Positions 1 to 64,000 of a DNA stretch of 64,000 nucleotides are shown in pieces. The notes beneath the pieces are model-generated. The model did not search any database and was not told the origin of the DNA. It saw only the letters and a program-made list of their open reading frames with translations. The DNA comes from Promethearchaeota archaeon (GTDB lineage Archaea > Asgardarchaeota > Lokiarchaeia > Sigyniarchaeales > SOKP01): NCBI GenBank assembly GCA_030603385.1, contig JAUVXW010000011.1, positions 29,564 through 93,563 on the forward strand, given 5' to 3'. Positions within the stretch are counted from its first letter, which is position 1. The number at the start of each line of letters is the position of its first letter. A program made the position numbers and the translations under genes.

Positions 1-3000
1 AATCATAATCTTGGACAAATTCACAATTTACCCAATAATCAACCATTATTTTATTCTGGTAATCGGTATAAGAGCTTAAATCACCAATAGGTCTAAAAGA
101 TAGAATATAAGCTGTTCCATTCTCATCAAATTCTAAAGCAAAATCTAAAGGAAATTCAAGAGTCTGCTCAGATGGGGTAAATGCACCACTATAACCCGTT
201 TGAACTTCACAATAATCATCCATGTATTTTCCTATTGGAAAGCCTTGTACCGATAATGCATAATGATATGGTAATCCTACTGTCCTAATCTCATCGACTT
301 CAAAATCCTCTGGGAGTTGTAAACCAAAATAAATATTTCCTTCATAATTGGGGAATATATCATTCATTACTGAAGAACTATTTGTATCTACATCTAAATC
401 GAAAATCTGATGATAGAATGCCCTTCCACTTGCAGTAATTCTGTCTGTCGTTAAGAATTGGTAGACAAAATTATATGTATCTTCCCATGAAGTGGATTTA
501 TAATTATTTATATTAGATCTATAATCTGGTATAAAATCTCCTTCATAATCCATAAAAATAGATGATGTATATTGTTTTTCACCATCAATTTGCGTACCAG
601 AACCATAATATAAATCGAGAAAACCGTCTTGATATAATGGCTCTTCGATATTATAAGTATCAATGAACATACCCAAGTTGGGAATCATATAGAAATTGGT
701 GTCATTAACAAGAAGAGTCTCTGAAGTACCTAAGAAACCAAATTCATAATCCTCTCCATCCGAATTTACTGAAACAAGTGTCGCGTTAGGTAAGCCTTGA
801 AGCCCTATTGTGACTTCACTCCCATCAATTAGTTCAAAGGGGGAATCTCCATATGGGGTTCCATCAATAAAGGGCTGAGAAAATACTTGATAATAGTGGG
901 GCGTGTTAATTGCTGATTTGGTCAGGAATTTTCCTTGTCTATTTAAAGGTGCCCTATCATAATTTTCGACAATATGTTCGTCTGCTACATAATCAAACGA
1001 TTCTAAAATAATATAAGGAATATAATTAGAACTATCTCCTTCATGATGTAAAATAACTTCGATATCAACAGTATCGGCCCCAACCATATCATAAATTGCT
1101 TGAAGATCTTTATAATATTGAATTGAATATATATTATTTACAATATCAGGTGATAAATCAGAATAGTCTAACGGAATGACAATAGGATCTGAATAAAATT
1201 CATAAAATCCATCATTTGTAATATATTTAAACTCGATTGTGAGGTTATTAAAATCGTTATCAAATGTATCTATTAGGTCTAAAACAGTATGATCGAGTGT
1301 AAAATTTAAATTAATTTCAGGGGCATATAGCAAAGGCACATTAAACAATTTAAGAGATGTCGTATCGTTCGAATTATCTAAAGATATATATAATGAAAGA
1401 TCATCAAGATCACACGAAAATAACTCATTATCTGAACCGTCTATTATCTTCGAAGAAGAACTATCATTATACATCAGTCTGACAGAATCACTATATGATC
1501 TATTTATTTTCTGGAATCCATAGCTGAGAGTATATTGCGATTTTACTCCATAAATTACATTAAATTCTGTACCTGGTGCCTGACTAAACAATATTTTCAA
1601 GTGGTTATTATCAAGATTCTTATCAATTGGGTTATTATCATTAAGCTTTTCTAATTCCTCCTCATTATAGATAATAAAATCTGATAATGTGGCACTTAGT
1701 TTACCATAAGGCATTATGTAATCAGCGGTAGCCCCATCGCAAGACTCAATAAATCGTGTATACATAGGAGAATAAGAACTATTGCTTGCTGGTAAAAATC
1801 CTTGTGGTAATCGTAGCTCAATGGAACTTTCATTATATGTTTTGAGTTGTCCCAAATATCCTAGAGTAACATTGCCAAAAATTTTGCCTGTAAAATCAAA
1901 CTTTAGCTTATAGGCAATTGAAAATTCAGAACCCGAATCAGGTAATTTGCTTCCTATGAAACGAATGATTGAATCATTATGTAAACTACCAGAAGGATTA
2001 TAAGGCATAATCCAGTCGATATCCTGAACGAATTCATATTCATCTCCGTCTTTTCTACCCTTTATCCTTAAAGCGTCTATTTCCACTAAGGCTAGAAGAG
2101 ATAGTAACTCGCTATCAGCATCTATTCCATAATCTAAAGTCTCATTGCTAAATAATAATGCGATTTCTTGACCATATATCTGACCATTTTCTGTTCCTCC
2201 CAAATACAATATGCCTGTCTCTTCTTCGACTAACCCTTCTTTGTCTACTGTAATAATATCATTAAAATAAACCCCGTCATCATATATTGACCAAGTAGTA
2301 TTAGGAGTACTACTAGAAGGATTAGCTTCTAAGCGTAGATCTAATAAGTATATCTCAACATTTCTTAAGTCTTCATAGATCTCGTCTTTGTTGAAATTAA
2401 TGTTAAATGATAAATTCAAATCGCATTGTAATCCCATTAAAAACGCATTTTCAGGCCCAAGACCAGTTTTAAAAGTCAAAATCCCATCATGATTACCAGG
2501 ACGAAGCATGATGTTATTTTCTAATGGAAATGTGCTGGTGGTTCCATCATCATTATAAATTGTGCAATCTAAATTGATTTCAATATAATCTTGAATGGAG
2601 CGCTCAATCTCATCACTGGTACCCATGAAATCGGGCTCAACCCATATTGAACCAATAAGATGTGGGTAATTGGACTCAAATGGCATTTCTACTTCGTTAT
2701 CATATGCAGTACCCCACGCAGATATAAAAGGATTAATAAGATCGATTTGAGTGTTCTTTTCCCCAAATTTTATCCAATTAGGCGGACGAATTTCTAAGGG
2801 AACGATAACTACAGGAGATTTCTTATAATATTCAGATTCTGCCACATAAACTTTTATTGTAGAAATACCAGGTCCTAAAGCTGTAAGTAGAATTTCTAGT
2901 TGATCATAATCATTAGTAATTTCAATAAAGCCACTATCATATCCTTCTTGAATCTCCATATACTTAGTCTCGACTAAAGTACCTGAAGGTGTATAAAATT

Positions 3001-6000
3001 CAATAATGGCATGATATCTATAATCATCAGATAAAATATCGCCAGATTGAGCTTCCAGTTCTGAGCTTGAATAAACCTTTATAAGAGATTCAAGGGTGGT
3101 CGACGTTGTTGATGGAATAGGATCTGCCTCATTTACGTATAGATGAAGTGTTAAGGGATCATAATCGTCTCCAAGGTCAGAATCAGGTAAATTATAGGAT
3201 AAGTAATCATGTACTCCTAATATGATATCTCCTTTATGAAGCCTAATTAAACCTTCTACATATGTACTATCTTGAATAGCTAAATCATCGAAATTATAGT
3301 TGGGAAGCTTAGTACTACCATCAAACACATTCTCATCTGTGGAGCAGAGATATTGATCGGGAGTATCTATGGCAAAATCATCCCAATCAAAGTAAGTACT
3401 AAAAGCTCTTATATATAATATCATATCTTCAATGGAGTTAATTCCCTCCAAATTTCCAAATATATCGACAAAATCCTCAAGATAATCGCTGTTGAAAGAC
3501 ATATCGAAGTCTACCTCTCCAAACTCATCGGTTCTTCCAAAGATAAACATGTAAGGTCCGTATGCACTATAACCCGTGCTATAATTATTGAGTTCATAAA
3601 GAAGAGGTCTGCCGAACATTTTACTTGGACCTTCACCGGGACCGCGTGATGTGATTTCTTCTGTTCCTAGTGATTCGAAATATGGAGATATTCCTAGATC
3701 ATCTATAACGGTTCTTGTGTTCAAGAACTCTGTCTTGCTCTTTGGCATAAATCCAATATGAAGCCATACTATCGAATTGTTTATCGGCTTATCTTTAAAA
3801 TCAGTCAATTTAAAGGTGAACGTATAATTTTCTCTTACGAGAGCATCGATAGAGACTTTAGTGTATTCTTCTCCATTTTCTAATGCTTCAGCGGGGTTGT
3901 AATTAAAGACATATTCACGTTCTTCGTAAAATCTCTGATTAATAAGGATATTCTGAGAAGGATCCTCGATCATTTCAAGTTTGACTTTTTTAGGAATTGT
4001 TATAACAGTAAATGGTTTTGCCCATGCATTACTTTCTTTATATGGATAAATCTTGCCAAAATCAGAGCCATTATAATCAATATCCATTAGTTGGCCTGCA
4101 GATTTGTTAAAGATGTTGGAAGGTAAATATTTAAGACACATATGAACTAACTTCTTTCCTCCACCTAACGGAATAGAAAGGGTTCCATCTTCTCTTAGAG
4201 GTTGGTCGTATTCAAAAAGACCAATGCTATCAATTGGTACCGTATCAATTGGAATATCGTTGCCTTCAGAGTCTTGCAATGTTAAGAGTAAATTCTGAGA
4301 AAGATCAATTTTTCTTGCTAAGGAAGTGTGATAATTAATTTCAAACCTATCATAAAGGGAGAAGTTCCCACTTTTTAAGATGGTATTATATAAATCTTTA
4401 AAGTAGATTCTATATCCGTCTGCTGAAATAATATAATCAGTTCCTAGCTCAAAGTTATACTTAAATCCTGTACTATTTTCTACTTGAATATAATTAACCG
4501 AAGACACAAGACTATTAATTGAATGAATAATAGGGGTAGGGTTCACACTATAATATATAACCCTAAACACATCTCCAGAAGAGTATGGAAGGTCTGCTAT
4601 GCTTAATTCTCCATTTACATTAATTGACCAATCATATTGACTATCATCTAATAACTCAAATATATCAGAATTGCTCCAGTTCACATAAATACCTTCAAAA
4701 GCGATGACACCGGTCTGAATGAGCTGTCCATCATAATATTCTGCCCCTTGTAAGACTGCTCCGGTACTTTCCACATCTTCATAAAGTAATTTCTTATCTA
4801 TTGAAAACTCCTCAATAAAATCATCTTCTGTTACCCAACTACGATTTAACATATCATATCGAGCAAATGGAATCTCGACTAGATAATCTCTATTATCATT
4901 TCCGTATGAATCTAGCGAACTGAAAGATATTGGAGCAATTGGTCTTCCGTTAAGTACCTTATATGAGATTAATAATTCGGTATCGTAATTGATGAAAGCC
5001 TGTGATTGTGAATCCCAATAGATATTCAAGAGAAACGCATTATCTATGTAGCTAATGTATGGATCTTTATTGAAATCTAAAATTGTCTTATTTTTGAAAT
5101 ATTTTCCATTTAAGGTGCTATAAAGAGGTAAAATCTCTAAAGTGTCATTGTCATTATCGATATTGCTCACATAATAAATTGCAAATTCTTCTTTATCAAT
5201 AAAAGTATCATCATTAAACGGAGATTCAAAATCAAGATGATGTACAGTCGTTCCGTCAAGTGCTTCTTGGTACCGATATGTGTATACTCTATCTTCAACA
5301 ATATATTCGTCATTATCAAGTACAGCTCCTTTAAGCATCAATGAGTCGCCATATTCTAACTCATAAGTAGTTTCCTGGAGGTAAATCGGACCACTTGCAA
5401 AAAGAGATTCTTGGGTAACATTTATCTTACATCTAATATCATTCAAGGGATCTATTTGCCCGTCCCCTTCATTATATAACCACTTTACTTGATCTTCTGT
5501 TAATGCACTATCATACATTCTTACGCCATCAATTTTGCCTTGGTAATCGTACGCATAACCTTGACCTATGTAAGCCGAAAGACTACTCGTGGTTGCAGCA
5601 GAATATAACGCATCGACTTCATTTGTTAACTCTCCATCGATGTACCAATATAATCTCATATTTTCTAAATTTCTTACCACGCAAATAAAAGACCAATCAT
5701 TTAATGGGATTGTTTGACTGGAACCAAATCCTTGATATGGTTGAGCATTGACTCCCGCAGTTCCGTAGTAATAAGAGAGAGTGCCTGACATCTCTTGTGT
5801 AATAGTACCTTCTCCCCCGTACGCTTTTGCATAAGGATTCCGCCTTTGTGAAAAGTCTTCTGGATATAACCACATACAAATAGTCTGGCTTCCAGTGATC
5901 TGCAACTCTTCAGGATTTCCAAGATTATAATAATCTCCGCTTCCATCGAATCGCACAGCTTTTCCTACCTTTCCATCAACTAATTGTGGATTACCAGATA

Positions 6001-9000
6001 CAATTCCATGATTCCTATTCACCACATCATAGGCTTTTCCTTCATCTCCTAAATTCCACATTCCAACTTCCTTAAAATCACCAAAATGAATATTATGGAT
6101 TGGAGTACCAAAAGAACCAAAGGTAATATCAAAGTCACCTAACAGTTTCGGAACTTCAAATCGAGAATAATAATATTTTGAGTAATAACCAGACAAAGAG
6201 TCTTTATCATGTTTTGTAATCCATGAAGCAACGTCAAATGAGAGTATTTCTCCTGAACTGGCATTGATTAAATTTACGGGTATTTTAATTAGATCATTTA
6301 AGATAACTGGACTTAAACTATCATTCCATCTGTAGTTTAATTCGATAAAGTCAGAATATTCAACTTCGGCATAGGGATATCTATTATCGCCAATATCATA
6401 GTTCAAGTCATGAGAAAAACCAATGGCATCAAAATAAATCTTATATCCGGAGTTATAATCCCTCGTGTATAGCCGAATTCTATCAATACCCTCTGTAGAA
6501 GGATTAAGATAAGCGATGTCACTCACTTCTAATATGCCATTCACATATACATCGTAAGTATTCGCTGTGTCATCAAAGTCTATTCGTATATGATATAAAG
6601 TGTCCTGATTAAAACTAGAAATGGTGATATCAGTGGAACCATTATAATACCGAAAAGCAGGGCCCGTAAGCATTAAAAAAGCAAGATTAGTCCCATCATC
6701 ATCAATGTATATGTAAGCGTTTCTATAAGTATAGTCTGGATTCCAGGAACTTCCTAACCAAAATTCGATTGTATTATCTAAGGAACTCGAAAATTGTTGA
6801 AAAATGTAAGTTCTTCCAGTATCACTTTGATCGTTCATTTGTAATACGTCTTTATGCCCGTCTAGCTCTGAAATAATGGATACAGAACAATCTTCAGCAG
6901 CGTAATAAGTATCTACAAAGTCAATATCGGCTCCTGTCTCTCCAAGTTCATCCTCAAAACTATAGGTCGCATAATACTCTCCAGCAATCTCTGTCCCATC
7001 GTTATACATTTTCAAATTAGTGAATTCAATATCAAGTCTTGTAATATTAAAGGGTGCTTGAGCAAAGAGATCATAATAATCTGGTGATATGAACATAACC
7101 GTAGATTGGACATGACCGTTCTCATCTGGGGTGATATCATCGCTTATTAGATTGTACAATGTGAAATCTAAGATCCCTACTCTTTGATAGGGTAAGTTTA
7201 ATACGGAATATTCTCCAACTTCTTGTAGGAATGAGCCCGGCCATAGTTCTGAATCTGAGATGGTTATTGTTATTGATTCTAATAAAGATAAGTCAAATGG
7301 GGTTCCTGGATTTGAAAATGCCAATTCGTTTAAGTCAATATATAAAGGTATTGACATCATCTTGCCAAGACCGAAAATCTCAATTTCATATTGATCTCTT
7401 ATGCTTTCTAAGAAATATTTGCGTAGATCAATATCCCAATATACTTTTGAAAATGTTTTTCCTGTAAAATCATGGAAGCTAACTGTAAGCTTTCCTATTG
7501 TGGTATGTTCATAATATATGGCAGGCATTGTAAAGTTAATGAAAAATCCGTCAGCATTGGATAATTGCAACTGATCATAGAAAGGTGAAGCGTCATAATT
7601 GAAATAAATTAGACTGTCCTTAACTTTAGATGGGTTATTATATAGGTCATGTAAACGCGAACCTTCTGGGAATGTTACGACACCATTGTTATCAACAACG
7701 AAATCAATCATTAAGGCAAGGTATATGATTTCATTGTCTCCTGAAGATGTATTATAATAGAAAGCTTCTCTTATACGGGCGTAATTCTGTAGCATATATC
7801 CTCTGTCATAAATATGCTCAATCTCTAACGTGCAATTAGTATTATATGTTAACGGATTAGTTATTACAATATCTCCATCAACAAGCACATGTTTCACTAC
7901 ACCGAAGAAATCTGAATCTCTTACTTCCCAAGATACATGGTTTATTGGATTTGTATTGGAATAAATATAATTAGAGGTTAAAGAATCAGAGTACGCTATG
8001 AGTGTCTCATAAGAATTCTCACTTCCAAATGAAAGTCTATAAAATCCATTTTCTAAATAGGCAGTACCGTATTTAAAACCGTTAATATAGGCATCTAAAT
8101 AATCCAAGTGATTGAACTGATTGTTGTCTGCAAATGATATCTCGCGATCAATTGTATCTAAAGAATTTAGATCAATACTATCATTTGTTAATGATATAAA
8201 TTTTTCTCTGGAAAAAATAATGTGTTGATAATTATCGTTATAGGTTGAGTTTATGCATTCGTTTCCGGCAAAATCTATAACCTTATATTCAATCGTAAAG
8301 TTTTCAGGGAGATCGCCTAAATCATCAAGTATCGAAATATCACTTGAGTCAAATTTAACCCACTCTGAAACTGATCCCATAGTATTGTCGATAATTCTAT
8401 AATATTCTTGGATTTGTTTTAAACTCGTAGTACAGCTTAAAGTCACATAATTTACAGTTAATTCTGAACTATTACCTATTAGTACATATTCGACTGCAAA
8501 ATCTTGGAAGGTGTTTAACTTATTATCCCTCATATATTGAGTGATATTAAAGCTATAGACATCGGTTTCGGCGGAATTTAACGCATATAGTAAGGCGGTA
8601 TCATGCCATACTCCATCGGCTTTTATTTTAAATATTATCTCTAATTTGTTAGCTCTTCCATAAGTATTGTAATATGTTAGTTCATCGAGAGTTGGGTTAA
8701 ATGAATATGAGGTATATAGTAAATAATCCATATTAAGAAAATTCCTTAAATTGAGCAACTCATCTTCTTCTGGGAAATCAATTTCGAAATCTTGTTGGAG
8801 CAGAATCTGATCGCTGGAGTCTAGACATTTAAAGGTATAAGTATACTTCATATTATCTAATTCAAGTAAGCCATTTGAAATATTGAACATAAGATCAAAA
8901 CCGTTCTTAGACGTGGAGTCAAATTCAATCGTATCTGAAAATATATGCCACGAGCCATCCTTAGTCAATGTATAATCGTTCCCGTCAATAGTGAACTGAG

Positions 9001-12000
9001 CAAAATCGTCTAAGAGTGAGTTGTCTTTGGTGAAGCGATAATTAAATTCAACTGAAATATTATAGAGTTTTTTATAATTAGAAAATCCAGAATCATAACG
9101 GTTTAGAAAGGTCTCACTTATAGTTTTACTAATGTCTGCATAAAGATCTCCTGTAGGGGACCAAGAAAAATAATCGATCTTAAATTGATCCAAATAGAAA
9201 TCAAATTGATTTAGTATTGAAGAACCTTCAAACTTAAATTGTAAATTATAACTTGCATCATAATAATCGCTTGTGATATCATAAGTATGTTGACTAAAAG
9301 AGCTATATACTGTATCATCAATTACAGTATTCCAATTTGATTGGGCGTGGTTGTAAATACTTAGTGTTACAGGAACACTCTCAGCATTTTTATAGGAATA
9401 TTTTAATTGAGCTACTACACTATCGCCAGACTCAACACCGGTAAGTTCGGCGTTAACAGTAAAGCTAAGTTCTCCATATGGCACCGATTCCTTAGCACCT
9501 TTGGTATAAGAATTAGATGGATTGACTTGATTTTGATAATTGGACCATAACCAACTATCACTTCGTGCGACTTTTGAAATGCGAACTTCATCCATATATC
9601 CACTAAAATACTGATGAGAATAATACCTGTCTCCAACTCTTAGTTCGTAGCTTGAAGAAACGTCTACATTATCAACACCTGTATCTGTACCCGAAATAGC
9701 TTCAGATACCTTCACTTTTAGATTATCACCACTACGACGACCATAAACATGATACCACACATCATTATCAAAAGTTCCGGTAGCATAGGCTACATAGCTA
9801 CCACTATCTCGTAAAATTAGCCTTATATCGTGATTTGCATTTTTATCTAATGACCACCCCAAATTAGCACTGCTACTGGTCTTTGAAACCAAGGCCTCGA
9901 AAGCGGTCTTTGATGTCTTAAACCAACAACTTACCGTAAAATCTCCTGTTCCAAAATCAAAATCAGAGTCGTCGGCACGATATAGATAATCATTAGTTCC
10001 GTCAAAATATACTCCATCACTATCTCTGCCGAGAAAGCCTGTTACATCAAGATTAGGTCCTACTACAGTTAGGTCGTTATCAAAATCAGAAGAATCATCA
10101 ATAGTAGCCCCGGAACTCTCTTCAAAATGCTCAACTAATACATAATTTGAATCCCAGACACCTTCTATATTTTGCTGATTGCCACACGTTGGATTTCCGT
10201 AATATATATAAATCGTAGTTCCTGTGCTCGGCAATGTAGGAATTCTAATCCATGCACGTATATGACCACTGCCACCACCGGCATAGTGTTCCATTTCATG
10301 ATCCAGTTTCGTAATTCCGTTGCTGGCTGTAAATAAAATGTCATCGCCATCAAATTGAGCATAAATAGTAATTCCCGTATCCCACACGCTGAAGTAAAAT
10401 GGAAAGTTGGTAAAAGTACTCGAGATCCAGTCACTCTTTAATGTGATTGCCTTTCTGTAAGCCCAACCTGAGTTATACCATGAGGGTACACTCGTGGATC
10501 TAAAAGTTGAGTAAGTATCTCCATAGTCTGCCAAGTTTCCTTGAGACTGAAGTGTGCCTTTGGAGAAGCTAAAGTCTGCGGGTTGCTCAGGGACGTCATA
10601 ATTAGCGCCTAATATCTCTGAATTTAAATCCCCGTCATTAAAAGTGGAATAGGTATCATCTGAATTATAATTTAAGCTCCATCCACCCCATGCTTCGGAA
10701 CTTGATGTTGTTGGGAATAATGATTGCATATAGAGAGCGTCCATATTCCAGATACTGCTATAATCGTCAGGAGAAGGGGTGTAACTCATATACTGTGAAT
10801 CGTAAGATGTAAATGGGTCCTCGTACGAATAAGGTTGAGAAATGGAGCTTTCTTCTTGTTCGCCTGAATTAAAATCAATAGAAGTTTCTGGACCGGCTAC
10901 TTGATCATTTTGATAATTCTCAGTGCCGTTCTCAAGTGTGATCTCTGGAGTGGGATCATCAAAATCGGCAATTAGAATGTATTTATATTGACCGTTATTT
11001 CCGAGTATATCAGTGATATTGAACATAATTTTTATTCCTTCACCTGAACTTGCCCCAGTATCCCCTGCTGCATTAGTCCAAATAAAATCAAACTTACATC
11101 TATTGTCTTCATCTTGTGTCATATCTCCTTTCTTCTGATAATCATTCCCATCGTGGTAGTAAACTTCAATTAATTTCACATCTGAATCAGATATGAAAGT
11201 TAAGCGTGTTGTATTAGTAATATAATCAGTAGGAGATGTGATGAATCCATAAGGGATCAGAAACTTTAGAATTGCGTCTGTATATTCGCGATCAATTACA
11301 ATGTTTTTAGAACCTTCAGTAAAGTTATAAAGTAACTCTTGTCTTACCATTAGTCTTTGTTTTGTGGCAGAGTTTCTCAAGAAGCCACCTAAAATACCTA
11401 TATCTGTTTCTTCATCATTCTCTAAGACTTCAATGCTGCCATCGGTTTCATAATAATTCGGAGCGAAAATCTCAGCAAGATCATATGCAATATTTACTTT
11501 TTGGGCCGAAATTCGAGTGGTCTCATAGGAAGTATAGGCTGCTGTAAGGTCGTATTTGAATAAGTTTAATGTAGACAAGACTTCAAGCTTGGAGTTGCTA
11601 CCCAAATTCATCTCAAGAATACAATTCCAATCATATTCTAATTTTGCCCTGATGAAATATTTTTCATTTTCAATGTCATGATATATGAACCGATCAATTT
11701 GTTCACGAGAAAGGGTAATTTCATCGTTTTCTAAAGAAAATTCTTCAAAATCTAAATATTCATTTCTGATATAAACATTATAATTCTCTTCAAGAAGCAT
11801 ATATTGGGAGAATATAAAAGAATCATCAAATTCAAGCTCGCCAAAATAATCTAAACTGAGTGTAATTTCTTCTAAATAAATATCGGAATCGGTATAATAT
11901 TCAGTAAGGTCAACATCAAATATAACTTCAGGAGTTACTTTTGCCTCTGTCTTAGGAGTATCATAATACATATTTGCCGCAATTGATGTAATTGAAAATC

Positions 12001-15000
12001 CTGCCTTAGATAAAAAGCTCTCATCGTTATCACCTTCTATTGTGAAGATAGCTTTTATCTCAAAATCTCCGGTTTCGGTTTCATTAAAGTAATTCTCGAA
12101 CATAAGGAAATTTCTATCTACAATATAAGAAAATGTATTCGTGCCCGTATAATCATCATAGCACACAAAGCTACTCTCATCCCATCTATTTTCTCTATAA
12201 TTATAAAGATAAATTTTTAATAACGAGGAGCTCTTAGTCTCGTCACTAAACACTAGCCTTCCAGAATTGAGGTCGATATTTTCAAATTGAAATCCAGGTA
12301 TTTCGGAATATTGAATAATTAGTTCCATAAATTTAGTAATGTTCTTGACATAATCATATTGAAACGTTAAAGTTACAGGACTTAACGATGATATCATACC
12401 CTCATGCCATTCGAACGCATAATATATAATATTTGCAATAAGATATCCATTATAGCCTTTATATGGACCAATTAGCGTTATTACTTTCTGATCCTGATCA
12501 AAAGAATAATCAATGTGTTCTCGCAAGATTTCAGCTCCCGCATAAAGGCTATAAATCTCAAAATTATACTTGTATTCTAAATCACTTGACTCAAATATGT
12601 AGCTTGTTATATCTACTTGAGTTAAAATGATACCATTCTGGGCAATTGTGAAATAAGGGCCTTCAATCGATTCTTCATTATAAAGATATACAGAATCTTG
12701 GGATTCCATTTCAATATTCGCATATAGAAGTTCATGAGCGAACATCCCTTTGAAGAGATTACCGTCTACCGAACACTCGCTAATCATAACTTCTAGTGTG
12801 ATATATAAATCGGAAGAAGCATCTCGAGTGAATGTTTCTGCTAAAACTGCTTCTCCACCCTCTACATAATCAATCTCATCAAAGCTAAGTTCAAGTTCAT
12901 AATAATGAAATCCTAAGTAATTTGTATCTAATACTTTTTCTAACGTTCCAATAGAACTTAGTTCATTCCTACCCATATCTAATTCATATAAGCTTACTTT
13001 GAGAACATAATCCCCGCATAATACTTGAGATAATTCGGAGTGTATGACGTCTTTAAAACCTGTATTAAATTCTAAATGAAGTGTACCACCAACAAAATCA
13101 GAAGGGTTGGGTAATATATTATTTCTAAGTAAAGTCTCGTCCTTTAAAGAAAATCTATATAAGCTAGTATCATCAACTTTTCCAAAATGTATTGTGCCTT
13201 TCACTATTGAATCTAGGTGAGTGGCATTTGTGAAATCTACAAACATACCATAGTCATTAGAACCAATAGTATACCATACGTTTACATCCGGATGAATATA
13301 GGTCCCATAATGAGTATTATTTACCCATAAATCACTTACAAAGAAAGGTTTGGTGTAGTTAATGTCTCCTGAAACGAAACTTCCTGGTAAATACCAGTAT
13401 CCATCACTTGAATTATAGGTCAGTATTAATTGTGGTATATATTCAATCGAAACATTTGTAAATTGATACTTCATAGGAGAATTAAACGCAAGTTCATTGT
13501 CTTGAGTTGTCCAATAATAATAGATTGGATATTCATATACTACAGAATCTTCAGAAAGAATCCCTTTTACTGCCAAAATCTCTCCTAAGTTATCTATCAA
13601 GCTTAGATTGGCTCTAAAATTTTCATCAAGCTCAAGATTTGCCGTTAAAGAAGCTTCAGGATACATTACTTGCCGACTTTCTCCGATAAATACACAATCG
13701 ATAACGTCAACAGTCTGAGAGATTTCAATGGGTATCTCGGGGTTCATTCTTTCATATACGAAATTATTAGAGTCAGGATCAATTGAGATGTTGCTTGGAA
13801 TAATATAAGATAGGAAGGCTAATTTCATTACTCCGTCTTTAATAGTGTTGTTGTTAAGATTATTGATCGTGAATGGATTTTTCACATTAATATCGTTATC
13901 ATTTAGAATTGGAATGATATTATTCGAAACTCTAAAATCTTGTAAATAATCAATAAAGTTATCTGAAAAAGTTACGGGATCCCACACAGCACGGTTATAA
14001 TCTTGGCTTTCTATCCGTATCATGCCTTTAAAATCTTCCCAATATCCTGAAGTGTAGTTATAATACAATAGCCGAGATCGAAGACTCCATGTTGAATCAG
14101 AAGCTCTGTTATCTAAATCAATATCAAGTTCTAAGGCAAGCTCTAAAATTCCTCTCTCATACATAGCAAGATCGATCTGTCCGAAATCCAATTGTATGGG
14201 AGTTAGAAGAGGTATCTGTATATCGTCTGAGGCACTGTGGCGGAACCTGCTTGTAGAATATTCTGTATAATTACCTAAAATAGCGGGAACATATTTAGTC
14301 TCATTGTTCCCTTCAATATTATTATTTTCTAATGGCTTATTGGTATCTGGGTACACCTTAAAGTCAAGCTCAAGATCCGAAAGCTCAAGATCTGCCCAAA
14401 TTATATCATTTTCACGACCAAAAATTGGAGTCTGGATGGAATTTTTAAGTGTAAAATGAATACTATTTTTACCAAAATACGGATCATCATACAGTCCTGA
14501 ATCAATTGGAGCTGGATTTTGCTGCTTATGAGACAATGATGAAGTTACATTTATGATTTTATCGTTTTTTAATGTGATATTTACTGGTTGATTTAACCAT
14601 TCTAAGTACAGATAATCTATTAATAATCTTCTGTCATAGGCTTCACCATCCAATCCTTGTGCATCAGCAACGACTAAAGCCATGAGTGAATCAATATTTG
14701 CGAAGAAACCACTAAATCCATTACTATCATCGTAGCTAAAAGTATGCTCTATATTATCGTTAACATAGAAGTAAGAAGTATAATAACCCCCCGTATATTC
14801 ACTCCCGTCCCATGTATCAGTCCATCCATCGAAGTTGACAATAAAATCATTTTGACCGTTCAAAAGACTGTCAAAATTGAAACCTACTTTTGCATTGTTT
14901 GGATCGTTTTGATAACCTTTCTCATCGACGTAAAGATAATCCAAGGTAACTTGTAATGAAGGATTCCCAAGATTATAACACCATACTTGAGTTACAATTT

Positions 15001-18000
15001 TAAGATCAATCTTATATATATAAGTCGGGGGCATACCTGGGCCAACATAGAGATAATATGCTTGATCTAGATCTAATGTTAATTCAGTTAATTCTTCATA
15101 GGGGATTTCTGCTATTTCCTCATAAACCCCCGAAGACCATCTTTTTGCGTAAATTTTACAGAATGTATTCTGCCAGACAAGGTAGCTGGTTCCCCTATCG
15201 GGTCTAAAACCCCAGTGAATTTTAGCTTCAACATCCACATCTGCAGGATAATAAGGAAGGGGATAATTGGCTAAAGCAAAATGGTAATAATCAGAATATC
15301 TAACCCAGTCTTCATTGGTGTATACCACTTCGGCCCAATACACTCTTTCTTTACCATCATCTTCTCTGGTACTCCATCCAGCCTCATCTTGAGGACCGCT
15401 AGTATAAGGTGGGTTGTTAACTTCCGCTTCAACAGTATAAGAACTTGATTGATATGATCTTTGGGCCCAAGCAACCTTAAAATCACATGTGACCGAGTCG
15501 TTATCTCGAATATCTGGATTTAAGTCTCCTAAAGTTTTCACGGCATCTCCATAGAAATCAGTGACATAAGAATCAGATAAACCGGTAGCAGAATCTAAGA
15601 TAAACCCCGTTTCGTCGTATATATAAGATTCTAAATTATCATAAGAACCCACAGCAAATGTAGGGAGGAGTTCATACTCAAAAATATTTTCATGCTCCAT
15701 CTCATCGTGAAAACTATAAATAATATCAACGTCTGCAGAAATTTGAGCAAATGTGTTTTCGGCATTTAAAAGTCTATCGTCCGCATCAAGTTCTAGCACG
15801 TCAGCATGACCATCAACGGCTTTATAACTTGCAATTAATGATTTATATTTAGCAAAATCTTGCTCATTTCGAATTTGTGTGTAATATTGAGATTCGATAG
15901 ATTTTACAATAATTCCCTTATCTGTATCGCCGTAATGTGACTCAATTTTTAATTTTGGCGCCGTGAACTCACTATCAGCTATATTTAGTAAGTCGGTAAA
16001 ATCATTATACGTATTATTATAGAAGTATCCGTGCCACTTCTGTTCATTAGGATTATAATAAAATGATATAACATTATCACCAAAATCGAGCAAGTCGTCG
16101 TAAATAGTTATATTAATGTTATCATTTACAAAAACAGAAACATAATCTGTCTCATTTTGACCAGTTCCTACTGGTTCAAAAACAAATGATGCTCGATACA
16201 AGTCATGTTCGACGCTCCAAGGTTTATAAGTAAAAATATTTAGACTGTCAATATGAACGACAAATTCCGAACTTGCAATTAAACCAATCTTAAAGGAAAT
16301 TGTATAAAAATCACCATCGTCAAATTTGTAGAACTGGTCTTCAAGGATCGAAAATGAAAATGTGTCCACATTCCTTAGAATATAATCAATATCTTCATAA
16401 AGACTACTATTGAGATTTCTAACTTTAAAGGTGGCACCTTCTAAAGAGGCAGAAGTGGCGAAACCTTTCAAGTTTATTCCCATCTTGTTCATATCTACAG
16501 TCTCAGACTTTGGTACACTAAATTCAAATTCAACAAATACTTCCTGTATTGTGGATTTTAGATTAGATGATATATTGTAATATTGACCATCTTCAAAATG
16601 AGCGAACCAAGAGGATGTTAAGGGAGTACCCGTCTCGATATAGGGCTTGTAGGATTCTTCTACATAATCATAAGGAGATAACTGAGTATCAATTATATTT
16701 GCTCCTTCAAGAACCGAAATCGAACTAACTGAGAGGTAATTTGTGTCATCTAGCGTCCCAGAGAACATTAACTGGTCAAACTGAATAGTCTCACTGGTCT
16801 CAAGTATTATAAATTGAGAACTAAAATCGTTATTTCCTTGAGGTACGATTGTAAATATTTGGACAACTTCTCCATCACAATATAATGTAAAGTTTATTTC
16901 ATTGGAAGTCTTTGGCTTAAATTCAATTACTATTTGATCATTAGGAGTAACGGAAATATTTTTTGAGTACACTTGGCTTTTGAGGCTTAGACTTTCTGAT
17001 TCATCAGATTGCATATAAAGTAGACCTGGTTCTTGGTGTCTTTTTGCCAACTGGTATTTTACTTTCGGATTCCAGTAATCAACTCCATAATGCAAGGTTT
17101 CGGTATCTATTTTGAAATAGGATTTAGTAGATTTTACAGCCCCTAAATCTAATGTAAATGTTTGACCATAAGCAGGTGAAAAGGAAAGTAAAGCATGTGT
17201 ATAAGGTCTATGTTCCCAAGTAATCGTATCTGCATTAAATCCTTCGACAGAATATAGAAGAAGACTGGTCCCACCGTCCGTGATAGTTGCTTCAAGCTCC
17301 CAAATATCGTTGCTACCCAGTGCAAGATATTCAATTAAGTCGGGCGTTATGATAAATGCCTCAATTTCTTCGATCACGTCGTATGAGGTTAACCAATCAA
17401 CATCTATTTGATGGATAAAAATTGAGCTTGACATAACCCAAATATAATCGAGATTCGGATCATTATTTTCAACACGAGTCCAACCACTTAGAGAAATTTG
17501 GACCCCATCGGTTGATGCTATCAAATGTACTGGAGAATCTGTATCTCCAAGATAGATTTGTATTTGCGTTAAAAAGCTTGAAGTTATGTCATAATATAAA
17601 TCAAATGTTTTGGTAATAACCAGATTACTATATCTAGTCTTAGTTCTTTGATTAAAAATAGGAAAATATTCTGAAGTGATGCCCATGCTATTACTATCAT
17701 CTTCATGGGTATCGTATATATCGGTACCTGCTACAAGGCTACCTTCTACTATTGATGCAGTATTACTCTGGTGATCGCCAACATAAGTATGCCTATAAGT
17801 GGAAAGATTATCAATATTATAATTTGTTGTAGGGTGTAAGGAACGTGCGATAGCCGCGTCTATTATATCCTTTTCAAAAATAATTGTGTCTTGACTAGTC
17901 CCAAATAAGTCCCAAGTTGATGTGCGAAAATTATCTCGAAATTTCTCAGTCCTTTCAGGTTCCTTAAGGTTAAACCCGCTATATCCGTAAAGTTCTATAC

Positions 18001-21000
18001 CATTTGACGTAAAATCTATATCATCGCTTACATGGTGAGTACCTATAGCGTTTGACTCAAATTCATCATAATTCAGATAATTGGTATCTGTAAGCGTATA
18101 TGTCTTAAAATCCCCAACACATAAATATGCATTGTCTACTTGCCCAGATTCGCGATTAGTGATCAAATGGATCTTAAATTCGTGCAAATCGTTTATAAAA
18201 TTTCCATAAAATTCACTATTGGCATCGAACGAGAATCCGTTTTGATAGGCAGGGAAGTCATTATATTCTTTAGTATAAGGTGTAGCAGGATCTATGATGA
18301 TATTTCCTAACTGGAATTTATTTGTATTATAATCAGTATCATAAAATAACACCTTGTAATCCTCATCAGTAATTAACTCTGATTGATCAAGGAATAATGT
18401 GTTTATCTGCTTGCTTGTATCATCGTTGTTCAAAAAGCTGCCACCAGCAAGAACAGAATCGTCAAAAACAATATTACCGCTATCGTCCATAGTGCTTGGG
18501 AAACATTTTCCATATCCAATAGTATTTATATCATTTAAACTCGTAGTACCCCACTTCGGCCTGAACATATCGTCATCAGTATAAGCACTTGTAGGATGCC
18601 CACCCCAAAAATCTAAGTCTAAACCATCTGTATAATAATAATCATTTCCGTCTAAAGGTGCAACAGGAAGAGATTCCCATCTATTATACTCGAAGTTCCA
18701 TAACTGCAATGACAATGGATATTCTTGAGTAAAGGAAAGGGAGTAAATTGAAGCATCAAAAGAGACTTGGATTTCTTCCAAACTCTCCTTGCTAATTACA
18801 GGTAACTTGTAGGTAAATTCGAATCCGAAAATACCATTCTCATCCTTTTCCGTAGTCATGTACTGACTCCAATTTGAAAAAACAGATTTCATTTCTGCAA
18901 GTGAGGCTCCTTGAACTGCCGGATTGTTTGAAGAAACCCTTTCTAGCTTAAAGTAAAATACGTCAGCACTGAAGCCAGTAAATTGGTCTCCGAAATCAAA
19001 AGTTATATAGTTTACATCGGTAATTAATTCCCGATCAAAATCAATTTCAGTGTCATAATAAAGCCTTTGTCCATTTATCTTCAATTCGCAGGGTTTATAA
19101 GAGGAGGTAGCATGGAAGCTAAAATAAAAATCATCTCCGTCATATGGAATGTCCATTTCAAAAAAACCAAAATAGGTATATCCATATCCTGTCCAATCGG
19201 TTGATAGCCTTATATAATTTGAATCGTCTGTGTGGGTATTCAGAAAATTACCATCATCCCACCCAGAATCTTGGTCTGGATAATCAATGTCTGTCAAATA
19301 TTCAGCACTGAGGGATGATGGAAGAGTTCCAGAATCGTAGATAAGAGCTACTTGAGAATTATCAGGCTCGATATTGACTAGACTATTCTCTACTAAAATC
19401 CTTTGTTCACCGTCAAAATTATATAACCCTGAACTTGTCTCATCATGTATTTCAGAATAATACATCTGAGAGAAGTTAAAGTTTTCTGAAATATATGGAT
19501 TGCTGATCCACGCACCATCAATATAATTACCTTCAAAACTTCCATCAAACATGGTCTCTCCGAGATAATCATCTTTTGCATTAAGGTTTTGAGCTAACAT
19601 TCCAGAATCATAACTATCACCATAATATATTAGAGAGTTCTCTAATTCTGGCATCATATATTCAGAACTCCACTCAGAATTAACTTCTGGATAAATAGCA
19701 GTAGACCCTAATCCAGATATAACAGGTGTGTATTGATAAGTTAAGCTATTAGGGAGCCAATTCCAGTTTGCTATAGGACTTTCATATGAAGTTGCGGGAT
19801 TTAGCCAAAGTAACGGTAAAGAAATATCTGAATAAAACAGTCCCGAAGCGGATATAGTTTGAGTATCTGATGTACCGTTCTGATTTTTAAACGAAGGATC
19901 AATACTAGTCTTTTCTCCTCCAACGAACGATTCGAATGAGTAGGCTACTTTTGCAAACGCTAAGTTGGACCATATAGAATTTAAATCAAGACGTATTTCC
20001 GTACGGGAGACACGATACTTATCTATATCCAAATCATACCAATTATTGTCCCCATTAAGCTTATAAGTAATCTTATTGACCATATATATTGGTGTCTTTT
20101 TAGGTGTTATTACGGGGTAATAAATAGGTAATAAATCTTGTTTTCCGAGTACTTCAGAAACAAAGCATACAGGACTTACAATAGAGGTAGTGTCCTCCAA
20201 ATAGGTTATTGTCGTCTGGAATACTCCTGTCTCAGAAGCAATAAGTAATTTTCTTAAATTATTATCAGCAATAGCAAACAAATCTATTATTTTAAATTTA
20301 ATGTCGTCAAACCCGGTTATTTCAAAATCAGTCCATTCTTCTGTCCCTGATTTTCTTCTCAAAGCAATAACAGCATCCATCTTTCCAATGGCAAGCCGTT
20401 CAATGCCAAGAATAATAGAATCCACACCGTTAATCTCATCATACTCTATTACTAAAATCTTACCTAGAACTGAATCTTCTATCACGTTTTTTATTTCTAA
20501 ATTAAAATCATATTCAAATAATTGTGAGTAGTATGAACCTTCGATTAATCCACCGACCAGTATTGCTTTTCTATCTGTTGCTGAGAAGTAATTTACGAAC
20601 TCTACAGATGTTGGAATGAAATTAAGGGGGGCATGGCAATCAACTAAATATGTAAGGTCGTAATCGGTATCAAAGTAATACTTCCATAGCGAGAACGCTT
20701 CTGAAGAGTCTTGCTGGACTGTAAGCATTACGGAATTTGTTGTACTACCATCATATTCTACATCAAATGTAATATAATTATATCCTGAAAGTTGGGTAAC
20801 GTTTTCTTTTATAACCCAATCTAGATTATCATTAAGATAGATTACATCAATTTGAGAAGAAGATATTCTTATTATCTCATATATACTGTCTTTATTTATA
20901 TCCCATAGTTTGAATACTTGATCTTGGATAGACGCGATAGTGCCCTCATCACTGAGTGAAGAATCGAGTGTCCATCCTGTCTGATCGTCAAATTTATATA

Positions 21001-24000
21001 TGGATATATCTAAGTCAGAACTTGCCTCAGAAATGATGATGGGCTGCCATTCATTACTGTTTCCAAACAACCCCCATGAACCCCATAAGTCAGCGTTATC
21101 TAACGGAGCGGCTTGCAGCGGTAAATATTCATACGAAAAGTTATACATGGAAGCCATAAATGAAGCATCTTCGTTTATATCCCAAGTTATTGAATAACTT
21201 CCATTTGTAAGGATGGTTGCAGGATCGGTTTGCATCTTTACCCATTCTTTTTCTATCGGGTTATAATATTGGGCGATTACATCCCATAAGTTTGTGGTAC
21301 CAAAGTAATTTTCGATATACCCTTCAATTTCATTTTCATTGGAAAATAAGGAAGAATTATATTCAAAAATATTGCCAAACACTAAATCAGAAATTAATTT
21401 AATTTGAGTATAGTCATAGGTTTTTATCGGTGAATATCCGAATTCGTAATTGTTTTCTCCAATAGAATATTGTTCATCCCAAGAATAACTAATTGCGTCA
21501 ACAAAAGCATTTCCACCAGCTATACCACCAGGATCATATAACCAAGAAGATATATCTGATTGTATTTCCCAAAAATTATAAGGACCATATTTTGACCCAT
21601 TTATATATAGAAAATATGTATCTGCTGCAAGACCTTCATATTCCCCAGTTCCGCATTCGAAATCAATTCTAATATGATACCAAATGTCTGCCGCATAGGT
21701 TCGAGTATTATGATGAGTTGTAGAATAATAAGCAGTTATATATCCTGTATCATGGAAATAGATCATAGGACCAACTGTTGCACCTGCTAACATAAATCTA
21801 TGACGTTCATCAGTTTCACCACATTTTACATAAAACTCAACAGTCCCACTTCCTATAGCATCAAAATAATTTCTACCTTGATTCCACGCACCATCATCTT
21901 CATATAAATGAAGTATTTTACTATGTATAGTATCTCCAGATTCTATCTCGCAAGTATATAGAGTAGTAGCATCTATAAAATCTATATCTATACCAGAATT
22001 CCCAACATCCTCATTCCCAAAACTATAGGTTCCGCAATAAGATCCGTTAAAATCTAAATAATTTCCAGATTTATCAAACACCAGACATTTCAAGAAGTAA
22101 TTCTCTGGAGGAAGCTTATCAATCGATTTTAAGTAGTCACCGTCCCAATAGTAATTCCATATATCATCTTCTCCTGAGAAATAGGCTCTTCCAACAAAAT
22201 CCCAATTTACCTCATCTGAAGAGCCATACACCAATATCCGATGTGCATCAGAGTCGCCATTTATATCAGGTAAAATAGAAGATGTATCTATATGAATGGT
22301 GCTATCCTCATAATTATCAGAACCGAAAATAATAATTCCCGATCCTGTTGAATTTGTACCCAATACCCAATTGAACAGACTATAATCATCATTTTTTAAA
22401 ATGACATTATCATAATATCCCTCATATTTATGGGAAACTAATACATTACCCATGCCATCTTCAATTTCCAACCAAAATAAAAAATTATCCCCTTCAGAAA
22501 GGGATAGATAATCCGAAATGTTAAAACAGGATCTCCCAGAAGATAATAACTCCCATTTTTTTGCATTATTACTGAATTGTAACACAATTTCATCATCTAC
22601 TAACTCATAGAACTGAGCATAAATATGTCTTGTTGAAGCAGGAGAAAGAGCATACCGATATTGAGGATCGATGTATAATAGTAAAGATGTGCCATCAAGC
22701 AAAATGGTAAATTTATCTATGGTATAGTCTCCAATTTTAATACTTTGAATGCTTTTGATGTATTGGGTACTACTAAAATAATCACCATACCCATCAATTT
22801 CATAGATAAATTGTTCATAGTTAAGCGATCCAATAATGCTAATATTATACCATGCTAAGGGATTTGTATAATAGAATGTGATATTTTTAATACCTAATTG
22901 ATCTGCGATAGTTTGATCTATTTGACTCCAATCAAAACCATCATAAACTGTGTCAAATGCAGAAATAGTGAGATTTTTATTATCATTAAAATATATAGTG
23001 TCGACGACTGTGGAATTGTATATATTCTCATTATCGACATAGATATGCTCCTCTATTAACTCTACAACTGGGCATGAATTGTCAATATAAATATTTTCAA
23101 GGATATAAATATTAAAGTTGCCGGCAGCATCTGTAGCAATTAAAGTAATATTGTAATAACCGTTTTGCAACCAATTTGTATCAATTAAGATCTGCCATTG
23201 ATCTTCTCCAATTTCAATTATTGTCAATTCAAAATCAGGAGCGATAGTACCAGATGAAAGATGCAAACATTCAATAGAGATACTATATTCTGAACTTTCT
23301 GTTAAAGTTGCATTTATTTCGAACAAATTGTTTCCATAAGCATAATTCACTTGTACATTATTGAAAATTGGTGCCGATTTATCAATAATTATCGCAAATG
23401 GATATTCTGAAATATATCCTAATGTATCATTGCAAATTAATTTAATATTTTTTAAACCTTCTGATAGTGAAGCGTCGTTAAAATAGAAAGTATAGATATT
23501 GTCAATAGTATTCCAATAACCAGAAATAGTGGTGTCAAAATAATAAGTAGAAACATCAGAAAAATCTGATATATAAAAAGAAATTGCTCCAGACTCGGGA
23601 TTAATGGTGGTATTTGTATCAAATTGCCTATAGATTTGTGGTCCATGATAATCTATTGTTATAGGTTGCGAAATCGCATAAGTAGAAACTACTCCTGATA
23701 TATCAAAAAATTCTCCTACAAAAGTATAATTATCTTGGGGTAAGACTGTGAAGTTATAGCTTCCTTTGAATTGATTGGAATAGTGGGATGCATTTGAAAC
23801 TCCAAAATCTATAGAAATAGGATTTGTATAATCATACAGACCGTCTAAATCATGTTGCGTTATTAGAGTTATGAAAATTTCTTCATTTTGAGCATCTTTG
23901 AAATAAGAAAATTCATATGAAGAAGTATTTAACTTAACAGCTTCTATTGAACATATCTCATCTCCTTCAAGTAATTCTGGTAAATCCACAGCAAATCTAT

Positions 24001-27000
24001 TATCAGAAATCACAATTTCAGGGCTATGAGTATAATACACTGTAATCTTAAGATGATCAATACGAGCATCTGTAGCAGAAGACCCGGTATAATTTATGTA
24101 TATATCAATACCAAAATCAGCACTATTGATCTCGGTGGGAGTCCATGAAGCGCCCCACAAATAGGTTGAATTGCCATAAATGTTATAAATATCATTATCT
24201 ATAGTGTCCCATGGTGTGGAATTTGCCATATCAACGCCAACTTGACCACTTATTTTTCTAAGAAAGATCTCCCCATCTGTAATTGCAGAGCCAACAGTAG
24301 CCATTCGATCCATTTCAACTTTAATACCATTAATTGTGGCTCCTATCGGAATATTAAACCCAAAGTTTGCTAATCGTAGCCAATCTGAGCTACTTTCTGT
24401 TAAAGTGCTAAATGAAACATAGGTGTAGTCGCCATCTTGGGTTACTAATTTGCCCAGATCGTTCCAAGGTTCTTGGTCTTGGGGTGATTGAGTATAATAG
24501 ACTTTAATTTGCACATGATCAATACGCGCATCAGTATTAACAGATCCATTATATTCCACGTATAAATCAATACCAAAATCATTACTGTTGATTTCAGTAG
24601 CGGCCCAAGAGGTACCCCACAAATCGGTGGGACTTCCATATACGTCGTAAACATCGTTATCTACGATATCCCAAGACGTTAAGGTATCTGCGTAATTATC
24701 TCCCACTTGACCTGTAGTATTTCTTAAGTATAATTCCATATCATGAATTGAATCGCTTACGGTGGATCTTCGATCGAAAAGTACTTCTATACCAGTGATG
24801 GTCACTCCGCTGGTAGGGAGGGTGAATCCAAAATTTGTTAATCGTAACCAATCTGATGTAGTTTCTGTTGATGTGGTAAATGAAACATAAGTATCATCAT
24901 TGTTTTGAGATGTTGCTTTGGTAGTATCTACCCATTCTTCGCCTGAAGCATCAGGTAAGGTATAATGTATTTTAATCCGTACTAGGTCTATGTAGGCAGT
25001 ATTCGTAGTTCCTACATTTTCGACTGCGATATCAATCCCAAAATTAACATTATTTATATCAGAAACTGACCAGACACCATTCCATAGATCGGTTGAGCCG
25101 CCATAAATATCGTAGCCATCAATATCTGTTATATTCCACCAAGTACTTGTGGCTTTATCTTCTCCGTTTTGACCGGTTGAATTCCGTAAGAAAATAGAAA
25201 AATCCCTAATGGAGCTTCCTGGTGAATCTTGCTTTCTATCCATTCCCACTTCGATGCCATCAATTGTGGCTCCTACGGGAATTGCAAAATTAAAGTCTGA
25301 TAATCGTAACCAGTCCGTTTCCGTACTACTGCTTCCACCATTATCTGGTGCGATTGCGATTTGAAAATAAGCAGCACCATCTGAGACACTACAACTAACT
25401 GTAGCATCTCCAGAAGTCCCTTGAGAAGCTAAATCTTTACTGCCAAAGCAACCACTCACATCAGAATTTCCAGAAGTGTCAGTTTGATAGTCATCAACCT
25501 CAGTGAATCCAGTTCCTGAGACTTCGAATGGATACCCATCACCTCCGTCAAAACTTAACCCATAAAGCACTAAACAATTGTCTACGGTTGTAGTTACGGC
25601 TGGAATAACGTGACTATTTGAACTTGACGAAGATTGTGTAAAGCTTTTAATATTGATTGGGGTTGTATCATCAGCTCCCATAATCCTAAGGTAATATCCC
25701 ATCCACTCATCTAATCCTGCAGAAGTTACAGTCTCAGTTGGATTTTCATTCCCATCAGCAATTCGCCAGAAAACAGCAATGTGGGCATCACTGACTCCAT
25801 CACCTGAAGTACCAACGAAGTTCCAGTTCGCTTTGTTATCTGAAAAAGCAATTGATGATGTATCATCGTTCATGACAATAAGCACCAATAAATCACCTAC
25901 TTCAACTCCAGAAGGTTTACTTAATATTAGGTTTGTTGAAGGCATTGAGTCACCCTGTTCCGTCCATGATTCTATAATTGGAACACTTTCCTCACTAATT
26001 ATTATATTAGCTGAAGCATAACTATCATTTTGAGCCAATGTATTACCTAGATTTGCCCAATCTATGCTGTTACTTCTGTCTACACTAGAGGCTGTAAACG
26101 GAGACAACCAGTTAGTAGTATAGCTACCTCCACCACCCAGATTTATATTTATATTCGATGTTATTGTTGGCGATTGTGCCTCAGAATCGTCCCCACCTCC
26201 TGCGATTCTGTCCGTATTTGTTGTAGTGGATGGTGATCCTATATCAGAATCGTTTTGTTCATCGGTATAATTTAGACTTGCAAAATAATCATAATCTACT
26301 TGTAATTCAATTATCTTAACTAAATCACCATGAGAGTTAAAGATTTTTAGTACAGGAGGTAAGTTGTTTACAATATAAGGTATTCTGTGAGAATTATTAT
26401 ATGCATTGGGATTATCAACAAAGCTCATTAAGATATTATTGATCTCGCTTGAAATGTTTATAAACAAGTTGGAGATCTCAACTATATCATCAAACGTCGC
26501 AGTTGTAACTATGATTATTATTTCTTTCGACGTAATAAACATAGCATCTTGATATAGCCTAATATCTATAGGAATAAGTGTAAAATCAGATCCCTCAATA
26601 TCATAAAAAGTCGAATTTAGCTTTATACCGTTGTCTTCAAAATAAATATGATTTTGTTCAGAAACAATACTGGTAAGTGAAAAGCTTTCATAGCTGGTTA
26701 AGACAACTATTTTTGTAATATCATTATCAACAGGAAAAACTTTCAGATCTATATTAATCATACCATCTTGATCAAGCCCATATAAGACACTATTATCAAG
26801 CCCCTCTATCCTAAACTGCTCATGATTATTAAGATCTTTTACAATCCAATAACTTGAATCAGAAAGGATTTTTTCGTTATCTAGAACATCGTATCCGATA
26901 AACCTTAGAGTCATATTATCATCTCTTAGGTTAAAAATATTGAACGAAATGTCTGCTAGAGAATTTTCATCACTATAAAATGTCCCATAAGAAACCCAAT

Positions 27001-30000
27001 CTGAGGTCGTTGGAGTCTCATATTTATATTCTATGTCTACTTTATAGAAGTCGGTGTCTGTAGAGTTAATTGCCATTGTTACTATATTATCCTGAACATT
27101 ATCATAAGTCTTTCCTAACACCAATGTATAAGGATCTCCCGAAAACAAGGTCATTTGAGGGGGGTTAATATCTAAAATAGTGTGATTCAGGGTATAATTA
27201 TAAAGGCAAGAAGAGAATCCATAGCTAAGATTTGCTTCGATTATGAAATTAATATCATAATTATTTGGATTTAATCCCTTCGAATTTACCCAATCTGATA
27301 AGGAATCTAGATAAATAAGCCAGTGATCAGAAGTGAGATCATCATAATTTACTCTTGCTAGAAAATCAATATCATTAGAATAATTAATATAGACATCTAA
27401 TGAACTTAGATGATCTTCAAAATCTATATTTACACCAATTTGAGAATTATGATTAATCCTCCCTTCATTATCCACATAGGTGAAATTTATAAGTTCATCA
27501 AAATGGTCGATTTTAAAATAAGTGCTATATGAATCATATACATAATTATTAATATCATCTATAGCTTTTACTACAAAATACCATGACTCGTTATCAGGAA
27601 TATTCCAGCTCGTGTTAATATAAGAATATAAACCATCATCAGGACTAAATGAAGCATCAAATGAGGCAAGCAAAATCCACGCTTCAGGAGTAGGATTCTG
27701 TAAGTCTGGTTCCGTTCCAGCTAAGAAAAATTCCAATAGCTCGATAGGTTTTCCAGTGCTGTTACATTCAAAATTTAACCATCCGTCAATCGTCTGTCCT
27801 GAGACTGTTATAGGTAGCCAACCACCTTGTCCGTCTTCTTGTGAAACTACAACATCGATTGCAAGATATGGTCCACCGCTATGACTTTCGATTTCAGCAT
27901 CTGAGATAGAGCTGTTAAATACTGAAATGTCATCAAGGCGACCTGTGAAACATGAATATGTAGAAATTTCAGCACCGATAATAAGGGCTCCTCCCCCTTT
28001 AAGCGTGCCGCCACTACTCCACGGTTCTGCGGTCGCTCCTATTGCTTCTCTACACCAAGTATCACCAATAAGAACATCTACATCATTTCCACTGTTATTA
28101 TATCTAACAGCTATAAAAGTCCATGTATTTAGGGCAATTGCTCCAGGAAACCCATATTCTGCTGTAGCATTCACAGTATCGGCTATAATATGGACTTGTA
28201 AAAAACCAGTCTCATTAACTCCTAATTCTATTACTCCCGATTTTGAAAAGAAGCAATTTCTAATACCGTTTACACTTTGATTTGAAGCAAATGCAGTTGG
28301 ATATACCCAAGCCGTAATTACAAATTCGGTATCAGAAACACCAAGGGTACTGTCTAATATATCACCGAAATCTACATAATCGAAATTTTCATAGGACATG
28401 CCTCCCTCTTCGGGGGGTTCCGATTCAAAGGCTATCTTCATACCATCCAAATTCGCTTTGGAAAGGTCCAAGCCTGACCACGTAAATGTATGCCATGCTG
28501 GGGTACTGCTCATATCCAGTTGTCTTGCTCCTAACCATGATCCACAATACACATTCACCGTTGAGTCTATATCAATTTCTTTCCCATACACCTTTATTTG
28601 TATTTCAGTAACTGAACCGCTTGAAATATCGAATGTATTCATAAAGAATTCATCCGTAATATTGTTTGATGCGATGCTAGAAGTATAAATATAGTCGTTC
28701 GTATCCAGAGTCGTCTCGTTTATAAGATCAGCATGGTCTCCTGTATGTGAACTCTCCCATTCTGTGGTAACATCGCCGTCTGGATGGGAAATACCACTAT
28801 CTTGCGTTGGTGTACTTTCGGTATAGTACACTTTAATTTGAAGGTGATCGATACGAGCACTGGTATCAGATGCTCCAAAATATTTTACCGAAATATCAAT
28901 CCCGAAATCATTACTATTAATATCCGTGACTTCCCATGTATCCCCCCAAAGGTAGGTTGAATTACCATAACTATCATACGAATCATCATCAATATCATCC
29001 CAATTACTACTAGTATCTGCTTCATTATTCCCTACTGGACCGCTTGATTTTCTTAAGTAGATTGCATCATCTTTAATTGTGGTCTGATTGGCTCGTCTGT
29101 CGATTTGAACCTCAATACCGTCAATACTAGCCCCTGTAGGTATGCTAAAACCGAAGTTATTTAACTGTAACCAATCGGATGTATCCTCGGTTGAGGTAGT
29201 AAATGAAATATAAGTATCATCATCATCTTGGAAGGCTGCCTTACTAGTATCTTGCCACTCTTCTCCAGAAGTTCCACCACCGGCACTATTAATAGCAACT
29301 TGATAACCAGCCATACCATCCCCAACTTGGGCAGTCACAATTGCTGTTCCAGAACTGCCGGTAGATGTCATATTCTTATATCCAAAACTAGCAGAGACAT
29401 CAGAATTTCCAGAAGTGTCAGTTTGATAGTCATCAACCTCAGTGAATCCAGTTCCTGAGACTTCGAATGGATAACCATCACCACCATCAAAAGCGTTAGC
29501 ATATATAATTAAACAATTATCCTCATTAGTCGTTACACCAGATATTGAGAGTGGAGAACTTGAGCTTATAGAATCACTACTAACATCTTCAATAACATCA
29601 GATGTATTTACGCCACTTATCCGTAAATACCACATACCCCATTCGTCCGAAGACTGAGCTGTCACCGATTCATATGAATCCTCCGTGCCATTAGCTACAC
29701 GATAATACATGCCTATATGAGAATCTGAAATCCCATTTCCTACTTCTGTCACTAAAGTCCAACCAACCTTATTATCAATAAATTGTTGCGTAGTAGATAT
29801 GTCATCATTAAAAGGAATCAGAACAAGTAAATCCCCGGATTGAACACCTGGAGGCTTATCACATGTCAGAATCGAACTGGCGCTTGTTGAGCCATCTACT
29901 AGCATTGATTCTATAACCGGAACACTGCCACCGCCACTTCTCTCAACATTTGAAGTGGTTTGAGGAGACTTTATTGAGTTAGTCTCAAGATAATACTCAT

Positions 30001-33000
30001 AAGAGACATTCGCATAAGCATTATAAATTGTCGTACCAATAGTTTCGCCTGAGCCACCCGTTACCTGCCCATCACCATCAAAATAAAGCCCGTAGTCTCT
30101 TTTACCGATATCCCAAGATGTACCTCCTTGTATAAGCCCTTGATAATTGTGAATGAGGTCGTAGGTGGACGTCCCAAAATTCTCGTCAAATTCTGCCATA
30201 AAATCTAAAGAACTAGAAGGCTCGGATTCAGAATAGCTCGCCTTTAGTAAGTCATAGAGATCATAGGGCCAATCAGGATAACCATCTCTATTCTCATCAA
30301 TAAAGAAACGGCGCCCAAATATATCAGATTCAAGGCCAGCGTATTCCTCATGCGAGAGGGATTTATAGAATTCATCGCCTTCATGTTCAATTTTTACCAA
30401 TAAATTCTGCTCTATTGAACCATAAACTGTGTGGTTGAGGTAAAACTTACCATCTTTATCGGTATTTAAATTCGTAATTTTAGTATACCGATCATTGTCT
30501 TCAATGAAAAGTTCGAGATTATCTAATTGAACAGGCTTATGGAGAGAATTCACAATCTGCCCATCGTACACTATGTTCCAGCAGAGTTTTCCATCTATTT
30601 CATATTCAAACGTGTATACGGCACCATAGTTGAATCCATCTTCTAATGGTTCCGAAAATCGCTCATTTGAAAGGACTTCTAATGCATCTTTTTCGATTAC
30701 TATTTCATATGTTTTGGGTAAAGCAGATCGAAATCCAAACCCGGTTAATTCGCCATAATAGACTTCAACTTTATATGTTCCTGGTGCCAAATGTAATGTA
30801 TTAAGTGGGACGTGAGTCATCATTATATAGTCTTTTCGTGGACCGTTTACATAATCGGAAGATAACTCATAATATTTTTTTAAACGATATCCTTCTATTG
30901 ATGGTACATCTTGAGGGATAAATCGCACTCGTACATGCGAAGCTGCACCAATAGACGGTGATATTTTACATTTTATTACAATTTCATCATTAATAGACAG
31001 CTTATCAAGATCTTCGAGAAAAGAGGAATATTCCAAAGTTGTGAAGTCTATCGATGAAGGGTGAAGTCTTTGTTCTGGTGAGACTCTCGCAAACTCGAGG
31101 TCTGGAGAATTAATAGATGAAATGGAATTTACTGCAAAAATTAAAGGAAAAACGGTAAGGAATACCACTACTAATAATGCAGAACGAGCAATTTTATCGT
31201 TATATGTAAATAGTGTTTTCCTTGATTGGCTTCTTCTTTGTTTTTCTTTTTGTTGAGATCGTAAATAACGTCTAATAAAAGCTGTGCTTTTGAAAGTAAA
31301 AAGAAAAATTGCGGCAAATATACATCCATAACATATCAGTTGGAACTGTGGTGCTAAGACAAACACTCCAACAAATGCAATTGAGATGAGAAATAAGAGC
31401 GTCCATAATACAATAAACTTATTTTTATGATAAGCTCTTGCCCCTTTATATCGTATGTCATGTGCAAATTTTCTAATTGACGCATTTTTAACACTCTCTA
31501 ATAGATGTGATTGTGTTTTTTTAGGAATGATTTCAGGGGATTTTCTACTCAAGAAATAGCATATACAAATATTGATGATTGGAAGTAGCTGAGCATATTC
31601 TATCATCCCATTAGTGAAAAGTAGATAACCTATCCATGGTAAGGGGAGAAAACTTAATGGTAAAAATAATACCTGCCGTCGTCCTAGTAGCCTCCACCCA
31701 TTAAAGAATATGTAGGAGAAAAAGGAAAGTCCAACTTGTATAAGGAAAAACAGAAATTTTATGTCTTGCGGGAAGAATATCGTAGAAGATGGTGTGAAAT
31801 ATAATAAAGTAAATAAAAACAGTCCAAAAATCGATAAAAAGATTCCAGCATATTTTACCTTATTTTGAGAAATTGTTGTTTTAATTTGATGAAGACGATC
31901 TTTTAATGTGGAGTGTGTTAGCTTTTTGGCTTTAGATTTAGTCTCTTCGCTTTTAGCTGCTTTATAGCGCCCTAATTTTTTCGTTAAAATTCCAAAAATC
32001 GATAGAGTGATCCCTAGGTTTATTACTTTTTTTTGAGAAAGCTTTGCTTTAATTTGATGAAGATGGTCTTTTAAAGAAGACTTTTCCAAATTTTTGGTCT
32101 TAGATTTAGTCGTTATTTTTTTAGCGGTTTTATAGCGTTCTAATCTCTGCATTAAGATTGATTCTACAGTTCTCCTATGACGGGCTAAAGTGAGAACGTG
32201 TGAACCGTGCTTTACTTTTAATGGAGTTAATTCATTATAAAGATCCTCTCTTAGTTTATTTCGTACTCTTGGATTTTCGTTTTTGCCTTCTCCTTTAAAA
32301 AACACTTTTAATTTCTCTTTTTGTTCCTGTAAGAAGTTGTATTCCCCTTCTGACAATGTTTCTTCAAGGTTTTTGCTATATTCTATTTGAGTGAGTGTTT
32401 TATATTTCTTCTCGATCTTTTTAAAAATAGCTCTAAATTTCTTGATGACTTCATTGGAGTATCCTTCATTTTTTAATATTGAACTATATCCATTTTCATT
32501 TCTCATAAAATGGAATACGTCATTTAGGATCTCTTTTTCAAATTCGATCTCTTCTATAATCCTTAAGAGATCACTAGTAAAAGAATCAGAATACCCGTGT
32601 TTTTCTAATAAAGATATATTCTCGGATTTATTTTTTAAGAATTTAGTAATATTAATTGAGTCTGTGAAGTTTAGTAGATCTCTCGCCTTAGCGTAAAGAG
32701 CTTTTTGGGATTCTGGAAGTATGTATTCCTTCCCTTCTACAATGATAACTCCAGAGAAGATTTTCTCTAGCCGTTCTCTCCAGAAGTTTTCAATAGCTGT
32801 TGAAAATTCCCTATAGGATATTGTGTGAAAATTTAGAAATTTCTTACTATATTTCTTTCCATATAATTCTAGAGTTTTAAGATATTTATTACTATATCCT
32901 AATTTCTTAAAGAGATGTCTATATCCTTTCCTCACATGGGCAAACTCAACTACATCTACATCGTTCTTATAATCTAATAAGATAACTTTAAGGCCTAGAT

Positions 33001-34273
33001 GTTCCTTAATGAATTCATCTAATTGCGGACCATAAATCTTCTTGACGTGTTCCCTAACTTTTCCATCTTTCTTCTTTAATTTTCTGCGCCCTGAAAGGTC
33101 TAAATTAGATAATCTTTGTGATTCTTCATACTTTCGAAATGATATTCTTTGCTGCCTTCGAACATATGAAAGATCAACATAGGAATCAATCTTATCTTGT
33201 TTAGTCCCCTCAGAGATGGCAATACTTTTTATATTTGGTAAATTATCCTTATATTTTACTGGTGTTTGAGGGATATAATCTTGAAAAAATGATTTACGTT
33301 GTTGTTCATATTCTTTCTCCATGTTATTAAGGAGTTGAATTAATCTTACTATATCCCCATGATAGGTGTTTACGAATGAAGGTTTAAGTCTCTTACTTGG
33401 TTTTTCTCCAAACACAGTATTAGTTCTCTTTTTTTCTACAACTTCTTCTTGTAAATTTTCTTCTTCGATTGGCTTCTCTTTTTTGATTTTAACCCTACTT
33501 AAGCTAATTATTACATAAAGATCGTATTTATAGATAGGGTGCGAAAAAATCACAAGGAATATGAAAGGGGTAAATAGAAAATTTAAAGGAATAGTAAAAT
33601 AGAAAGAAATAGTACAAATAGCTGTAATTATTCCTGTAATTACTGTAAAGAACTGCTTTGAGCCGGTTGCTATATTTCCTTTACTCCCATGTTTGAATAG
33701 ATATAATTCATAAAAAATTAAAGTGAACAATAAAAGAAATACTACCTGCACTTGAGAGGCTGAAATAAATAAAGACAGGTAATGAATATACCAAAATGCT
33801 GAGAGTGAAATATATTTGAGAGCCTTTAATGTTATAGTATAGCCCTTATGCGCACGAGAAAATAGTGGTCTTATGCGCGGCGGTTTTGAATGAGTATTTC
33901 TTAATTTTTTAACAACATCAAAGTAGTAAAAACCACCTCTAATCGAGCAATATACTGACATCACAAGAAAAAGGGGGATTAATACATAGAGCGAATCATT
34001 CAGCGGGTTAGCATAATAGAAGAAAATAAGAAGTCCTAAAATAAAGGGAGTAAGATATAAGATAGCTAATAAAATACTCCTCATTATTAGAGATCTTTTT
34101 CTTTGATCTTTTGAAGTTACTTCTTCTTTGCTAATTCCTTCCCTTTGTATCGAGACTTGTGTCTGCGTTAATCTAGAAGAAGTAATCTGATTTATTTGAT
34201 TATTACGCGTACTATGACCATGTTTCGTACGTTCTATATCATATTCTTTTGGTCTTTCTTTATTTCTACTCAT
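1..34273 (-). CDS. Giant membrane-anchored surface protein, at least 11,424 aa, 3' end outside the window
   Basis: ATG at 34273 (MSRNKERPKEYDIERTK...) with GGTGA just upstream, overlapping the stop of the preceding ORF. Hand translation of long stretches is open, and the same frame reads ...DYQNKIMVDYWVNCEFVQDYD at bases 2-64. Any internal stop would have put the upstream part in the ORF track, and no listed minus ORF here is in this frame. Confidence 0.95.
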   Translation of the reverse strand, partial: MSRNKERPKEYDIERTKHGHSTRNNQINQITSSRLTQTQVSIQREGISKEEVTSKDQRKRSLIMRSILLAILYLTPFILGLLIFFYYANPLNDSLYVLIPLFLVMSVYCSIRGGFYYFDVVKKLRNTHSKPPRIRPLFSRAHKGYTITLKALKYISLSAFWYIHYLSLFISASQVQVVFLLLFTLIFYELYLFKHGSKGNIATGSKQFFTVITGIITAICTISFYFTIPLNFLFTPFIFLVIFSHPIYKYDLYVIISLSRVKIKKEKPIEEENLQEEVVEKKRTNTVFGEKPSKRLKPSFVNTYHGDIVRLIQLLNNMEKEYEQQRKSFFQDYIPQTPVKYKDNLPNIKSIAISEGTKQDKIDSYVDLSYVRRQQRISFRKYEESQRLSNLDLSGRRKLKKKDGKVREHVKKIYGPQLDEFIKEHLGLKVILLDYKNDVDVVEFAHVRKGYRHLFKKLGYSNKYLKTLELYGKKYSKKFLNFHTISYREFSTAIENFWRERLEKIFSGVIIVEGKEYILPESQKALYAKARDLLNFTDSINITKFLKNKSENISLLEKHGYSDSFTSDLLRIIEEIEFEKEILNDVFHFMRNENGYSSILKNEGYSNEVIKKFRAIFKKIEKKYKTLTQIEYSKNLEETLSEGEYNFLQEQKEKLKVFFKGEGKNENPRVRNKLREDLYNELTPLKVKHGSHVLTLARHRRTVESILMQRLERYKTAKKITTKSKTKNLEKSSLKDHLHQIKAKLSQKKVINLGITLSIFGILTKKLGRYKAAKSEETKSKAKKLTHSTLKDRLHQIKTTISQNKVKYAGIFLSIFGLFLFTLLYFTPSSTIFFPQDIKFLFFLIQVGLSFFSYIFFNGWRLLGRRQVLFLPLSFLPLPWIGYLLFTNGMIEYAQLLPIINICICYFLSRKSPEIIPKKTQSHLLESVKNASIRKFAHDIRYKGARAYHKNKFIVLWTLLFLISIAFVGVFVLAPQFQLICYGCIFAAIFLFTFKSTAFIRRYLRSQQKEKQRRSQSRKTLFTYNDKIARSALLVVVFLTVFPLIFAVNSISSINSPDLEFARVSPEQRLHPSSIDFTTLEYSSFLEDLDKLSINDEIVIKCKISPSIGAASHVRVRFIPQDVPSIEGYRLKKYYELSSDYVNGPRKDYIMMTHVPLNTLHLAPGTYKVEVYYGELTGFGFRSALPKTYEIVIEKDALEVLSNERFSEPLEDGFNYGAVYTFEYEIDGKLCWNIVYDGQIVNSLHKPVQLDNLELFIEDNDRYTKITNLNTDKDGKFYLNHTVYGSIEQNLLVKIEHEGDEFYKSLSHEEYAGLESDIFGRRFFIDENRDGYPDWPYDLYDLLKASYSESEPSSSLDFMAEFDENFGTSTYDLIHNYQGLIQGGTSWDIGKRDYGLYFDGDGQVTGGSGETIGTTIYNAYANVSYEYYLETNSIKSPQTTSNVERSGGGSVPVIESMLVDGSTSASSILTCDKPPGVQSGDLLVLIPFNDDISTTQQFIDNKVGWTLVTEVGNGISDSHIGMYYRVANGTEDSYESVTAQSSDEWGMWYLRISGVNTSDVIEDVSSDSISSSSPLSISGVTTNEDNCLIIYANAFDGGDGYPFEVSGTGFTEVDDYQTDTSGNSDVSASFGYKNMTSTGSSGTAIVTAQVGDGMAGYQVAINSAGGGTSGEEWQDTSKAAFQDDDDTYISFTTSTEDTSDWLQLNNFGFSIPTGASIDGIEVQIDRRANQTTIKDDAIYLRKSSGPVGNNEADTSSNWDDIDDDSYDSYGNSTYLWGDTWEVTDINSNDFGIDISVKYFGASDTSARIDHLQIKVYYTESTPTQDSGISHPDGDVTTEWESSHTGDHADLINETTLDTNDYIYTSSIASNNITDEFFMNTFDISSGSVTEIQIKVYGKEIDIDSTVNVYCGSWLGARQLDMSSTPAWHTFTWSGLDLSKANLDGMKIAFESEPPEEGGMSYENFDYVDFGDILDSTLGVSDTEFVITAWVYPTAFASNQSVNGIRNCFFSKSGVIELGVNETGFLQVHIIADTVNATAEYGFPGAIALNTWTFIAVRYNNSGNDVDVLIGDTWCREAIGATAEPWSSGGTLKGGGALIIGAEISTYSCFTGRLDDISVFNSSISDAEIESHSGGPYLAIDVVVSQEDGQGGWLPITVSGQTIDGWLNFECNSTGKPIELLEFFLAGTEPDLQNPTPEAWILLASFDASFSPDDGLYSYINTSWNIPDNESWYFVVKAIDDINNYVYDSYSTYFKIDHFDELINFTYVDNEGRINHNSQIGVNIDFEDHLSSLDVYINYSNDIDFLARVNYDDLTSDHWLIYLDSLSDWVNSKGLNPNNYDINFIIEANLSYGFSSCLYNYTLNHTILDINPPQMTLFSGDPYTLVLGKTYDNVQDNIVTMAINSTDTDFYKVDIEYKYETPTTSDWVSYGTFYSDENSLADISFNIFNLRDDNMTLRFIGYDVLDNEKILSDSSYWIVKDLNNHEQFRIEGLDNSVLYGLDQDGMINIDLKVFPVDNDITKIVVLTSYESFSLTSIVSEQNHIYFEDNGIKLNSTFYDIEGSDFTLIPIDIRLYQDAMFITSKEIIIIVTTATFDDIVEISNLFINISSEINNILMSFVDNPNAYNNSHRIPYIVNNLPPVLKIFNSHGDLVKIIELQVDYDYFASLNYTDEQNDSDIGSPSTTTNTDRIAGGGDDSEAQSPTITSNININLGGGGSYTTNWLSPFTASSVDRSNSIDWANLGNTLAQNDSYASANIIISEESVPIIESWTEQGDSMPSTNLILSKPSGVEVGDLLVLIVMNDDTSSIAFSDNKANWNFVGTSGDGVSDAHIAVFWRIADGNENPTETVTSAGLDEWMGYYLRIMGADDTTPINIKSFTQSSSSSNSHVIPAVTTTVDNCLVLYGLSFDGGDGYPFEVSGTGFTEVDDYQTDTSGNSDVSGCFGSKDLASQGTSGDATVSCSVSDGAAYFQIAIAPDNGGSSSTETDWLRLSDFNFAIPVGATIDGIEVGMDRKQDSPGSSIRDFSIFLRNSTGQNGEDKATSTWWNITDIDGYDIYGGSTDLWNGVWSVSDINNVNFGIDIAVENVGTTNTAYIDLVRIKIHYTLPDASGEEWVDTTKATSQNNDDTYVSFTTSTETTSDWLRLTNFGFTLPTSGVTITGIEVLFDRRSTVSDSIHDMELYLRNTTGQVGDNYADTLTSWDIVDNDVYDVYGSPTDLWGTSWAATEINSNDFGIDLYVEYNGSVNTDARIDHVQIKVYYTQSPQDQEPWNDLGKLVTQDGDYTYVSFSTLTESSSDWLRLANFGFNIPIGATINGIKVEMDRMATVGSAITDGEIFLRKISGQVGVDMANSTPWDTIDNDIYNIYGNSTYLWGASWTPTEINSADFGIDIYINYTGSSATDARIDHLKITVYYTHSPEIVISDNRFAVDLPELLEGDEICSIEAVKLNTSSYEFSYFKDAQNEEIFITLITQHDLDGLYDYTNPISIDFGVSNASHYSNQFKGSYNFTVLPQDNYTFVGEFFDISGVVSTYAISQPITIDYHGPQIYRQFDTNTTINPESGAISFYISDFSDVSTYYFDTTISGYWNTIDNIYTFYFNDASLSEGLKNIKLICNDTLGYISEYPFAIIIDKSAPIFNNVQVNYAYGNNLFEINATLTESSEYSISIECLHLSSGTIAPDFELTIIEIGEDQWQILIDTNWLQNGYYNITLIATDAAGNFNIYILENIYIDNSCPVVELIEEHIYVDNENIYNSTVVDTIYFNDNKNLTISAFDTVYDGFDWSQIDQTIADQLGIKNITFYYTNPLAWYNISIIGSLNYEQFIYEIDGYGDYFSSTQYIKSIQSIKIGDYTIDKFTILLDGTSLLLYIDPQYRYALSPASTRHIYAQFYELVDDEIVLQFSNNAKKWELLSSGRSCFNISDYLSLSEGDNFLFWLEIEDGMGNVLVSHKYEGYYDNVILKNDDYSLFNWVLGTNSTGSGIIIFGSDNYEDSTIHIDTSSILPDINGDSDAHRILVYGSSDEVNWDFVGRAYFSGEDDIWNYYWDGDYLKSIDKLPPENYFLKCLVFDKSGNYLDFNGSYCGTYSFGNEDVGNSGIDIDFIDATTLYTCEIESGDTIHSKILHLYEDDGAWNQGRNYFDAIGSGTVEFYVKCGETDERHRFMLAGATVGPMIYFHDTGYITAYYSTTHHNTRTYAADIWYHIRIDFECGTGEYEGLAADTYFLYINGSKYGPYNFWEIQSDISSWLYDPGGIAGGNAFVDAISYSWDEQYSIGENNYEFGYSPIKTYDYTQIKLISDLVFGNIFEYNSSLFSNENEIEGYIENYFGTTNLWDVIAQYYNPIEKEWVKMQTDPATILTNGSYSITWDINEDASFMASMYNFSYEYLPLQAAPLDNADLWGSWGLFGNSNEWQPIIISEASSDLDISIYKFDDQTGWTLDSSLSDEGTIASIQDQVFKLWDINKDSIYEIIRISSSQIDVIYLNDNLDWVIKENVTQLSGYNYITFDVEYDGSTTNSVMLTVQQDSSEAFSLWKYYFDTDYDLTYLVDCHAPLNFIPTSVEFVNYFSATDRKAILVGGLIEGSYYSQLFEYDFNLEIKNVIEDSVLGKILVIEYDEINGVDSIILGIERLAIGKMDAVIALRRKSGTEEWTDFEITGFDDIKFKIIDLFAIADNNLRKLLIASETGVFQTTITYLEDTTSIVSPVCFVSEVLGKQDLLPIYYPVITPKKTPIYMVNKITYKLNGDNNWYDLDIDKYRVSRTEIRLDLNSIWSNLAFAKVAYSFESFVGGEKTSIDPSFKNQNGTSDTQTISASGLFYSDISLPLLWLNPATSYESPIANWNWLPNSLTYQYTPVISGLGSTAIYPEVNSEWSSEYMMPELENSLIYYGDSYDSGMLAQNLNAKDDYLGETMFDGSFEGNYIDGAWISNPYISENFNFSQMYYSEIHDETSSGLYNFDGEQRILVENSLVNIEPDNSQVALIYDSGTLPSSLSAEYLTDIDYPDQDSGWDDGNFLNTHTDDSNYIRLSTDWTGYGYTYFGFFEMDIPYDGDDFYFSFHATSSYKPCELKINGQRLYYDTEIDFDRELITDVNYITFDFGDQFTGFSADVFYFKLERVSSNNPAVQGASLAEMKSVFSNWSQYMTTEKDENGIFGFEFTYKLPVISKESLEEIQVSFDASIYSLSFTQEYPLSLQLWNFEYNRWESLPVAPLDGNDYYYTDGLDLDFWGGHPTSAYTDDDMFRPKWGTTSLNDINTIGYGKCFPSTMDDSGNIVFDDSVLAGGSFLNNDDTSKQINTLFLDQSELITDEDYKVLFYDTDYNTNKFQLGNIIIDPATPYTKEYNDFPAYQNGFSFDANSEFYGNFINDLHEFKIHLITNRESGQVDNAYLCVGDFKTYTLTDTNYLNYDEFESNAIGTHHVSDDIDFTSNGIELYGYSGFNLKEPERTEKFRDNFRTSTWDLFGTSQDTIIFEKDIIDAAIARSLHPTTNYNIDNLSTYRHTYVGDHQSNTASIVEGSLVAGTDIYDTHEDDSNSMGITSEYFPIFNQRTKTRYSNLVITKTFDLYYDITSSFLTQIQIYLGDTDSPVHLIASTDGVQISLSGWTRVENNDPNLDYIWVMSSSIFIHQIDVDWLTSYDVIEEIEAFIITPDLIEYLALGSNDIWELEATITDGGTSLLLYSVEGFNADTITWEHRPYTHALLSFSPAYGQTFTLDLGAVKSTKSYFKIDTETLHYGVDYWNPKVKYQLAKRHQEPGLLYMQSDESESLSLKSQVYSKNISVTPNDQIVIEFKPKTSNEINFTLYCDGEVVQIFTIVPQGNNDFSSQFIILETSETIQFDQLMFSGTLDDTNYLSVSSISVLEGANIIDTQLSPYDYVEESYKPYIETGTPLTSSWFAHFEDGQYYNISSNLKSTIQEVFVEFEFSVPKSETVDMNKMGINLKGFATSASLEGATFKVRNLNSSLYEDIDYILRNVDTFSFSILEDQFYKFDDGDFYTISFKIGLIASSEFVVHIDSLNIFTYKPWSVEHDLYRASFVFEPVGTGQNETDYVSVFVNDNINITIYDDLLDFGDNVISFYYNPNEQKWHGYFYNNTYNDFTDLLNIADSEFTAPKLKIESHYGDTDKGIIVKSIESQYYTQIRNEQDFAKYKSLIASYKAVDGHADVLELDADDRLLNAENTFAQISADVDIIYSFHDEMEHENIFEYELLPTFAVGSYDNLESYIYDETGFILDSATGLSDSYVTDFYGDAVKTLGDLNPDIRDNDSVTCDFKVAWAQRSYQSSSYTVEAEVNNPPYTSGPQDEAGWSTREDDGKERVYWAEVVYTNEDWVRYSDYYHFALANYPLPYYPADVDVEAKIHWGFRPDRGTSYLVWQNTFCKIYAKRWSSGVYEEIAEIPYEELTELTLDLDQAYYLYVGPGMPPTYIYKIDLKIVTQVWCYNLGNPSLQVTLDYLYVDEKGYQNDPNNAKVGFNFDSLLNGQNDFIVNFDGWTDTWDGSEYTGGYYTSYFYVNDNIEHTFSYDDSNGFSGFFANIDSLMALVVADAQGLDGEAYDRRLLIDYLYLEWLNQPVNITLKNDKIINVTSSLSHKQQNPAPIDSGLYDDPYFGKNSIHFTLKNSIQTPIFGRENDIIWADLELSDLELDFKVYPDTNKPLENNNIEGNNETKYVPAILGNYTEYSTSRFRHSASDDIQIPLLTPIQLDFGQIDLAMYERGILELALELDIDLDNRASDSTWSLRSRLLYYNYTSGYWEDFKGMIRIESQDYNRAVWDPVTFSDNFIDYLQDFRVSNNIIPILNDNDINVKNPFTINNLNNNTIKDGVMKLAFLSYIIPSNISIDPDSNNFVYERMNPEIPIEISQTVDVIDCVFIGESRQVMYPEASLTANLELDENFRANLSLIDNLGEILAVKGILSEDSVVYEYPIYYYWTTQDNELAFNSPMKYQFTNVSIEYIPQLILTYNSSDGYWYLPGSFVSGDINYTKPFFVSDLWVNNTHYGTYIHPDVNVWYTIGSNDYGMFVDFTNATHLDSIVKGTIHFGKVDDTSLYRFSLKDETLLRNNILPNPSDFVGGTLHLEFNTGFKDVIHSELSQVLCGDYVLKVSLYELDMGRNELSSIGTLEKVLDTNYLGFHYYELELSFDEIDYVEGGEAVLAETFTRDASSDLYITLEVMISECSVDGNLFKGMFAHELLYANIEMESQDSVYLYNEESIEGPYFTIAQNGIILTQVDITSYIFESSDLEYKYNFEIYSLYAGAEILREHIDYSFDQDQKVITLIGPYKGYNGYLIANIIYYAFEWHEGMISSLSPVTLTFQYDYVKNITKFMELIIQYSEIPGFQFENIDLNSGRLVFSDETKSSSLLKIYLYNYRENRWDESSFVCYDDYTGTNTFSYIVDRNFLMFENYFNETETGDFEIKAIFTIEGDNDESFLSKAGFSITSIAANMYYDTPKTEAKVTPEVIFDVDLTEYYTDSDIYLEEITLSLDYFGELEFDDSFIFSQYMLLEENYNVYIRNEYLDFEEFSLENDEITLSREQIDRFIYHDIENEKYFIRAKLEYDWNCILEMNLGSNSKLEVLSTLNLFKYDLTAAYTSYETTRISAQKVNIAYDLAEIFAPNYYETDGSIEVLENDEETDIGILGGFLRNSATKQRLMVRQELLYNFTEGSKNIVIDREYTDAILKFLIPYGFITSPTDYITNTTRLTFISDSDVKLIEVYYHDGNDYQKKGDMTQDEDNRCKFDFIWTNAAGDTGASSGEGIKIMFNITDILGNNGQYKYILIADFDDPTPEITLENGTENYQNDQVAGPETSIDFNSGEQEESSISQPYSYEDPFTSYDSQYMSYTPSPDDYSSIWNMDALYMQSLFPTTSSSEAWGGWSLNYNSDDTYSTFNDGDLNSEILGANYDVPEQPADFSFSKGTLQSQGNLADYGDTYSTFRSTSVPSWYNSGWAYRKAITLKSDWISSTFTNFPFYFSVWDTGITIYAQFDGDDILFTASNGITKLDHEMEHYAGGGSGHIRAWIRIPTLPSTGTTIYIYYGNPTCGNQQNIEGVWDSNYVLVEHFEESSGATIDDSSDFDNDLTVVGPNLDVTGFLGRDSDGVYFDGTNDYLYRADDSDFDFGTGDFTVSCWFKTSKTAFEALVSKTSSSANLGWSLDKNANHDIRLILRDSGSYVAYATGTFDNDVWYHVYGRRSGDNLKVKVSEAISGTDTGVDNVDVSSSYELRVGDRYYSHQYFSGYMDEVRISKVARSDSWLWSNYQNQVNPSNSYTKGAKESVPYGELSFTVNAELTGVESGDSVVAQLKYSYKNAESVPVTLSIYNHAQSNWNTVIDDTVYSSFSQHTYDITSDYYDASYNLQFKFEGSSILNQFDFYLDQFKIDYFSWSPTGDLYADISKTISETFLNRYDSGFSNYKKLYNISVEFNYRFTKDNSLLDDFAQFTIDGNDYTLTKDGSWHIFSDTIEFDSTSKNGFDLMFNISNGLLELDNMKYTYTFKCLDSSDQILLQQDFEIDFPEEDELLNLRNFLNMDYLLYTSYSFNPTLDELTYYNTYGRANKLEIIFKIKADGVWHDTALLYALNSAETDVYSFNITQYMRDNKLNTFQDFAVEYVLIGNSSELTVNYVTLSCTTSLKQIQEYYRIIDNTMGSVSEWVKFDSSDISILDDLGDLPENFTIEYKVIDFAGNECINSTYNDNYQHIIFSREKFISLTNDSIDLNSLDTIDREISFADNNQFNHLDYLDAYINGFKYGTAYLENGFYRLSFGSENSYETLIAYSDSLTSNYIYSNTNPINHVSWEVRDSDFFGVVKHVLVDGDIVITNPLTYNTNCTLEIEHIYDRGYMLQNYARIREAFYYNTSSGDNEIIYLALMIDFVVDNNGVVTFPEGSRLHDLYNNPSKVKDSLIYFNYDASPFYDQLQLSNADGFFINFTMPAIYYEHTTIGKLTVSFHDFTGKTFSKVYWDIDLRKYFLESIRDQYEIEIFGLGKMMSIPLYIDLNELAFSNPGTPFDLSLLESITITISDSELWPGSFLQEVGEYSVLNLPYQRVGILDFTLYNLISDDITPDENGHVQSTVMFISPDYYDLFAQAPFNITRLDIEFTNLKMYNDGTEIAGEYYATYSFEDELGETGADIDFVDTYYAAEDCSVSIISELDGHKDVLQMNDQSDTGRTYIFQQFSSSLDNTIEFWLGSSWNPDYTYRNAYIYIDDDGTNLAFLMLTGPAFRYYNGSTDITISSFNQDTLYHIRIDFDDTANTYDVYVNGILEVSDIAYLNPSTEGIDRIRLYTRDYNSGYKIYFDAIGFSHDLNYDIGDNRYPYAEVEYSDFIELNYRWNDSLSPVILNDLIKIPVNLINASSGEILSFDVASWITKHDKDSLSGYYSKYYYSRFEVPKLLGDFDITFGSFGTPIHNIHFGDFKEVGMWNLGDEGKAYDVVNRNHGIVSGNPQLVDGKVGKAVRFDGSGDYYNLGNPEELQITGSQTICMWLYPEDFSQRRNPYAKAYGGEGTITQEMSGTLSYYYGTAGVNAQPYQGFGSSQTIPLNDWSFICVVRNLENMRLYWYIDGELTNEVDALYSAATTSSLSAYIGQGYAYDYQGKIDGVRMYDSALTEDQVKWLYNEGDGQIDPLNDIRCKINVTQESLFASGPIYLQETTYELEYGDSLMLKGAVLDNDEYIVEDRVYTYRYQEALDGTTVHHLDFESPFNDDTFIDKEEFAIYYVSNIDNDNDTLEILPLYSTLNGKYFKNKTILDFNKDPYISYIDNAFLLNIYWDSQSQAFINYDTELLISYKVLNGRPIAPISFSSLDSYGNDNRDYLVEIPFARYDMLNRSWVTEDDFIEEFSIDKKLLYEDVESTGAVLQGAEYYDGQLIQTGVIAFEGIYVNWSNSDIFELLDDSQYDWSINVNGELSIADLPYSSGDVFRVIYYSVNPTPIIHSINSLVSSVNYIQVENSTGFKYNFELGTDYIISADGYRIYFKDLYNTILKSGNFSLYDRFEINYHTSLARKIDLSQNLLLTLQDSEGNDIPIDTVPIDSIGLFEYDQPLREDGTLSIPLGGGKKLVHMCLKYLPSNIFNKSAGQLMDIDYNGSDFGKIYPYKESNAWAKPFTVITIPKKVKLEMIEDPSQNILINQRFYEEREYVFNYNPAEALENGEEYTKVSIDALVRENYTFTFKLTDFKDKPINNSIVWLHIGFMPKSKTEFLNTRTVIDDLGISPYFESLGTEEITSRGPGEGPSKMFGRPLLYELNNYSTGYSAYGPYMFIFGRTDEFGEVDFDMSFNSDYLEDFVDIFGNLEGINSIEDMILYIRAFSTYFDWDDFAIDTPDQYLCSTDENVFDGSTKLPNYNFDDLAIQDSTYVEGLIRLHKGDIILGVHDYLSYNLPDSDLGDDYDPLTLHLYVNEADPIPSTTSTTLESLIKVYSSSELEAQSGDILSDDYRYHAIIEFYTPSGTLVETKYMEIQEGYDSGFIEITNDYDQLEILLTALGPGISTIKVYVAESEYYKKSPVVIVPLEIRPPNWIKFGEKNTQIDLINPFISAWGTAYDNEVEMPFESNYPHLIGSIWVEPDFMGTSDEIERSIQDYIEINLDCTIYNDDGTTSTFPLENNIMLRPGNHDGILTFKTGLGPENAFLMGLQCDLNLSFNINFNKDEIYEDLRNVEIYLLDLRLEANPSSSTPNTTWSIYDDGVYFNDIITVDKEGLVEEETGILYLGGTENGQIYGQEIALLFSNETLDYGIDADSELLSLLALVEIDALRIKGRKDGDEYEFVQDIDWIMPYNPSGSLHNDSIIRFIGSKLPDSGSEFSIAYKLKFDFTGKIFGNVTLGYLGQLKTYNESSIELRLPQGFLPASNSSYSPMYTRFIESCDGATADYIMPYGKLSATLSDFIIYNEEELEKLNDNNPIDKNLDNNHLKILFSQAPGTEFNVIYGVKSQYTLSYGFQKINRSYSDSVRLMYNDSSSSKIIDGSDNELFSCDLDDLSLYISLDNSNDTTSLKLFNVPLLYAPEINLNFTLDHTVLDLIDTFDNDFNNLTIEFKYITNDGFYEFYSDPIVIPLDYSDLSPDIVNNIYSIQYYKDLQAIYDMVGADTVDIEVILHHEGDSSNYIPYIILESFDYVADEHIVENYDRAPLNRQGKFLTKSAINTPHYYQVFSQPFIDGTPYGDSPFELIDGSEVTIGLQGLPNATLVSVNSDGEDYEFGFLGTSETLLVNDTNFYMIPNLGMFIDTYNIEEPLYQDGFLDLYYGSGTQIDGEKQYTSSIFMDYEGDFIPDYRSNINNYKSTSWEDTYNFVYQFLTTDRITASGRAFYHQIFDLDVDTNSSSVMNDIFPNYEGNIYFGLQLPEDFEVDEIRTVGLPYHYALSVQGFPIGKYMDDYCEVQTGYSGAFTPSEQTLEFPLDFALEFDENGTAYILSFRPIGDLSSYTDYQNKIMVDYWVNCEFVQDYD
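5465..6075 (-). other. Intact LamG domain within the giant protein
   Basis: GKVGKAVRFDGSGDYYNLG...TICMWLYP...WSFICVVR...YIDGE...YQGKIDGVRMYDSALT. Confidence 0.88.
6375..6990 (-). repeat. ConA-like module, copy 2 (YATYSF...TIEFW...YHIRIDF...YFDAIGFSHD..Y.IGDN)
   Basis: Clear paralogue of 21445-22050. Confidence 0.75.
9480..10490 (-). other. DUF2341 plus LamG module within the giant protein
   Basis: WYNSGWAYRKAITL...NFPF...DDILFT...KLDHEME...AWIRIP.L...TTIYIYYGN, then HFEE...YFDGTNDYL...DFTVSCWFK...WYHV...FSGYMDEVRIS. Confidence 0.85.
21445..22050 (-). repeat. ConA-like module, copy 1 (YCGTYSF...GTVEFY...WYHIRIDF...FVDAISYSWD..YSIGEN)
   Basis: Clear paralogue of 6375-6990. Confidence 0.75.
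24035..26255 (-). repeat. Three copies of jelly-roll-like domain A plus one copy of domain B, nested
   Basis: Conserved DWLRLxxFxFxxP..(A/V)TIxGIxV..DR...YG..TxLW...W....IN..xFGID...IDxx.I..(Y/H)YT at ~25325-24960, 24945-24490 and 24475-24035. Confidence 0.9.
25458..25534. repeat. 77-bp exact repeat, copy 1
   Basis: acatcagaatttccagaagtgtc...gacttcgaatggata is identical to 29397-29473. Confidence 0.95.
28820..29990 (-). repeat. Fourth copy of domain A containing a second copy of domain B (VPVIES...KPPGVQSGDLLVL...)
   Basis: Same motifs as the 24-26 kb copies. Domain B at ~29925-29283 is paralogous to ~25985-25350. Confidence 0.88.
29397..29473. repeat. 77-bp exact repeat, copy 2
   Basis: Identical to 25458-25534. 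Confidence 0.95.
31120..34273 (-). other. N-terminal polytopic membrane region of the giant protein: two TM clusters flanking a ~500-aa Lys/Arg-rich soluble region
   Basis: Hydrophobic segments at ~34080-33500 (ILLAILYLTPFILGLLIFFYY etc.) and ~31860-31120 (GIFLSIFGLFLFTLLYF ... ALLVVVFLTVFPLIFAV). The sequence between them is basic and everything downstream is acidic. Confidence 0.8.
31808..32143 (-). repeat. Diverged 168-bp (56-aa) tandem duplication in the giant gene
   Basis: LERYKTAK...LKDHLHQIK..LSQ..V...GI.LSIFG followed by LGRYKAAK...LKDRLHQIK..ISQ..V...GI.LSIFG; starts at 32143 and 31975. Confidence 0.9.
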
Positions 34274-34535
34274 TATTTTCACCTTTCATTTCTAATCTGA
34301 TGAGCTGATTAATTTTTTTAATATAAATTGAAATCCTTTCAGGATGATACTTAATTTGATTAAAGTATCTTTTTAGCTGATTTTTGGCTATTTTGCGCAG
34401 GTTAGGTTTAATAGACCTGATAATTAATTGGAAAAATTCTTTATCAGAAATGTTATCTAATTCTAAACCAAGATCTTTCCTTGCAAAACTCTTTGTAGGA
34501 AACTCAATATGTGGTCGAATACCGGCAATTGCCAT
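34266..34535 (-). CDS. Small basic hypothetical protein, probably translationally coupled to the giant gene
   Basis: ORF track 34266-34583. The likely start is ATG 34535 after GTGA. Its TAG stop overlaps the giant ATG by 8 nt. Confidence 0.75.
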   Translation of the reverse strand: MAIAGIRPHIEFPTKSFARKDLGLELDNISDKEFFQLIIRSIKPNLRKIAKNQLKRYFNQIKYHPERISIYIKKINQLIRLEMKGENNE

Positions 34536-34732
34536 TTTTTTAATCACTTTTTTTATACATTCTAGAGAAAATATTCTATACAATTAATATAAAGGACAGC
34601 TACTACGATAAATCTTAATGCCTTAATCAACATCAGCTAATTTTTGTCAATCAATAAATTAATTTATCATTAATGGTATATTTAACAGTTTTGTTTTTTC
34701 TTATATTTAAAATTTACCCTTAAAAATGAGCG

Positions 34733-34758
34733 GAGATTCTTATTTTTTTGGGAATCTC
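34733..34758. promoter_or_regulatory. 26-bp palindrome, copy 1 (candidate operator)
   Basis: GAGATTCttatttttttggGAATCTC. Confidence 0.65.
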
Positions 34759-34775
34759 GAGAATTTCTTAGAAGA

Positions 34776-34801
34776 TAGATTCCCAAGTTTTTGGGAATCT
34801 C
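34776..34801. promoter_or_regulatory. 26-bp palindrome, copy 2
   Basis: tAGATTCCCAAgtttTTGGGAATCTc. Confidence 0.7.
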
Positions 34802-35088
34802 CCCTTTTTCTCTCTGAATTTTGTGTGAAAAATTCATGGGAGCCTCAGTATCAAGCGTTATTATGGGCAACCATTACAAGATTTTGGGTAAAAATCTAAT
34901 TTGAGTGTGTAAAAAACAATAATTAGCTATTTGAAAAAAAATAAACCTTTTTAAAATTAGAAATTAATACAAAAGCAAAAAAACAGAAAAAATTGACAAA
35001 AATTTTTCCTTTATATATGGGGGTAAGTATCTTTTTATGATTTTATTAAAAAATTGTAAAAATAGAAAAATTGGAGGTATATATTACA

Positions 35089-35415
35089 ATGGAAACTAAT
35101 CTAATCACAATAAATAAGTTCTTTAAATTGAAAAGATTAGCAGAAATTTTAGCATATGTTATTATTGGGTATGATGCAGCAAAAAATCCAGTGTTACCTA
35201 ACGAAATCGCGAAGTATTACAAAATATCACATAAACAAGTATTGGGGTATATTAACGAGCTAGATGATTTGGGCTATATAATGCGTCCTGAAGAAAAATG
35301 TCCAAGACCTATTAGTCCTACAAAGGAAGGGTGGGAAATGTATGATGAAATGATTTCATCATTTTTTTCAAAGGAGGAGCAAAAATTGATAGAAAAACAT
35401 TCGCTATTAGAGTAA
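35089..35415 (+). CDS. Winged helix-turn-helix transcriptional regulator
   Basis: PNEIAKYYKISHKQVLGYINELDDLGYI.R...PTKEG wHTH pattern; GGAGG upstream of ATG 35089. Confidence 0.8.
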   Translation: METNLITINKFFKLKRLAEILAYVIIGYDAAKNPVLPNEIAKYYKISHKQVLGYINELDDLGYIMRPEEKCPRPISPTKEGWEMYDEMISSFFSKEEQKLIEKHSLLE

Positions 35416-35557
35416 GGTTATAATGTATATATAATAATAAATACCTTGAATAGTAGTAGCAGTTCATATAAAAATTTCAATCAGAGCATACATAATATTT
35501 ATAAGCATAATTATACTAAAGTTCTATATAATTAAATATAGATAAAAAAAAGGCTAG

Positions 35558-35583
35558 GAGATTCCCAAAATTTTTGGAATCTC
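35558..35583. promoter_or_regulatory. 26-bp palindrome, copy 3
   Basis: GAGATTCCcAAAATTTTtGGAATCTC, upstream of the surface-protein gene. Confidence 0.7.
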
Positions 35584-35620
35584 AAAAATCTTTACAAAAT
35601 TTAAGTTCAGGTGATTAGCA

Positions 35621-37381
35621 ATAAAAAAATATTTTAAGACGATTATCTTCGTTTCAGTGCTTTTAATGTTAAATCTTCACTCAGTTCTTTTATTTGTAAG
35701 TGCACAAGTGGGAGAGGCTGAGTATGCCACGTTCTCGTGGGAGGAAACCACTTATTCTACATCAGTATCGCTAGTCTGGGATGGCGAGTCGGCGGTTCAG
35801 AATTATACAGGTTCTTATTCAGATGTTTTTACTGTTATGGATAACTATGTTAACGTTACTGATAGCACCTATATAGAAGAAAAGCGTATTGTGAATTATG
35901 AGGCAAATTATACCCATTTTTCGAACTTCACTCGCAAAGGGTATCTCAATATCGATATTGACATAGATGTTTATAGAGTAGATGTTGACTATGGAGGTAG
36001 TGCAAAGCTAGTTTGGATGGCTTTAGAAAAAGGCTATTATGAATGGGATTTCTATGAAGATGCCTCAGGATATAGCTACGAGTATATTGAAGAGAATCAT
36101 CAAGTAATAGACAGAGAAATTAAAAAATATGATTGGGATACCATGGAGTTAATTGATGCATGGAATGTAACAGAAGAAATATATGATACTATAAATTGTT
36201 CTGGTGATGCGCATTCTTCTGAAGGAGCATATAACCATTTTAAATTAAATACGACGTTTACAATGCCTCTTTTTCTTGTGTTCCAACTGTATACCACAGA
36301 AAAAGGGGACCATATCGCATGGGCTAGCACTTTTTCAGAGTTCTTAGTATTTCGTGATAAAAATGACGATGGAATATATTCCGTCGGTTATTTTGAAACT
36401 CCTTATTATTTTGGTCCGCTTGATCTCTATTCTGGATCTGAGGCGTTTGGACGATTAAAACCTATAGCAGAAGAGTATGAAGGATCAAAAGAAAGTCTAG
36501 TATTGAACAATACGTTTTCTGGAAGTTTTCCTGATGACAGAACTGTCGATGAGATAGTATCTTCTATTAAATTTACTCCGCCTTCTTTAGTTGGAAATGA
36601 TACGGTCGTATGGGATATAGATTATAAAGGTTTCCCTATTGATATGGTCATTGGTCATAAAGATATCCCATTCGAGGAATATATAACGGATACAACCACT
36701 CCAAACGACTTCTCTTACGGGTTCGATTATAAGATCCGCGGTGGACAAGCAGATTTGAGTCTTACTCTAGGTCTACCAGATATAACCCATCTCGATGAAT
36801 ATGGTATATTTGAGGAGTATAATCTAGGATTATCGCTTCCCAAATATAATTATTTTCTCTCTTCATTTAATATCAATGAAATAGATCCAAAAGACTTAAC
36901 AATTCCCTCTGATATATTTTCATTTGAATCAAATAACCAAACCGTAGCAGAAATAAATCTTGTAAATCCGCTGAAGAGAAATTATACATTATATGATTAT
37001 CCGAGCACTGGAGAGACTATAACAGCCGAGTCTAGAGGTGCAAATATTAATAATATTGTAACTGTTTCTAATAGTTATTTTGGACATATCAACATCCCAG
37101 AGCTGAATTTCTTATATACAATCGAGGACTTGGCTAACGCTATTCCGGGATTCACAATTGTGGATAACCTTTATCATTTACATACAGAAAATTATCCTGT
37201 ATGGGCAGGAAAGAAATTAGTACACGATCCTACAAACACAATATATTTCGAGGATATAACTCTCCCTTTTCGAGTAGATGCTGATTCTATTCTCGGATTT
37301 GATATTGTTATCATTTCTAGTTCGGTTAGCTTCGTTGTTTTAGTTATAACATTAAAGCGAAAGAAATTTAAGAAGAAATAA
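35621..37381 (+). CDS. Acidic surface glycoprotein with signal peptide and Loki-CTERM-like C-terminal anchor
   Basis: 574-aa ORF from 35657 extends in frame to ATA 35621, giving (M)KKYFKTIIFVSVLL...VSA. Many NxS/T sequons; C-terminus ILGFD + TM + KRKKFKKK. Confidence 0.85.
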   Translation: MKKYFKTIIFVSVLLMLNLHSVLLFVSAQVGEAEYATFSWEETTYSTSVSLVWDGESAVQNYTGSYSDVFTVMDNYVNVTDSTYIEEKRIVNYEANYTHFSNFTRKGYLNIDIDIDVYRVDVDYGGSAKLVWMALEKGYYEWDFYEDASGYSYEYIEENHQVIDREIKKYDWDTMELIDAWNVTEEIYDTINCSGDAHSSEGAYNHFKLNTTFTMPLFLVFQLYTTEKGDHIAWASTFSEFLVFRDKNDDGIYSVGYFETPYYFGPLDLYSGSEAFGRLKPIAEEYEGSKESLVLNNTFSGSFPDDRTVDEIVSSIKFTPPSLVGNDTVVWDIDYKGFPIDMVIGHKDIPFEEYITDTTTPNDFSYGFDYKIRGGQADLSLTLGLPDITHLDEYGIFEEYNLGLSLPKYNYFLSSFNINEIDPKDLTIPSDIFSFESNNQTVAEINLVNPLKRNYTLYDYPSTGETITAESRGANINNIVTVSNSYFGHINIPELNFLYTIEDLANAIPGFTIVDNLYHLHTENYPVWAGKKLVHDPTNTIYFEDITLPFRVDADSILGFDIVIISSSVSFVVLVITLKRKKFKKK

Positions 37382-37387
37382 CCCAAA

Positions 37388-37408
37388 TTTTTTTTATTTT
37401 TATTTATT
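37388..37408 (+). terminator. Oligo-T archaeal-type terminator
   Basis: T-tracts immediately after the stop at 37381. Confidence 0.45.
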
Positions 37409-37424
37409 AGAAGGTGATCTTAGC

Positions 37425-37709
37425 ATAGCCGATACACTAATTGAATTGTGGTTTCCCAAATGTGAGCTAGATGAATTTTTTAATGTATTTGGTTTATTAT
37501 TTCAGTATTTAGGTATTAAGCATTATTTAATTTTGACCGATTTGGTTAAAGGGAAGACTTTATTAAAGTCGGTCTATGGAGACTTAGATTTTTTAAAAGA
37601 GTATAATCCCTTATTAAATCTTCTATGGAATGATAAGGATAAGATTTGGATGAATCACAAGCTCTTTACGGAAAAGATGGAAAAGATTTATCCTGAACTA
37701 ATTGTTTAA
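37425..37709 (+). pseudogene. Probable C-terminal fragment of a larger protein
   Basis: Ends W...KIWMNHKLF....IYPEL, resembling the C-terminus of a large Lokiarchaeia family (from recall); no ATG start at the 5' end. Confidence 0.45.
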
Positions 37710-37825
37710 TTTTTTGTTTAAATATAAATAGGATGAATGCTGATAGATATTTAGATATATATTATGAAACAAATCTGGCAGTCGATCCCGATGTAATAGA
37801 TAAGACTATTCCTAAGAAAAAGTAA

Positions 37826-37915
37826 CCAGCAATTTCTGGATATAGTATTATCCTAATAATTAGCCTAATTTCAGTAATATCAGTAATTATAATAAAAAAA
37901 CGAATGAAAAAGTAA
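37826..37915 (+). pseudogene. Orphan Loki-CTERM-like anchor remnant
   Basis: PAISGYSIILIISLISVISVIIIKKRMKK* with an in-frame stop directly upstream. Confidence 0.7.
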
Positions 37916-37946
37916 AATTTAATCTTTTTTTAAAAAAAATTGTGAA

Positions 37947-38676
37947 TTATTCAACAGCATTTCCACATTTTAGCTTATATGGATTTCTCAATCTCGCATC
38001 CCCTTTGATAAGATCATCGTCGCAAATAACTTTGGGAGTCATATATCCGCATTTTTCACATTCTACTGCCATAACACTTGCTTTTCCACATAGCTTACAA
38101 TAATTATTTTCGGTTAATTTATCCTTTTTAATGTCGCTCTTTTCTTCAGGGATATCCGTTATTTTTTTATCTTGATTCAAGGCTTTTTCTAGAGGTGTAA
38201 CCTGGTTATCCTCTTTAGAAGATTCTACTAAGCTCGTGTTAGCGTCTTTCAATCTTGGAGAGTTAGAGTCTTTAGAAGACATTTTTATTCCAGTTTCAAC
38301 AAATTTATCAATTATTGGTTTTTGCATAGTTGATACAAACTCTTTTATCTCAGTATCCGACTCTTTGTAATGTTTTTTTTCACTTGGTCTTTTTTTCTCA
38401 GGGTAATTTATAGGCTTTTTATTAATATTTAGACTGTCATTTAACTTATCCTTTATAATGTGTCTATTTTCAATCTTTCTAAGTTTCTCTAATAGTTCTT
38501 TCTGAGTTACCTTCCCTTGCTTTAATAAGTCTACGGTCTTGCTATCGAACTTATTGTTTTCAAGAGCTTCGCTTATTCGAGTTTTATTACGCAATCCTCT
38601 TTCTGTTAATCCAAAGATCTCATAATGAGCTTTTACAAATGAAGGAACTGAATTGTTACTTTGTGATACCATAACG
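37947..38676 (-). pseudogene. 3' half of a ParB-like gene, duplicate of 58005-58673
   Basis: Near-identical protein SQSNNSVPSFVKAHYEIFGLTERG...CxxC...CEKCG. The first ~48 aa of the track ORF are an off-frame reading of the 959-aa gene. Confidence 0.85.
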
Positions 38677-41535
38677 ATTATCCCTCCACTTAGGAAGTTG
38701 ACGTGTTTTATATCCAAATAATTCTCGTACCCGTACATTATAACTCTCAATGGTTTGTAGTATATCATCTGGATAAGCAATATAACCAGTCCCAATGTAA
38801 AAAGAATTAAGATTTTCAAGCATTTGTTCCATTAATTCATGATCCACCCACGCCGTCCATGTTCCTGAGATAGTCTTCATATGTCTCTTAAATTCAGACA
38901 GAAAAGCAGCCACATCAAACGAATATTCAGTAAAAATTAGTGTACTTAATGGTATTTCCATCCTCCTTGTTTCTTCTATTTCCTTATGTTCATCATTCTC
39001 CAGATCAAAAGTTATAGATGGCTTTCCATTTTGGGTAACCCGCTTCTCGATAATAGTTGTATTTAATAGCCTAACCTTATCATAGTTAATCTCATCTAAT
39101 GTTTCTGGGAAGTAAGCTTGTGGAATATCGTCACCATTAACATACTTAACCTCCAAAATATCGGCATCGTCAAACTGGTCAATCAAATTCATTTCAACTG
39201 GGAATTCAATAATATTAACTCTCTTTTCAAAACCCCCAGTATCATCCAAACTATAGTTCCTCCAACTCCTTACAAAAGAGATGTCACTACTACCAAGAGC
39301 ACTGGTATCCACATTTATACTCAGTAAATTTATTTCTTCATCGGATCCTATATTACGACTGGAAAAAAAGACTTCTACCTCATTAAGATATTTCATCGCA
39401 TCAGGAACAATATCCCAAGTAATTGAATTGTTGACCTTTAATAAGATATCATACGTATCAATTTCACCAGATAAATATAGAACCTCAGTCTCATTTATAT
39501 TACCATCTAAATCAACAGAAATAGGATTTTGTTCTCTATCATCAATTAACTGGTCAGCTAAATCGAGAAAATCAATATTACCACTTCCATCAATATCATC
39601 AACTTCAGAAATTCCAAAATCAGAGAAACTACCAAGTTCTGGGTTTCGAATTAAATTCCAAAGTATTTCATCTTCAATCATAGAATCTGGTGAAGCTAAT
39701 ATATAAGAAATATTAGCTATCTCAAACTTTGTAATAAACTGAATATTTATATTGTCATCAAAATCATAATAATGTATCAGTCTTGTTATATTTACATCGG
39801 TTTGAAATACTGACCAAACAACATCAAATCTAATATCTATAATAGAATCATCTTTAGCATCATGTCCTTTAGTATAAGTAAAAGCATATTCAAAAGAATT
39901 TTTACCAATACTTGGTAGAATCATATCGTATTCCGTAATATCTTCATCTTCAGTAGGTATATTATCACCATATACATCAGAAACAACCGAACCTGTTAAA
40001 TTATATGTAACCACATCCTTGTTCCAAGTCGTTTCCAGCTCTGTTGTATTAATTGACTGATTACCAAAAACTCTAAGTGTAGGAATAATTGAAACCTCTA
40101 TTGCATTATCAGTATTCTCTTTCCAAATCATAGGTTCTCCAGTATAATAATCTCCCTCTTCTGGTCTCTCAATAGAAATAGTTATCATAGTATTTTTATC
40201 CGAATCATGATCCATCACAACTTGATATATTTCATCATTTCCAAATTCCATTGAAACAAGTGGTGAATCATCTATTCCATCAATAAGACCATCTGAATCT
40301 GTATCCATAACAAAGGGATCAGAACCTATTGTAATCTCATTAAGATCAATAAGTCCATCGGAATCGGAATCCGTAACTGCATATTGTTCATGTATTGGGA
40401 TAAGTAATCCGTTACATGTAAAATAACTATTAAAAGCAAAAGGAGTATCATATATGAAACTCACTCTATGAAATCCTTCCGAAAAACATCCCAAATACTT
40501 AGACTTAGGATAACGTCCAGAGATCATTGTATCTCCCTTATAAAGTAAATCATCACCATCAATAGTTATATTACTAATTTCTCCAAGACCAAGAACAAGG
40601 TTAATATGACTTTCGTCAGAATCTTTTTCAGGTATATAAAAAATAAATTCTATGATTTTATCCATTATATCATCTTCGTCGGTAATTACAGTAGTAGAAC
40701 CAAGGGTATAATATCCCCATATAGTAGATTCAGTCGGATCATAAAAGTTCCAGAATAATGAATTTTGAACTTCAATTACATCAGAAATGAAATCCATATC
40801 CCAATCTGAAGAAACCATTACCTTAAAATTAACGGTCCCATTTCCTTTAAACTTCAATGTATGTTGCCCAGGATCCAGAAATAAATCATACTGGATATAA
40901 CTACCAGAAAATATAGTATAAGCTAAAATTGCAGGATCTACTTCATCATGACTTACTATATCATATACCTCATTAATTACTGTCCCATCAATCTCCATGT
41001 ATAAAGAATTATAGGAAAAATTAACAGGTTGTACAAGTATAGAAATCGGTCCACCAGCATCAAATACAATATCAGTCGTACTAACAGTATTTACTTCAAT
41101 TACTTCCTCCTCAATAAATAGTGGTTCAACAATAATCCAATCAAATATATTATTATCAATATCATCCTGGCTTATACTTATAGAATAAGAAACATTCATA
41201 ACACCAAAATCCACAGGAAATATATTCAATCCATAACTAACATTGTATACCGTACTATTAAAAGTAAACGTCGTATAATCTGTATTACTAATATTACACA
41301 TTATATACGACTCATTATAGGCATTGAAATTATATGTAGTTCGATCAATAGTATCATCATAAAGAAAATCAGCTAATTCAGGATCATACCAAGGTATTAA
41401 AGGTTTCTCAGGTCCTTTAGGAAATTTAATATGATTAGTAACAGTAGGCGCCAAAAAAGCAAAAAGTAACACAAGTACAATTAAAGTTCTTTCGATTTTT
41501 TTTGTTTTATTAATTTTCACCATATTTTTATTCAC
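38656..41535 (-). CDS. Secreted or membrane-anchored acidic protein with TSP3-like Ca-binding repeats, 3'-truncated
   Basis: N-terminal hydrophobic segment; DSDSDGLIDLNE and DTDSDGLIDGIDDSP. Its stop lies 20 nt inside the foreign ParB-like repeat. Confidence 0.82.
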   Translation of the reverse strand: MNKNMVKINKTKKIERTLIVLVLLFAFLAPTVTNHIKFPKGPEKPLIPWYDPELADFLYDDTIDRTTYNFNAYNESYIMCNISNTDYTTFTFNSTVYNVSYGLNIFPVDFGVMNVSYSISISQDDIDNNIFDWIIVEPLFIEEEVIEVNTVSTTDIVFDAGGPISILVQPVNFSYNSLYMEIDGTVINEVYDIVSHDEVDPAILAYTIFSGSYIQYDLFLDPGQHTLKFKGNGTVNFKVMVSSDWDMDFISDVIEVQNSLFWNFYDPTESTIWGYYTLGSTTVITDEDDIMDKIIEFIFYIPEKDSDESHINLVLGLGEISNITIDGDDLLYKGDTMISGRYPKSKYLGCFSEGFHRVSFIYDTPFAFNSYFTCNGLLIPIHEQYAVTDSDSDGLIDLNEITIGSDPFVMDTDSDGLIDGIDDSPLVSMEFGNDEIYQVVMDHDSDKNTMITISIERPEEGDYYTGEPMIWKENTDNAIEVSIIPTLRVFGNQSINTTELETTWNKDVVTYNLTGSVVSDVYGDNIPTEDEDITEYDMILPSIGKNSFEYAFTYTKGHDAKDDSIIDIRFDVVWSVFQTDVNITRLIHYYDFDDNINIQFITKFEIANISYILASPDSMIEDEILWNLIRNPELGSFSDFGISEVDDIDGSGNIDFLDLADQLIDDREQNPISVDLDGNINETEVLYLSGEIDTYDILLKVNNSITWDIVPDAMKYLNEVEVFFSSRNIGSDEEINLLSINVDTSALGSSDISFVRSWRNYSLDDTGGFEKRVNIIEFPVEMNLIDQFDDADILEVKYVNGDDIPQAYFPETLDEINYDKVRLLNTTIIEKRVTQNGKPSITFDLENDEHKEIEETRRMEIPLSTLIFTEYSFDVAAFLSEFKRHMKTISGTWTAWVDHELMEQMLENLNSFYIGTGYIAYPDDILQTIESYNVRVRELFGYKTRQLPKWRDNRYGITK

Positions 41536-42301
41536 TTTTTTATTATTTTTTGTTAGATTTTTTTTAAGTTAATTTGTTTTTTATCCAAATTTTTATAATC
41601 TAAAAACTCATATTATTTTCAATAAATTTCAATGAGTTAAGAGGAATTAAAACAAATTTAATTTAAAAGCTTTGCGAAAGTATAGAATCAGTATATAAAA
41701 TTCTTTACTAAACAAAAATATTTACTAAATATTGATGTTTACTAAATTTCAATCAATTTTAGATTAATTTTATTCGAAATTGAATTGCATTAATTTGAAA
41801 AACATTACCTGAATAAACCACTGTTGACAGAAGTTGACTTTTTAATTGTCTTACGAGTACGAAATTATTATATTTGAATAATCACACCAAAACAATTTAG
41901 AGATATTTTCTTAAAATGATAATTTAACTTATTTTATGATTTTTTTTTAAATAAATTGAGTAACATTTTAATAAAATCCAAACAATAAACGATATTTTCT
42001 ATAACTCAAAAAGAGACTCTTTTTGAAATTCTTAATTTCATTAAAATGATTGAACTTAAAACGGACAAATTATCACTTCAAGAGCTTGAGAAGATTGATA
42101 CATTAATTAACAAAGCAAAAGAAATTTATTTTTATTTTAAATAAAAAACAGCCAAGAGAAAAAAAAATTCCTATAAAAATTTATCTTAATCACTGTATTT
42201 ATCCAAAGAAAAAGAAAATAAAAAAAAATCATGCGAAAAATTTTTTAAAGCAGGTTGTTAAAAAGATGTTGTTATCTTTTAATAATATAGGTTAGATCTG
42301 C

Positions 42302-42559
42302 TCATATTATATTCACATTAATACTTAAATTTTTGATAATAACTCGATTTAATCTCTCGCATTTTTTACAGATTGAGAAAATTATTCCGTGATTATGAGA
42401 CATAACCAGAGAATCTTCATTGCAACAATCTGACTTAATTAATTTTAATGTTTTATCAGAAAAAATCTCGTAATTTCCTTTTCTAATTTGTTTACCAATT
42501 GCTTCATTGATTCTTAAATTTAGGAAATTATCATCGGAATCTATGCTTACTTCAATCAT
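42302..42559 (-). CDS. Hypothetical protein, possible Zn ribbon
   Basis: 85-aa ORF with DCC and CKKC; GTGA upstream. Confidence 0.55.
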   Translation of the reverse strand: MIEVSIDSDDNFLNLRINEAIGKQIRKGNYEIFSDKTLKLIKSDCCNEDSLVMSHNHGIIFSICKKCERLNRVIIKNLSINVNII

Positions 42560-42679
42560 TTTATCACTTCCTTATTTTTTTATTGTATCGGTATTTACCA
42601 AAATAATTTTCAAATAAACTAAACTGCTCTTATTATATAAGGCTTACCACGGAGTTATAATTGTTGAAAGAAAAAAAAA

Positions 42680-43483
42680 TTAATTACCATCAAATATATC
42701 TTCGTTATCTCCGTCTAAAGGAAATTTTTCTCTAAGATATAATGTTAGAGAAGGAAATCCTGAAATAGGATCTAATCCGTTCAATGCTAGTTTTTCTTCT
42801 TCCTTAAGATAATAAAGATATCCTTGTAAATATAAGAATGTACGTGAATTGTATGTACCTTCATTAAATCTTTTTATTATTTCTTGCTTAAACACTCTTA
42901 TTGCTGGTTCGTATCCATTATCTACTAATTTTTTTAATAAAGGAAAGGCAACATTTGTAGATAATATATCTGTGTTTAATCCATTTTCAATAAATGCTTG
43001 GATATTAGAACAATGCCCCATAAATTCCTCTTTAGAGGAAATTTTATGTCGGATTTTTTCTGTTGATTTAAAAACTATAGATGCCTCGTCAATAGATTTT
43101 ATCTCACGAATTCTCCTTTTTGGAATGTTGAATAATAAAGATTTACATGCCAAAAGTATTTTGTTATTAACATAGATATAAGTTTCCTTGCCAATGAGTC
43201 TTAAATCCACTAAGTCGTTTATCTTAAATATTGAAGAAGGTCTTACAGGATCTTTGCTTTTAATACTATCAAGACCAAATCCAGCAATAATAATTAGTAC
43301 CATACTGGGTATAAATACAGGTAGTAATTTATTAAATTCATCTACTACTCGAAGTATGAACCCAGCAATTATAACCCAAACGAGTAACGAAACCCCTATA
43401 ATCATCATTACCCATAATACTAACTTCAAATTTCTATATACTGTCATAATCAAACAAACTCTTCTTAATTTTAAAATAACCAA
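42680..43483 (-). CDS. Two-TM protein of an expanded Lokiarchaeia family (FKIND...TYIYVN...CK...SIDEA...EEF.GHCSN.QA...AFPLLKKL)
   Basis: Motif series recognised from recall; the start is probably the MTVY ATG. Confidence 0.75.
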   Translation of the reverse strand: MVILKLRRVCLIMTVYRNLKLVLWVMMIIGVSLLVWVIIAGFILRVVDEFNKLLPVFIPSMVLIIIAGFGLDSIKSKDPVRPSSIFKINDLVDLRLIGKETYIYVNNKILLACKSLLFNIPKRRIREIKSIDEASIVFKSTEKIRHKISSKEEFMGHCSNIQAFIENGLNTDILSTNVAFPLLKKLVDNGYEPAIRVFKQEIIKRFNEGTYNSRTFLYLQGYLYYLKEEEKLALNGLDPISGFPSLTLYLREKFPLDGDNEDIFDGN

Positions 43484-43840
43484 ATTAAATTTTAAACTTG
43501 TTTGTTTTAATCAGCATTTTTCCAATTATGGAATTATATCATAAAAGATTTAGAGAGAAAAAGGAGGGGAGAATGGCACAGAGTCAAGAAAAGAAAAGAA
43601 ATTCGCCAAAATTCATAAAGTGCCACAAACCCCCCGTAGTTGAGTATTAAAATAGTATATAGGCATGATACGATCTCATTCCCTACGATAGAAAGTACAT
43701 GATTATGTATAGTATATCTATATAGTATTGATATGATATAGGTATTTAAACCCCGAGTGTAAAAAAATTTAATAATTATTTGCATCTTTATGATAATTAA
43801 TAGACAAAATTGAGAAATATTACATTCTTATTCATTGTGA

Positions 43841-43977
43841 AAAATTTAGTTAAAAAAGGCTATTTAACCGAAGAACGTAAAGGTAGAGAGAAAATTATTA
43901 AAATCTCTGAACTTGGATTAGTGATATGTCCTGTTAAACATAATTATACTGATATTAAAGATAAATTGGATAAATGA
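43841..43977 (+). pseudogene. wHTH C-terminal remnant
   Basis: KNLVKKGYLTEERKGREKIIKISELG with no intact start. Confidence 0.55.
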
Positions 43978-44215
43978 TAGGATTACTAATTGATTTTATA
44001 TTAGTAGTGATTGAAACTTGCACGTCTCTTTAGTCGAGCCTAACTGGAATTACGAGGTTCGAGCCAAGAACTGAGAAAATCTTTTTTATAACTATATCTT
44101 ACATTAATTTCGAAATCTCTATTTTTTAAGAACACTACTTTCTTTATTTCTATTCCTATCTTTTTGGATACAAATAATTTTTCATTAAAAATAAGGGAAT
44201 CATGAGCTATTTCAA

Positions 44216-44683
44216 TTATAAAGATTGATTTTTGTGCTTCCTTCTTTCTTTTCTGAGAGGTGCAATGAATTCAATAACAATACCAAGTTCTTTTTCTGTA
44301 TCAAGATAAACAACGTCAAATGTACCTACTTGAATTAATAAGAGAATTTGTGTTCCTTTTTTCTGATATTCTTCAATATAGGGTACTATATTATTAACTG
44401 AAATCGCAATATGATGTAATCCTTCTTTTCCTCGTTCTAAGAATTCTTTATATGGACTTTCGCCTTCCAAAGGTTGAATTATCTCTATATTTAGATTGAA
44501 TAATTGACTCACAGCAATTTTTAATGATATTTTTGAGTCCTTTCCCCTATATAGACTTGGAATATCATTTTGCTCGAAAATATTAAATTTAATCTTATTA
44601 TTTAATGATTTTAAAGATTCAATCTGTTTATCTAGGTCTTTAAAAACATAACCTAAATGAAATATTTTAAAATCTTTCTCCAT
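44216..44683 (-). CDS. VOC family protein (glyoxalase/methylmalonyl-CoA epimerase-like)
   Basis: HLGYVFKD...IEIIQP..GES...FLE...EGLHHIAI...YLDT....G.VIEF. Confidence 0.9.
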   Translation of the reverse strand: MEKDFKIFHLGYVFKDLDKQIESLKSLNNKIKFNIFEQNDIPSLYRGKDSKISLKIAVSQLFNLNIEIIQPLEGESPYKEFLERGKEGLHHIAISVNNIVPYIEEYQKKGTQILLLIQVGTFDVVYLDTEKELGIVIEFIAPLRKERRKHKNQSL

Positions 44684-44817
44684 TTTTTACAGCCTTAATA
44701 CTTTCTCCATTTTATTAGATTTCATAATACTTTATTCTCATTCATTTTTATACTTTACAAATTAATTATTGAATTTGTAAAAAGCTAATTTTTGAGTTTT
44801 TCAAATAAGATAGAGTT

Positions 44818-44977
44818 CCCATGGAATGCCTATAATATTTCACACATTAACTATGCGGTTGCCGCTATTACTGAGTTATATAATAATAGAGAAAAAATTC
44901 CTAAAGTAAAAATATCTCGAAGAGCAGAATTACGATTACGACACTTTCAAACAGGGCTCCAACCTGTCTATAAATGA
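44818..44977 (+). pseudogene. C-terminal fragment of a tryptophanase/tyrosine phenol-lyase-like gene
   Basis: P..AY..SHINYAVAAI.ELY..R..I..V.I......LRHF...L.PV matches the C-terminus of beta-eliminating lyases. Confidence 0.65.
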
Positions 44978-45012
44978 CAGACAAAAATAATTACTTTTAA
45001 TATAAAAAATTC

Positions 45013-45408
45013 TTAAATTTCTAGCCTTCTTAATTTCTGGGAAATATTTTTCCTTCTGAGGATTTTCATAAAATCATCTTTTCTCTGCTGAAGCCGGCTT
45101 AAAAAAGAATCCAATTTATCAAAGTTATTGAAAAAATAATCCTTCCCTTCCACCATCATTTTTACTCCTTTCTTTTCATTTAAAATGATAGCATAAATTC
45201 CCCCTACCTCTGAATCATGTTTAATAAAAACCTTTTCTGCTGCTGGATGCTTTTCATTTCCTTTTTTTGCCCAGAAGTTATCTTTTAATAAATACGATCT
45301 ATACATTGACATTTTTTCACACACAACCTCTTTTTTATTGTTAATATGATGAGTCATCGAGATATGTTTATTAATATACTCGATAATACCATCGATATAT
45401 AGCTCCAT
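45013..45408 (-). CDS. Hypothetical protein
   Basis: 131-aa ORF; no motif recognised. Confidence 0.5.
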   Translation of the reverse strand: MELYIDGIIEYINKHISMTHHINNKKEVVCEKMSMYRSYLLKDNFWAKKGNEKHPAAEKVFIKHDSEVGGIYAIILNEKKGVKMMVEGKDYFFNNFDKLDSFLSRLQQRKDDFMKILRRKNISQKLRRLEI

Positions 45409-45715
45409 GTAATATAAAATAAAGTCTAATTATAACATCGTGTAATATGCATAGAACACAATATCACACAGATATTATGAAACTTTAATTCTACACTACA
45501 CAAGAAACTAAGATTTCAAAATCATTTATAAATCATAAAGTAAAAAACCCAGAACCATTTACTAAAAATTTTTTACTTGGGGTGAGACAATAATAATTTC
45601 AATTGGAAATTTACTCTTATTCACAGAGATATCCATGTATCATGAGATTTTTTAATTTAAACACAATAAACTAAAACATATCAGTTGAATTAATACATAG
45701 AAAAAATTATAAAAA

Positions 45716-46015
45716 TCACAAAAATGTAGAGAAATCTAAAATTTTCAACACAAAAACAATTGATTTCGATAATATATCTTGAAAAAAGTATATAAATTGG
45801 GTTAATACAGGGATATATCCATCCTTAGACTTCCAAAGTGTTAGTTCATTGTTAACGGCAAATAAAATATCTCCAGATTCTGTCTTTATAAGTTCTACAT
45901 TGCTTTTTTTAGGGAAAACTTGATCAATGAATTTTTGGTCATACTGCCTTAAGATTTCATCTTTAATAAGGTTTAGCTCGGATTTTCGAATGAAGTTTCT
46001 TTGTTTTATTTTCAT
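45716..46015 (-). pseudogene. Truncated PUA-domain RNA-binding protein (pre-PUA/DUF1947 N-terminus only)
   Basis: MKIKQRNFIRKSE...YIPVL is typical of archaeal MCT-1-like proteins. The PUA domain is replaced by unrelated sequence after ~45800. Confidence 0.7.
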
Positions 46016-46111
46016 TTTTCAAATTACAATTAGCCTTTCTTAAATAAAAATCTTTTAATTAATTTTCATTAAGTTATTAGAATTAATTGAAGAAATATTG
46101 AATTAAATCTT

Positions 46112-46339
46112 ATGAGTAAAGTTTATACTTCTGCTGTCGTGATAATACCCCCAGATTTTTCTGCAATTCGTGAAATTATTCCAGATGTAGAACATTTCAT
46201 AAAATGGATTTTTAAAACAGTGTTCAATAGTCCTATTGACCTACATTCAATATCAACAGCAGATGAAGATAAGATATTTGAGGATTTTTCAAAATGGAAA
46301 ACGAAAAAATTAATTGTAAATCCAAAATTAACTCATTAG
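46112..46339 (+). pseudogene. Chimeric ORF: N-terminus of a 2H phosphoesterase/2'-5' RNA ligase-like gene fused to an unrelated fragment
   Basis: MSKVYTSAVVIIPP, after which the expected PHITL motif never appears. Confidence 0.5.
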
Positions 46340-46516
46340 CAATTTTTCTCATGCTTAATTTAGTAGCATTACCATCAGGAGTCTTTTCACCAACAGAAAT
46401 TAATATAGAGGATCATTCTACACCTACTTTTTTAGGAGAGGGCACCACGGGGGAGGGAGACATAGAGAGAGAAAGACCTTCCAAAAATTAAAATATGAAT
46501 TATTATACAATTCTTA

Positions 46517-49144
46517 CTAAAAATCTGGTGAAATATTTAACATTCTACTTTGAATTTCTTTTCTCTTCTTTTGAATTAACCTTCTACCCTCGAAATAGTC
46601 CTTTCCAAATTTTAATTGTTCTTCTCGAGAAAACTTAGGAACAATAATCTCAGTTACATATTCATTATGAAGTCTATACCTGCTGGGTGTGGCACCCGTA
46701 CATTTTGATAATCCTTGTTTAATAAACATATCAGATTTAACTAACCAAAGAATAAAATCAGTTGATACTCCACTTTTAGGTCGTAAGACTAAAAATTCTG
46801 AAGAACCATAACAAGTATCGATATCTTGTGACACTGCAACACTTTTTTTATTATTAAATGAAGGACCTAAGCGTGCTATCAGTATATCCCCACCTCGAAA
46901 CTTTTTCACTTGATTTTTTATTTCTTCAGAGGGTTTTAAAAATTCTGGCTCATCAATATAAAAAGAATCGTTTTCTAATCCTTCTATACTAACATAAGGA
47001 ACCTCCTCACCTATTAAATCTATTCTAGGATTTACTTTTTCCTCAATTACATAGATACATTCTGAGAAGTAACAGGTTTCTGGAAATCTTTTTTCATCAA
47101 TTGGAAAATATTCGTAATATTTTACATCGAATCGATTATTACATAATTTTATTTCAGGAATCATATAATGCTTCCCATATACAGAGTCGATCTTACCTTT
47201 TTCTTTAAATTTTAAATAAGCTTTGATAATATCGTCAACATCACTACCCTCAACTGGGCGTCCAGTATTATCATATCCAATATTATTAACGAAGCCCATA
47301 AAAACATTATGGTTATTACTTGCTTTATCATTCTTGGGATTAATAAAACTCTGAAGTGTTTTTTGGGAAGATTTCTTTTCAATTTCCTCAATTTTCTTTT
47401 TTTTTTCTTCATTAGAGAGTTTTTTAAGAAATAAAATTGCTGTTTTAACGCCAGTACCATAAGGTTTAAAAGTTTCCAATGGTAAACTTATAACTGCAGT
47501 AATCTGTGAATGGATATAAATCCATTGCCTTATACCTGCATTACTTTTATTATCTAAAATACTTTCAGGGATTACAATTCCAAGTTTTCCATTATCCTTA
47601 AGATATGTTAAGCATCTTTCTATAAATAAAATTTGACTATCAGCTTTACCCCTCATTGTTGTAATAATATCAAATTCTTTAGTTTTTCGAGGATCGTTAA
47701 TTTTCATTCCAAAAGGAGGATTGGTCATTACTTTAGTTAGACCCTTCTCGACGAACCCTTCTTTCCGAACTTTACCATTTTCATAATCAACAATGGAAGT
47801 TAATGGATCTAATGAGTCTATTTTGCGCAAGTCAATAAAAGGAGCTTCATTTAAAAAGCAATTTACCTTCGCTATATGGAGTATATTTTCTGCATTATCT
47901 GCTCCAAAAAGATTATTATTTCGAAATTTGAGAAAATCTTCATTCTCTGGATTCTCAATATCTATTTTATTTTTTTCGGCAATATAATTTAAAGTGTGTG
48001 TATGAAATCTTGCGGGGCCACAACAAGGATCTCCAATTAGGTCATCTACTTCAGGTTCTAGTATTCTTACTATTATATCAATTACTTCTGTAGGGGTGAA
48101 AAACTGACCTAAATCATCTCGAAAGGTTCTTCCTAAAAAATCTTCAAAAATTGATCCTTTTAACGAGGGAGGACTATTTTGGAAGGAAAAGGCTTGAATC
48201 TTTTCTACTATTCTATAAACTGTATTTGCCCTTAATGTTATTTGGGAATTAGGATCAAATATTCTTCGTGAATTGTCAAATCTACCATATTTCTCAAGAA
48301 TTTTTTTTTCCCATTCTTTTGCAGCTTCAAATGTCATTCTAACTTGAGATAATAATCTTTCAGGATCCGTTTTTGTTCCAACACTAAAAACGAAGGCTCT
48401 ATTCTCCTTCTTTTCTTTAGCTAATTTCACAGTTTCGATTTCGTCGAAAATTTTAGCAAATAATATTTTCGTCATATCTTCTACAGCTTCTTGAGGATTT
48501 CTTCCTTCATTTGATCTTAATAATCCGTGTATACCACCTCTGGTATCACCAAGGATATTTTTAAATTCTTCACGAGTTAAAACTCTTAAATGAGTTTTAA
48601 TATTATTTGGAAACTTTTCATTATATATTACCGTAAATTTTCTATTTTTCGCAGCTTCTCGTGCTGATTCATATTTAGGAAGATCTGAAATTGGTTCTAA
48701 TGCTCTTGGATATTCCAAATCTCTTCTATAAAATTTTGTTATATTACCATTTGATAAAATAGCATATCTAGCACTATTTGATAATGACATATATTGATTT
48801 AGACGATCATAATGTTCATTCCAAACTGAAGAATCTTCTGAATATTCTGGAGCTAGAAGTTCTACCATAATAAAAACTACTTGATTTGAAAATCTATCAT
48901 CAAATATCTCTATATCAGGTCTCTTGATTGGTCTTCTATGCTCACTTTTTCTAATATCTGTCACTTTTTCAATTACTTCAATATCCATTTGTTCTAATGG
49001 AACATTATAATTGTTAATTAAATGAGCGATCATCCATTGTCTAACAGGTTCTTCAGCAGGATTTATATATTCCTCTTTGGGAGTTAAGACTTTATTTATG
49101 AAATATTTGGGTTCCAACCAATCTTCTTTTTTAAAAGTATCCAT
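46517..49144 (-). CDS. Type IIG-like restriction-modification fusion (HsdR_N-like nuclease + N6-adenine MTase + TRD)
   Basis: EEPVRQ...RPDIEIF; GQFFTP, DPCCG, NPPFG, G.LGIVIP; C-terminal specificity-like GDILIARLGP...GSSEFLVLR. Confidence 0.92.
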   Translation of the reverse strand: MDTFKKEDWLEPKYFINKVLTPKEEYINPAEEPVRQWMIAHLINNYNVPLEQMDIEVIEKVTDIRKSEHRRPIKRPDIEIFDDRFSNQVVFIMVELLAPEYSEDSSVWNEHYDRLNQYMSLSNSARYAILSNGNITKFYRRDLEYPRALEPISDLPKYESAREAAKNRKFTVIYNEKFPNNIKTHLRVLTREEFKNILGDTRGGIHGLLRSNEGRNPQEAVEDMTKILFAKIFDEIETVKLAKEKKENRAFVFSVGTKTDPERLLSQVRMTFEAAKEWEKKILEKYGRFDNSRRIFDPNSQITLRANTVYRIVEKIQAFSFQNSPPSLKGSIFEDFLGRTFRDDLGQFFTPTEVIDIIVRILEPEVDDLIGDPCCGPARFHTHTLNYIAEKNKIDIENPENEDFLKFRNNNLFGADNAENILHIAKVNCFLNEAPFIDLRKIDSLDPLTSIVDYENGKVRKEGFVEKGLTKVMTNPPFGMKINDPRKTKEFDIITTMRGKADSQILFIERCLTYLKDNGKLGIVIPESILDNKSNAGIRQWIYIHSQITAVISLPLETFKPYGTGVKTAILFLKKLSNEEKKKKIEEIEKKSSQKTLQSFINPKNDKASNNHNVFMGFVNNIGYDNTGRPVEGSDVDDIIKAYLKFKEKGKIDSVYGKHYMIPEIKLCNNRFDVKYYEYFPIDEKRFPETCYFSECIYVIEEKVNPRIDLIGEEVPYVSIEGLENDSFYIDEPEFLKPSEEIKNQVKKFRGGDILIARLGPSFNNKKSVAVSQDIDTCYGSSEFLVLRPKSGVSTDFILWLVKSDMFIKQGLSKCTGATPSRYRLHNEYVTEIIVPKFSREEQLKFGKDYFEGRRLIQKKRKEIQSRMLNISPDF

Positions 49145-49146
49145 AT

Positions 49147-49302
49147 TTAATCGTTATTTTCATTTTCTATTTTTTTCTTTAATTCAGTTAAAGCTACTTC
49201 TACACCGTGAGATTTACTGCCAAATCTTAAAGATTCTACCTCATTTTCCAGCCAATTATGAAGATCTTCATCAATCGTAACACTTATTTTGACTTTTGGT
49301 AT
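49147..49302 (-). CDS. Ribbon-helix-helix (CopG-like) protein, 51 aa, not in the ORF track
   Basis: (M)PKVKISVTIDEDLHNWLENEVESLRFGSKSHGVEVALTEL... It starts at ATA 7 nt after AAGGTG and stops 2 nt before the R-M ATG. Confidence 0.8.
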   Translation of the reverse strand: MPKVKISVTIDEDLHNWLENEVESLRFGSKSHGVEVALTELKKKIENENND

Positions 49303-49454
49303 AGTCTAGCACCTTCTTCATATTTAATTGATAGAACTATCAAATAAAAAATCCTACTTTGTATAAGAATATAGTATAAAAGTATAAATATATGATTAAG
49401 TATTAGTAGTATTATAGAGCCTTTATCGCATAACGGAACTATCATACTACCATA

Positions 49455-49774
49455 ATGGTTAAATATAAGATAATAGAGATTTCTGAAAATAAAAAATTAA
49501 TAAAAAATGGAAAAGATCTTGACCTTTTAGAGGCAATATATTTAGCATTTAATAATGTCAAGGATACTGAATTGTTTGGATTCATTGCGTTTGGTGAAGA
49601 TCTATTAGTAACAAGATACCTAAAAAGACTCTCATAAAAGTACAATGCATGAGCGAAGATGATGACATAATTTTTACTGTTTCATCCGCTAAACAAAAAA
49701 ATGAAATACCTCCTGAATTGTTAGTTGAATTGGAATCCCTTATTGAAAAGACTCGTCAAAAACTCAAAATTTAA
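49455..49774 (+). pseudogene. Frameshifted hypothetical gene
   Basis: The 60-aa ORF continues in another frame from ~49620 (KTLIKVQCMSEDD...QKLKI*). Confidence 0.55.
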
Positions 49775-49832
49775 ATTATCTTTTTTTATTTTGTATCTCA
49801 AACTATATATTAAGCTAAAATGAAGAAGATTG

Positions 49833-50219
49833 ATGTCAGTACGATATTAAGGTAAAACTTATAACGTAAAGAAAAAAAGGGGATTAGTTACTTTAGACTT
49901 AACCGCAAAAGGGATAACTGACATCAGAGAGATAAAGGGTTTTGAAAATTTGACTCATTTACAAATTCTAAAACTGTCAGACAATCAAATCTCTGGAATT
50001 ACTGGACTTGAAAATCTAATATCTCTCCAAAAGCTTTATCTTTCTGAGAATGAAATTAGAGAAATAAAAAACATTGGTAACTTGATCAATTTACAAGAAC
50101 TTTATCTTAATGATAATAAAATTCAAGAAATTAAAGGTATTAAAAATCTAGATAACTTAAAGCTTATCAATTTAAATAACAATTTAATAACTAAATCTGC
50201 GAAAAGCGGGAATTATTGA
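49833..50219 (+). pseudogene. SDS22/internalin-like LRR gene with a nonsense codon
   Basis: MSVRY*GKTYNV...LDL..KGITDI.EIKG.ENL followed by 22-aa LRRs; TAA at 49848. Confidence 0.8.
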
Positions 50220-50249
50220 CTAAAATAATTTTATATTAGGTGAAAATTA

Positions 50250-50986
50250 ATGAGTGATTTAGATAAAATAAATGAACAGATTAAAATATTCAGTAATAAA
50301 GTAGAATTTCTAAAGAAAAGTGGGAACGCATAGGCACATAAATATCAAACAATGGTGAATAAGCTAAAAGTCCAAAAAGAAATTGAGGAAAAAAACAGAG
50401 CAAATGACGAAAAGCGGAAAAAGTTGAGAGATGAAATCGACGAGTTAAGAGAGACAAAAGAGAAATTACAGCAAAATCATCGAATTCTCAAAGAGAGCAT
50501 AGAAAACTTTGAAAAATCAAAACGTGAGTTCATACAAAATAGTGAAGAACTGTTTAAAACCGCACAAAATCTATAATCTTTAATCAAATTAAAAATCATT
50601 TCGATTGGCTTTCGTATTTAAGAGAATATAGACACCATCTTGTTCATAGATTGATTATAAATATTTCTAAGGAGTATAAAACTTTGAAAATATATGATTC
50701 ACTCAAAACTTATTCTCGACCAATTATAATACCTGAAAAATCACTTAAATATATTCCAGATACACGCAGAAGTAGAATGCACGATATGGGTTCAAGTCAT
50801 AAATTTGCTAAATTAGAAATTAAAGCACAACTTGGTAACGAGCCAGTAACAACTCATTTTGAGTATTTACCTATTATTGGATACATTCCCATCGAAAAAT
50901 TCATGGAAAAACAGTTAAATAAATTCAAACTGTTTTTTAACGATTTTATAAATGTTCTTACTTCCTTAGAATTTAAACAAGTATAA
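50250..50986 (+). pseudogene. Disrupted coiled-coil gene
   Basis: GGTGA + ATG 50250, in-frame TAG at 50331, then track ORFs 50352-50576 and 50651-50986. Confidence 0.6.
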
Positions 50987-51187
50987 CTTCGCTTTATAAA
51001 TATACCTATTTTGAAATGCAACATTATTATGATAGCAAACTCGTAATAATATTTTGGATATTATTACCACTTAATGTTATAAATCTTATTTTTAAAATTA
51101 AAATAGCTATATCTAATCTATAGACCTTAATTTTTCTTATATTTATCTAGATTTTTAATTTTTATTCTTAATCTAGAAAATAATAAA

Positions 51188-52078
51188 TCATTCAGGAAAG
51201 TATTCCTGTAGGCCAGATCGTTCGAGATTTGCACATAAATTATTTCCATGAAAAATCCAATTTTGAGTATTGCTCCATTCCTCCTTGATATTCTCTTTCA
51301 AGTTAATTAAATAGCGATTCATTTCTCCATTATTAGTACCCATCCCTGATAATAAATCCCTTACATTTATTCCGTGGACACCTCCTAAAATACATTCTAA
51401 AAAATAGGTGCATCTTGGGGGATTTTCCGAGTGGATTGCTTCTCGGATAGTCATCATGCGAATATCACTATTATAATCCCTTTTTGCTCCAATATCTGTA
51501 TGGATTGAAATCAGACCGAATACAGTACGATTTTTTTGATTACATATCACTTTCACAGGATGAGGAGCATAACTATGGGCATTTATTATATCAAATTGAA
51601 TATGCTCACCTAATCTTCTTCTATATTCATATATTTTTTCGTGACAATTAGCATAATTTTCCTGTTCTGGATAAAAAGTCCAAAGAAATTCTGCAATCCC
51701 TTTTTTTCCTTCTTGAACATTGCTTTTTTTGTTGTAATTATTTAACGAGGTTCTTATTTTTTTCATTAATTCGATTGGATAATCTTCCCTTATAGCAATC
51801 TTTTGCAAAGCTTCATCTCTGACATAATAACTGAGACATTCAATAGTATTTCTTGATTTATCAATGACTTCATCATTGCTAACTTGAACTCCTTCAGGGT
51901 CAAATCCCTTCCCTATATCCATACAATGACCTTCATTTGTATTGAAACCGCGGGATCCTTTGAATCGAACAATGAAGGGATTAAAAATTTCAATATCTCT
52001 AGTAGATGGTCGTTCATTAATTCCATAATAACTCATCAATGATCCAAATCCAATTATTAGAATCATAATCATTGTCAC
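51188..52078 (-). CDS. Hypothetical protein
   Basis: Intact 296-aa ORF with several His/Cys residues; no family recognised. Confidence 0.7.
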   Translation of the reverse strand: MTMIMILIIGFGSLMSYYGINERPSTRDIEIFNPFIVRFKGSRGFNTNEGHCMDIGKGFDPEGVQVSNDEVIDKSRNTIECLSYYVRDEALQKIAIREDYPIELMKKIRTSLNNYNKKSNVQEGKKGIAEFLWTFYPEQENYANCHEKIYEYRRRLGEHIQFDIINAHSYAPHPVKVICNQKNRTVFGLISIHTDIGAKRDYNSDIRMMTIREAIHSENPPRCTYFLECILGGVHGINVRDLLSGMGTNNGEMNRYLINLKENIKEEWSNTQNWIFHGNNLCANLERSGLQEYFPE

Positions 52079-52624
52079 CTTCCTCTTTTTTCATATCAAT
52101 TTTTTTTATTCTTCATATATTTATTTTTATTTTGCTTTCTAAAGATTATATTTTTAATTTACTTTAATGTTTACTATGACTATATCTTAAATAAATGTGT
52201 TTTAAACTTTTATGTAGGAAATATAATAGAGAAAGAGGAGTCAAAATTGGCAATACTTATTAGCTTTTTATCAAAACCAATTAAAGTAACATGAATCTTT
52301 CAGTAATAAATCCAGATACTCAGACAAATTTCAGTAAAAAGTTAATTACTATGAAAGAAAAAAATTAGAAAAGAAAAATTACAAATCTATTACTTTTATT
52401 AATTGAAAAATGAAATTTATATCATAGAACTGATGAAATGTGATTTACTCAAATGAGTATAGATAATATGAAGGGAAAATGTGATATCTGTGGGAAGGAA
52501 CCCATTTATATAAATTCATATTATTGAGTTAACATTAAGTTTATAAATTCTTAAAATCATATATAAAAAAGAGATACTCTCCATTAAGTTAAATTGCTTA
52601 TAATTCCATACTTAATTCAATAAA

Positions 52625-53848
52625 ATGAAAAGTATAAAGAAACAAAATATAATTAAGGCGCTTGATACACTTGAATTAATTAAATGGTTAAATTTTAAGT
52701 TTCAAGTAGATTCCCGAGAGATTAATAATATCTATGATAATTATAAAAATGAAGAACCCGAAATAATAGTATTTACACATTGGATTACATATATTAACGA
52801 TCGTATGAAAAAGGTTTCTCCAGAATTATGGGAAAATTGGGTTAATTTCTTTGGATATATTATCAAAAGATATAAAACAGAAATTAATAATTTCAAGGAT
52901 TTTGATGAATTTAAAGTTAAGATCGAAGAGATTAGAGATGAAATCGGACCTGACCGAAAGATAGAGCAGATATATCCGCAAGATTGGGGGAATATTTTAT
53001 ATACATTATGGATCCTGGGAAAATTTTATGAGAAAAGCTTTTTAATTTTTCTTGAAGACGTTTTTAAGAATTTGAAATCTACTAAAAAAAATAGAAATGA
53101 ATCAGAATTAGTATTTCTAGGTTTTTTATTAAAATTACTTAGCTATTCTGCTACAGATAAAAAGGGGAAATTAAAATTCTTTCATGAAAAATTAACTTCT
53201 TTTTTTCAAAATTTTAGAACTATGGGAGCAGATATAGAAAAGCAGTTTTCTTCTTATCGTAATTTAAATTGGAGAAATTGGTTATCTGATAAAAGGTATA
53301 ATAGTAAAAGATTAATGGCTTGTTTGAGAGATTTAATTAGAGCAAAATTTTTTATAAAGCAATTTCGTTCAATTGAAAAGCAGCATATAAACAAGTATCC
53401 AAATTTATTTTCTAAGAATGATATAAATTGGTTTTCATTAAATCCTAATGACTTAGAATTACCTGGTGATAGATGGAATATTAGATTTTTTCTTCCGGCA
53501 GTATTAAAGGTTTGCAGCTTTAATATTAAAAGATATGATAATGCTAGTAGAATGACGAGAGAAATCTATGACACACTTAAATCTATTTCTTTAAAAAACA
53601 ATTTAATTAAATCAGATAATGATTTTGGATATTATCCAATTGATATGGATTTTACATTTTGGTTTGTTCCTAAATATTGTGAAAACAATTATTGCAATAA
53701 TTGTCCTTTTGGTCCAGAAGGATTTCAATGCCGTCCAAACTTAGAAAAATGTAGTTTTTATGAAAATGGTGAGATTGAATGCTTTGGAAAGGAGAAATGT
53801 CCAATTTTCAATAAAAAAGGGATGGGAATGTGTGGCCTTAGTTTTTGA
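52625..53848 (+). CDS. Putative HhH-superfamily DNA glycosylase-like protein with Cys-rich (Fe-S?) C-terminus
   Basis: KRLMACLRDL...LELPGD.WN.R...YP.DMDF.FW, then Cx4Cx2CPF; 8 Cys in the last ~60 aa. Confidence 0.55.
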   Translation: MKSIKKQNIIKALDTLELIKWLNFKFQVDSREINNIYDNYKNEEPEIIVFTHWITYINDRMKKVSPELWENWVNFFGYIIKRYKTEINNFKDFDEFKVKIEEIRDEIGPDRKIEQIYPQDWGNILYTLWILGKFYEKSFLIFLEDVFKNLKSTKKNRNESELVFLGFLLKLLSYSATDKKGKLKFFHEKLTSFFQNFRTMGADIEKQFSSYRNLNWRNWLSDKRYNSKRLMACLRDLIRAKFFIKQFRSIEKQHINKYPNLFSKNDINWFSLNPNDLELPGDRWNIRFFLPAVLKVCSFNIKRYDNASRMTREIYDTLKSISLKNNLIKSDNDFGYYPIDMDFTFWFVPKYCENNYCNNCPFGPEGFQCRPNLEKCSFYENGEIECFGKEKCPIFNKKGMGMCGLSF

Positions 53849-53888
53849 ATATAAAAATATAATTTTTCAATTCTATAGGTGATAAAAA

Positions 53889-54698
53889 GTGGAATTTGGA
53901 TATGTTCGGCATAAATTAGAAGATGATAATGTAAATGAAATGCTTTTTAATGAAAAAAAGATAGCAATAGTGTTTGAAAATAAGAAAAGCATTAATCCTG
54001 AAGATTATGGGAGATTTGGTAAATCTGCTCTTAAATTATTAAATGAATTTTGCGATAAAGGTGTAATAGTCGCAGCAGATTATCCTACAATTAAGCCCGC
54101 ATCTATATATCTAGGCAAAATCAAAAGAGGATCTCAAATTCAACCAATTAATATTGAAGGTATATGGTATAAAACTGTTATGATAGAAAATATTAAAGAA
54201 ATTCCCTATTCTAAATATCCAATCTTAAATGCTATTAGACCAATAGGGAATACTATTTCGAGATGGCCAAAAGCAGAAAAAATTTTACCTTACATTTATA
54301 ATAATAAGCCTTTACCTTTTAAAGTGAGCTCATTGACCTCCGAACAGTTAGAACTTATTTGTTCTGAGTATCTAAAAATTCTTAAGGTTATTAATGCCCC
54401 CTTATTAAAAGTTGGGGGCTCTCAGCCAAAAATTGATATTTCTGGAATAGGAATTGAGGGTAAAAGAGTTTATGCACAGGTATCTTTTAAAGAAAGTAAG
54501 AAGGAAATAGAGAATAAAATAGAATTATTAAAAACATTTGAATCAGAGGATTCGATTCTTATTTATTTTGGACCTAAAAAATTGAGTGAAGATTTCGAAA
54601 GGATTACATATATTGCAATTGAAAAAGTATTTGAGACTTTAACAAAATACCCATTTTCTACATATTATTTAATGATTCAAGAGATGTTGTTGGGTTAG
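53889..54698 (+). CDS. Mrr-like PD-(D/E)XK endonuclease
   Basis: EQLELICSEYL...GG....IDI.G......YAQVS; GGTGA + GTG start 40 nt after the upstream gene. Confidence 0.65.
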   Translation: MEFGYVRHKLEDDNVNEMLFNEKKIAIVFENKKSINPEDYGRFGKSALKLLNEFCDKGVIVAADYPTIKPASIYLGKIKRGSQIQPINIEGIWYKTVMIENIKEIPYSKYPILNAIRPIGNTISRWPKAEKILPYIYNNKPLPFKVSSLTSEQLELICSEYLKILKVINAPLLKVGGSQPKIDISGIGIEGKRVYAQVSFKESKKEIENKIELLKTFESEDSILIYFGPKKLSEDFERITYIAIEKVFETLTKYPFSTYYLMIQEMLLG

Positions 54699-55287
54699 GA
54701 TAAGACTTATAATAAAGAATTATAAAAAAATAAAGCATGATCAAATAAAGAATTATATGAAAAATTTTCTATTTTTTTTCCAGAAAGAAGAATCTCGGTT
54801 GTTGATCTGAAATTACATCTTTTTTTTTCTGATCCAAGATTGAATAAATAATTAAAAGTCTTTTACTAATGTATTTAGGATCTAATACTAAGGCTTTACA
54901 TTTAATCTTGTTATTTTTAATTGGTTTAGTCTACACAGGATCACTATTATTTAATATTAAAAATTCAATTTGCTCCAAAAAATTAATAAGAGTAAGATTG
55001 ACATTTAGTCATTAGAGAAGATTTTCATCAAAACCCATAATTCTAATCAATGACTTATAATATAATAAATAAAAATAGAGGAATAGAATATAAAAAAGAC
55101 TTATATAATCATACATAAAAGATCCTACATACATTGCTGCACTTACACAAAGTTTGGTCGATGTAGAAATATTTAACCAAATCTCTTCTGCGTACTGTTG
55201 ATTAACTTCTTTATCTATAATTTTATATAATTCTTCAATTATGGGTTCTAATTGAATAAGAATTGTCTCAAATTAAAGCAAAATTAT

Positions 55288-56016
55288 TTATAAAATAAAG
55301 CCATCTAAAGGGTCACCACACTTAGGACATTTATTTGCACGTGGAGACACTCGATTCCCGCAATATGGACACTTTTCTAAGTAATTAAGAAAGATAGATT
55401 TATTATTTTCAAAATATTCTGGATAATGATATTCTATACCCTTATCTTTACCTTTAGCTGTAATCCAGATTCCTTTATAGAACAACCCCAATTCGGTAAG
55501 AAATTCACGGATATCATATTGAACATTATCTAACATAGCAAATAATTTCAAATTTTTATTAAAACTTTCAATCCATGATTCAGTGATCTCATAAGATTCA
55601 GGAACATTTTTCAGGAAGAGATATAGAGCTAATTTCTTATCCTTACTCAGTTTCTTGATTTTATTTAAAATAAAATTATTTATCTCTTTTTTATAAGTGG
55701 CATATATTTTTCTTGCTATATTATAATCCATGTCTTCAAACATATCTATTTCATTATCCTTTAGAAGTACAATAATTGCTTCCCATAAATCTCTAAACTC
55801 GTTTTCACTTAAATCTGGGAATTTAAATAGTAAATTAGATTTTGAATCTAACTGTAAGTTATTTATAGAATAGTAATTATCTCTTACTGCGGTTATTCCA
55901 GTTATTCTACAGGTAAATCCATAAAGTAAAAAAATTTTTCTTAAATCATTTTCCAATCCTTTAAGAAGATCCTCAATCCTTTGGGTTTTTTCAAAATCCT
56001 CCATTTTTAATCCCAA
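55288..56016 (-). CDS. Hypothetical protein with C-terminal zinc ribbon
   Basis: CPYCG...CPKCG. Confidence 0.75.
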   Translation of the reverse strand: MGLKMEDFEKTQRIEDLLKGLENDLRKIFLLYGFTCRITGITAVRDNYYSINNLQLDSKSNLLFKFPDLSENEFRDLWEAIIVLLKDNEIDMFEDMDYNIARKIYATYKKEINNFILNKIKKLSKDKKLALYLFLKNVPESYEITESWIESFNKNLKLFAMLDNVQYDIREFLTELGLFYKGIWITAKGKDKGIEYHYPEYFENNKSIFLNYLEKCPYCGNRVSPRANKCPKCGDPLDGFIL

Positions 56017-56212
56017 ATATAGTTTCTATATAAATAGGATTCTATAATTTAAATTGTTTTTAGATTTCAACTAAAAATTAAAGAAACTAGGACTAAATAA
56101 GTTTATAATAGTCAACTTTTATTAATTTGTTGATGCTATTTATCTATTTAATTAATTTAAATCAATTAAAACTCAGATCTCCTTTATAAGGAAATTAAAA
56201 AATAGTGATTAA

Positions 56213-56605
56213 GTGAAAGTTAATAAGATACCGATTAGACCTGATAAAATAGGAATAGATTTAGTATTGTGTCCTAAAACAAATTTATATTTACAAGATT
56301 TATTTTGTCGTAGATGTCCTTATTTAGAATTCGATAACGAAAAATTTATTCAGTGTAATTTTACAAGACATAGATATGGTAAGTCAGATCCCGTTAAAGA
56401 TAGATTAATTAAGGATCTTTCTGATGCATTTATTAGAGAACTTCCAATAAAAGATAAAAAAAGACCAATGACTAATTTTACAGAGAGGTTAAAAGAGCCT
56501 AAATTACCAAAAACTAATGGTGAATTATTAATGGAAGAACTCTCTCAACATTTAAAAAAAAAGAATCTATCCTCGAGATCAAATAATATTAAAAATGATA
56601 AATAA
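56213..56605 (+). CDS. Hypothetical protein with 4-Cys N-terminal motif
   Basis: CP...CRRC...C; GTG start after GTGA. Confidence 0.6.
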   Translation: MKVNKIPIRPDKIGIDLVLCPKTNLYLQDLFCRRCPYLEFDNEKFIQCNFTRHRYGKSDPVKDRLIKDLSDAFIRELPIKDKKRPMTNFTERLKEPKLPKTNGELLMEELSQHLKKKNLSSRSNNIKNDK

Positions 56606-56876
56606 ATTGAACTTTTATTTCTTATTTTTAAAATAAGAACTTTTCTTAACCTTATTAGGTTTAATTCTTTTTACAGATTGGGATTCTATAATATTTACAT
56701 TTGATAGTTTTAAAATATATAAATTACAAAAATGTGAGTGAGTTATTATAAAATAAAGATTTTATTAATAATCAATAGAAAAACAAATTTTTTTGACTTA
56801 AAAATAAAAGATTGTAATTAAGATTATTTTTATTAATTTAATTAAAATTCAGAAATCATAAATCCTAATACTTTTT

Positions 56877-58091
56877 ATGACGAAATATGATAAACAAATA
56901 GAGAAAAGTTATGAGAAGGATTTTCAGCGGGCTAAAAAATTTTTTCTAGAAGGAAGAATAGATAAAGCAGAAAGTCTTTTAAAAAAAATTTATAAATATT
57001 ACGATTCAAAAAATAATTATAGCAAAACTAATGAGATCCTGAAAGAATTAACAGATTTATATACAAAATCCAGACAAGAACATAAAGCATTGGAATATTA
57101 TGAAAAACTTCATGATTTTTACAAAAAAACAAAAAGAAGACATCAATTAGGAATAATATTAAATAATTTAGGAATAATACATAAAAGTTTAAGTAATCTT
57201 GAAAAATCTAAAGAATGCTTTATTATATCAAGAGAAATATTTGAAGAAATTAAATTTGATGAAGGAATTTTTAAAGCTATTGCTAATTTAGGCATAACTC
57301 TAGATATTGAAGGTAAATTAGAAGAATCATTGAATATTACATTAAAAGCAAAAAAAATTTGTCTAAAAAATAATTATTTACATGAATTACCCAAAATTTA
57401 TTCAACCCTTACCATACTCTATTTCAGGTTAAATGATCACGATAATTTTATAAAAAATCTTGAAATAGCAGCAAAATTATTTGAGAACAGTGATGATTAT
57501 CATTCATTAGTCTTTTTTTATAATAATATCGCAGCTTATGCTGAAAGATTTAATGATGACGAAAAAGAAGTTGAATTCTTAAATAAAGCACTAGAGACTT
57601 CTAACAAATTTAATGTAGGAGATGCAAAAGTACACACGCTTTCTAATTATTCACAATACTTGATAAAAAAAAGAAAAATTAAACAAGCCGAAGAATTTCT
57701 AACACAAGCTTCAAAAATCTGTGAATCTAAAAAATATTTATTATATTTTGTTGAACTAATTTATGCTTTTGGATTAGCTAGTTACATCAAAGGAAATTTT
57801 CAAGAAGCAATCAAAAAAGTAAATGAAGCTTTAAAAATTGCTAAAGAAAATGGCCAGATTCACTGGATTATAGATTGTTATAAACTTCTTGGTGAAATAT
57901 TTAAAAAATATGATGATTTTTATGAAAGTTATCGAAATTATACTCAAGCATTAAATTATTATCAAGATATCTCAAATTCTATTAATACTTTAGAATTAAA
58001 AGAGTCGTCGCAAATAACTTTGGGAGTCATATGTCCGCATTTTTCACATTCTACTGCGATGACACTTGCTTTTCCACATAGATTACAATAA
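56877..58091 (+). CDS. TPR-repeat protein, 3'-truncated at ~58004
   Basis: Repeated NNLG/ANLG...A helical repeats. The last ~28 aa are the antisense reading of the ParB-like repeat. Confidence 0.85.
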   Translation: MTKYDKQIEKSYEKDFQRAKKFFLEGRIDKAESLLKKIYKYYDSKNNYSKTNEILKELTDLYTKSRQEHKALEYYEKLHDFYKKTKRRHQLGIILNNLGIIHKSLSNLEKSKECFIISREIFEEIKFDEGIFKAIANLGITLDIEGKLEESLNITLKAKKICLKNNYLHELPKIYSTLTILYFRLNDHDNFIKNLEIAAKLFENSDDYHSLVFFYNNIAAYAERFNDDEKEVEFLNKALETSNKFNVGDAKVHTLSNYSQYLIKKRKIKQAEEFLTQASKICESKKYLLYFVELIYAFGLASYIKGNFQEAIKKVNEALKIAKENGQIHWIIDCYKLLGEIFKKYDDFYESYRNYTQALNYYQDISNSINTLELKESSQITLGVICPHFSHSTAMTLAFPHRLQ

Positions 58092-59158
58092 TTATTTTTG
58101 GTTAATTTATCCTTTTTAATGTCGCTCTTTTCTTCAGAGATTTCCGTTATTTTTTTATCTTGATTCAAGGTTTTTACTAGAGGTGTAACCTGATTATCCT
58201 CTTTAGAAGATTCTACTAAGCTCGTGTTAGTGTCTTTCAATCCTAGAGATTTAGAGTCTTTAGAGGAAATTTTTTTTCCAGTTTCAACAAATTTATCAAT
58301 TATTGGTTTTTGCATAGTTGATACAAACTTTTTTATCTCAGTATCTGTAATTTGTCTTTCATTCGACTCGTTATAATGTTTTTTTTCACTTGGTCTTTTT
58401 TTCTGAGGGTAATTTATATTAATATTTAGACTCTCCTTTAACTTATCCTTTATAATCTGTCTATTTTTAACCTTTCTAAGTTTCTCTAATAATTCTTTCT
58501 GAGTTATCTTCCCTTGCTTTAATAAGTCTACAGTCTTGCTATCGAACTTATTGTTTTCAAGAGCATTGCTTATACGAGTTTTATTACGCAACCCTCTTTC
58601 TGTTAATCCAAAGATCTCATAGTGAGCTTTTACAAATGAAGGAACTGAATTGTTACTTTGTGATCCCATAACGGAAACCGTTTCCGCTATGCTTTTGTGA
58701 TCTTCGTTTTCAGAATGAGACCGGATATATCTACCTCTCTTTGTCTCTGGATGAGCGTTCTCATGTTTCTTCTTTATCTTCCCCAATACTACATAAAAAT
58801 CATAGGAAGCAAAATCTTTCCGATTATTATTTTCAATGATTTCAATTAAGATTTCATCATATTCAGAAATATTGAAATAGATTTTAGCTCTTATGGTTTT
58901 CCATCCAAGTTCAAATGCTACGCAGAACCGATAAAAGCCAGCAAGTAGGGTATAATCCTCTTTCAATGTTATTGCATGAAGCTGCCCAAGTTTAATCATA
59001 GATTCTTTTAAAGCTATATATTTTGGATTCTTCTTATAATCACCTGATTCTTGACGGATTCTTTGTTACGGATCTAATTTAATCTTGGATAATGGAACAT
59101 CTTCTAATGTCGTTTTATATGATAAAGTTGGTTCAGAAATATGGTTGTCTTTAATCAT
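58005..59158 (-). pseudogene. ParB N-terminal-domain gene with a nonsense codon and lost C-terminus
   Basis: ATG 59158 (ATGA overlap), VPLSKIKLDP*QRIRQ...LKESM...GQLHAI...LLAG.YR...LG...I.A; TAA at 59066-59068. Confidence 0.85.
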
Positions 59159-59388
59159 TTTATTAAGCTATCTCCTCTTGTAAACAATCCCCTTGAATGA
59201 ATATGGATATAATTTGAATTTATAGCCAGGTAAGTGTAGTTCAACTCATCAAAAATATTCTTCGTGATAAGAGCTGAAATAAACCCTATTATAGGGCTAA
59301 TAAAGGAAAATCTATCTTTTTTAAGAAACATTTGCACTTTTTTGTCTACTAAAAATATAGCGAAGGGACACTCAAGCATTTCTATCAT
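59155..59388 (-). CDS. Hypothetical protein in an operon with the ParB-like gene
   Basis: Overlaps both neighbours. Confidence 0.5.
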   Translation of the reverse strand: MIEMLECPFAIFLVDKKVQMFLKKDRFSFISPIIGFISALITKNIFDELNYTYLAINSNYIHIHSRGLFTRGDSLIK

Positions 59389-59640
59389 GCCAATTCTTTT
59401 TTATAAAACGCTTAAGTTGAGTAAAAAAATTAGTGAATTCCAAATGTGAAATATTTGATACTTTTATTAATAAACTTCTATCAAATGCTTGATTCCGTAG
59501 CCTTAGCTCAAGATATATAATTATTGGCACCAGTTTTTCAGCTTTACGATAGCTTGATTCTTTATGAATAAAGGGATGAATTGCTAAGACTTTTTCTAAA
59601 ATAGGCTCTTTAAGACCATTTTCTGTCTTAGCCAATCCCA
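59372..59640 (-). pseudogene. 5'-truncated gene, possible TFIIB/cyclin-fold fragment
   Basis: R..EKLVPIIIYL..R...spacing. Its 5' end abuts an opposite-strand fragment. Confidence 0.35.
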
Positions 59641-59644
59641 GTTT

Positions 59645-59791
59645 ACAGACGCCACTGGTAGTGCCGAACAAAAAGTATTGCCATTTAGTAAAGAAGAAGA
59701 ACTAGAATATGAACTATATTGTAAGCATTGTGGCAGTATTCTTTCAGAGGGACAGACAATATGTCATGTCTGTGGAAATAGAGTAATATAG
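59645..59791 (+). pseudogene. Zinc-ribbon C-terminal fragment
   Basis: ...YCKHCG.......CHVCGNRVI* without a start. Confidence 0.6.
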
Positions 59792-59942
59792 ATAATATCT
59801 TTTAGAATTTTTTTAAACTAATTCAGAAAAATTATTCACATTTTTTAATTGTGGTTAATTGAAGATATTTATGTCTAAGGGTAAGATCCGACAAATTCTT
59901 CAAGAAATATCTGAAGAAATATATAAAAAAAAGTAAAAAATT

Positions 59943-62447
59943 CTATTTAAAAAATTTCTTTTTTAATAAAATCCCAGATACAATGCTAATAACACCCAAT
60001 ATGAAGATTATATTGTAACTCGAGATCACTGGATCACCTTCTCTTTTTGTCTCAGTTGAAATCCAAGAATTTTCTCCAGCACTCCAAGTTTTCAGTCCAA
60101 TTGTTCCTTCAATTGGTGTTAAACCAAAACTTAAATTAGGCCAATTAGTTAATCTGTATTCATCTCCTTCACCAAAAAGCCAAGAAATACCCTCCCCTGT
60201 CTCATAGCCAATTATCCAATCAACTTGAAAATTAATGCCATATTGAAAATTAGTTAGATCTAATGAGAGAGTATTGCCATAACTTAATTCAGGTATATCT
60301 AGATTGAGGTTAAAACTCTTAGCTGTGGAATCCCAGTTCAAGGAATTGATTGAATTTCCTAATATTATATCTCCTGCTAAATACCCACTAATTATAGGAT
60401 TTATTTTTAGATATATATCCTCAAAGAATAAGTCAATTAACCAACTAAAAGAAGGGAAATACCATTTCAAAATTTCATCGATATGGAGTGTTATATTACA
60501 ATTTAAAATTTGTCCAAGTAGCTGTGGAGTAAAAACTGTATCAATAGTTAACATTCCACCTAGAATATCCACTGAGAATTCATAAGATTCTCCTAATATT
60601 AATTCCTCACATATGAATTGGATAATTGGGTTTGAAAAATCAACTAAGATCTGATTTTCAAAAATTACCTCGAGATGATAATCAGAAAAGAATACATTCA
60701 TATCAGCTGAAATATTGAAATAATAATCAATTGTAAGATTTGCTTTTGAGGAATCCAGAATAGTATCTAATATTGAATCTAAACTTTCACCAGGAATTAA
60801 TGTATCTGGTAGATCAATATTTGTATTTAGAGGAATTTCTATTTTAATTTCTACATTTCTTTCTATTTTTATAATTCCACCTTCAGCTTCAATGCTTCCA
60901 TGAAATAAAGCAGCCCTTTGCATAAGCATATCATAATTCGAATGGATGTAAGGGATTTCAAACACTCTTAAAATGTCATAGGCAAAAGGAGCATAATTTG
61001 GTACGATAAATCCTTCAACATCATGAACTCCTTGGGTAAAAGATCGATTTAATAACGCATAACAGGTATATATAATTGTGTCGTTAAAGGGATTAATATA
61101 ATATTGTCCAAGAATATCACCTCCAGTTTTACCAATAGCAAATTGATGATTATAAGTTTCAATTGTTAGTAAGAGAGATGCTACACCGCCATAGCAACTA
61201 GAAAAGTGATTGGTATAAGAGGTTAGATTTTTATATTCATAATGAGCTTCATACTGCTGTCCTAAGAGAGGTTGGAGCTCAGGAGAGTTATTAACTATTT
61301 TATTAATTATCCCTGTTTCTGCCGTATCCCATTCATATATTGCATATTCCATCGAATCTCTCCATTCTGTTGATGAATTTGTATATTCGTCATGATTATC
61401 AAATACGAAACGGTACGCAACTGGACCTCCAGTATAACTAAAGTTAAGATAAATTTGTATTAATTCATAATCATAATAATGAATTAATTGATCACTCCAA
61501 AATCCATCAAGCCAGACTTCATTCCAAAAATATAAGTATTGGATACAAATAGAGTTCCTTCCTATTGCTGGGTCATAACCATGAATGATCCGAGCAAATA
61601 AGCCATTTGGATCTGCCGTGTGATCTGTATCATCATTATCAAACAAGAATGGTTGAAAAAGTTCAGTTAAGTTTTTAGCTGTAAAAGCAGACTTCGTATC
61701 TAAAATTGAAACTTTAAAAGCAGCGTCAACATCTGTCATAGGGATTTCCATGTATCCTTCTAAATTGTCTGGGTCTTGAAAATTCCAATAAAAACCACCG
61801 AGAGAATCATCTGCAGAGGACATATCATATTCAAATACTTCTAAAAGCAAGCTGCTTAAAACTGTCCAACCTTCAAATAATGTAATCGGAGTTGAAAAAT
61901 TGTACCAATCATTAATACTATCATCAATTGAGTATTTAGGCGTCTCAAAGTAAAGATCATGATCTATAGTCAGATCGTCAACCCATTGATAATTTTGCCA
62001 ATTATTATTCAAATCATATTCAGGAAGTCCAATCCAATAATTTGGTACCCATCGAATATAAATATCACCCGGCCCAAGAGAATTATGATCATCCCATACA
62101 TAAAGAGCTGTTAAATTTATTTGAATTTTAGTCCAATGAATACCTTCCATAAGGGTTTGAGGAATTATATCATCGCCCAAATAAACTGTATGATTAATTT
62201 CAGCGAAGTGAGTAACATTGTCTAAAACATTCCATACATTTGGAGGTTTTGGTTTATCTACTTCAGCTTCTTGATTGCTCCACGTGTAACGAAATGTTAA
62301 ATTATTTGTATCGTCATATTGTCTTGATAATTTTAGATTATTAGCTAAACTAACCTCCGCTATGCCAATTATAGCGTACACAATTAAGAAACTAATAATT
62401 ATTTTAGCCTTACATTTTTGTCTCATAATATAAAAAAAATATGACAA
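59943..62447 (-). CDS. Acidic surface glycoprotein with signal peptide and Loki-CTERM-like anchor
   Basis: Signal peptide ending SLA; C-terminus ISSY + TM + KKKFFK; C2-like motifs (GDIYIR...EVFEYD...DDSLG). Confidence 0.88.
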   Translation of the reverse strand: MSYFFYIMRQKCKAKIIISFLIVYAIIGIAEVSLANNLKLSRQYDDTNNLTFRYTWSNQEAEVDKPKPPNVWNVLDNVTHFAEINHTVYLGDDIIPQTLMEGIHWTKIQINLTALYVWDDHNSLGPGDIYIRWVPNYWIGLPEYDLNNNWQNYQWVDDLTIDHDLYFETPKYSIDDSINDWYNFSTPITLFEGWTVLSSLLLEVFEYDMSSADDSLGGFYWNFQDPDNLEGYMEIPMTDVDAAFKVSILDTKSAFTAKNLTELFQPFLFDNDDTDHTADPNGLFARIIHGYDPAIGRNSICIQYLYFWNEVWLDGFWSDQLIHYYDYELIQIYLNFSYTGGPVAYRFVFDNHDEYTNSSTEWRDSMEYAIYEWDTAETGIINKIVNNSPELQPLLGQQYEAHYEYKNLTSYTNHFSSCYGGVASLLLTIETYNHQFAIGKTGGDILGQYYINPFNDTIIYTCYALLNRSFTQGVHDVEGFIVPNYAPFAYDILRVFEIPYIHSNYDMLMQRAALFHGSIEAEGGIIKIERNVEIKIEIPLNTNIDLPDTLIPGESLDSILDTILDSSKANLTIDYYFNISADMNVFFSDYHLEVIFENQILVDFSNPIIQFICEELILGESYEFSVDILGGMLTIDTVFTPQLLGQILNCNITLHIDEILKWYFPSFSWLIDLFFEDIYLKINPIISGYLAGDIILGNSINSLNWDSTAKSFNLNLDIPELSYGNTLSLDLTNFQYGINFQVDWIIGYETGEGISWLFGEGDEYRLTNWPNLSFGLTPIEGTIGLKTWSAGENSWISTETKREGDPVISSYNIIFILGVISIVSGILLKKKFFK

Positions 62448-62587
62448 TCTGATTATTTAATATTTTGTATTTAACGATAAAGCAGAATCTTCAATCTTAT
62501 ATTTAAATATCACAAAGCCCTGCTTAAACCCTACCTAAAAATAGTTAAACTTCTTCCTAAAAATTTTTCAATTAGAATCATTTTTTT

Positions 62588-63290
62588 TTATATATATTTT
62601 TCTGGATAGAGAACAGTCTTAATCTCATATAAAGTAGAATCTATTACTAAATCAGCATCGGCTTTCACAGTTTTTTTATGACCTAATGTTGGATTGAGAT
62701 AGAAAGATTTTGCTATCTGAAACTTATATTCTAACCATCTTTCAACATGTTCAAAAAATGTACTACATTTTAAGATCTGTTCTTTAGTTAATTTTGGCAT
62801 TTCAAATTTTTTTTCTCTATATAGCTTGTCTAAATAAGAAAGCCTAAAAATATCATACAAAGAGTCTTTCCAATAAATCCTTTCATTTTTAAAATTCTTT
62901 ATAGAGTTTTCGGTTTTTTCAAAAAAATCAGGATATATCTTTAGTATCATTATTCTGTAAGGTTTGCATTGTTAGGGGTGTTAGAATAAAACTATTAATA
63001 TTTCTAATTATTTTATCTAACATTGAATGCGCAATTTCCGCAACCATATGTTTCGTTATTACTTTTTCAGGAAATAAATTTAAGATTATTTTCCTAATGA
63101 TGTAATCCGAAAAAGTTCCAAAAATCCCCCACGCCTTAGACTCTTTAATCTATTCAGGATAAGGGTTTACTAAAGGATGACTTAAGGGAGTAAAATTTGG
63201 ATTCGGACTATTCTCTAGAAGTATCGTCTTATCCTGAATTTTTTTTAATAGTTTAGTTAAAGACGTTCTAGACGAGGACATTTCTCCCAT
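62588..63290 (-). pseudogene. PD-(D/E)XK nuclease-like pseudogene
   Basis: ATG 63290, TAG at 63150-63152, GTFSDY.IR, a frameshift near 62950, then LNPTLG...ADADLVID..LYEIKT. Confidence 0.7.
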
Positions 63291-63655
63291 TTCTTTCTCT
63301 ATTTCAATTATGATCTTTATTAAATATTAATTATCCTATAATTCCTTTTTACCAATATAAATTAGTCGGCATCAACACGACTGTAAATAGATAAAAACAT
63401 TTATGTAGAGAGTTTAGACAATGAGTTACAAAATAGTAAAAATTTTTAAATTGTAGACGAATAATATTGAATATTTAAATAAATTGATAAAATCTTCAAC
63501 TTTTTCTTTTAATTCTTGTGGTGCGGGTTTCGGCTTTGGTTTTGGTTTCTTTATTTTGGATCTTCCCTTTATATTGAATATAAATATCAGTATTATCATT
63601 ATAAAAGAATAAATAAGAAGTAATAAAGCATTAGTAATCCAAGACAGAGAGAAAA

Positions 63656-64000
63656 ATGTTCAAACGAAATAAACCCAGATGTTATTATTGCAGTAATAGA
63701 GTGGGTCTCTTTGCGTCTAATGCTATTGAGGATGAAATGGGAAAAAATAAAGACGACTCAACGTATCGTAAAATATACAATGAAAGTAGTGGGGATTATT
63801 ATTGTTTCCAAATCTCAAAATCCAAGTTAACACGGAAGGTCGCTATCTCTAAATTCGAATATTCTAGTATTGAAGAGAAAGTAAAGGGATTTGCTCCTTA
63901 TTTTGAGGTACGGCACGATCATTCACGAGGCACTTTGATAAAACTTCTTTTTCTTACAATTTGTGGCATAGATTGTTATTGCAGGCTTTTTCTGGAAATT
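63656..64000 (+). CDS. Hypothetical protein, partial (runs off window)
   Basis: MFKRNKPRCYYCSNRVG... open for 115 codons to the edge. Confidence 0.45.
   Translation, partial: MFKRNKPRCYYCSNRVGLFASNAIEDEMGKNKDDSTYRKIYNESSGDYYCFQISKSKLTRKVAISKFEYSSIEEKVKGFAPYFEVRHDHSRGTLIKLLFLTICGIDCYCRLFLEI

What the first reader, a model, noticed from the sequence alone, without database searches (positions are those of the whole stretch)
1..34273. Hidden >34-kb ORF: an archaeal surface protein of at least 11,424 aa
Over half the window is one uninterrupted frame missed by the ORF track. It is larger than halomucin (~9,000 aa), a well-known giant archaeal protein, and it is not finished at the edge. It is not a simple tandem-repeat adhesin: most of it is non-repetitive, with lectin-like (LamG, ConA-like, DUF2341) and Ig-like modules. 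It is fully intact next to a heavily decayed region, which implies selection. A role in cell contact or surface architecture is inference.
Basis: partly seen in the sequence, partly recalled or inferred. Interest (0 to 1): 0.92.

Follow-up and report, generated by a model that had tools for sequence, protein, structure and literature searches.

The report
Giant Asgard surface protein, swappable tail
The hidden frame is a real gene for a 14,829-residue (1.7 MDa) membrane-anchored surface protein of a Loki-type Asgard archaeon, and its last ~900 residues are an exchangeable cassette that travels with a partner gene, the layout bacteria use for contact-dependent toxin/antidote systems.

Summary
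Observation confirmed and extended. The minus-strand frame (window 2-34273) continues past the window edge. The whole gene is 14,829 aa (contig C3:19347-63836, 1.70 MDa, pI 4.3), with no stop and no N.

It is a real gene under purifying selection. dN/dS is 0.12-0.18 over about 10,000 codons against an ortholog in the closest Promethearchaeota MAG. Collinear 11,800-20,619-aa orthologs occur in other species. The same genome holds a 9,130-aa paralog.

Architecture:
- a basic N-terminal region with about 13 TM helices;
- a ~12,000-aa acidic, sequon-bearing, mostly non-repetitive body with beta-type periodicity (Pfam finds only Big_3_3, DUF2341 and Laminin_G_3);
- a sequon-free C-terminal ~1,830 aa with two hydrophobic-tipped helical hairpins and a TM helix;
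- an all-alpha tail with no known fold.

Against the closest relative, identity is 80-93% up to about aa 13,900, then about 20% in the tail, and the downstream partner gene differs too. G000 keeps a remnant of the relative's tail plus its partner 13 kb away. Other members carry deaminase-like or LAGLIDADG tails.

Best reading: a polymorphic-toxin-like surface system. Toxicity is not shown. This scan reported the same kind of protein on other Asgard DNA, including this genome's paralog.

The parts
2..34273 (-). Giant ORF, aa 1-11,424 of 14,829. The remaining 3,405 aa lie before the window at contig C3:19350-29564.
33524..34273 (-). N-terminal basic region with about 6 hydrophobic helices (aa 1-250). 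Only 28% identical to the closest relative.
31874..33496 (-). K/E-rich, net basic, helix-type linker (aa 260-800), inferred cytoplasmic. Absent or different in orthologs.
31121..31858 (-). Conserved polytopic TM block (aa 806-1,051, about 7 helices). The last helix would put the following chain outside the cell.
2..31120 (-). Acidic ectodomain with beta-type periodicity and N-x-S/T sequons (aa 1,052-11,424 within the window; it continues to about aa 13,000). Net charge is -40 to -76 per 500 aa.
28790..29917 (-). Internal repeat module, copy 1 (aa 1,453-1,828).
24008..25978 (-). Internal repeat modules, copies 2-4 (aa 2,766-3,422). This is a G000-specific insert relative to the orthologs.
23192..23494 (-). 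Big_3_3 Ig-like domain (aa 3,594-3,694).
10094..10351 (-). DUF2341 domain (aa 7,975-8,060), inside a lineage-specific insert (aa 7,806-8,606).
5483..5947 (-). Best Laminin_G_3 / ConA-like lectin domain (aa 9,443-9,597), inside a lineage-specific insert (aa 9,400-9,616).
35657..37381 (+). Divergently transcribed 574-aa type I surface glycoprotein: signal-like N-terminus, 11 sequons against 5.6 expected, C-terminal TM plus KRKKFKKK. Conserved beside the giant gene in G003, G014 and G323 (60% identity in G323).

Best explanation
Shown. The frame is one intact, selected gene for a 1.70-MDa protein of a Lokiarchaeia-type (Promethearchaeota) archaeon. It belongs to a family of 9,000-20,600-aa collinear, mostly non-repetitive proteins concentrated in one archaeal family. 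Compared with the closest relative, the body is highly conserved. The last ~900 aa and the gene immediately downstream are replaced together. Truncated spare tails with their own partner genes lie elsewhere in the genome.

Inferred topology. The N-terminus is cytoplasmic and about 13 TM helices anchor the protein. About 12,000 aa of acidic, glycosylatable, beta-rich chain, with a few lectin-like and Ig-like modules, projects from the cell. A conserved, sequon-free end-module follows: a beta-sandwich, two long helical hairpins with Gly/Ala-rich hydrophobic tips, an alpha/beta domain and one TM-like helix. After a conserved junction motif (PPLVDV..NP..KFN, about aa 13,880-13,905) comes the variable tail.

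Inferred function, my best guess. This is a contact-dependent effector-delivery (polymorphic-toxin-like) system. The giant stalk reaches and binds a neighbouring cell, the hydrophobic hairpins act on a membrane, and the unglycosylated variable tail is the payload. In G000 the tail is an all-alpha module with two invariant His in a beta-beta-alpha element, possibly a His-Me-type nuclease. The Zn-ribbon partner protein neutralises the tail in the producer.

My separate odds: real giant surface protein 0.9; cassette-plus-partner architecture 0.8; tail acts as a delivered toxin or effector 0.4.
For: Real gene:
- No stop in 14,832 codons against 940-1,919 stops in the other frames.
- dN/dS 0.17, 0.18 and 0.12 over 2,297, 3,243 and 4,176 aligned codons against G323, and 0.24 over aa 12,000-14,519.
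- Collinear orthologs of 12,736, >=11,783 and 20,619 aa cover 75-79% of the residues at 40-70% identity.
- A collinear 9,130-aa paralog lies in the same genome.
- 197 clusters at 50% identity match the end-module.
- 33 of 301 genomes of the phylum have it, 28 of 68 in the window's own family.
- Contigs from at least 3 studies at 90-99% identity cover window 10001-30000, and nearly all listed indels preserve the frame.

Topology:
- TM helices and charge profile.
- Sequons observed/expected: 6/5.9 in aa 1-1,051, 155/132 in the body, 0/11.4 in the last 1,829 aa.
- The tail depletion also appears in the orthologs and in metagenomic members. Genome-wide the ratio is 1.10, and only 1 of 149 ORFs with an expectation of 5 or more has none.
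- Periodicity is beta-type in the body and alpha-type at both ends.
- AF2 of the end-module: pLDDT 78.5.

Cassette:
- Identity to G323 is 80-93% up to aa 13,800, 33% at 13,900 and about 20% beyond.
- G323 lacks partner A and has a 125-aa partner B instead.
- G000 keeps the last 309 aa of the G323-type tail (90% identity) plus partner B (87% identity) at C3:5982-7381.
- A second spare tail fragment with a partner gene lies at C47:9802-10919.
- The tail-A and partner-A pair recurs at 4 independent loci.
- Another member pairs a tail with a Toxin-deaminase hit (E 4e-6) with an LRR partner, and another tail carries LAGLIDADG_3.
- Two His are invariant among tails that are only 22-30% identical, in a beta-beta-alpha element of a pLDDT-86 model.
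Against: - No toxin, nuclease or known trafficking domain was detected in G000's own tail or end-module by Pfam, NCBIfam, PADLOC, PDB sequence or profile searches, Foldseek, VIA-align, BFVD or the ESM Atlas.
- The Toxin-deaminase hit in a relative (27.5 bits) is below Pfam's cut-off of 29.6.
- The positive-inside rule around the TM-like helix at aa 13,788-13,806 (a K-rich C-side) favours a cytoplasmic tail.
- Free-standing tail homologs (729 and 748 aa) have no signal peptide.
- The partners share a common N-terminal basic motif and Zn ribbon, which is unusual for immunity proteins.
- The tails fall into a few diverged groups rather than many unrelated folds.
- No DNA repeat marks the proposed recombination sites.
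- There is no expression or protein evidence.
Confidence: 0.55

Rival explanations
1. Doubly anchored envelope or adhesion protein with a cytoplasmic tail (integrin-like receptor or linker). The N-terminal TM block and the helix at aa 13,788-13,806 both sit in the cell's own membrane, so about 12,700 aa form a giant extracellular loop. That loop builds or bridges the S-layer-less Lokiarchaeial surface. The variable all-alpha tail and its Zn-ribbon partner act inside the cell as signalling, cytoskeletal or regulatory parts, not as a toxin.
For: - The segment after the last hydrophobic helix is K-rich.
- Free-standing tail homologs lack a signal peptide.
- The partner is a Cys-rich Zn-ribbon protein without a signal.
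- The neighbouring genes in the window are ordinary type I surface glycoproteins.
- Lokiarchaeum cells show complex surface densities, some of which connect protrusions (PMC9834061).
- No toxin fold was found in this tail.
Against: - It does not explain the complete lack of N-x-S/T sequons in the last 1,829 aa and in the free-standing homologs. The N-terminal cytoplasmic region has the chance number.
- It does not explain the sharp tail breakpoint with co-replacement of the partner, or the spare truncated tail-plus-partner pairs.
- It does not explain the deaminase/LAGLIDADG tails and LRR partner in other members.
- The patchy distribution and pseudogene fragments argue against a core envelope role.
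Confidence: 0.3
2. Cargo of a mobile element or provirus, like the tandem giant genes of Heimdallarchaeial 'aloposons', rather than a chromosomal host function.
For: - The upstream flank is AT-rich (28% GC against 34.5% in the gene and 30.8% in the genome), with many ORFs lacking Pfam hits and an R-M methylase.
- The distribution is patchy.
- The gene's position relative to conserved neighbours differs between close relatives.
- Wu et al. 2022 (PMC8813620) note that some Asgard giant genes may lie on mobile elements.
Against: - There is no tRNA in the window, no integrase or ParA/MinD hit among the neighbours scanned, and no tandem giant pair.
- The flanking genes (proteasome, aminotransferase, gelsolin, EMC3-like) are conserved chromosomal genes in several relatives.
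- The divergent 574-aa neighbour is conserved with the gene.
Confidence: 0.05
3. Assembly chimera or unexpressed relic: the long frame is an artefact of joining fragments, or a gene that is no longer used.
For: - The genome is a 58-contig MAG with 7% estimated contamination.
- No raw reads of the source sample were available.
- G000-specific inserts (aa 1,403-2,001, 2,658-3,415, 7,806-8,606) are not confirmed by orthologs.
Against: - Independent assemblies of at least 5 species give the same collinear order.
- An 8.5-kb contig from another study is collinear with the window.
- dN/dS is 0.12-0.18 and indels preserve the frame.
- A chimera would not stay open for 44.5 kb.
Confidence: 0.03

Closest known systems
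Bacterial polymorphic toxin systems (CdiA/CdiI, Rhs, WapA, MafB; Zhang et al. 2012, PMC3482391, as cited in PMC6393860)
   Same: - A very large conserved surface or delivery protein with a sharply bounded variable C-terminal region.
- A partner gene immediately downstream that changes with the tail.
- Displaced, 5'-truncated spare tail-plus-partner pairs.
- A conserved junction motif before the variable part.
- Tails in some members that hit toxin-type families (deaminase, LAGLIDADG).
   Different: - None of the known trafficking modules (TPS/FHA, PAAR, Rhs/YD, LXG, etc.) was detected.
- The anchor is an N-terminal polytopic TM domain in a single-membrane archaeon.
- The body is 3-5 times longer and non-repetitive.
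- The variable part is ~900 aa of all-alpha fold with no known toxin domain.
- The partners share a basic-helix and Zn-ribbon N-terminus.
- Neither toxicity nor immunity has been shown.
Archaeal 'huge proteins' (>=5,000 aa) with Laminin_G_3 (PMC11573180), and the >10,000-aa archaeal proteins noted mostly in Asgard archaea (West-Roberts et al. 2023, 10.1101/2023.11.21.568195; Wu et al. 2022, PMC8813620, Extended Data Fig. 7)
   Same: Archaeal, over 10,000 aa, carries Laminin_G_3, function unknown. Asgard archaea were reported as the archaeal group with the most such genes.
   Different: Those papers list such genes without anatomy. Here the family, its collinear core, its paralogy, the sequon-free end-module and the exchangeable tail are described. 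Laminin_G_3 sits mid-protein in lineage-specific inserts, not at the N-terminus.
Halomucin of Haloquadratum walsbyi (~9,159 aa)
   Same: A giant, acidic, presumably glycosylated archaeal surface protein.
   Different: - Different phylum.
- No sequence relationship was tested here.
- Halomucin is described as mucin-like and protective. It is not known to be TM-anchored at the N-terminus or to carry a swappable tail. This comparison rests on my own knowledge and on PMC11573180's mention.
Giant staphylococcal surface protein Ebh and RTX/Bap-type adhesins
   Same: MDa-size, membrane-anchored, rod-like surface proteins with Ig-like or lectin-like modules.
   Different: Those are built from many near-identical tandem repeats. 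Here only 10% of residues have any internal paralog.

Membership tests
Polymorphic toxin systems (Zhang et al. 2012) | Conserved N-terminal/central delivery region with a sharply divergent C-terminal domain between close relatives | tested here: met
   G000 against G323: 80-93% identity up to aa ~13,800, 33% at 13,900 and ~20% beyond. The body is 57-88% identical along its whole length.
Polymorphic toxin systems (Zhang et al. 2012) | A gene immediately downstream (the immunity gene) that co-varies with the C-terminal domain | tested here: met
   Tail A with the DUF2695-like partner A occurs at G000, L023, L024 and L040. Tail B occurs with the 125-aa partner B in G323 and as a spare pair in G000. 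A deaminase-type tail occurs with an LRR gene. G323 has no partner A. Immunity function itself was not tested.
Polymorphic toxin systems (Zhang et al. 2012) | Orphan (displaced, 5'-truncated) tail plus immunity cassettes | tested here: met
   C3:5982-6905 plus 6950-7381, and C47:10299-10919 plus 9802-10302. Free-standing tail A plus partner in L023-L026.
Polymorphic toxin systems (Zhang et al. 2012) | The C-terminal domain is a toxin (nuclease, deaminase, peptidase, pore-former, etc.) | tested here: inconclusive
   G000's tail has no Pfam, PADLOC, PDB or fold match. It has two invariant His in a beta-beta-alpha element. Relatives: Toxin-deaminase at 27.5 bits (cut-off 29.6) and LAGLIDADG_3 at 23.3 bits (cut-off 22.5).
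Polymorphic toxin systems (Zhang et al. 2012) | A recognised secretion or trafficking module (TPS/FHA, Rhs/YD, PAAR, LXG, MafB-N, etc.) | tested here: not met
   No such Pfam family was found anywhere in the 14,829 aa at E<=1. The N-terminus is instead a polytopic TM domain.
His-Me finger (HNH-type) nucleases | A beta-beta-alpha-metal fold with a catalytic His at the end of strand 1, an Asn/Asp, and a metal-binding His in the helix | tested here: inconclusive
   The motif is HH-x12-(D/N)-x8-H at aa 14,640-14,662. H39 and H61 of alignment A4 are invariant, but the D/N position is not. AF2 places strands at tail residues 564-568 and 582-586 and a helix at 587-593. There is no HNH-family hit by Pfam or by a profile against PDB sequences.
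Archaeal huge proteins with Laminin_G_3 (PMC11573180) | >=5,000 aa, archaeal, carries Laminin_G_3 | tested here: met
   14,829 aa. Laminin_G_3 at E 7.7e-39 with 3 stretches. Relatives are named Promethearchaeota.
Aloposon giant genes Otus/Ephialtes (Wu et al. 2022, PMC8813620) | Tandem 3,000-6,000-aa genes, integration at a tRNA downstream, and four upstream genes including a MinD/ParA ATPase | tested here: not met
   This is a single gene. There is no tRNA in the window and no ParA/MinD among the scanned neighbours. Sequence similarity to Otus/Ephialtes was not tested.
Halomucin | Sequence homology to Haloquadratum halomucin | not tested
   No halomucin sequence was available through the tools used.

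The most novel reading that the evidence does not exclude
Lokiarchaeia-type Asgard archaea have their own contact-dependent effector-delivery machine, unrelated in sequence to bacterial CDI, Rhs or T6SS systems. It would consist of a 9,000-20,000-aa membrane-anchored stalk, whose conserved sequon-free end-module inserts into a neighbour's membrane and delivers an exchangeable tail. In G000 the tail would be a new His-Me-like nuclease family, neutralised by a Zn-ribbon partner. Tail switching would occur by recombination or inversion with spare cassettes. This would give a molecular handle on cell-to-cell conflict or kin recognition in the closest relatives of eukaryotes.
Probability: 0.35. Interest if true: 0.85.

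Novelty: new variant of a known kind. Interest (0 to 1): 0.66.

Why it matters
Lokiarchaeia lack an ordered S-layer. They show large, unidentified surface structures that are thought to mediate the cell-cell contacts central to models of eukaryogenesis (PMC9834061).

This gene family supplies concrete candidates for those structures. Each is a 1-2.3 MDa protein that is conserved, selected and non-repetitive.

The exchangeable tail with its matching partner gene and spare cassettes is the genetic signature of inter-cellular conflict or recognition systems. Such systems have been predicted in archaea only in other, much smaller builds.

About 97% of the protein has no known domain, and two confidently modelled parts have no fold match. 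The family is therefore also a large reservoir of new structure.

The sequon-free end-module is a simple, testable marker. It shows which part of the protein must stay unglycosylated.

Tried and rejected
- The search for homologous proteins with aa 1,001-6,000, restricted to proteins of 5,498-17,495 aa: no hit. The database evidently lacks full-length members, so this says nothing about uniqueness.
- ESM Atlas feature search of the last 1,005 aa and of aa 9,998-11,424: no usable hit.
- phmmer of the whole protein against PDB sequences: no hit at E<=0.01.
- NCBIfam: no family. PADLOC: nothing for tails, end-module or partner.
- Rfam on the window: nothing. tRNA scan: none.
- Fold searches of the tail model (Foldseek PDB, VIA-align wide) and of the end-module model (Foldseek PDB, VIA-align wide, ESM Atlas, BFVD) gave only generic helical-bundle, TM-hairpin or beta-grasp similarities: Z<8, E>0.007, TM<0.25. 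Single domains were not folded alone, so 'no known fold' is provisional.
- Profile of the His motif region against PDB sequences: only chance-level hits such as FtsX and UFL1.
- Sequencing runs: no RNA holder was listed, so there is no evidence either way on expression. The runs laid were Logan contigs of related strains, not raw reads of the source sample.
- A search for DNA repeats between the spare tail locus and the 3' end of the giant gene, which could mark an inversion site: only chance matches. The single-inversion model therefore rests on gene order alone.
- I first considered that the free-standing 729-748-aa homologs meant an artefactual fusion in G000. I rejected this because fused forms spanning the junction occur in G003, G323, L040, P0005 and P0060.
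Full report
**1. The observation**

The window holds one open frame on the minus strand from 34282 (GTG; the ATG is at 34273) to position 2, still open at the edge. The window is C3:29564-93563 of a 58-contig, 3.89-Mb assembly. In the contig the frame continues to a stop at C3:19347-19349, giving 14,829 aa from the ATG with no N. The product is 1.70 MDa with pI 4.3.

With the gene's own base composition, 7.6% of codons would be stops. That puts log10 P(no stop) at -507. The five other frames carry 940-1,919 stops each.

**2. A real, selected gene**

Same-genus genomes hold collinear orthologs:
- G003: 12,736 aa, complete.
- G014: at least 11,783 aa, cut by the contig end.
- G024: 20,619 aa, complete.

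These cover 75-79% of the G000 residues in the same order at 40-70% identity.

The closest relative is G323, named 'MAG: Promethearchaeota archaeon isolate DZ3M.322'. It has a 12,455-aa ortholog. Nei-Gojobori dN/dS against it is:
- 0.17 for aa 1,052-5,000;
- 0.18 for aa 5,001-9,600;
- 0.12 for aa 9,601-13,800, about 9,700 codons in all.

Logan contigs from at least three studies, at 90-99% identity, cover every bin of window 10001-30000. One 8,562-nt contig is collinear with the window. The listed indels are compensated +1/-1 pairs or multiples of three, with one exception in a minority contig.

All named relatives are Promethearchaeota/Promethearchaeia MAGs, and a gelsolin gene lies nearby. 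This supports the Asgard assignment made in earlier notes of this scan.

**3. Family**

- The same genome holds a paralog, C41:11310-38699, with a 9,130-aa frame. It is collinear with aa 1,056-13,717 at 22-32% identity.
- A profile of the end-module finds it in 33 of 301 genomes of the phylum: 28 of 68 in the window's own family and 13 of 22 in the genus.
- Open frames in that survey range from 9,240 to 20,619 aa. Shorter proteins of 1,000-3,400 aa and fragments with stops also occur.
- An exhaustive search finds 197 clusters at 50% identity, mostly contig-limited pieces.

The family is therefore sizeable, lineage-restricted, patchy and often lost. That is the behaviour of an accessory system rather than a core envelope part.

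**4. Anatomy**

a) *N-terminal membrane region (aa 1-1,051).* This part is net basic, +37/+38 per 500 aa. It has about 6 hydrophobic helices at aa 67-250, a K/E-rich linker at 260-800, and a conserved block of about 7 helices at 806-1,051. K/R-rich loops alternate in the way the positive-inside rule predicts. This places the N-terminus and the linker inside the cell and the chain after helix 1,033-1,051 outside. That topology is inference. Only the TM block is conserved in orthologs. The first 250 aa are 28% identical to G323.

b) *Body (aa 1,052 to ~13,000).*
- It is strongly acidic, -40 to -76 net charge per 500 aa.
- It is rich in D, S, T, N, Y and I, with 0.5% Cys.
- It has 155 N-x-S/T sequons against 132 expected.
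- Its hydrophobic periodicity matches the Pfam-defined beta domains within it, and differs from the alpha-helical ends.
- Only 10% of residues have an internal paralog.
- Pfam finds Big_3_3, DUF2341 and Laminin_G_3 and nothing else, even at E<=1.
- DUF2341 and LamG lie in inserts that the closest relative lacks, aa 7,806-8,606 and 9,400-9,616.
- Identity to G323 rises along the chain: 39% in the TM block, 57-75% at aa 1,200-6,800, and 80-88% at aa 6,800-13,600. The Pfam-blank C-terminal third is the most conserved part.

c) *End-module (aa ~13,000-13,905).* AF2 with a 55-sequence alignment gave mean pLDDT 78.5. The model shows:
- a beta-sandwich;
- a 50+38-residue helical hairpin whose tip is Ala/Thr/Gly-rich and hydrophobic (aa 13,154-13,246);
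- a confident alpha/beta domain (13,250-13,575);
- a second long hairpin with a Gly/Ala/Ser-rich tip (13,579-13,694);
- helices, and a TM-like helix (13,788-13,806) conserved in G003 and G014 and followed by a K-rich stretch.

The only structural similarities are generic TM hairpins and a beta-grasp, all with Z<8.

d) *Junction and tail.* A conserved motif (PPLVDVL.SI..NP.D...KFN in G000; P.VD...NPNP in G003 and G014) ends at about aa 13,905. The tail follows, to aa 14,829.

AF2 of aa 14,074-14,829, with 25 sequences, gave pLDDT 86 and pTM 0.62. The model is all-alpha with one small beta-beta-alpha element. It has no PDB match beyond generic four-helix bundles.

Among tails that are only 22-30% identical, two His are invariant. 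The pattern is HH-x12-(D/N)-x8-H, aa 14,640-14,662, and it falls on that beta-beta-alpha element. This fits a His-Me finger. No Pfam or PDB profile search supports it, however, so it stays a lead.

**5. The sequon-free C-terminus**

The last sequon is at aa 12,929. The final 1,829 aa have none, against 11.4 +/- 3.1 expected from shuffles, with a minimum of 4 in 500 shuffles. Related sequences show the same pattern:

| Sequence | Sequons observed vs expected |
|---|---|
| G024 | none in its last ~2,600 aa |
| G014 | none in its last ~800 aa (sequence cut by the contig end) |
| G003 | 3 in its last ~1,870 aa (after aa 10,860) |
| P0006 | 2 vs 14.1 |
| P0011 | 3 vs 13.7 |
| P0003 (free-standing tail) | 0 vs 3.9 |
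| P0004 (free-standing tail) | 0 vs 6.2 |

Genome-wide the observed/expected ratio is 1.10. Only 1 of 149 long ORFs with an expectation of 5 or more has none. The protein's own N-terminal cytoplasmic part has 6 against 5.9. Three type I glycoproteins in the window have about twice the expectation.

Avoidance, as opposed to neutrality, implies that this part meets the glycosylation machinery and must stay glycan-free. This is inference. It argues that the end-module and tail are, at some stage, outside the producer's cytoplasm.

**6. Exchangeable tail with partner gene**

*Breakpoint.* Against G323, identity per 100 aa is 78-93% from aa 12,000 to 13,800. It is 71% at 13,800, 33% at 13,900, and 17-29% from 14,000 to 14,500.

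*Partner A.* Downstream of the G000 gene lies a 186-aa protein at C3:18727-19287. It has a basic N-terminal motif (MKKERAIIIKSQRLRKVR), CxxC...CxxC motifs and a weak DUF2695 hit.

*Partner B.* G323 has no such gene. Its giant gene is instead followed by a 125-aa protein with the same N-terminal motif and Zn ribbon but an otherwise different sequence.

*Spare pair in G000.* At C3:5982-6905, G000 keeps a frame that is 90% identical to the last 309 aa of the G323 giant. At C3:6950-7381 it keeps partner B at 87% identity, next to the same proteasome gene that follows partner B in G323.

*Recurrence of tail A with partner A.* The pair is found:
- free-standing (729 and 748 aa; 55% and 46% identity) in syntenic loci of other MAGs;
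- as a 1,062-aa gene starting at the TM-like helix.

*Further spares in G000.* These comprise a tail fragment plus partner at C47:9802-10919, a further tail-motif frame on C30, and three further partner-like genes.

*Other tail types.* Across the family, tails fall into at least three sequence groups plus singletons.
- One member has a C-terminal Toxin-deaminase hit (E 4e-6, 27.5 bits, cut-off 29.6) and is followed by an LRR protein.
- Two members have LAGLIDADG_3.

*Gene order.* In G000 the order is: body, tail A, partner A, radical SAM, EMC3-like, GtrA, 386 aa, then in reverse gelsolin ... proteasome, partner B, tail B remnant. This equals the G323 order after one inversion between the resident tail and an inverted spare cassette. 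No DNA repeat marks the sites, so this is a model only.

**7. Interpretation**

The shown facts are:
- a giant conserved body;
- a sharp C-terminal breakpoint;
- a co-varying downstream gene;
- displaced truncated spares;
- toxin-type tails in some members.

These are the defining genetic features of polymorphic toxin systems, and four of five membership features are met or partly met. The missing features are a known trafficking module (tested, not met) and proof that this tail is a toxin (inconclusive).

I therefore do not file this protein as a member of any bacterial family. I read it as working like one: a contact-dependent effector-delivery or recognition system built on a new archaeal scaffold. 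The hydrophobic-tipped hairpins are candidate membrane-active elements, and sequon avoidance fits a payload that must cross a membrane.

The main rival is a doubly anchored envelope or receptor protein with a cytoplasmic tail. It is favoured by the K-rich segment after the last helix, by the signal-less free-standing homologs and by the Zn-ribbon partner. It leaves the sequon avoidance and the cassette genetics unexplained.

My odds:
- real giant surface protein: 0.9;
- cassette architecture: 0.8;
- delivered toxin or effector: about 0.4;
- cytoplasmic-tail receptor or adhesin: about 0.3.

**8. What is known**

- West-Roberts et al. (10.1101/2023.11.21.568195) state that archaeal proteins over 10,000 aa are few and mostly in Asgard archaea.
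- Wu et al. [quoted passage not shown]
- PMC11573180 finds Laminin_G_3 in almost all archaeal huge proteins, 'function not understood'.
- PMC9834061 shows complex unidentified surface proteins on Lokiarchaeum.
- Polymorphic toxins have been predicted in archaea in other builds (PMC6393860).
- I found no paper that describes this family or its exchangeable tail.
- Earlier entries of this scan describe the same kind of protein in Lokiarchaeum ossiferum and other Asgard genomes, and the 9,117-aa paralog of this genome. Those are unchecked notes. I tested the overlapping claims myself, as listed.

**9. Verdict**

The finding is real, and its first reading is supported. The size alone is not unprecedented: a relative reaches 20,619 aa, and proteins over 10,000 aa in Asgard archaea are in print. 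The interest lies in four things:
- the conserved non-repetitive architecture;
- the sequon-free end-module;
- two confidently modelled parts without known folds;
- the tail-plus-partner cassette system.

I class it as a new variant of a known kind, with interest 0.66.

Noticed in passing
G000 contig C41:11310-38699 (+), outside the window: A second giant gene in the same genome, with a 9,130-aa frame. It is collinear with the window's gene at 22-32% identity from aa 1,056 to 13,717. It is an old paralog, already reported by this scan as e1-5551698.
   Followed up: partly
G000 contig C3:5982-7381 (+), 22 kb before the window start: A spare 3' remnant (309 aa, 90% identity) of the tail carried by the closest relative's giant gene, followed by that relative's 125-aa partner gene (87% identity). 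Both lie next to the proteasome subunit gene.
   Followed up: yes
G000 C47:9802-10919 (-); C30:52308-52856 (-); C18:12068-12532 (+); C46:28980-29354 (-): Further tail-motif fragments and partner-like genes (basic N-terminal motif plus Zn ribbon) scattered in the genome. On C47 they form an adjacent fragment-plus-partner pair.
   Followed up: partly
G024:C13:86445-148301 (loci L019-L022): The ortholog in another species of the genus is 20,619 aa, complete and without N. It is the longest frame of the family that I saw.
   Followed up: partly
window 38656-41535 (-) and 37947-38819 (-): A 959-aa acidic ORF (18 sequons vs 9.4 expected, N-terminal hydrophobic helix) overlaps a 290-aa ORF by 164 nt. 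This may be one ~1,200-aa surface glycoprotein gene broken by a frameshift, or by one of the tRNA-type mini-introns that earlier notes report for this genome.
   Followed up: no
window 59943-62447 (-): An 834-aa type I surface glycoprotein candidate: N-terminal and C-terminal hydrophobic helices, 16 sequons vs 7.6 expected, net charge -73, no Pfam hit.
   Followed up: no
window 46517-49144 (-): An 875-aa fused restriction-modification protein (HSDR_N_2 + N6_Mtase + Eco57I methylase domains) inside an AT-rich stretch (26-29% GC) of short ORFs without Pfam hits.
   Followed up: no
window 56877-58091 (+): A 404-aa TPR protein with weak Rgg_C and MalT-like TPR hits. It resembles the wHTH-TPR regulator modules noted elsewhere in this genome by the scan (e1-5551256).
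   Followed up: no
G000 C3:14635-18044 (-), just downstream of partner A: A conserved block of radical SAM/SPASM, EMC3/TMCO1-like (Oxa1-type insertase), GtrA-like and 386-aa unknown genes. Its position relative to the tail-plus-partner pair differs between genomes. Whether the insertase-like or GtrA genes serve the giant protein is unknown.
   Followed up: no
G000 C3:738-1751 (-): A 337-aa leucine-rich-repeat protein about 4 kb from the spare tail B. An LRR gene directly follows a deaminase-type tail in another family member (L041:4447-5187), so this may be another spare partner.
   Followed up: no
L040:3001-6189 and L041:1114-4407: Short complete genes (1,062 and 1,097 aa) inside long contigs carry only the last part of the end-module plus a tail. 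They are either large 5'-truncated spares or independent short forms.
   Followed up: partly

What the first reader, a model, noticed from the sequence alone, without database searches (positions are those of the whole stretch)
24035..26255. Russian-doll domain architecture: A inside A inside A, with B innermost
Three short N-terminal segments are stacked with Gly linkers: DSDIGSPSTTTNTDRI-AGGG, DSEAQSPTITSNININL-GGGG, TTNWLSPFTASSVDRS. Three domain bodies follow, each beginning W.(D/N)....Q..D.Y. Only the last segment is contiguous with its body, so the order reads like matched brackets N3[N2[N1-body1]body2]body3, and body 1 itself carries the ~210-aa domain B. The chain would go out and return, making a stalk or side branch tipped by B. 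This is growth by recursive insertion rather than tandem duplication. I know of no description of this, but novelty is unverified.
Basis: partly seen in the sequence, partly recalled or inferred. Interest (0 to 1): 0.9.

Follow-up and report, generated by a model that had tools for sequence, protein, structure and literature searches.

The report
Self-nested lectin-fold domains, Asgard surface protein
A 750-residue stretch of a giant Asgard-archaeal surface protein is most likely three copies of one sugar-binding-type beta-sandwich domain nested like Russian dolls, with a fourth, phage-tail-like domain in the centre; this way of building a protein is rare but already known.

Summary
The novelty claim is not.

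The stretch (window 24008-26251, minus strand) lies in an open frame of at least 11,427 aa (14,833 aa in the genome) in an Asgard archaeon.

- **Canonical domain A.** Free-standing homologues have three parts: a short first element b0 (W-x-S/T-P-x5-I/V-D-R), then b1 (W-x-N-P-x-N...D..YA), then a core of about 125 aa.
- **This protein.** Bodies 2 and 3 have b1 and the core but no b0. Exactly three b0 stubs are stacked upstream on Gly linkers. Body 1 carries the 219-aa domain B in its b1/core loop.
- **Relatives.** Those with 3, 2 or 1 bodies have 3, 2 or 1 stubs.
- **Structure.** An AlphaFold2 model built with an alignment (mean pLDDT 89.8) gives ordered stubs (pLDDT 74-82). All 45 single-domain PDB matches (CBM32, CBM4, MAM type; Z 7.9-9.7) run stub 2 to body 2, stub 3 to body 3 or stub 1 to body 1, and never crossed.

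The layout is therefore A3[A2[A1[B]]].

Recursive same-family insertion is already described for the Si3 region of cyanobacterial RNA polymerase, and nested adhesin domains for RrgA. This scan has also noted similar nests on other DNA. I rate it a new member of a known kind, built from two unnamed families.

The parts
26204..26251 (-). Stub 3 (b0 of domain A3), residues 2678-2693, DSDIGSPSTTTNTDRI; followed by linker AGGGD
   Evidence: Sequence. Model residues 44-59 form two strands, pLDDT about 74-76. 17 single-domain PDB alignments run from model 41-48 to 782-787.
26138..26188 (-). Stub 2 (b0 of domain A2), residues 2699-2715, DSEAQSPTITSNININL; followed by linker GGGGSY
   Evidence: Sequence. 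Model residues 65-81 form two strands, pLDDT 74-82; the GGGG linker at 81-84 is below 50. 25 single-domain PDB alignments run from model 62-68 to 625-633.
26072..26119 (-). Stub 1 (b0 of domain A1), residues 2722-2737, TTNWLSPFTASSVDRS; contiguous with body 1
   Evidence: Same motif and the same 17-residue W-to-W spacing as the N-termini of canonical A domains in P0040, P0095 and P0098. 3 PDB alignments run from model 83-90 to 473-475.
25985..26065 (-). b1 element of A1, residues 2740-2766 (IDWANLGNTLAQNDSYASANIIISEES)
   Evidence: Aligns with the start of bodies 2 and 3. Profile match over positions 1-67 of the profile.
25328..25984 (-). Domain B, residues 2767-2985 (219 aa), inserted in the b1/core loop of A1; innermost level of the nest
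   Evidence: Many proteins of about 220-260 aa match it from their residue 2 onward. Second copy at residues 1455-1672, E 2.6e-64. pLDDT 92-98. Resembles uncharacterised tailed-phage proteins, TM 0.65-0.79 by the target. No Pfam family.
24935..25327 (-). Core of A1, residues 2986-3116 (STETDWLRLSDFNFAIP ... IKIHYT)
   Evidence: Profile match E 2.5e-69. Alignment with A2 and A3.
24470..24934 (-). Body of A2 (b1 + core, no b0 of its own), residues 3117-3271
   Evidence: Profile match E 4e-84. Only 26 aa lie between the A1 and A2 cores, against about 36-50 in canonical arrays, where that linker also holds a b0.
24008..24469 (-). Body of A3 (b1 + core, no b0 of its own), residues 3272-3425; outermost host, through which the chain enters and leaves the module
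   Evidence: Profile match E 3.4e-86. 30-aa gap to the A2 core. Clusters with the third cores of P0003 and P0004 (99/90).
28808..29977 (-). Related one-level module upstream in the same protein, residues 1436-1825: one stub (IKSPQTTSNVERS), GGGS, domain B, GGGTSGEE, then a body with b1 and core
   Evidence: One stub for one body. Here B sits in the b0/b1 loop, the loop that holds A1 and A2 in the main module.
2..34282 (-). The giant ORF that holds the module (at least 11,427 aa in the window; the open frame is 14,833 aa in the genome)
   Evidence: Other recognisable parts: Big_3_3, Laminin_G_3, DUF2341.

Best explanation
The region encodes a four-level nested module, A3[A2[A1[B]]], in the outer part of a giant surface protein of an Asgard archaeon.

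Domain A is an unnamed jelly-roll beta-sandwich of the carbohydrate-binding-module type. It has three parts: a short first hairpin b0 (S-P-x5-I/V-D/N-R), a b1 element (W-x-D/N...Q..D.Y) and a core of about 125 aa. A1 sits in the b0/b1 loop of A2, and A2 with its load sits in the b0/b1 loop of A3. In the linear sequence the three b0 hairpins therefore pile up first, joined by Gly linkers, and the three bodies follow in reverse order of nesting. A1 in turn holds domain B, a beta-sandwich common in tailed-phage proteins, in its b1/core loop.

The chain enters and leaves the module through A3 only. A2, A1 and B then form a side branch off the main axis with B at the tip.

Shown here: the sequence layout, the homology, and the stub-to-body count rule. 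Predicted: the pairing of each stub with its body. Inferred: the module is a display arm for a binding head, whose inner domains are spared from force along the main chain, and it arose by repeated insertion or by paired duplication of a stub and a body.
For: - **Repeats and insert.** There are three homologous bodies, and B interrupts body 1.
- **The stub belongs to the domain.** Canonical contiguous A domains carry b0 directly before b1. Examples are the N-termini of P0040 and P0098, and P0095. All 27 inter-core linkers of canonical arrays align as b0-b1. Linkers between cores are 26 and 30 aa here, against about 36-50 in canonical arrays.
- **Count rule.**
  - This module: 3 stubs, 3 bodies. 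The upstream module: 1 and 1.
  - P0002: 3 and 3. P0003: 3 and 3.
  - P0006: 3 stubs, 3 bodies, the last cut by the end of the fragment.
  - P0007 (Hodarchaeales MAG): 2 and 2. P0143: 1 and 1.
  - P0152: upstream module 1 and 1; downstream 3 stubs, then the fragment breaks off.
  - Sources.
- **Stubs are conserved by position.** P, N and R of stub 3, and SP and L-G of stub 2, are invariant in four orthologues.
- **Model.** AlphaFold2 with a 122-row alignment gives mean pLDDT 89.8. The stubs form strands at pLDDT 74-82, and only the Gly linker and the ends fall below 50.
- **Structural alignment against 48,161 PDB chains.** Of the 50 best rows, 45 are single-domain matches with 118-150 residues aligned at rmsd 2.9-4.0. 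25 span model 62-68..625-633, 17 span 41-48..782-787 and 3 span 83-90..473-475. None is crossed and none starts at a body.
- **Age.** In a tree of cores, A2 and A3 each group with the same-position cores of P0003, P0004 and P0006 (100/96 and 99/90). The three-level layout is therefore older than these orthologues.
Against: - The pairing rests on one predicted model. I had no coordinates, contact map or predicted aligned error, only first and last aligned residues.
- pTM is 0.49, so the mutual arrangement of the domains is uncertain.
- The alignment has only 3-5 rows over the stubs and 7-8 over the A1 core, so the stub placement owes little to co-variation.
- VIA Z scores of 8-10 are in the range the tool calls common for beta-sandwiches. 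They support a fold class, not homology.
- The count rule rests on about eight modules, mostly close relatives, and was read by eye. Short profiles for b0 and b1 were too weak to count objectively.
- No function was tested.
Confidence: 0.8

Rival explanations
1. This is a plain tandem array. The three bodies fold on their own, and the three short segments are a flexible Ser/Thr/Gly-rich linker, perhaps glycosylated, left over from degenerate repeats.
For: The segments are short, rich in S, T, N and G, and separated by Gly runs. The single-sequence model showed nothing ordered there, but it was uninformative everywhere.
Against: - The same motif is a fixed N-terminal part of canonical A domains.
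- Bodies 2 and 3 lack exactly that part.
- Stub number follows body number in relatives.
- The stubs are conserved by position and ordered in the alignment-based model.
- They co-align with their bodies onto single-domain PDB structures.
Confidence: 0.08
2. The stubs do complete the bodies, but not in the nested order. Either the pairing is crossed (stub 2 with A3, stub 3 with A2), or the stubs are donated to bodies of another molecule, linking giant proteins as donor-strand exchange links pilus subunits.
For: Stubs 2 and 3 are alike and sit on flexible Gly linkers. Nothing I could inspect excludes exchange between chains. pTM is only 0.49.
Against: All 42 single-domain rows that involve stub 2 or stub 3 pair them in the nested order within one chain. 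The linkers are short: 5-6 residues between stubs, and no spacer between the end of A1 and the b1 of A2. That fits guest termini meeting at the host loop. Each stub keeps features of its own position across orthologues.
Confidence: 0.07
3. The apparent nesting is a modelling artefact. AlphaFold2 tucks any spare strand onto an open sheet edge, and the bodies may use some other way to cap that edge.
For: The alignment is shallow over the stubs. Only the best of five models was kept and it could not be inspected.
Against: The sequence-only evidence stands without the model: a canonical b0 in homologues, its absence from bodies 2 and 3, and matching counts.
Confidence: 0.05

Closest known systems
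Si3 insertion of cyanobacterial (type 3) RNA polymerase beta-prime: recursively inserted HABAS / sandwich-barrel hybrid motif domains (PMC11515920; six-level nest in Prochlorococcus RpoC2, PMC13114784)
   Same: Copies of one small beta-rich domain family are inserted into other copies of the same family, several levels deep. N-terminal pieces therefore come first in the sequence and C-terminal pieces come last.
   Different: The fold differs (HABAS/SBHM there, a CBM-type jelly-roll here). So does the setting: a cytoplasmic enzyme's trigger loop there, a giant archaeal surface protein here. In this protein the piece left on the N-side is only a hairpin of about 16 residues, and the innermost guest belongs to an unrelated family (B). 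Si3 has solved structures; this module has only a model.
RrgA, tip adhesin of the Streptococcus pneumoniae pilus: D3 inserted into D2, and D2/D3 inserted into D1 (PMC5333627)
   Same: It is a surface adhesin in which a binding head is carried at the end of nested host domains built from N- and C-terminal pieces.
   Different: RrgA has two levels, no recursion of one family, and isopeptide-stabilised Ig-like hosts. No relation in sequence was seen here.
Carbohydrate-binding-module type jelly-rolls (CBM32 7d2a, CBM4 4bj0 and 1gui, MAM domains 2c9a and 8yt7, gingipain K1 adhesin 4itc)
   Same: Each A domain, with its stub, superposes on these single domains at Z 8-9.7, rmsd 3.0-3.8, over 120-140 residues.
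   Different: There is no sequence match to Pfam or to PDB chains, and sequence identity in the structural alignments is 4-14%. Sugar or calcium sites were not examined. The tool warns that Z values in this range are common.
General nested domain insertion, A1-B1-C-B2-A2 (survey of 48,551 insertion events, PMC13114784)
   Same: The architecture is the same kind: the host is interrupted in a loop, and the guest can itself be a host.
   Different: That survey found insertions usually smaller than their hosts and mostly one level deep. Here the hosts (about 165 aa) are far smaller than their loads (about 440-600 aa), and there are three nested insertions (four domains).

Membership tests
Recursive (nested) domain insertion, homotypic, as in Si3 of RNA polymerase beta-prime | The host domain's sequence is interrupted, with parts of one fold on both sides of the guest | tested here: met
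   By homology: canonical A is b0-b1-core, and here b0 of A2 and A3 lies 400-580 residues upstream of b1-core. By model: single-domain PDB chains align from stub to body. This is a prediction, not a solved structure.
Recursive (nested) domain insertion, homotypic, as in Si3 of RNA polymerase beta-prime | A guest is itself a host (two or more levels) | tested here: met
   B lies in A1. A1 lies in A2, and A2 in A3. That gives four domains and three insertions.
Recursive (nested) domain insertion, homotypic, as in Si3 of RNA polymerase beta-prime | Host and guest belong to the same family | tested here: met
   A1, A2 and A3 match one profile at E 2.5e-69 to 3.4e-86.
Recursive (nested) domain insertion, homotypic, as in Si3 of RNA polymerase beta-prime | Nesting seen in an experimental structure | not testable with these tools
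   No solved relative by sequence. Only an AlphaFold2 model exists.
Carbohydrate-binding modules / galactose-binding-like jelly-rolls (CBM32, CBM4, MAM) | Jelly-roll beta-sandwich fold over the whole domain | tested here: met
   Z 7.9-9.7, rmsd 2.9-4.0, 118-150 residues aligned to chains of 124-200 residues. Foldseek finds reelin repeats, Cry protoxin domains, CBM22 and neuropilin.
Carbohydrate-binding modules / galactose-binding-like jelly-rolls (CBM32, CBM4, MAM) | Sequence membership in a curated family (for example Pfam F5_F8_type_C or CBM_4_9) | tested here: not met
   No Pfam family reaches its cut-off for the 1000-aa stretch or for free-standing homologues. No PDB chain matches by sequence.
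Carbohydrate-binding modules / galactose-binding-like jelly-rolls (CBM32, CBM4, MAM) | Ligand-binding or calcium-binding residues in place | not tested
   No coordinates or residue-level alignments were available.
Ordinary tandem-repeat array of complete domains | Each repeat unit is contiguous and carries all elements of the domain | tested here: not met
   A2 and A3 lack b0. Their inter-core linkers are 26 and 30 aa, against about 36-50 aa in canonical arrays, where that linker also holds b0.

The most novel reading that the evidence does not exclude
Domain A may be a dedicated self-hosting display scaffold with two reusable insertion loops, b0/b1 and b1/core. On this reading, nesting depth (1 to 3 or more) and the guest at the tip (B, or unrelated domains of about 300-400 aa in P0003, P0006, P0152 and P0143) are swapped and tuned during evolution. 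Stubs and bodies would be gained or lost together. Asgard archaea and other microbes would then build branched, exchangeable binding arms from a single chain, and the inner domains would be shielded from pulling force.
Probability: 0.4. Interest if true: 0.6.

Novelty: new member of a known kind. Interest (0 to 1): 0.5.

Why it matters
- **Annotation.** Three 16-residue 'linker' peptides are really the first strands of domains whose bodies lie up to 580 residues downstream. Domain callers and repeat finders will mis-split such proteins, and both families involved (A, and B with thousands of metagenomic relatives) have no Pfam entry.
- **Protein architecture.** This is a clean natural case of same-family nesting in a fold (CBM-type jelly-roll) and a setting (giant Asgard surface protein) different from the published Si3 case. 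Relatives of depth 1, 2 and 3 could show how such nests grow.
- **Cell biology.** The layout predicts a branched surface arm tipped by a phage-tail-like domain on an Asgard cell, which could be tested as an adhesion or recognition device.

Tried and rejected
- **Single-sequence AlphaFold2** of the 771-aa stretch gave mean pLDDT 32 and told nothing.
- **Complex prediction**, stubs 3+2 (45 aa) against A2-A3 (309 aa), each with an alignment: score 0.28 and 0.23, under the mark of 0.32. Controls were not run. The tool's verdict is 'no answer', so this counts neither for nor against.
- **Pfam, PHROGs and PDB sequence searches** named neither A nor B. The only hits were weak ones to PHROG families of unknown function.
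- **Scan of genome contigs** for relatives found nothing.
- **Two word-based homologue searches** on the stub region returned only P0006 and P0152.
- **Short profiles for b0 and b1**, built from canonical arrays only, were too weak to count stubs objectively. b0 was not detected even in clear cases, so the counts were read by eye and with a pattern written after the fact.
- **MAFFT alignments** that included three-domain canonical arrays, or rows starting with b1, misplaced A rows onto B. Those versions were discarded before folding.
- **Rejected idea:** that the stubs belong to the Ig-like domain upstream. They co-align with the downstream bodies instead.

Full report
**Where it is.** The finding lies in one open reading frame on the minus strand, from window 34282 to beyond base 2. 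It has at least 11,427 codons in the window and 14,833 in the genome's contig. I number residues from the start at 34282.

The genome has 3.9 Mb in 58 contigs. It encodes ribosomal protein S8e and four actin-family genes, the best at 441 bits to Pfam Actin. The closest relatives of this stretch come from Loki's Castle sediment (LCGC14) and from a Hodarchaeales MAG. This is an Asgard archaeon. Elsewhere the protein carries Big_3_3, Laminin_G_3 and DUF2341 domains, so it is a giant surface protein.

**The observation.** Translation shows three short segments:
- 2678-2693, DSDIGSPSTTTNTDRI
- 2699-2715, DSEAQSPTITSNININL
- 2722-2737, TTNWLSPFTASSVDRS

They are joined by AGGGD and GGGGSY. Three homologous bodies follow, each opening with W-x-(D/N)...Q..D.Y. 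Body 1 is cut after 2766 by a 219-aa domain B (2767-2985) and resumes at STETDWLRL. With B removed it aligns end to end with bodies 2 (3117-3271) and 3 (3272-3425). A profile of the three finds them at E 2.5e-69 to 3.4e-86, plus a fourth copy at 1676-1825 that is preceded by a second B at 1455-1672. The description is accurate.

**What the short segments are.** An exhaustive HMMER search with the 771-aa stretch found more than 10,000 representative proteins. Many proteins of about 220-260 aa match B from their residue 2. A occurs in many tandem arrays.

Homologues in which A is contiguous begin, or continue after the previous core, with W-K-S/T-P-x5-(I/V)-D-R-x5-W-x-N-P-x-N...D..YA...SDWLR. 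This is seen at the N-termini of P0040 and P0098, in P0095 and P0097, and in 27 inter-core linkers that align as one block. Stub 1 plus the start of body 1 (W-L-S-P-F-T-A-S-S-V-D-R-S-N-S-I-D-W) has the same motif and the same 17-residue W-to-W spacing.

So a complete A domain is b0 (the stub) + b1 + core. Bodies 2 and 3 have b1 and core only. The linkers between cores are 26 and 30 residues here, against about 36-50 in canonical arrays.

**Counts in relatives.**

| Protein | Stubs | Bodies |
|---|---|---|
| This module | 3 | 3 |
| Upstream module of the same protein | 1 | 1 |
| P0002 | 3 | 3 |
| P0003 | 3 | 3 |
| P0006 | 3 | 3 (last one truncated) |
| P0007 (Hodarchaeales) | 2 | 2 |
| P0143 | 1 | 1 |
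| P0152, upstream module | 1 | 1 |
| P0152, downstream | 3 | fragment breaks off |

In the alignment, the two-stub proteins line up with stubs 2 and 1 and have a gap at stub 3. Each stub keeps features of its own position across orthologues.

These counts were read by eye. Short profiles were too weak to automate them. A pattern written afterwards from the stubs occurs 5 times in the giant protein against 0.46 expected, and four of the five sit just before the four A cores.

**Structure.** A single-sequence model was useless (pLDDT 32). I then built a 122-row alignment and checked row by row that A and B fragments fell on the right parts. Folding residues 2635-3430 with it gave mean pLDDT 89.8 and pTM 0.49.

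Model numbers are giant numbers minus 2634:
- Stub 3 (44-59) forms strands 44-48 and 52-56, at pLDDT about 74-76.
- Stub 2 (65-81) forms strands 65-69 and 73-77, at pLDDT 74-82.
- Stub 1 (88-103) forms strand 96-100.
- Only 1-7, 29-41, the GGGG linker 81-84 and the last residues fall below 50.

I could not obtain coordinates, so I used the structural aligner as a probe. Against 48,161 PDB representatives, the 50 best rows include 45 single-domain matches. These are CBM32, CBM4, CBM61, MAM, the gingipain adhesin domain, Eph ligand-binding domains and similar, at Z 7.9-9.7, rmsd 2.9-4.0, with 118-150 residues aligned.

Their model ranges fall in three classes and no other:
- 62-68 to 625-633 (25 rows)
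- 41-48 to 782-787 (17 rows)
- 83-90 to 473-475 (3 rows)

These are exactly stub 2 to the end of body 2, stub 3 to the end of body 3, and stub 1 to the end of body 1. A rigid alignment of about 130 residues that starts in a stub and ends in a body hundreds of residues later means the stub sits in that body's sandwich. No row is crossed, and none starts at a body.

**Resulting picture.** The layout is A3[A2[A1[B]]]. A1 lies in the b0/b1 loop of A2, and A2 lies in the b0/b1 loop of A3. B lies in the b1/core loop of A1. In the upstream module B lies instead in the b0/b1 loop of its host, so both loops accept guests.

The b1/core loop holds other, unrelated guests in orthologues: about 300 aa in P0003, P0006 and P0152, and about 400 aa in P0143.

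In a tree of cores, A2 and A3 each group with the cores at the same position in P0003, P0004 and P0006 (100/96 and 99/90). All b0-less host bodies form one clade (99/89). The three-level nest is therefore older than these orthologues and has been kept.

**What it probably does (inference).** The chain enters and leaves through A3, so A2, A1 and B stand off the main axis as a branch with B at the tip. A has a lectin/CBM-type fold. B resembles uncharacterised proteins of tailed phages, one of them annotated as a minor tail protein, with TM 0.65-0.79 by the target. A binding or recognition arm is the most likely role. Tension along the giant protein would load only A3. None of this was tested.

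How the nest arose is open. One route is repeated in-frame insertion of a whole unit into a host loop. Another is separate duplication of a stub, which is harmless, and of a body, which is rescued by the spare stub.

**Comparison with what is known.** Nested insertion is common knowledge: it occurs in 20% of multidomain proteins, with depth up to six (PMC13114784). [quoted passage not shown] A nested adhesin is known in RrgA, with D3 in D2 and D2/D3 in D1 (PMC5333627).

Earlier notes of this scan describe similar nests in CPR bacteria, another Asgard archaeon, phages and giant viruses. Two first-reader notes are on what looks like the same domain family in another genome. These are unchecked notes, but they agree with my result.

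What is particular here:
- the fold and the setting;
- the very small N-side piece, which looks like a linker;
- hosts much smaller than their loads;
- two families with no curated name.

**Verdict.** The novelty is that of a new member of a known kind.

Leads that went nowhere:
- The complex prediction gave no answer.
- The genome-contig scan found nothing.
- The two word-based homologue searches added only P0152, the other hit (P0006) being already known.

Noticed in passing
window 28808-29977 (-), residues 1436-1825: A second, one-level module in the same protein reads: stub IKSPQTTSNVERS, GGGS, domain B, GGGTSGEE, then a complete b1+core. Here B sits in the b0/b1 loop, not the b1/core loop. 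It follows ...YFDGDG... and a strand TTIYNAYANVSYEY, so it may itself lie inside a split LamG-like domain, as other first-reader notes say. I did not test that.
   Followed up: partly
P0087:460-951, P0138:570-1081, P0126:570-897, P0045:540-1529: In more distant relatives whole b0+b1 elements (..ND...G..AW.NP.NA...D..A..) are stacked upstream and the cores abut with no linker. By eye the counts are 3 and 3, 3 and 3, and 2 and 2; P0045 is mixed. This suggests A-in-A nesting at the b1/core loop as well. It was read by eye only; the profiles caught only some of the elements.
   Followed up: partly
P0003:400-700, P0006:190-485, P0152:440-600 and 1690-1880, P0143:830-1225: Orthologues carry unrelated guests of about 150-400 aa, not B, in the same b1/core loop of the innermost A domain. 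The tip domain seems exchangeable.
   Followed up: no
window 25409-25553 and 29348-29492: The two B copies share a 145-nt stretch at 84% identity, spaced 3939 bases apart. At protein level the run FDGGDGYPFEVSGTGFTEVDDYQTDTSGNSDVS is identical in both, although the copies are otherwise diverged. This may be intragenic gene conversion.
   Followed up: partly
P0009:1-120, P0010:190-250, P0033:200-270: One subfamily has two alternating kinds of stub (..SPxTTxNIDRG.. and ..WVTTGTGTxxxRS..) before the first body, so simple stub counting is ambiguous there.
   Followed up: no
P0152:1880-2054: This LCGC14 protein ends in an ABC-ATPase-like sequence (PF00005) joined directly to the inserted domain. 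This is probably a chimeric assembly or gene call, not a real fusion.
   Followed up: no
window 33400-34282 (-), residues 1-300: The giant protein starts with a basic stretch and several hydrophobic, membrane-span-like segments rather than an obvious signal peptide.
   Followed up: no
window 46517-49144 (-): An 875-aa ORF carries N6_Mtase, Eco57I and HSDR_N_2 domains, so it is a restriction-modification enzyme gene. Most other ORFs of the window have no Pfam match.
   Followed up: no

Follow-up and report, generated by a model that had tools for sequence, protein, structure and literature searches.

The DNA analysed here, a window of 64,000 nucleotides from a Promethearchaeota archaeon, carries on its minus strand a giant open reading frame that begins at position 34282 and continues beyond the window start (2-34282), with the first 11,427 of its 14,832 stop-free amino acids in the contig lying inside the window. 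Hydrophobic membrane segments make up the N-terminus of the encoded protein and the remainder forms a long ectodomain in which Pfam matches are sparse; the predicted product is a membrane-anchored surface protein of this Promethearchaeota (Asgard) archaeon. All features described below are encoded on the same strand, and the region of interest comprises a LamG domain in two pieces and the series of domains lying between them.

The LamG domain and its interrupted loop

A first-pass annotation of this DNA had proposed that one LamG domain is opened at its FDG/DYV loop, with FDGDG and DYVDFG about 560 residues apart, and that in the other LamG copies FDG is closely followed by DY. Both observations were borne out, since 562 residues separate FDGDG (aa 1401-1405; 30068-30082) from DYVDFG (aa 1968-1973; 28364-28381), and the two close-set motifs were located at aa 9445 (FDGSGDYY; 5927-5950) and aa 8093 (FDGTNDYL; 9983-10006). 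Contiguous LamG domains, including these two in the giant protein itself, have 0-7 residues from FDGxG to DY. The N-terminal piece (LN; aa 1340-1405, 30068-30265), which ends in ...GLYFDGDG, was recognized at positions 2-76 of a custom profile, and the C-terminal piece (LC; aa 1968-2144, 27851-28381), which begins with DYVDFGDIL, was recognized both by Pfam Laminin_G_3 and by the custom profile. The latter is a 251-position HMM built from ten uninterrupted relatives with the N-terminal strands included, and the deletion test works only with a profile covering those strands. It matched the native region in two pieces, hmm 2-76 (aa 1335-1407) and hmm 66-249 (aa 1960-2144), and a single full-length domain appeared once the insert was deleted in silico (aa 1406-1967 removed; hmm 2-249, 358 bits). 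Taken alone, LN scored 81.5 bits and LC 257.6 bits against this profile of uninterrupted relatives, and the split is therefore not a matter of chance.

Laminin_G_3 (PF13385) itself matched aa 1968-2131 with 44.4 bits against a gathering threshold of 27.6, covering profile positions 5-150 of 151. As a deletion test this model was uninformative, given that two of three uninterrupted orthologues were covered over the same positions and the third over 3-150; it is blind to the split because it begins at the DG of FDG, and by Pfam boundaries the cargo falls at the very edge of the LamG. The alignments made with MAFFT misplaced domain fragments unless the sequence sets were anchored by flanking context, and only anchored sets were used; in these, the uninterrupted rows show one gap, running from aa 1405/1406 to aa 1962/1968. 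LN is joined directly to the C-terminal half in L048, L037, L033, P0014 and other sequences, and its identity to orthologues (48-69%) is comparable to that of LC regardless of slot content. LN and LC are homologous, in order, to two parts of a contiguous LamG, and on sequence grounds the domain is encoded discontinuously, with its loop interrupted by 562 residues.

In structural terms, a jelly-roll beta-sandwich like that of pentraxins and LamG was recovered for the C-terminal half only. The low-confidence model of LC gave VIA matches with Z of 7-8.5 and 130-150 residues aligned to the PilC lectin module, the NanB CBM40, SAP and PTX3, and a Foldseek match to PTX3 with E of 8e-5 and TMt of 0.55 over 159 columns. 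A PDB sequence search with the uninterrupted-LamG profile returned no match at E below 0.01, the weak matches being AbnA domain 4 (E 0.012) and PTX3 (E 0.21), and a homologue search with an uninterrupted orthologue as query gave two matches within the length band searched. AlphaFold2 models were obtained for aa 1230-2200 (36-row alignment) and for the LN-B-LC region of the G003 orthologue (35-row alignment). The insert domains B, A1 and A2 were folded and LC partly so, and in both models LN had a pLDDT of 20-45 and was not packed on LC, with just 4-10 alignment rows over LN.

The same data might be taken to mean that there is no true split, LN being a small element of its own, invariably found ahead of Laminin_G_3, with the cargo lying in an inter-unit linker. 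PF13385 covers the C-terminal half alone, in uninterrupted orthologues as well, the AlphaFold models leave LN apart from LC, the VIA matches begin at LC, and LN is never part of the structural matches to LamG folds. However, position 1 of PF13385 corresponds to D9446 of FDGSGDYY in an intact copy of the same protein, uninterrupted relatives have 1-7 residues from FDGxG to DY, and the conservation of LN matches that of LC. Besides, the first strand of pentraxin/LamG folds is missing from LC: the structural alignments of LC begin at about residue 18 of SAP, and at residue 48 of TSPN, and the preceding strand must therefore be supplied from elsewhere. Ahead of the 'EFxITxW' strand, AbnA domain 4 carries 66 residues, compared with about 20 in LC. 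We consider a separate LN element improbable and favor a discontinuous LamG in which, judging from sequence and comparison, LN and LC would reunite in three dimensions.

Organization of the insert and its probable nesting

From LN the chain leaves through a linker, QVTGGSG, read directly from the sequence (aa 1406-1412; 30047-30067), and then follows the order short N-terminal arm, A1 head strand, GGG, B, GGG, A1 body and A2 body. The arm, termed pre1 (ETIGTTIYNAYANVSYEYYLET; aa 1413-1434, 29981-30046), precedes an orphan A1 head strand (..KSPQTTSNVERS; aa 1435-1449, 29936-29980), and a GGG hinge (aa 1450-1452; 29927-29935) connects this head to domain B (aa 1453-1667; 29282-29926), a phage-type beta domain that forms the innermost cargo. 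Beyond a second GGG hinge (aa 1668-1670; 29273-29281) lie the A1 body (TSGEEW...KVYYT; aa 1671-1822, 28817-29272), a beta-sandwich module without its own head strand, and the A2 body (PTQDSGISHPDGD...FESEPPEEGG; aa 1823-1961, 28400-28816), a second beta-sandwich module. The return segment MSYENF (aa 1962-1967; 28382-28399) is native LamG loop and can be compared with ILIENF in the uninterrupted G065 orthologue. The first-pass annotation had described a single domain A in the insert; A-type material is present, but it comprises two modules, A1 and A2, together with two short orphan N-terminal segments. Its placement of B at the loop used for self-nesting at 26 kb was upheld, as B is flanked by the A1 head strand on one side and by the body carrying the W motif on the other.

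Domain B, 215 aa long and bracketed by SPQTTSNVERS-GGG (aa 1439-1452) and GGG-TSGEEW (aa 1668-1676), is an autonomous fold. Its pLDDT was above 90 in both AlphaFold2 models, and many database matches of ~230 aa consist of B alone and match from residue 2. In BFVD, B was best matched by a viral protein of 236 aa (TM 0.80, E 2.6e-13), and the Atlas neighbours of B are mostly Uroviricota. Searches of Pfam and PHROGs found no family for B, A1 or A2, nor for the cargos C, D and E.

The A1 body was modelled with a pLDDT of about 85-90 and the A2 body with about 70-85. Against a profile of contiguous A1 units the A1 body scored 145.8 bits with entry at hmm 31, and the orphan head fits the 'KSPGTxAN-D..GG..W' head of those units. 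Three instances of the motif SP.T..[NS] are present in the giant protein (shuffle mean 0.43), each at the head of a nest, and adding the head strand raised the HMM score by 5.3 bits, a weak gain compared with 0.9-2.7 bits for shuffled heads. The loop that B occupies in A1 is also the one that hosts A1 within A1, both in the 26-kb nest and in further genomes. A paralogous nest at aa 2680-3420 (24023-26245, in the 24-26 kb region) has two orphan heads, a paralogue of B (B2) and three A1 bodies, two of them headless, with paralogues of the present A1 body at aa 3113-3421; the innermost A1 of this nest holds B2 in its second loop. The numbers of orphan heads and headless bodies are equal in all five nests counted (1:1 in the present insert, 2:2 in the 26-kb nest, 3:3 in G024, 0:0 in G069 and 1:1 in P0006).

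With respect to A2, among the split LamGs seen, pre1 was found in every one with an A2 body (the present one, G045, G069, G024, P0002, P0004 and P0006) and was missing from those whose sole cargo is B, C or E. The A2 homologues (G045, G069, G024, P0002 and others) invariably pick up again with PTQDSGI.PDGD once the cargo has ended. Uninterrupted A2 homologues checked for a pre1 equivalent gave no clear one, the G018 homologue shows that A2 can open a protein with no pre1 ahead of it, and neither A1 nor A2 is confined to LamG. This co-occurrence suggests that pre1 belongs with A2 as its N-terminal arm, and the most likely topology, given the motifs, the co-occurrence and the head/body counts from which the inner order is drawn, is that LamG contains A2, A2 contains A1, and A1 contains B.

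A different arrangement would keep the LamG split and let pre1 and the SPxT..N heads zip, with one another or with the return segments, to form a beta stalk of two layers, A1 and A2 then being plain tandem domains of the returning chain. This would account for tandem A1 arrays such as that of P0036, which have no head strand between units, and for the G018 protein, in which A2 occurs without pre1; the few bits added by the head and the lack of confidence with which the pre1 and head segments were modelled are also in keeping with it. Nonetheless, in the contiguous A1 units of many distant homologues the W motif follows immediately on the head, orphan heads equal headless bodies in number across the five nests, and pre1 and A2 co-occur strictly in the split LamGs seen, all of which make a zipped stalk an unlikely description and argue for the nested topology.

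It could also be supposed that the insert stems from an artefact or represents a selfish element, whether a chimeric assembly, an intein or foreign DNA of recent acquisition, and the GC content of 0.40 at 28-30 kb, against a gene average of 0.34, might point to the last of these. However, the GC excess is found at codon position 2, and GC3 is equal in the insert and its flanks, which speaks against foreign DNA. As for an intein, a Pfam search of the 562-aa insert with an E limit of 1 detected no Hint/intein or other family, and the junctions are Gly-rich linkers. Moreover, the frame remains open through 14,832 codons and the architecture recurs in independent MAGs and metagenomes, which leaves an artefact or a selfish element exceedingly improbable.

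Variation of the loop across the genus

The comparison of orthologues for presence or absence of the insert, suggested in the first-pass annotation, proved decisive. The series consists of ten LamG loci with shared flanking context from eight genomes of the genus: three are uninterrupted and the other seven carry at least five cargo sets, with B alone at one locus, an unrelated module of ~395 aa at two and deeper nests at four. The slot is uninterrupted in G060:C95, G065 and G007a; it holds only B in G003, cargo C in G014 and G060:C135, pre1 with C and A2 in G045, cargo E in G007b, and deep nests in G024. Slot content across the genus thus ranges from none through B, the ~395-aa module and another module of ~300 aa to nests of six or more levels, and the junctions, mostly Gly-rich, agree within about two residues across loci. 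Split LamGs bearing pre1, A1 and A2 were also found in MAGs labelled Odinarchaeota and Hodarchaeales. Since sister species have the loop empty or filled with quite different domains, it behaves as a plug-in slot, and the LamG loop is reused for variable, putatively binding modules.

Altogether, we regard it as probable that the locus encodes a discontinuous LamG with a layered insert, the loop serving as a cassette slot for variable, putative binding heads. The N-terminal strands of LamG would stop at FDGDG, the chain would exit via the Gly-rich linker, traverse other domains for 562 residues and re-enter at ..YENF-DYVDFG to complete the sandwich. The cargo of the slot would probably be swapped by recombination between paralogous modules, and the slot may hold variable heads out to the side of the stalk, probably for binding ligands or cells. 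Two copies of B share an exact tract of 77 nt and are elsewhere 63% identical. A broader proposal, in which the FDG/DYV loop and the A1 head loop are both slots serviced by recombination and Asgard archaea swap whole binding modules of their giant surface proteins between species and paralogues, some of these modules being shared with tailed viruses, is more speculative and is put forward tentatively.

Cultured Lokiarchaeia have no ordered S-layer and bear complex surface proteins on their protrusions, which have been suggested to mediate syntrophic cell-cell contacts (PMC9834061). The present locus shows how surface proteins may diversify within one genus, through the exchange of whole domains at fixed scaffold loops rather than point variation in a single binding site. 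The broader proposal of recombination-serviced slots, if true, would provide a combinatorial, branch-building means by which the lineage nearest to eukaryotes diversifies cell-surface recognition. Besides, the loci provide a natural series for studies of protein evolution and design, with an empty slot, one guest, unrelated guests and nests ranging from four levels to six or more, and the series gives practical boundaries at which B, C, E, A1 and A2 could be expressed singly for ligand screening.

Comparison with known systems

The likeness of the host to the LamG/ConA-like family PF13385 lies in a C-terminal half that scores above the Pfam threshold and whose model superposes on PTX3, SAP and NanB CBM40; ordinary Laminin_G_3 members are contiguous, whereas the LamG described here is split by 562 residues. 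With respect to the cargo, B shares its fold with tailed-phage proteins of ~200-260 aa (TM 0.70-0.82 along the full phage protein, identity up to 29%). These relatives (BFVD A0A2Z4QGS8 and many 'uncultured Caudovirales') are mostly uncharacterised, a few being listed as minor tail proteins, and in phages the B-like fold is free-standing or part of a longer protein, whereas here it lies innermost in a nest within a surface protein of a cell.

Domain insertion and deep nesting are known phenomena, as is the splitting of domains in bacterial adhesins. In the RTX adhesins of Aeromonas hydrophila, V. cholerae (FrhA) and M. primoryensis (MpIBP), which we compare as a functional analogue and not as a family, ligand-binding domains emerge from split beta-sandwiches (PMC12077191, PMC10865825, PMC5550230). 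Like the protein described here, these adhesins are giant, fibrillar and located at the cell surface, and their stalk beta-sandwich is interrupted by side-projecting, species-variable cargo. The RTX hosts, however, are Ig-like and bacterial, while the host described here is archaeal, LamG/ConA-like and anchored through membrane segments at its N-terminus; the insert is also several levels deep and exceeds its host in size, and the binding role of its cargo is putative.

Nested insertions of the type A1-B1-C-B2-A2 have been described, with up to six levels in Si3 of the cyanobacterial RNA polymerase beta-prime subunit (PMC13114784, PMC11515920). As in the A1-in-A1 arrangement proposed here, like domains are recursively inserted at a fixed loop of the same fold, and in both systems the N-terminal pieces are stacked ahead of the centre, after which the bodies come one by one in order. 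The folds are different, the present setting is extracellular, and a heterologous host (LamG) and cargos share the slots. A survey of insertions indicated that inserts are generally smaller than their hosts (PMC13114784); against that size rule, the insert described here spans 562 aa within a host of about 245 aa.

A LamG domain split at one loop

The split LamG domain belongs to a giant surface protein (hereafter the giant; amino acid numbers refer to it unless another locus is named), which is encoded on the minus strand from a start at window position 34282, continues beyond the window start and has an open frame of 14,832 codons, without a stop, in its contig (G000:C3). Several hydrophobic membrane segments occur within its first 200 residues, and Pfam matches in the remainder are very few (one Big_3_3, one DUF2341 and Laminin_G_3). 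The DUF2341 domain (PF10102) immediately precedes the intact Laminin_G_3 copy at aa 8094-8243 (region aa 7960-8290, window 9413-10405). Distant homologues carry the labels Odinarchaeota and Hodarchaeales, and the host is an Asgard archaeon. Elsewhere, the minus strand at window 46517-49144 encodes a type IIG/Eco57I-like fused restriction-modification protein (N6_Mtase, Eco57I, HSDR_N_2), unrelated to the LamG split.

As described in the first-pass annotation, 562 residues lie between FDGDG (aa 1401-1405) and DYVDFG (aa 1968-1973), the other two LamG copies read FDGSGDYY and FDGTNDYL, and the insert includes a 215-residue domain, B, flanked by SPQTTSNVERS-GGG and GGG-TSGEEW. A second region of the giant (aa 2766-3459) resembles the insert at 43-49% identity.

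Pfam PF13385 is unable to discriminate split from uninterrupted LamG: it matched the split domain only at aa 1968-2131 (profile 5-150 of 151) and the three uninterrupted orthologues at 5-150 in two cases and 3-150 in the third, position 1 of the profile being the D of FDG in the intact copies of the giant. Therefore, a custom profile of 251 positions was built from ten uninterrupted relatives in which the N-terminal region is contiguous to the Pfam part. Against this profile the native segment produced two separate matches, one of 81.5 bits at aa 1335-1407 (hmm 2-76) and one of 257.6 bits at aa 1960-2144 (hmm 66-249), and in silico deletion of aa 1406-1967 gave a single match (hmm 2-249, 358 bits). 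At the sequence level, the joined halves thus form one full LamG match, as had been proposed. MAFFT alignment with the uninterrupted relatives opened a single gap between aa 1405/1406 and aa 1962/1968, with rows carrying about 110 residues of flanking context; rows without flanks were misplaced.

In the AlphaFold2 model of aa 1230-2200, pLDDT exceeded 90 for B and was about 88 for insert domain A1, 70-85 for insert domain A2 and about 80-90 for the C-terminal LamG half (aa 1968-2144); everything upstream of B, including the N-terminal LamG piece (aa 1340-1405) and two orphan segments, had values of 20-45. For the orthologous segment of genome G003, in which B alone separates the LamG pieces, B and an upstream Ig-like domain were well folded and both LamG pieces were poor. 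The N-piece was represented by only 4-10 rows in the input alignments. The conserved domain just upstream of LamG in the G003 orthologue (model residues 4-87) is a confident Ig/macroglobulin-like sandwich, which VIA matched, at a Z of about 8, to MG domains and the Sulfolobus S-layer protein SlaB.

Foldseek and VIA (Z 7-8.5) superposed the C-half model on ConA-like domains, among them pentraxins and CBM40. In serum amyloid P these alignments start at about residue 18, and in the thrombospondin N-domain at about residue 48, leaving the opening strand or strands of the fold unmatched by the C-half. AbnA domain 4, a weak match by sequence, agrees with this, having 66 residues ahead of its 'EFxITxW' strand against about 20 in the C-half. 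These observations are consistent with, rather than proof of, the missing strands of the sandwich being supplied by the N-piece.

Variable cargo in related genomes

Of 54 genomes of the genus searched for orthologues, 15 gave matches with E no higher than 1e-10; another 16 genomes of the order yielded none at E 0.001 or below. The loop was readable across in ten LamG loci from eight genomes, and comparison for presence or absence of the insert found the loop uninterrupted in three loci and occupied by differing cargo in the rest. The uninterrupted junctions read FDGTG-T-DFVNW (G060:C95), FDGDG-ILIENF-DYVDF (G065) and FDGDG-NIANENL-DYIQF (G007, first locus). G003 carries B alone (FDGDG-NLGDSG-[B]-RGLTYEDF-DYIGF), G014 and G060:C135 an unrelated module of about 395 aa (C) flanked by Gly runs, G045 an arm termed pre1 followed by GGGG, C, GGEGG and the A2 body, the second G007 locus a module of about 300 aa (E), and two G024 loci nests of 1,200 and 1,547 residues.

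In all loci read, the cargo enters one to a few residues past FDGxG and returns at xYE(D/N)F-DY, which is the latter part, or half, of the loop in its native form. Flanks on both sides were recognisable at most loci, weakly so for the second LamG copies of G007 and G024. Whatever the slot content, identity to the giant's LamG was 48-69% for the N-piece and 51-69% for the C-piece, and the N-piece is therefore not decaying. A metagenome-wide search also returned both contiguous LamG domains (P0009, P0014, P0025, P0052, P0060) and LamG domains split by 300-900 residues (P0002-P0004, P0029, P0037, P0046, P0053, P0063, P0065).

Cargo C occupies the LamG slot of three genomes (L046 aa 297-692, L031 aa 375-778, L047 aa 258-663); it has an internal two-fold repeat (VSNWH..., ...FIIAVPL) and had no match in Pfam or PHROGs. 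The orthologous giant of G024 (L032, G024:C13:88500-100000; 20,619-aa frame) has its LamG split by 1,547 residues (locus-frame aa 330-2050). In order, these comprise an arm resembling pre1, three orphan heads, an innermost A1 whose second loop encloses an uncharacterised cargo of about 650 aa, three A1 bodies lacking heads, and A2; a second split LamG adjoins the first directly. Two G060 giants with frames of 12,779 aa (L048, G060:C95) and 12,456 aa (L047, G060:C135) have similar flanks and otherwise similar context, the slot being uninterrupted in L048 whereas that of L047 holds C. Either true paralogy or the binning of two strains into one MAG may account for the pair (MAG contamination is about 4%).

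Probable nesting order and the tip domain

The insert most likely follows an order in which LamG holds A2, A2 holds A1 and A1 holds B. A2 (aa 1823-1961) resumes with PTQDSGI.PDGD past the cargo in every case. The pre1 arm, ETIGTTIYNAYANVSYEYY in the giant, was found in all A2-bearing split LamGs examined and is absent from slots that carry B, C or E by itself; one A2 homologue begins a protein without such an arm, so that pre1 may serve as an adaptor strand instead of being indispensable to A2.

A1 (aa 1671-1822) is a member of a widespread family in which contiguous units start with a head strand, roughly KSPGTxAN-D..GG..W.NP.NA; among its homologues, one cluster that has 11 A1 units in tandem bears the annotation 'DUF2341 domain-containing protein'. 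The head in the giant is KSPQTTSNVERS, and GGG-B-GGG stands between it and the W motif, at the loop where a native unit has its Gly residues. In support of the idea that this loop is a reusable docking site, it also serves A1-in-A1 nesting in the second nest of the giant (window 24023-26245, minus strand), with two orphan heads and two headless bodies, in G024 (three of each) and in P0006 (one of each); G069 has neither orphan heads nor headless bodies. The giant contains the motif SP.T..[NS] three times, always in nest heads, against 0.43 expected. Joining the head to the A1 body added only 5.3 bits to the profile score (0.9-2.7 bits for shuffled heads), so the level at which A1 holds B rests mainly on head/body parity and the motif. 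The main alternative, which concerns the inner levels only, is that the orphan strands are arranged as a zipped stalk. Besides the head loop used under the nested order, A1 can be interrupted at a second loop, following its ..NDSYAS.. strand (L044, G069:C36, aa 343-498; giant aa 2766-2978, window 25349-25987), which holds either an uncharacterised domain of about 155 aa or B; one guest can therefore occupy two different loops.

B is an autonomous domain. In the metagenome-wide search it alone made up dozens of matches of about 230 aa, in which it begins at residue 2 and some of which stem from contigs as short as about 1 kb, and it also heads longer proteins. It has no family in Pfam or PHROGs; its model resembles many tailed-phage proteins of 200-260 aa, mostly uncharacterised (best match TM 0.80, rmsd 2.4 A, 29% identity, E 2.6e-13), a few of which are listed as minor tail proteins, and a protein language-model atlas places it among Uroviricota clusters.

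Possible cargo exchange, probable display and known systems

Modules may be exchanged through homologous or microhomology-mediated recombination, with which several observations fit. GC3 is equal in insert and flanks, the higher GC of the insert at codon position 2 reflecting how much Gly, Ser and Thr it encodes. At the DNA level the giant's B copies are 63% identical to each other, yet an exact match of 77 nt (window 29397-29473 and 25458-25534) is common to both and probably reflects recent gene conversion between the nests. Moreover, B in the LamG slot of G003 is 75% identical to the giant's copy in the second nest and 53% to that in its LamG, and the G060 pair differs in slot content; a search of G003 with the giant's query found no A1 or A2.

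The best reading is that the slot displays putative binding heads, given a layout in which side branches leave the giant's stalk of beta-sandwich domains, the Gly-rich hinges at most junctions, the cargo that differs between species, the tailed-phage fold of the tip domain B and the analogy with RTX adhesins. The complex surface proteins that cultured Lokiarchaeia carry in place of an S-layer (PMC9834061) fit this reading. A search of the available literature found no paper joining LamG, Asgard and domain insertion. In RTX adhesins, as in the giant, side domains emerge from a split domain of the stalk, there as ligand-binding domains (PMC12077191; PMC10865825). Domains inserted into other domains are common, and nests of six levels have been described for cyanobacterial RNA polymerase (PMC13114784). 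The LamG locus is thus a variant of known domain insertion and deep nesting, to which it adds a clean within-genus series at a single loop and a heterologous nest, probably of four levels, exceeding its host in size.
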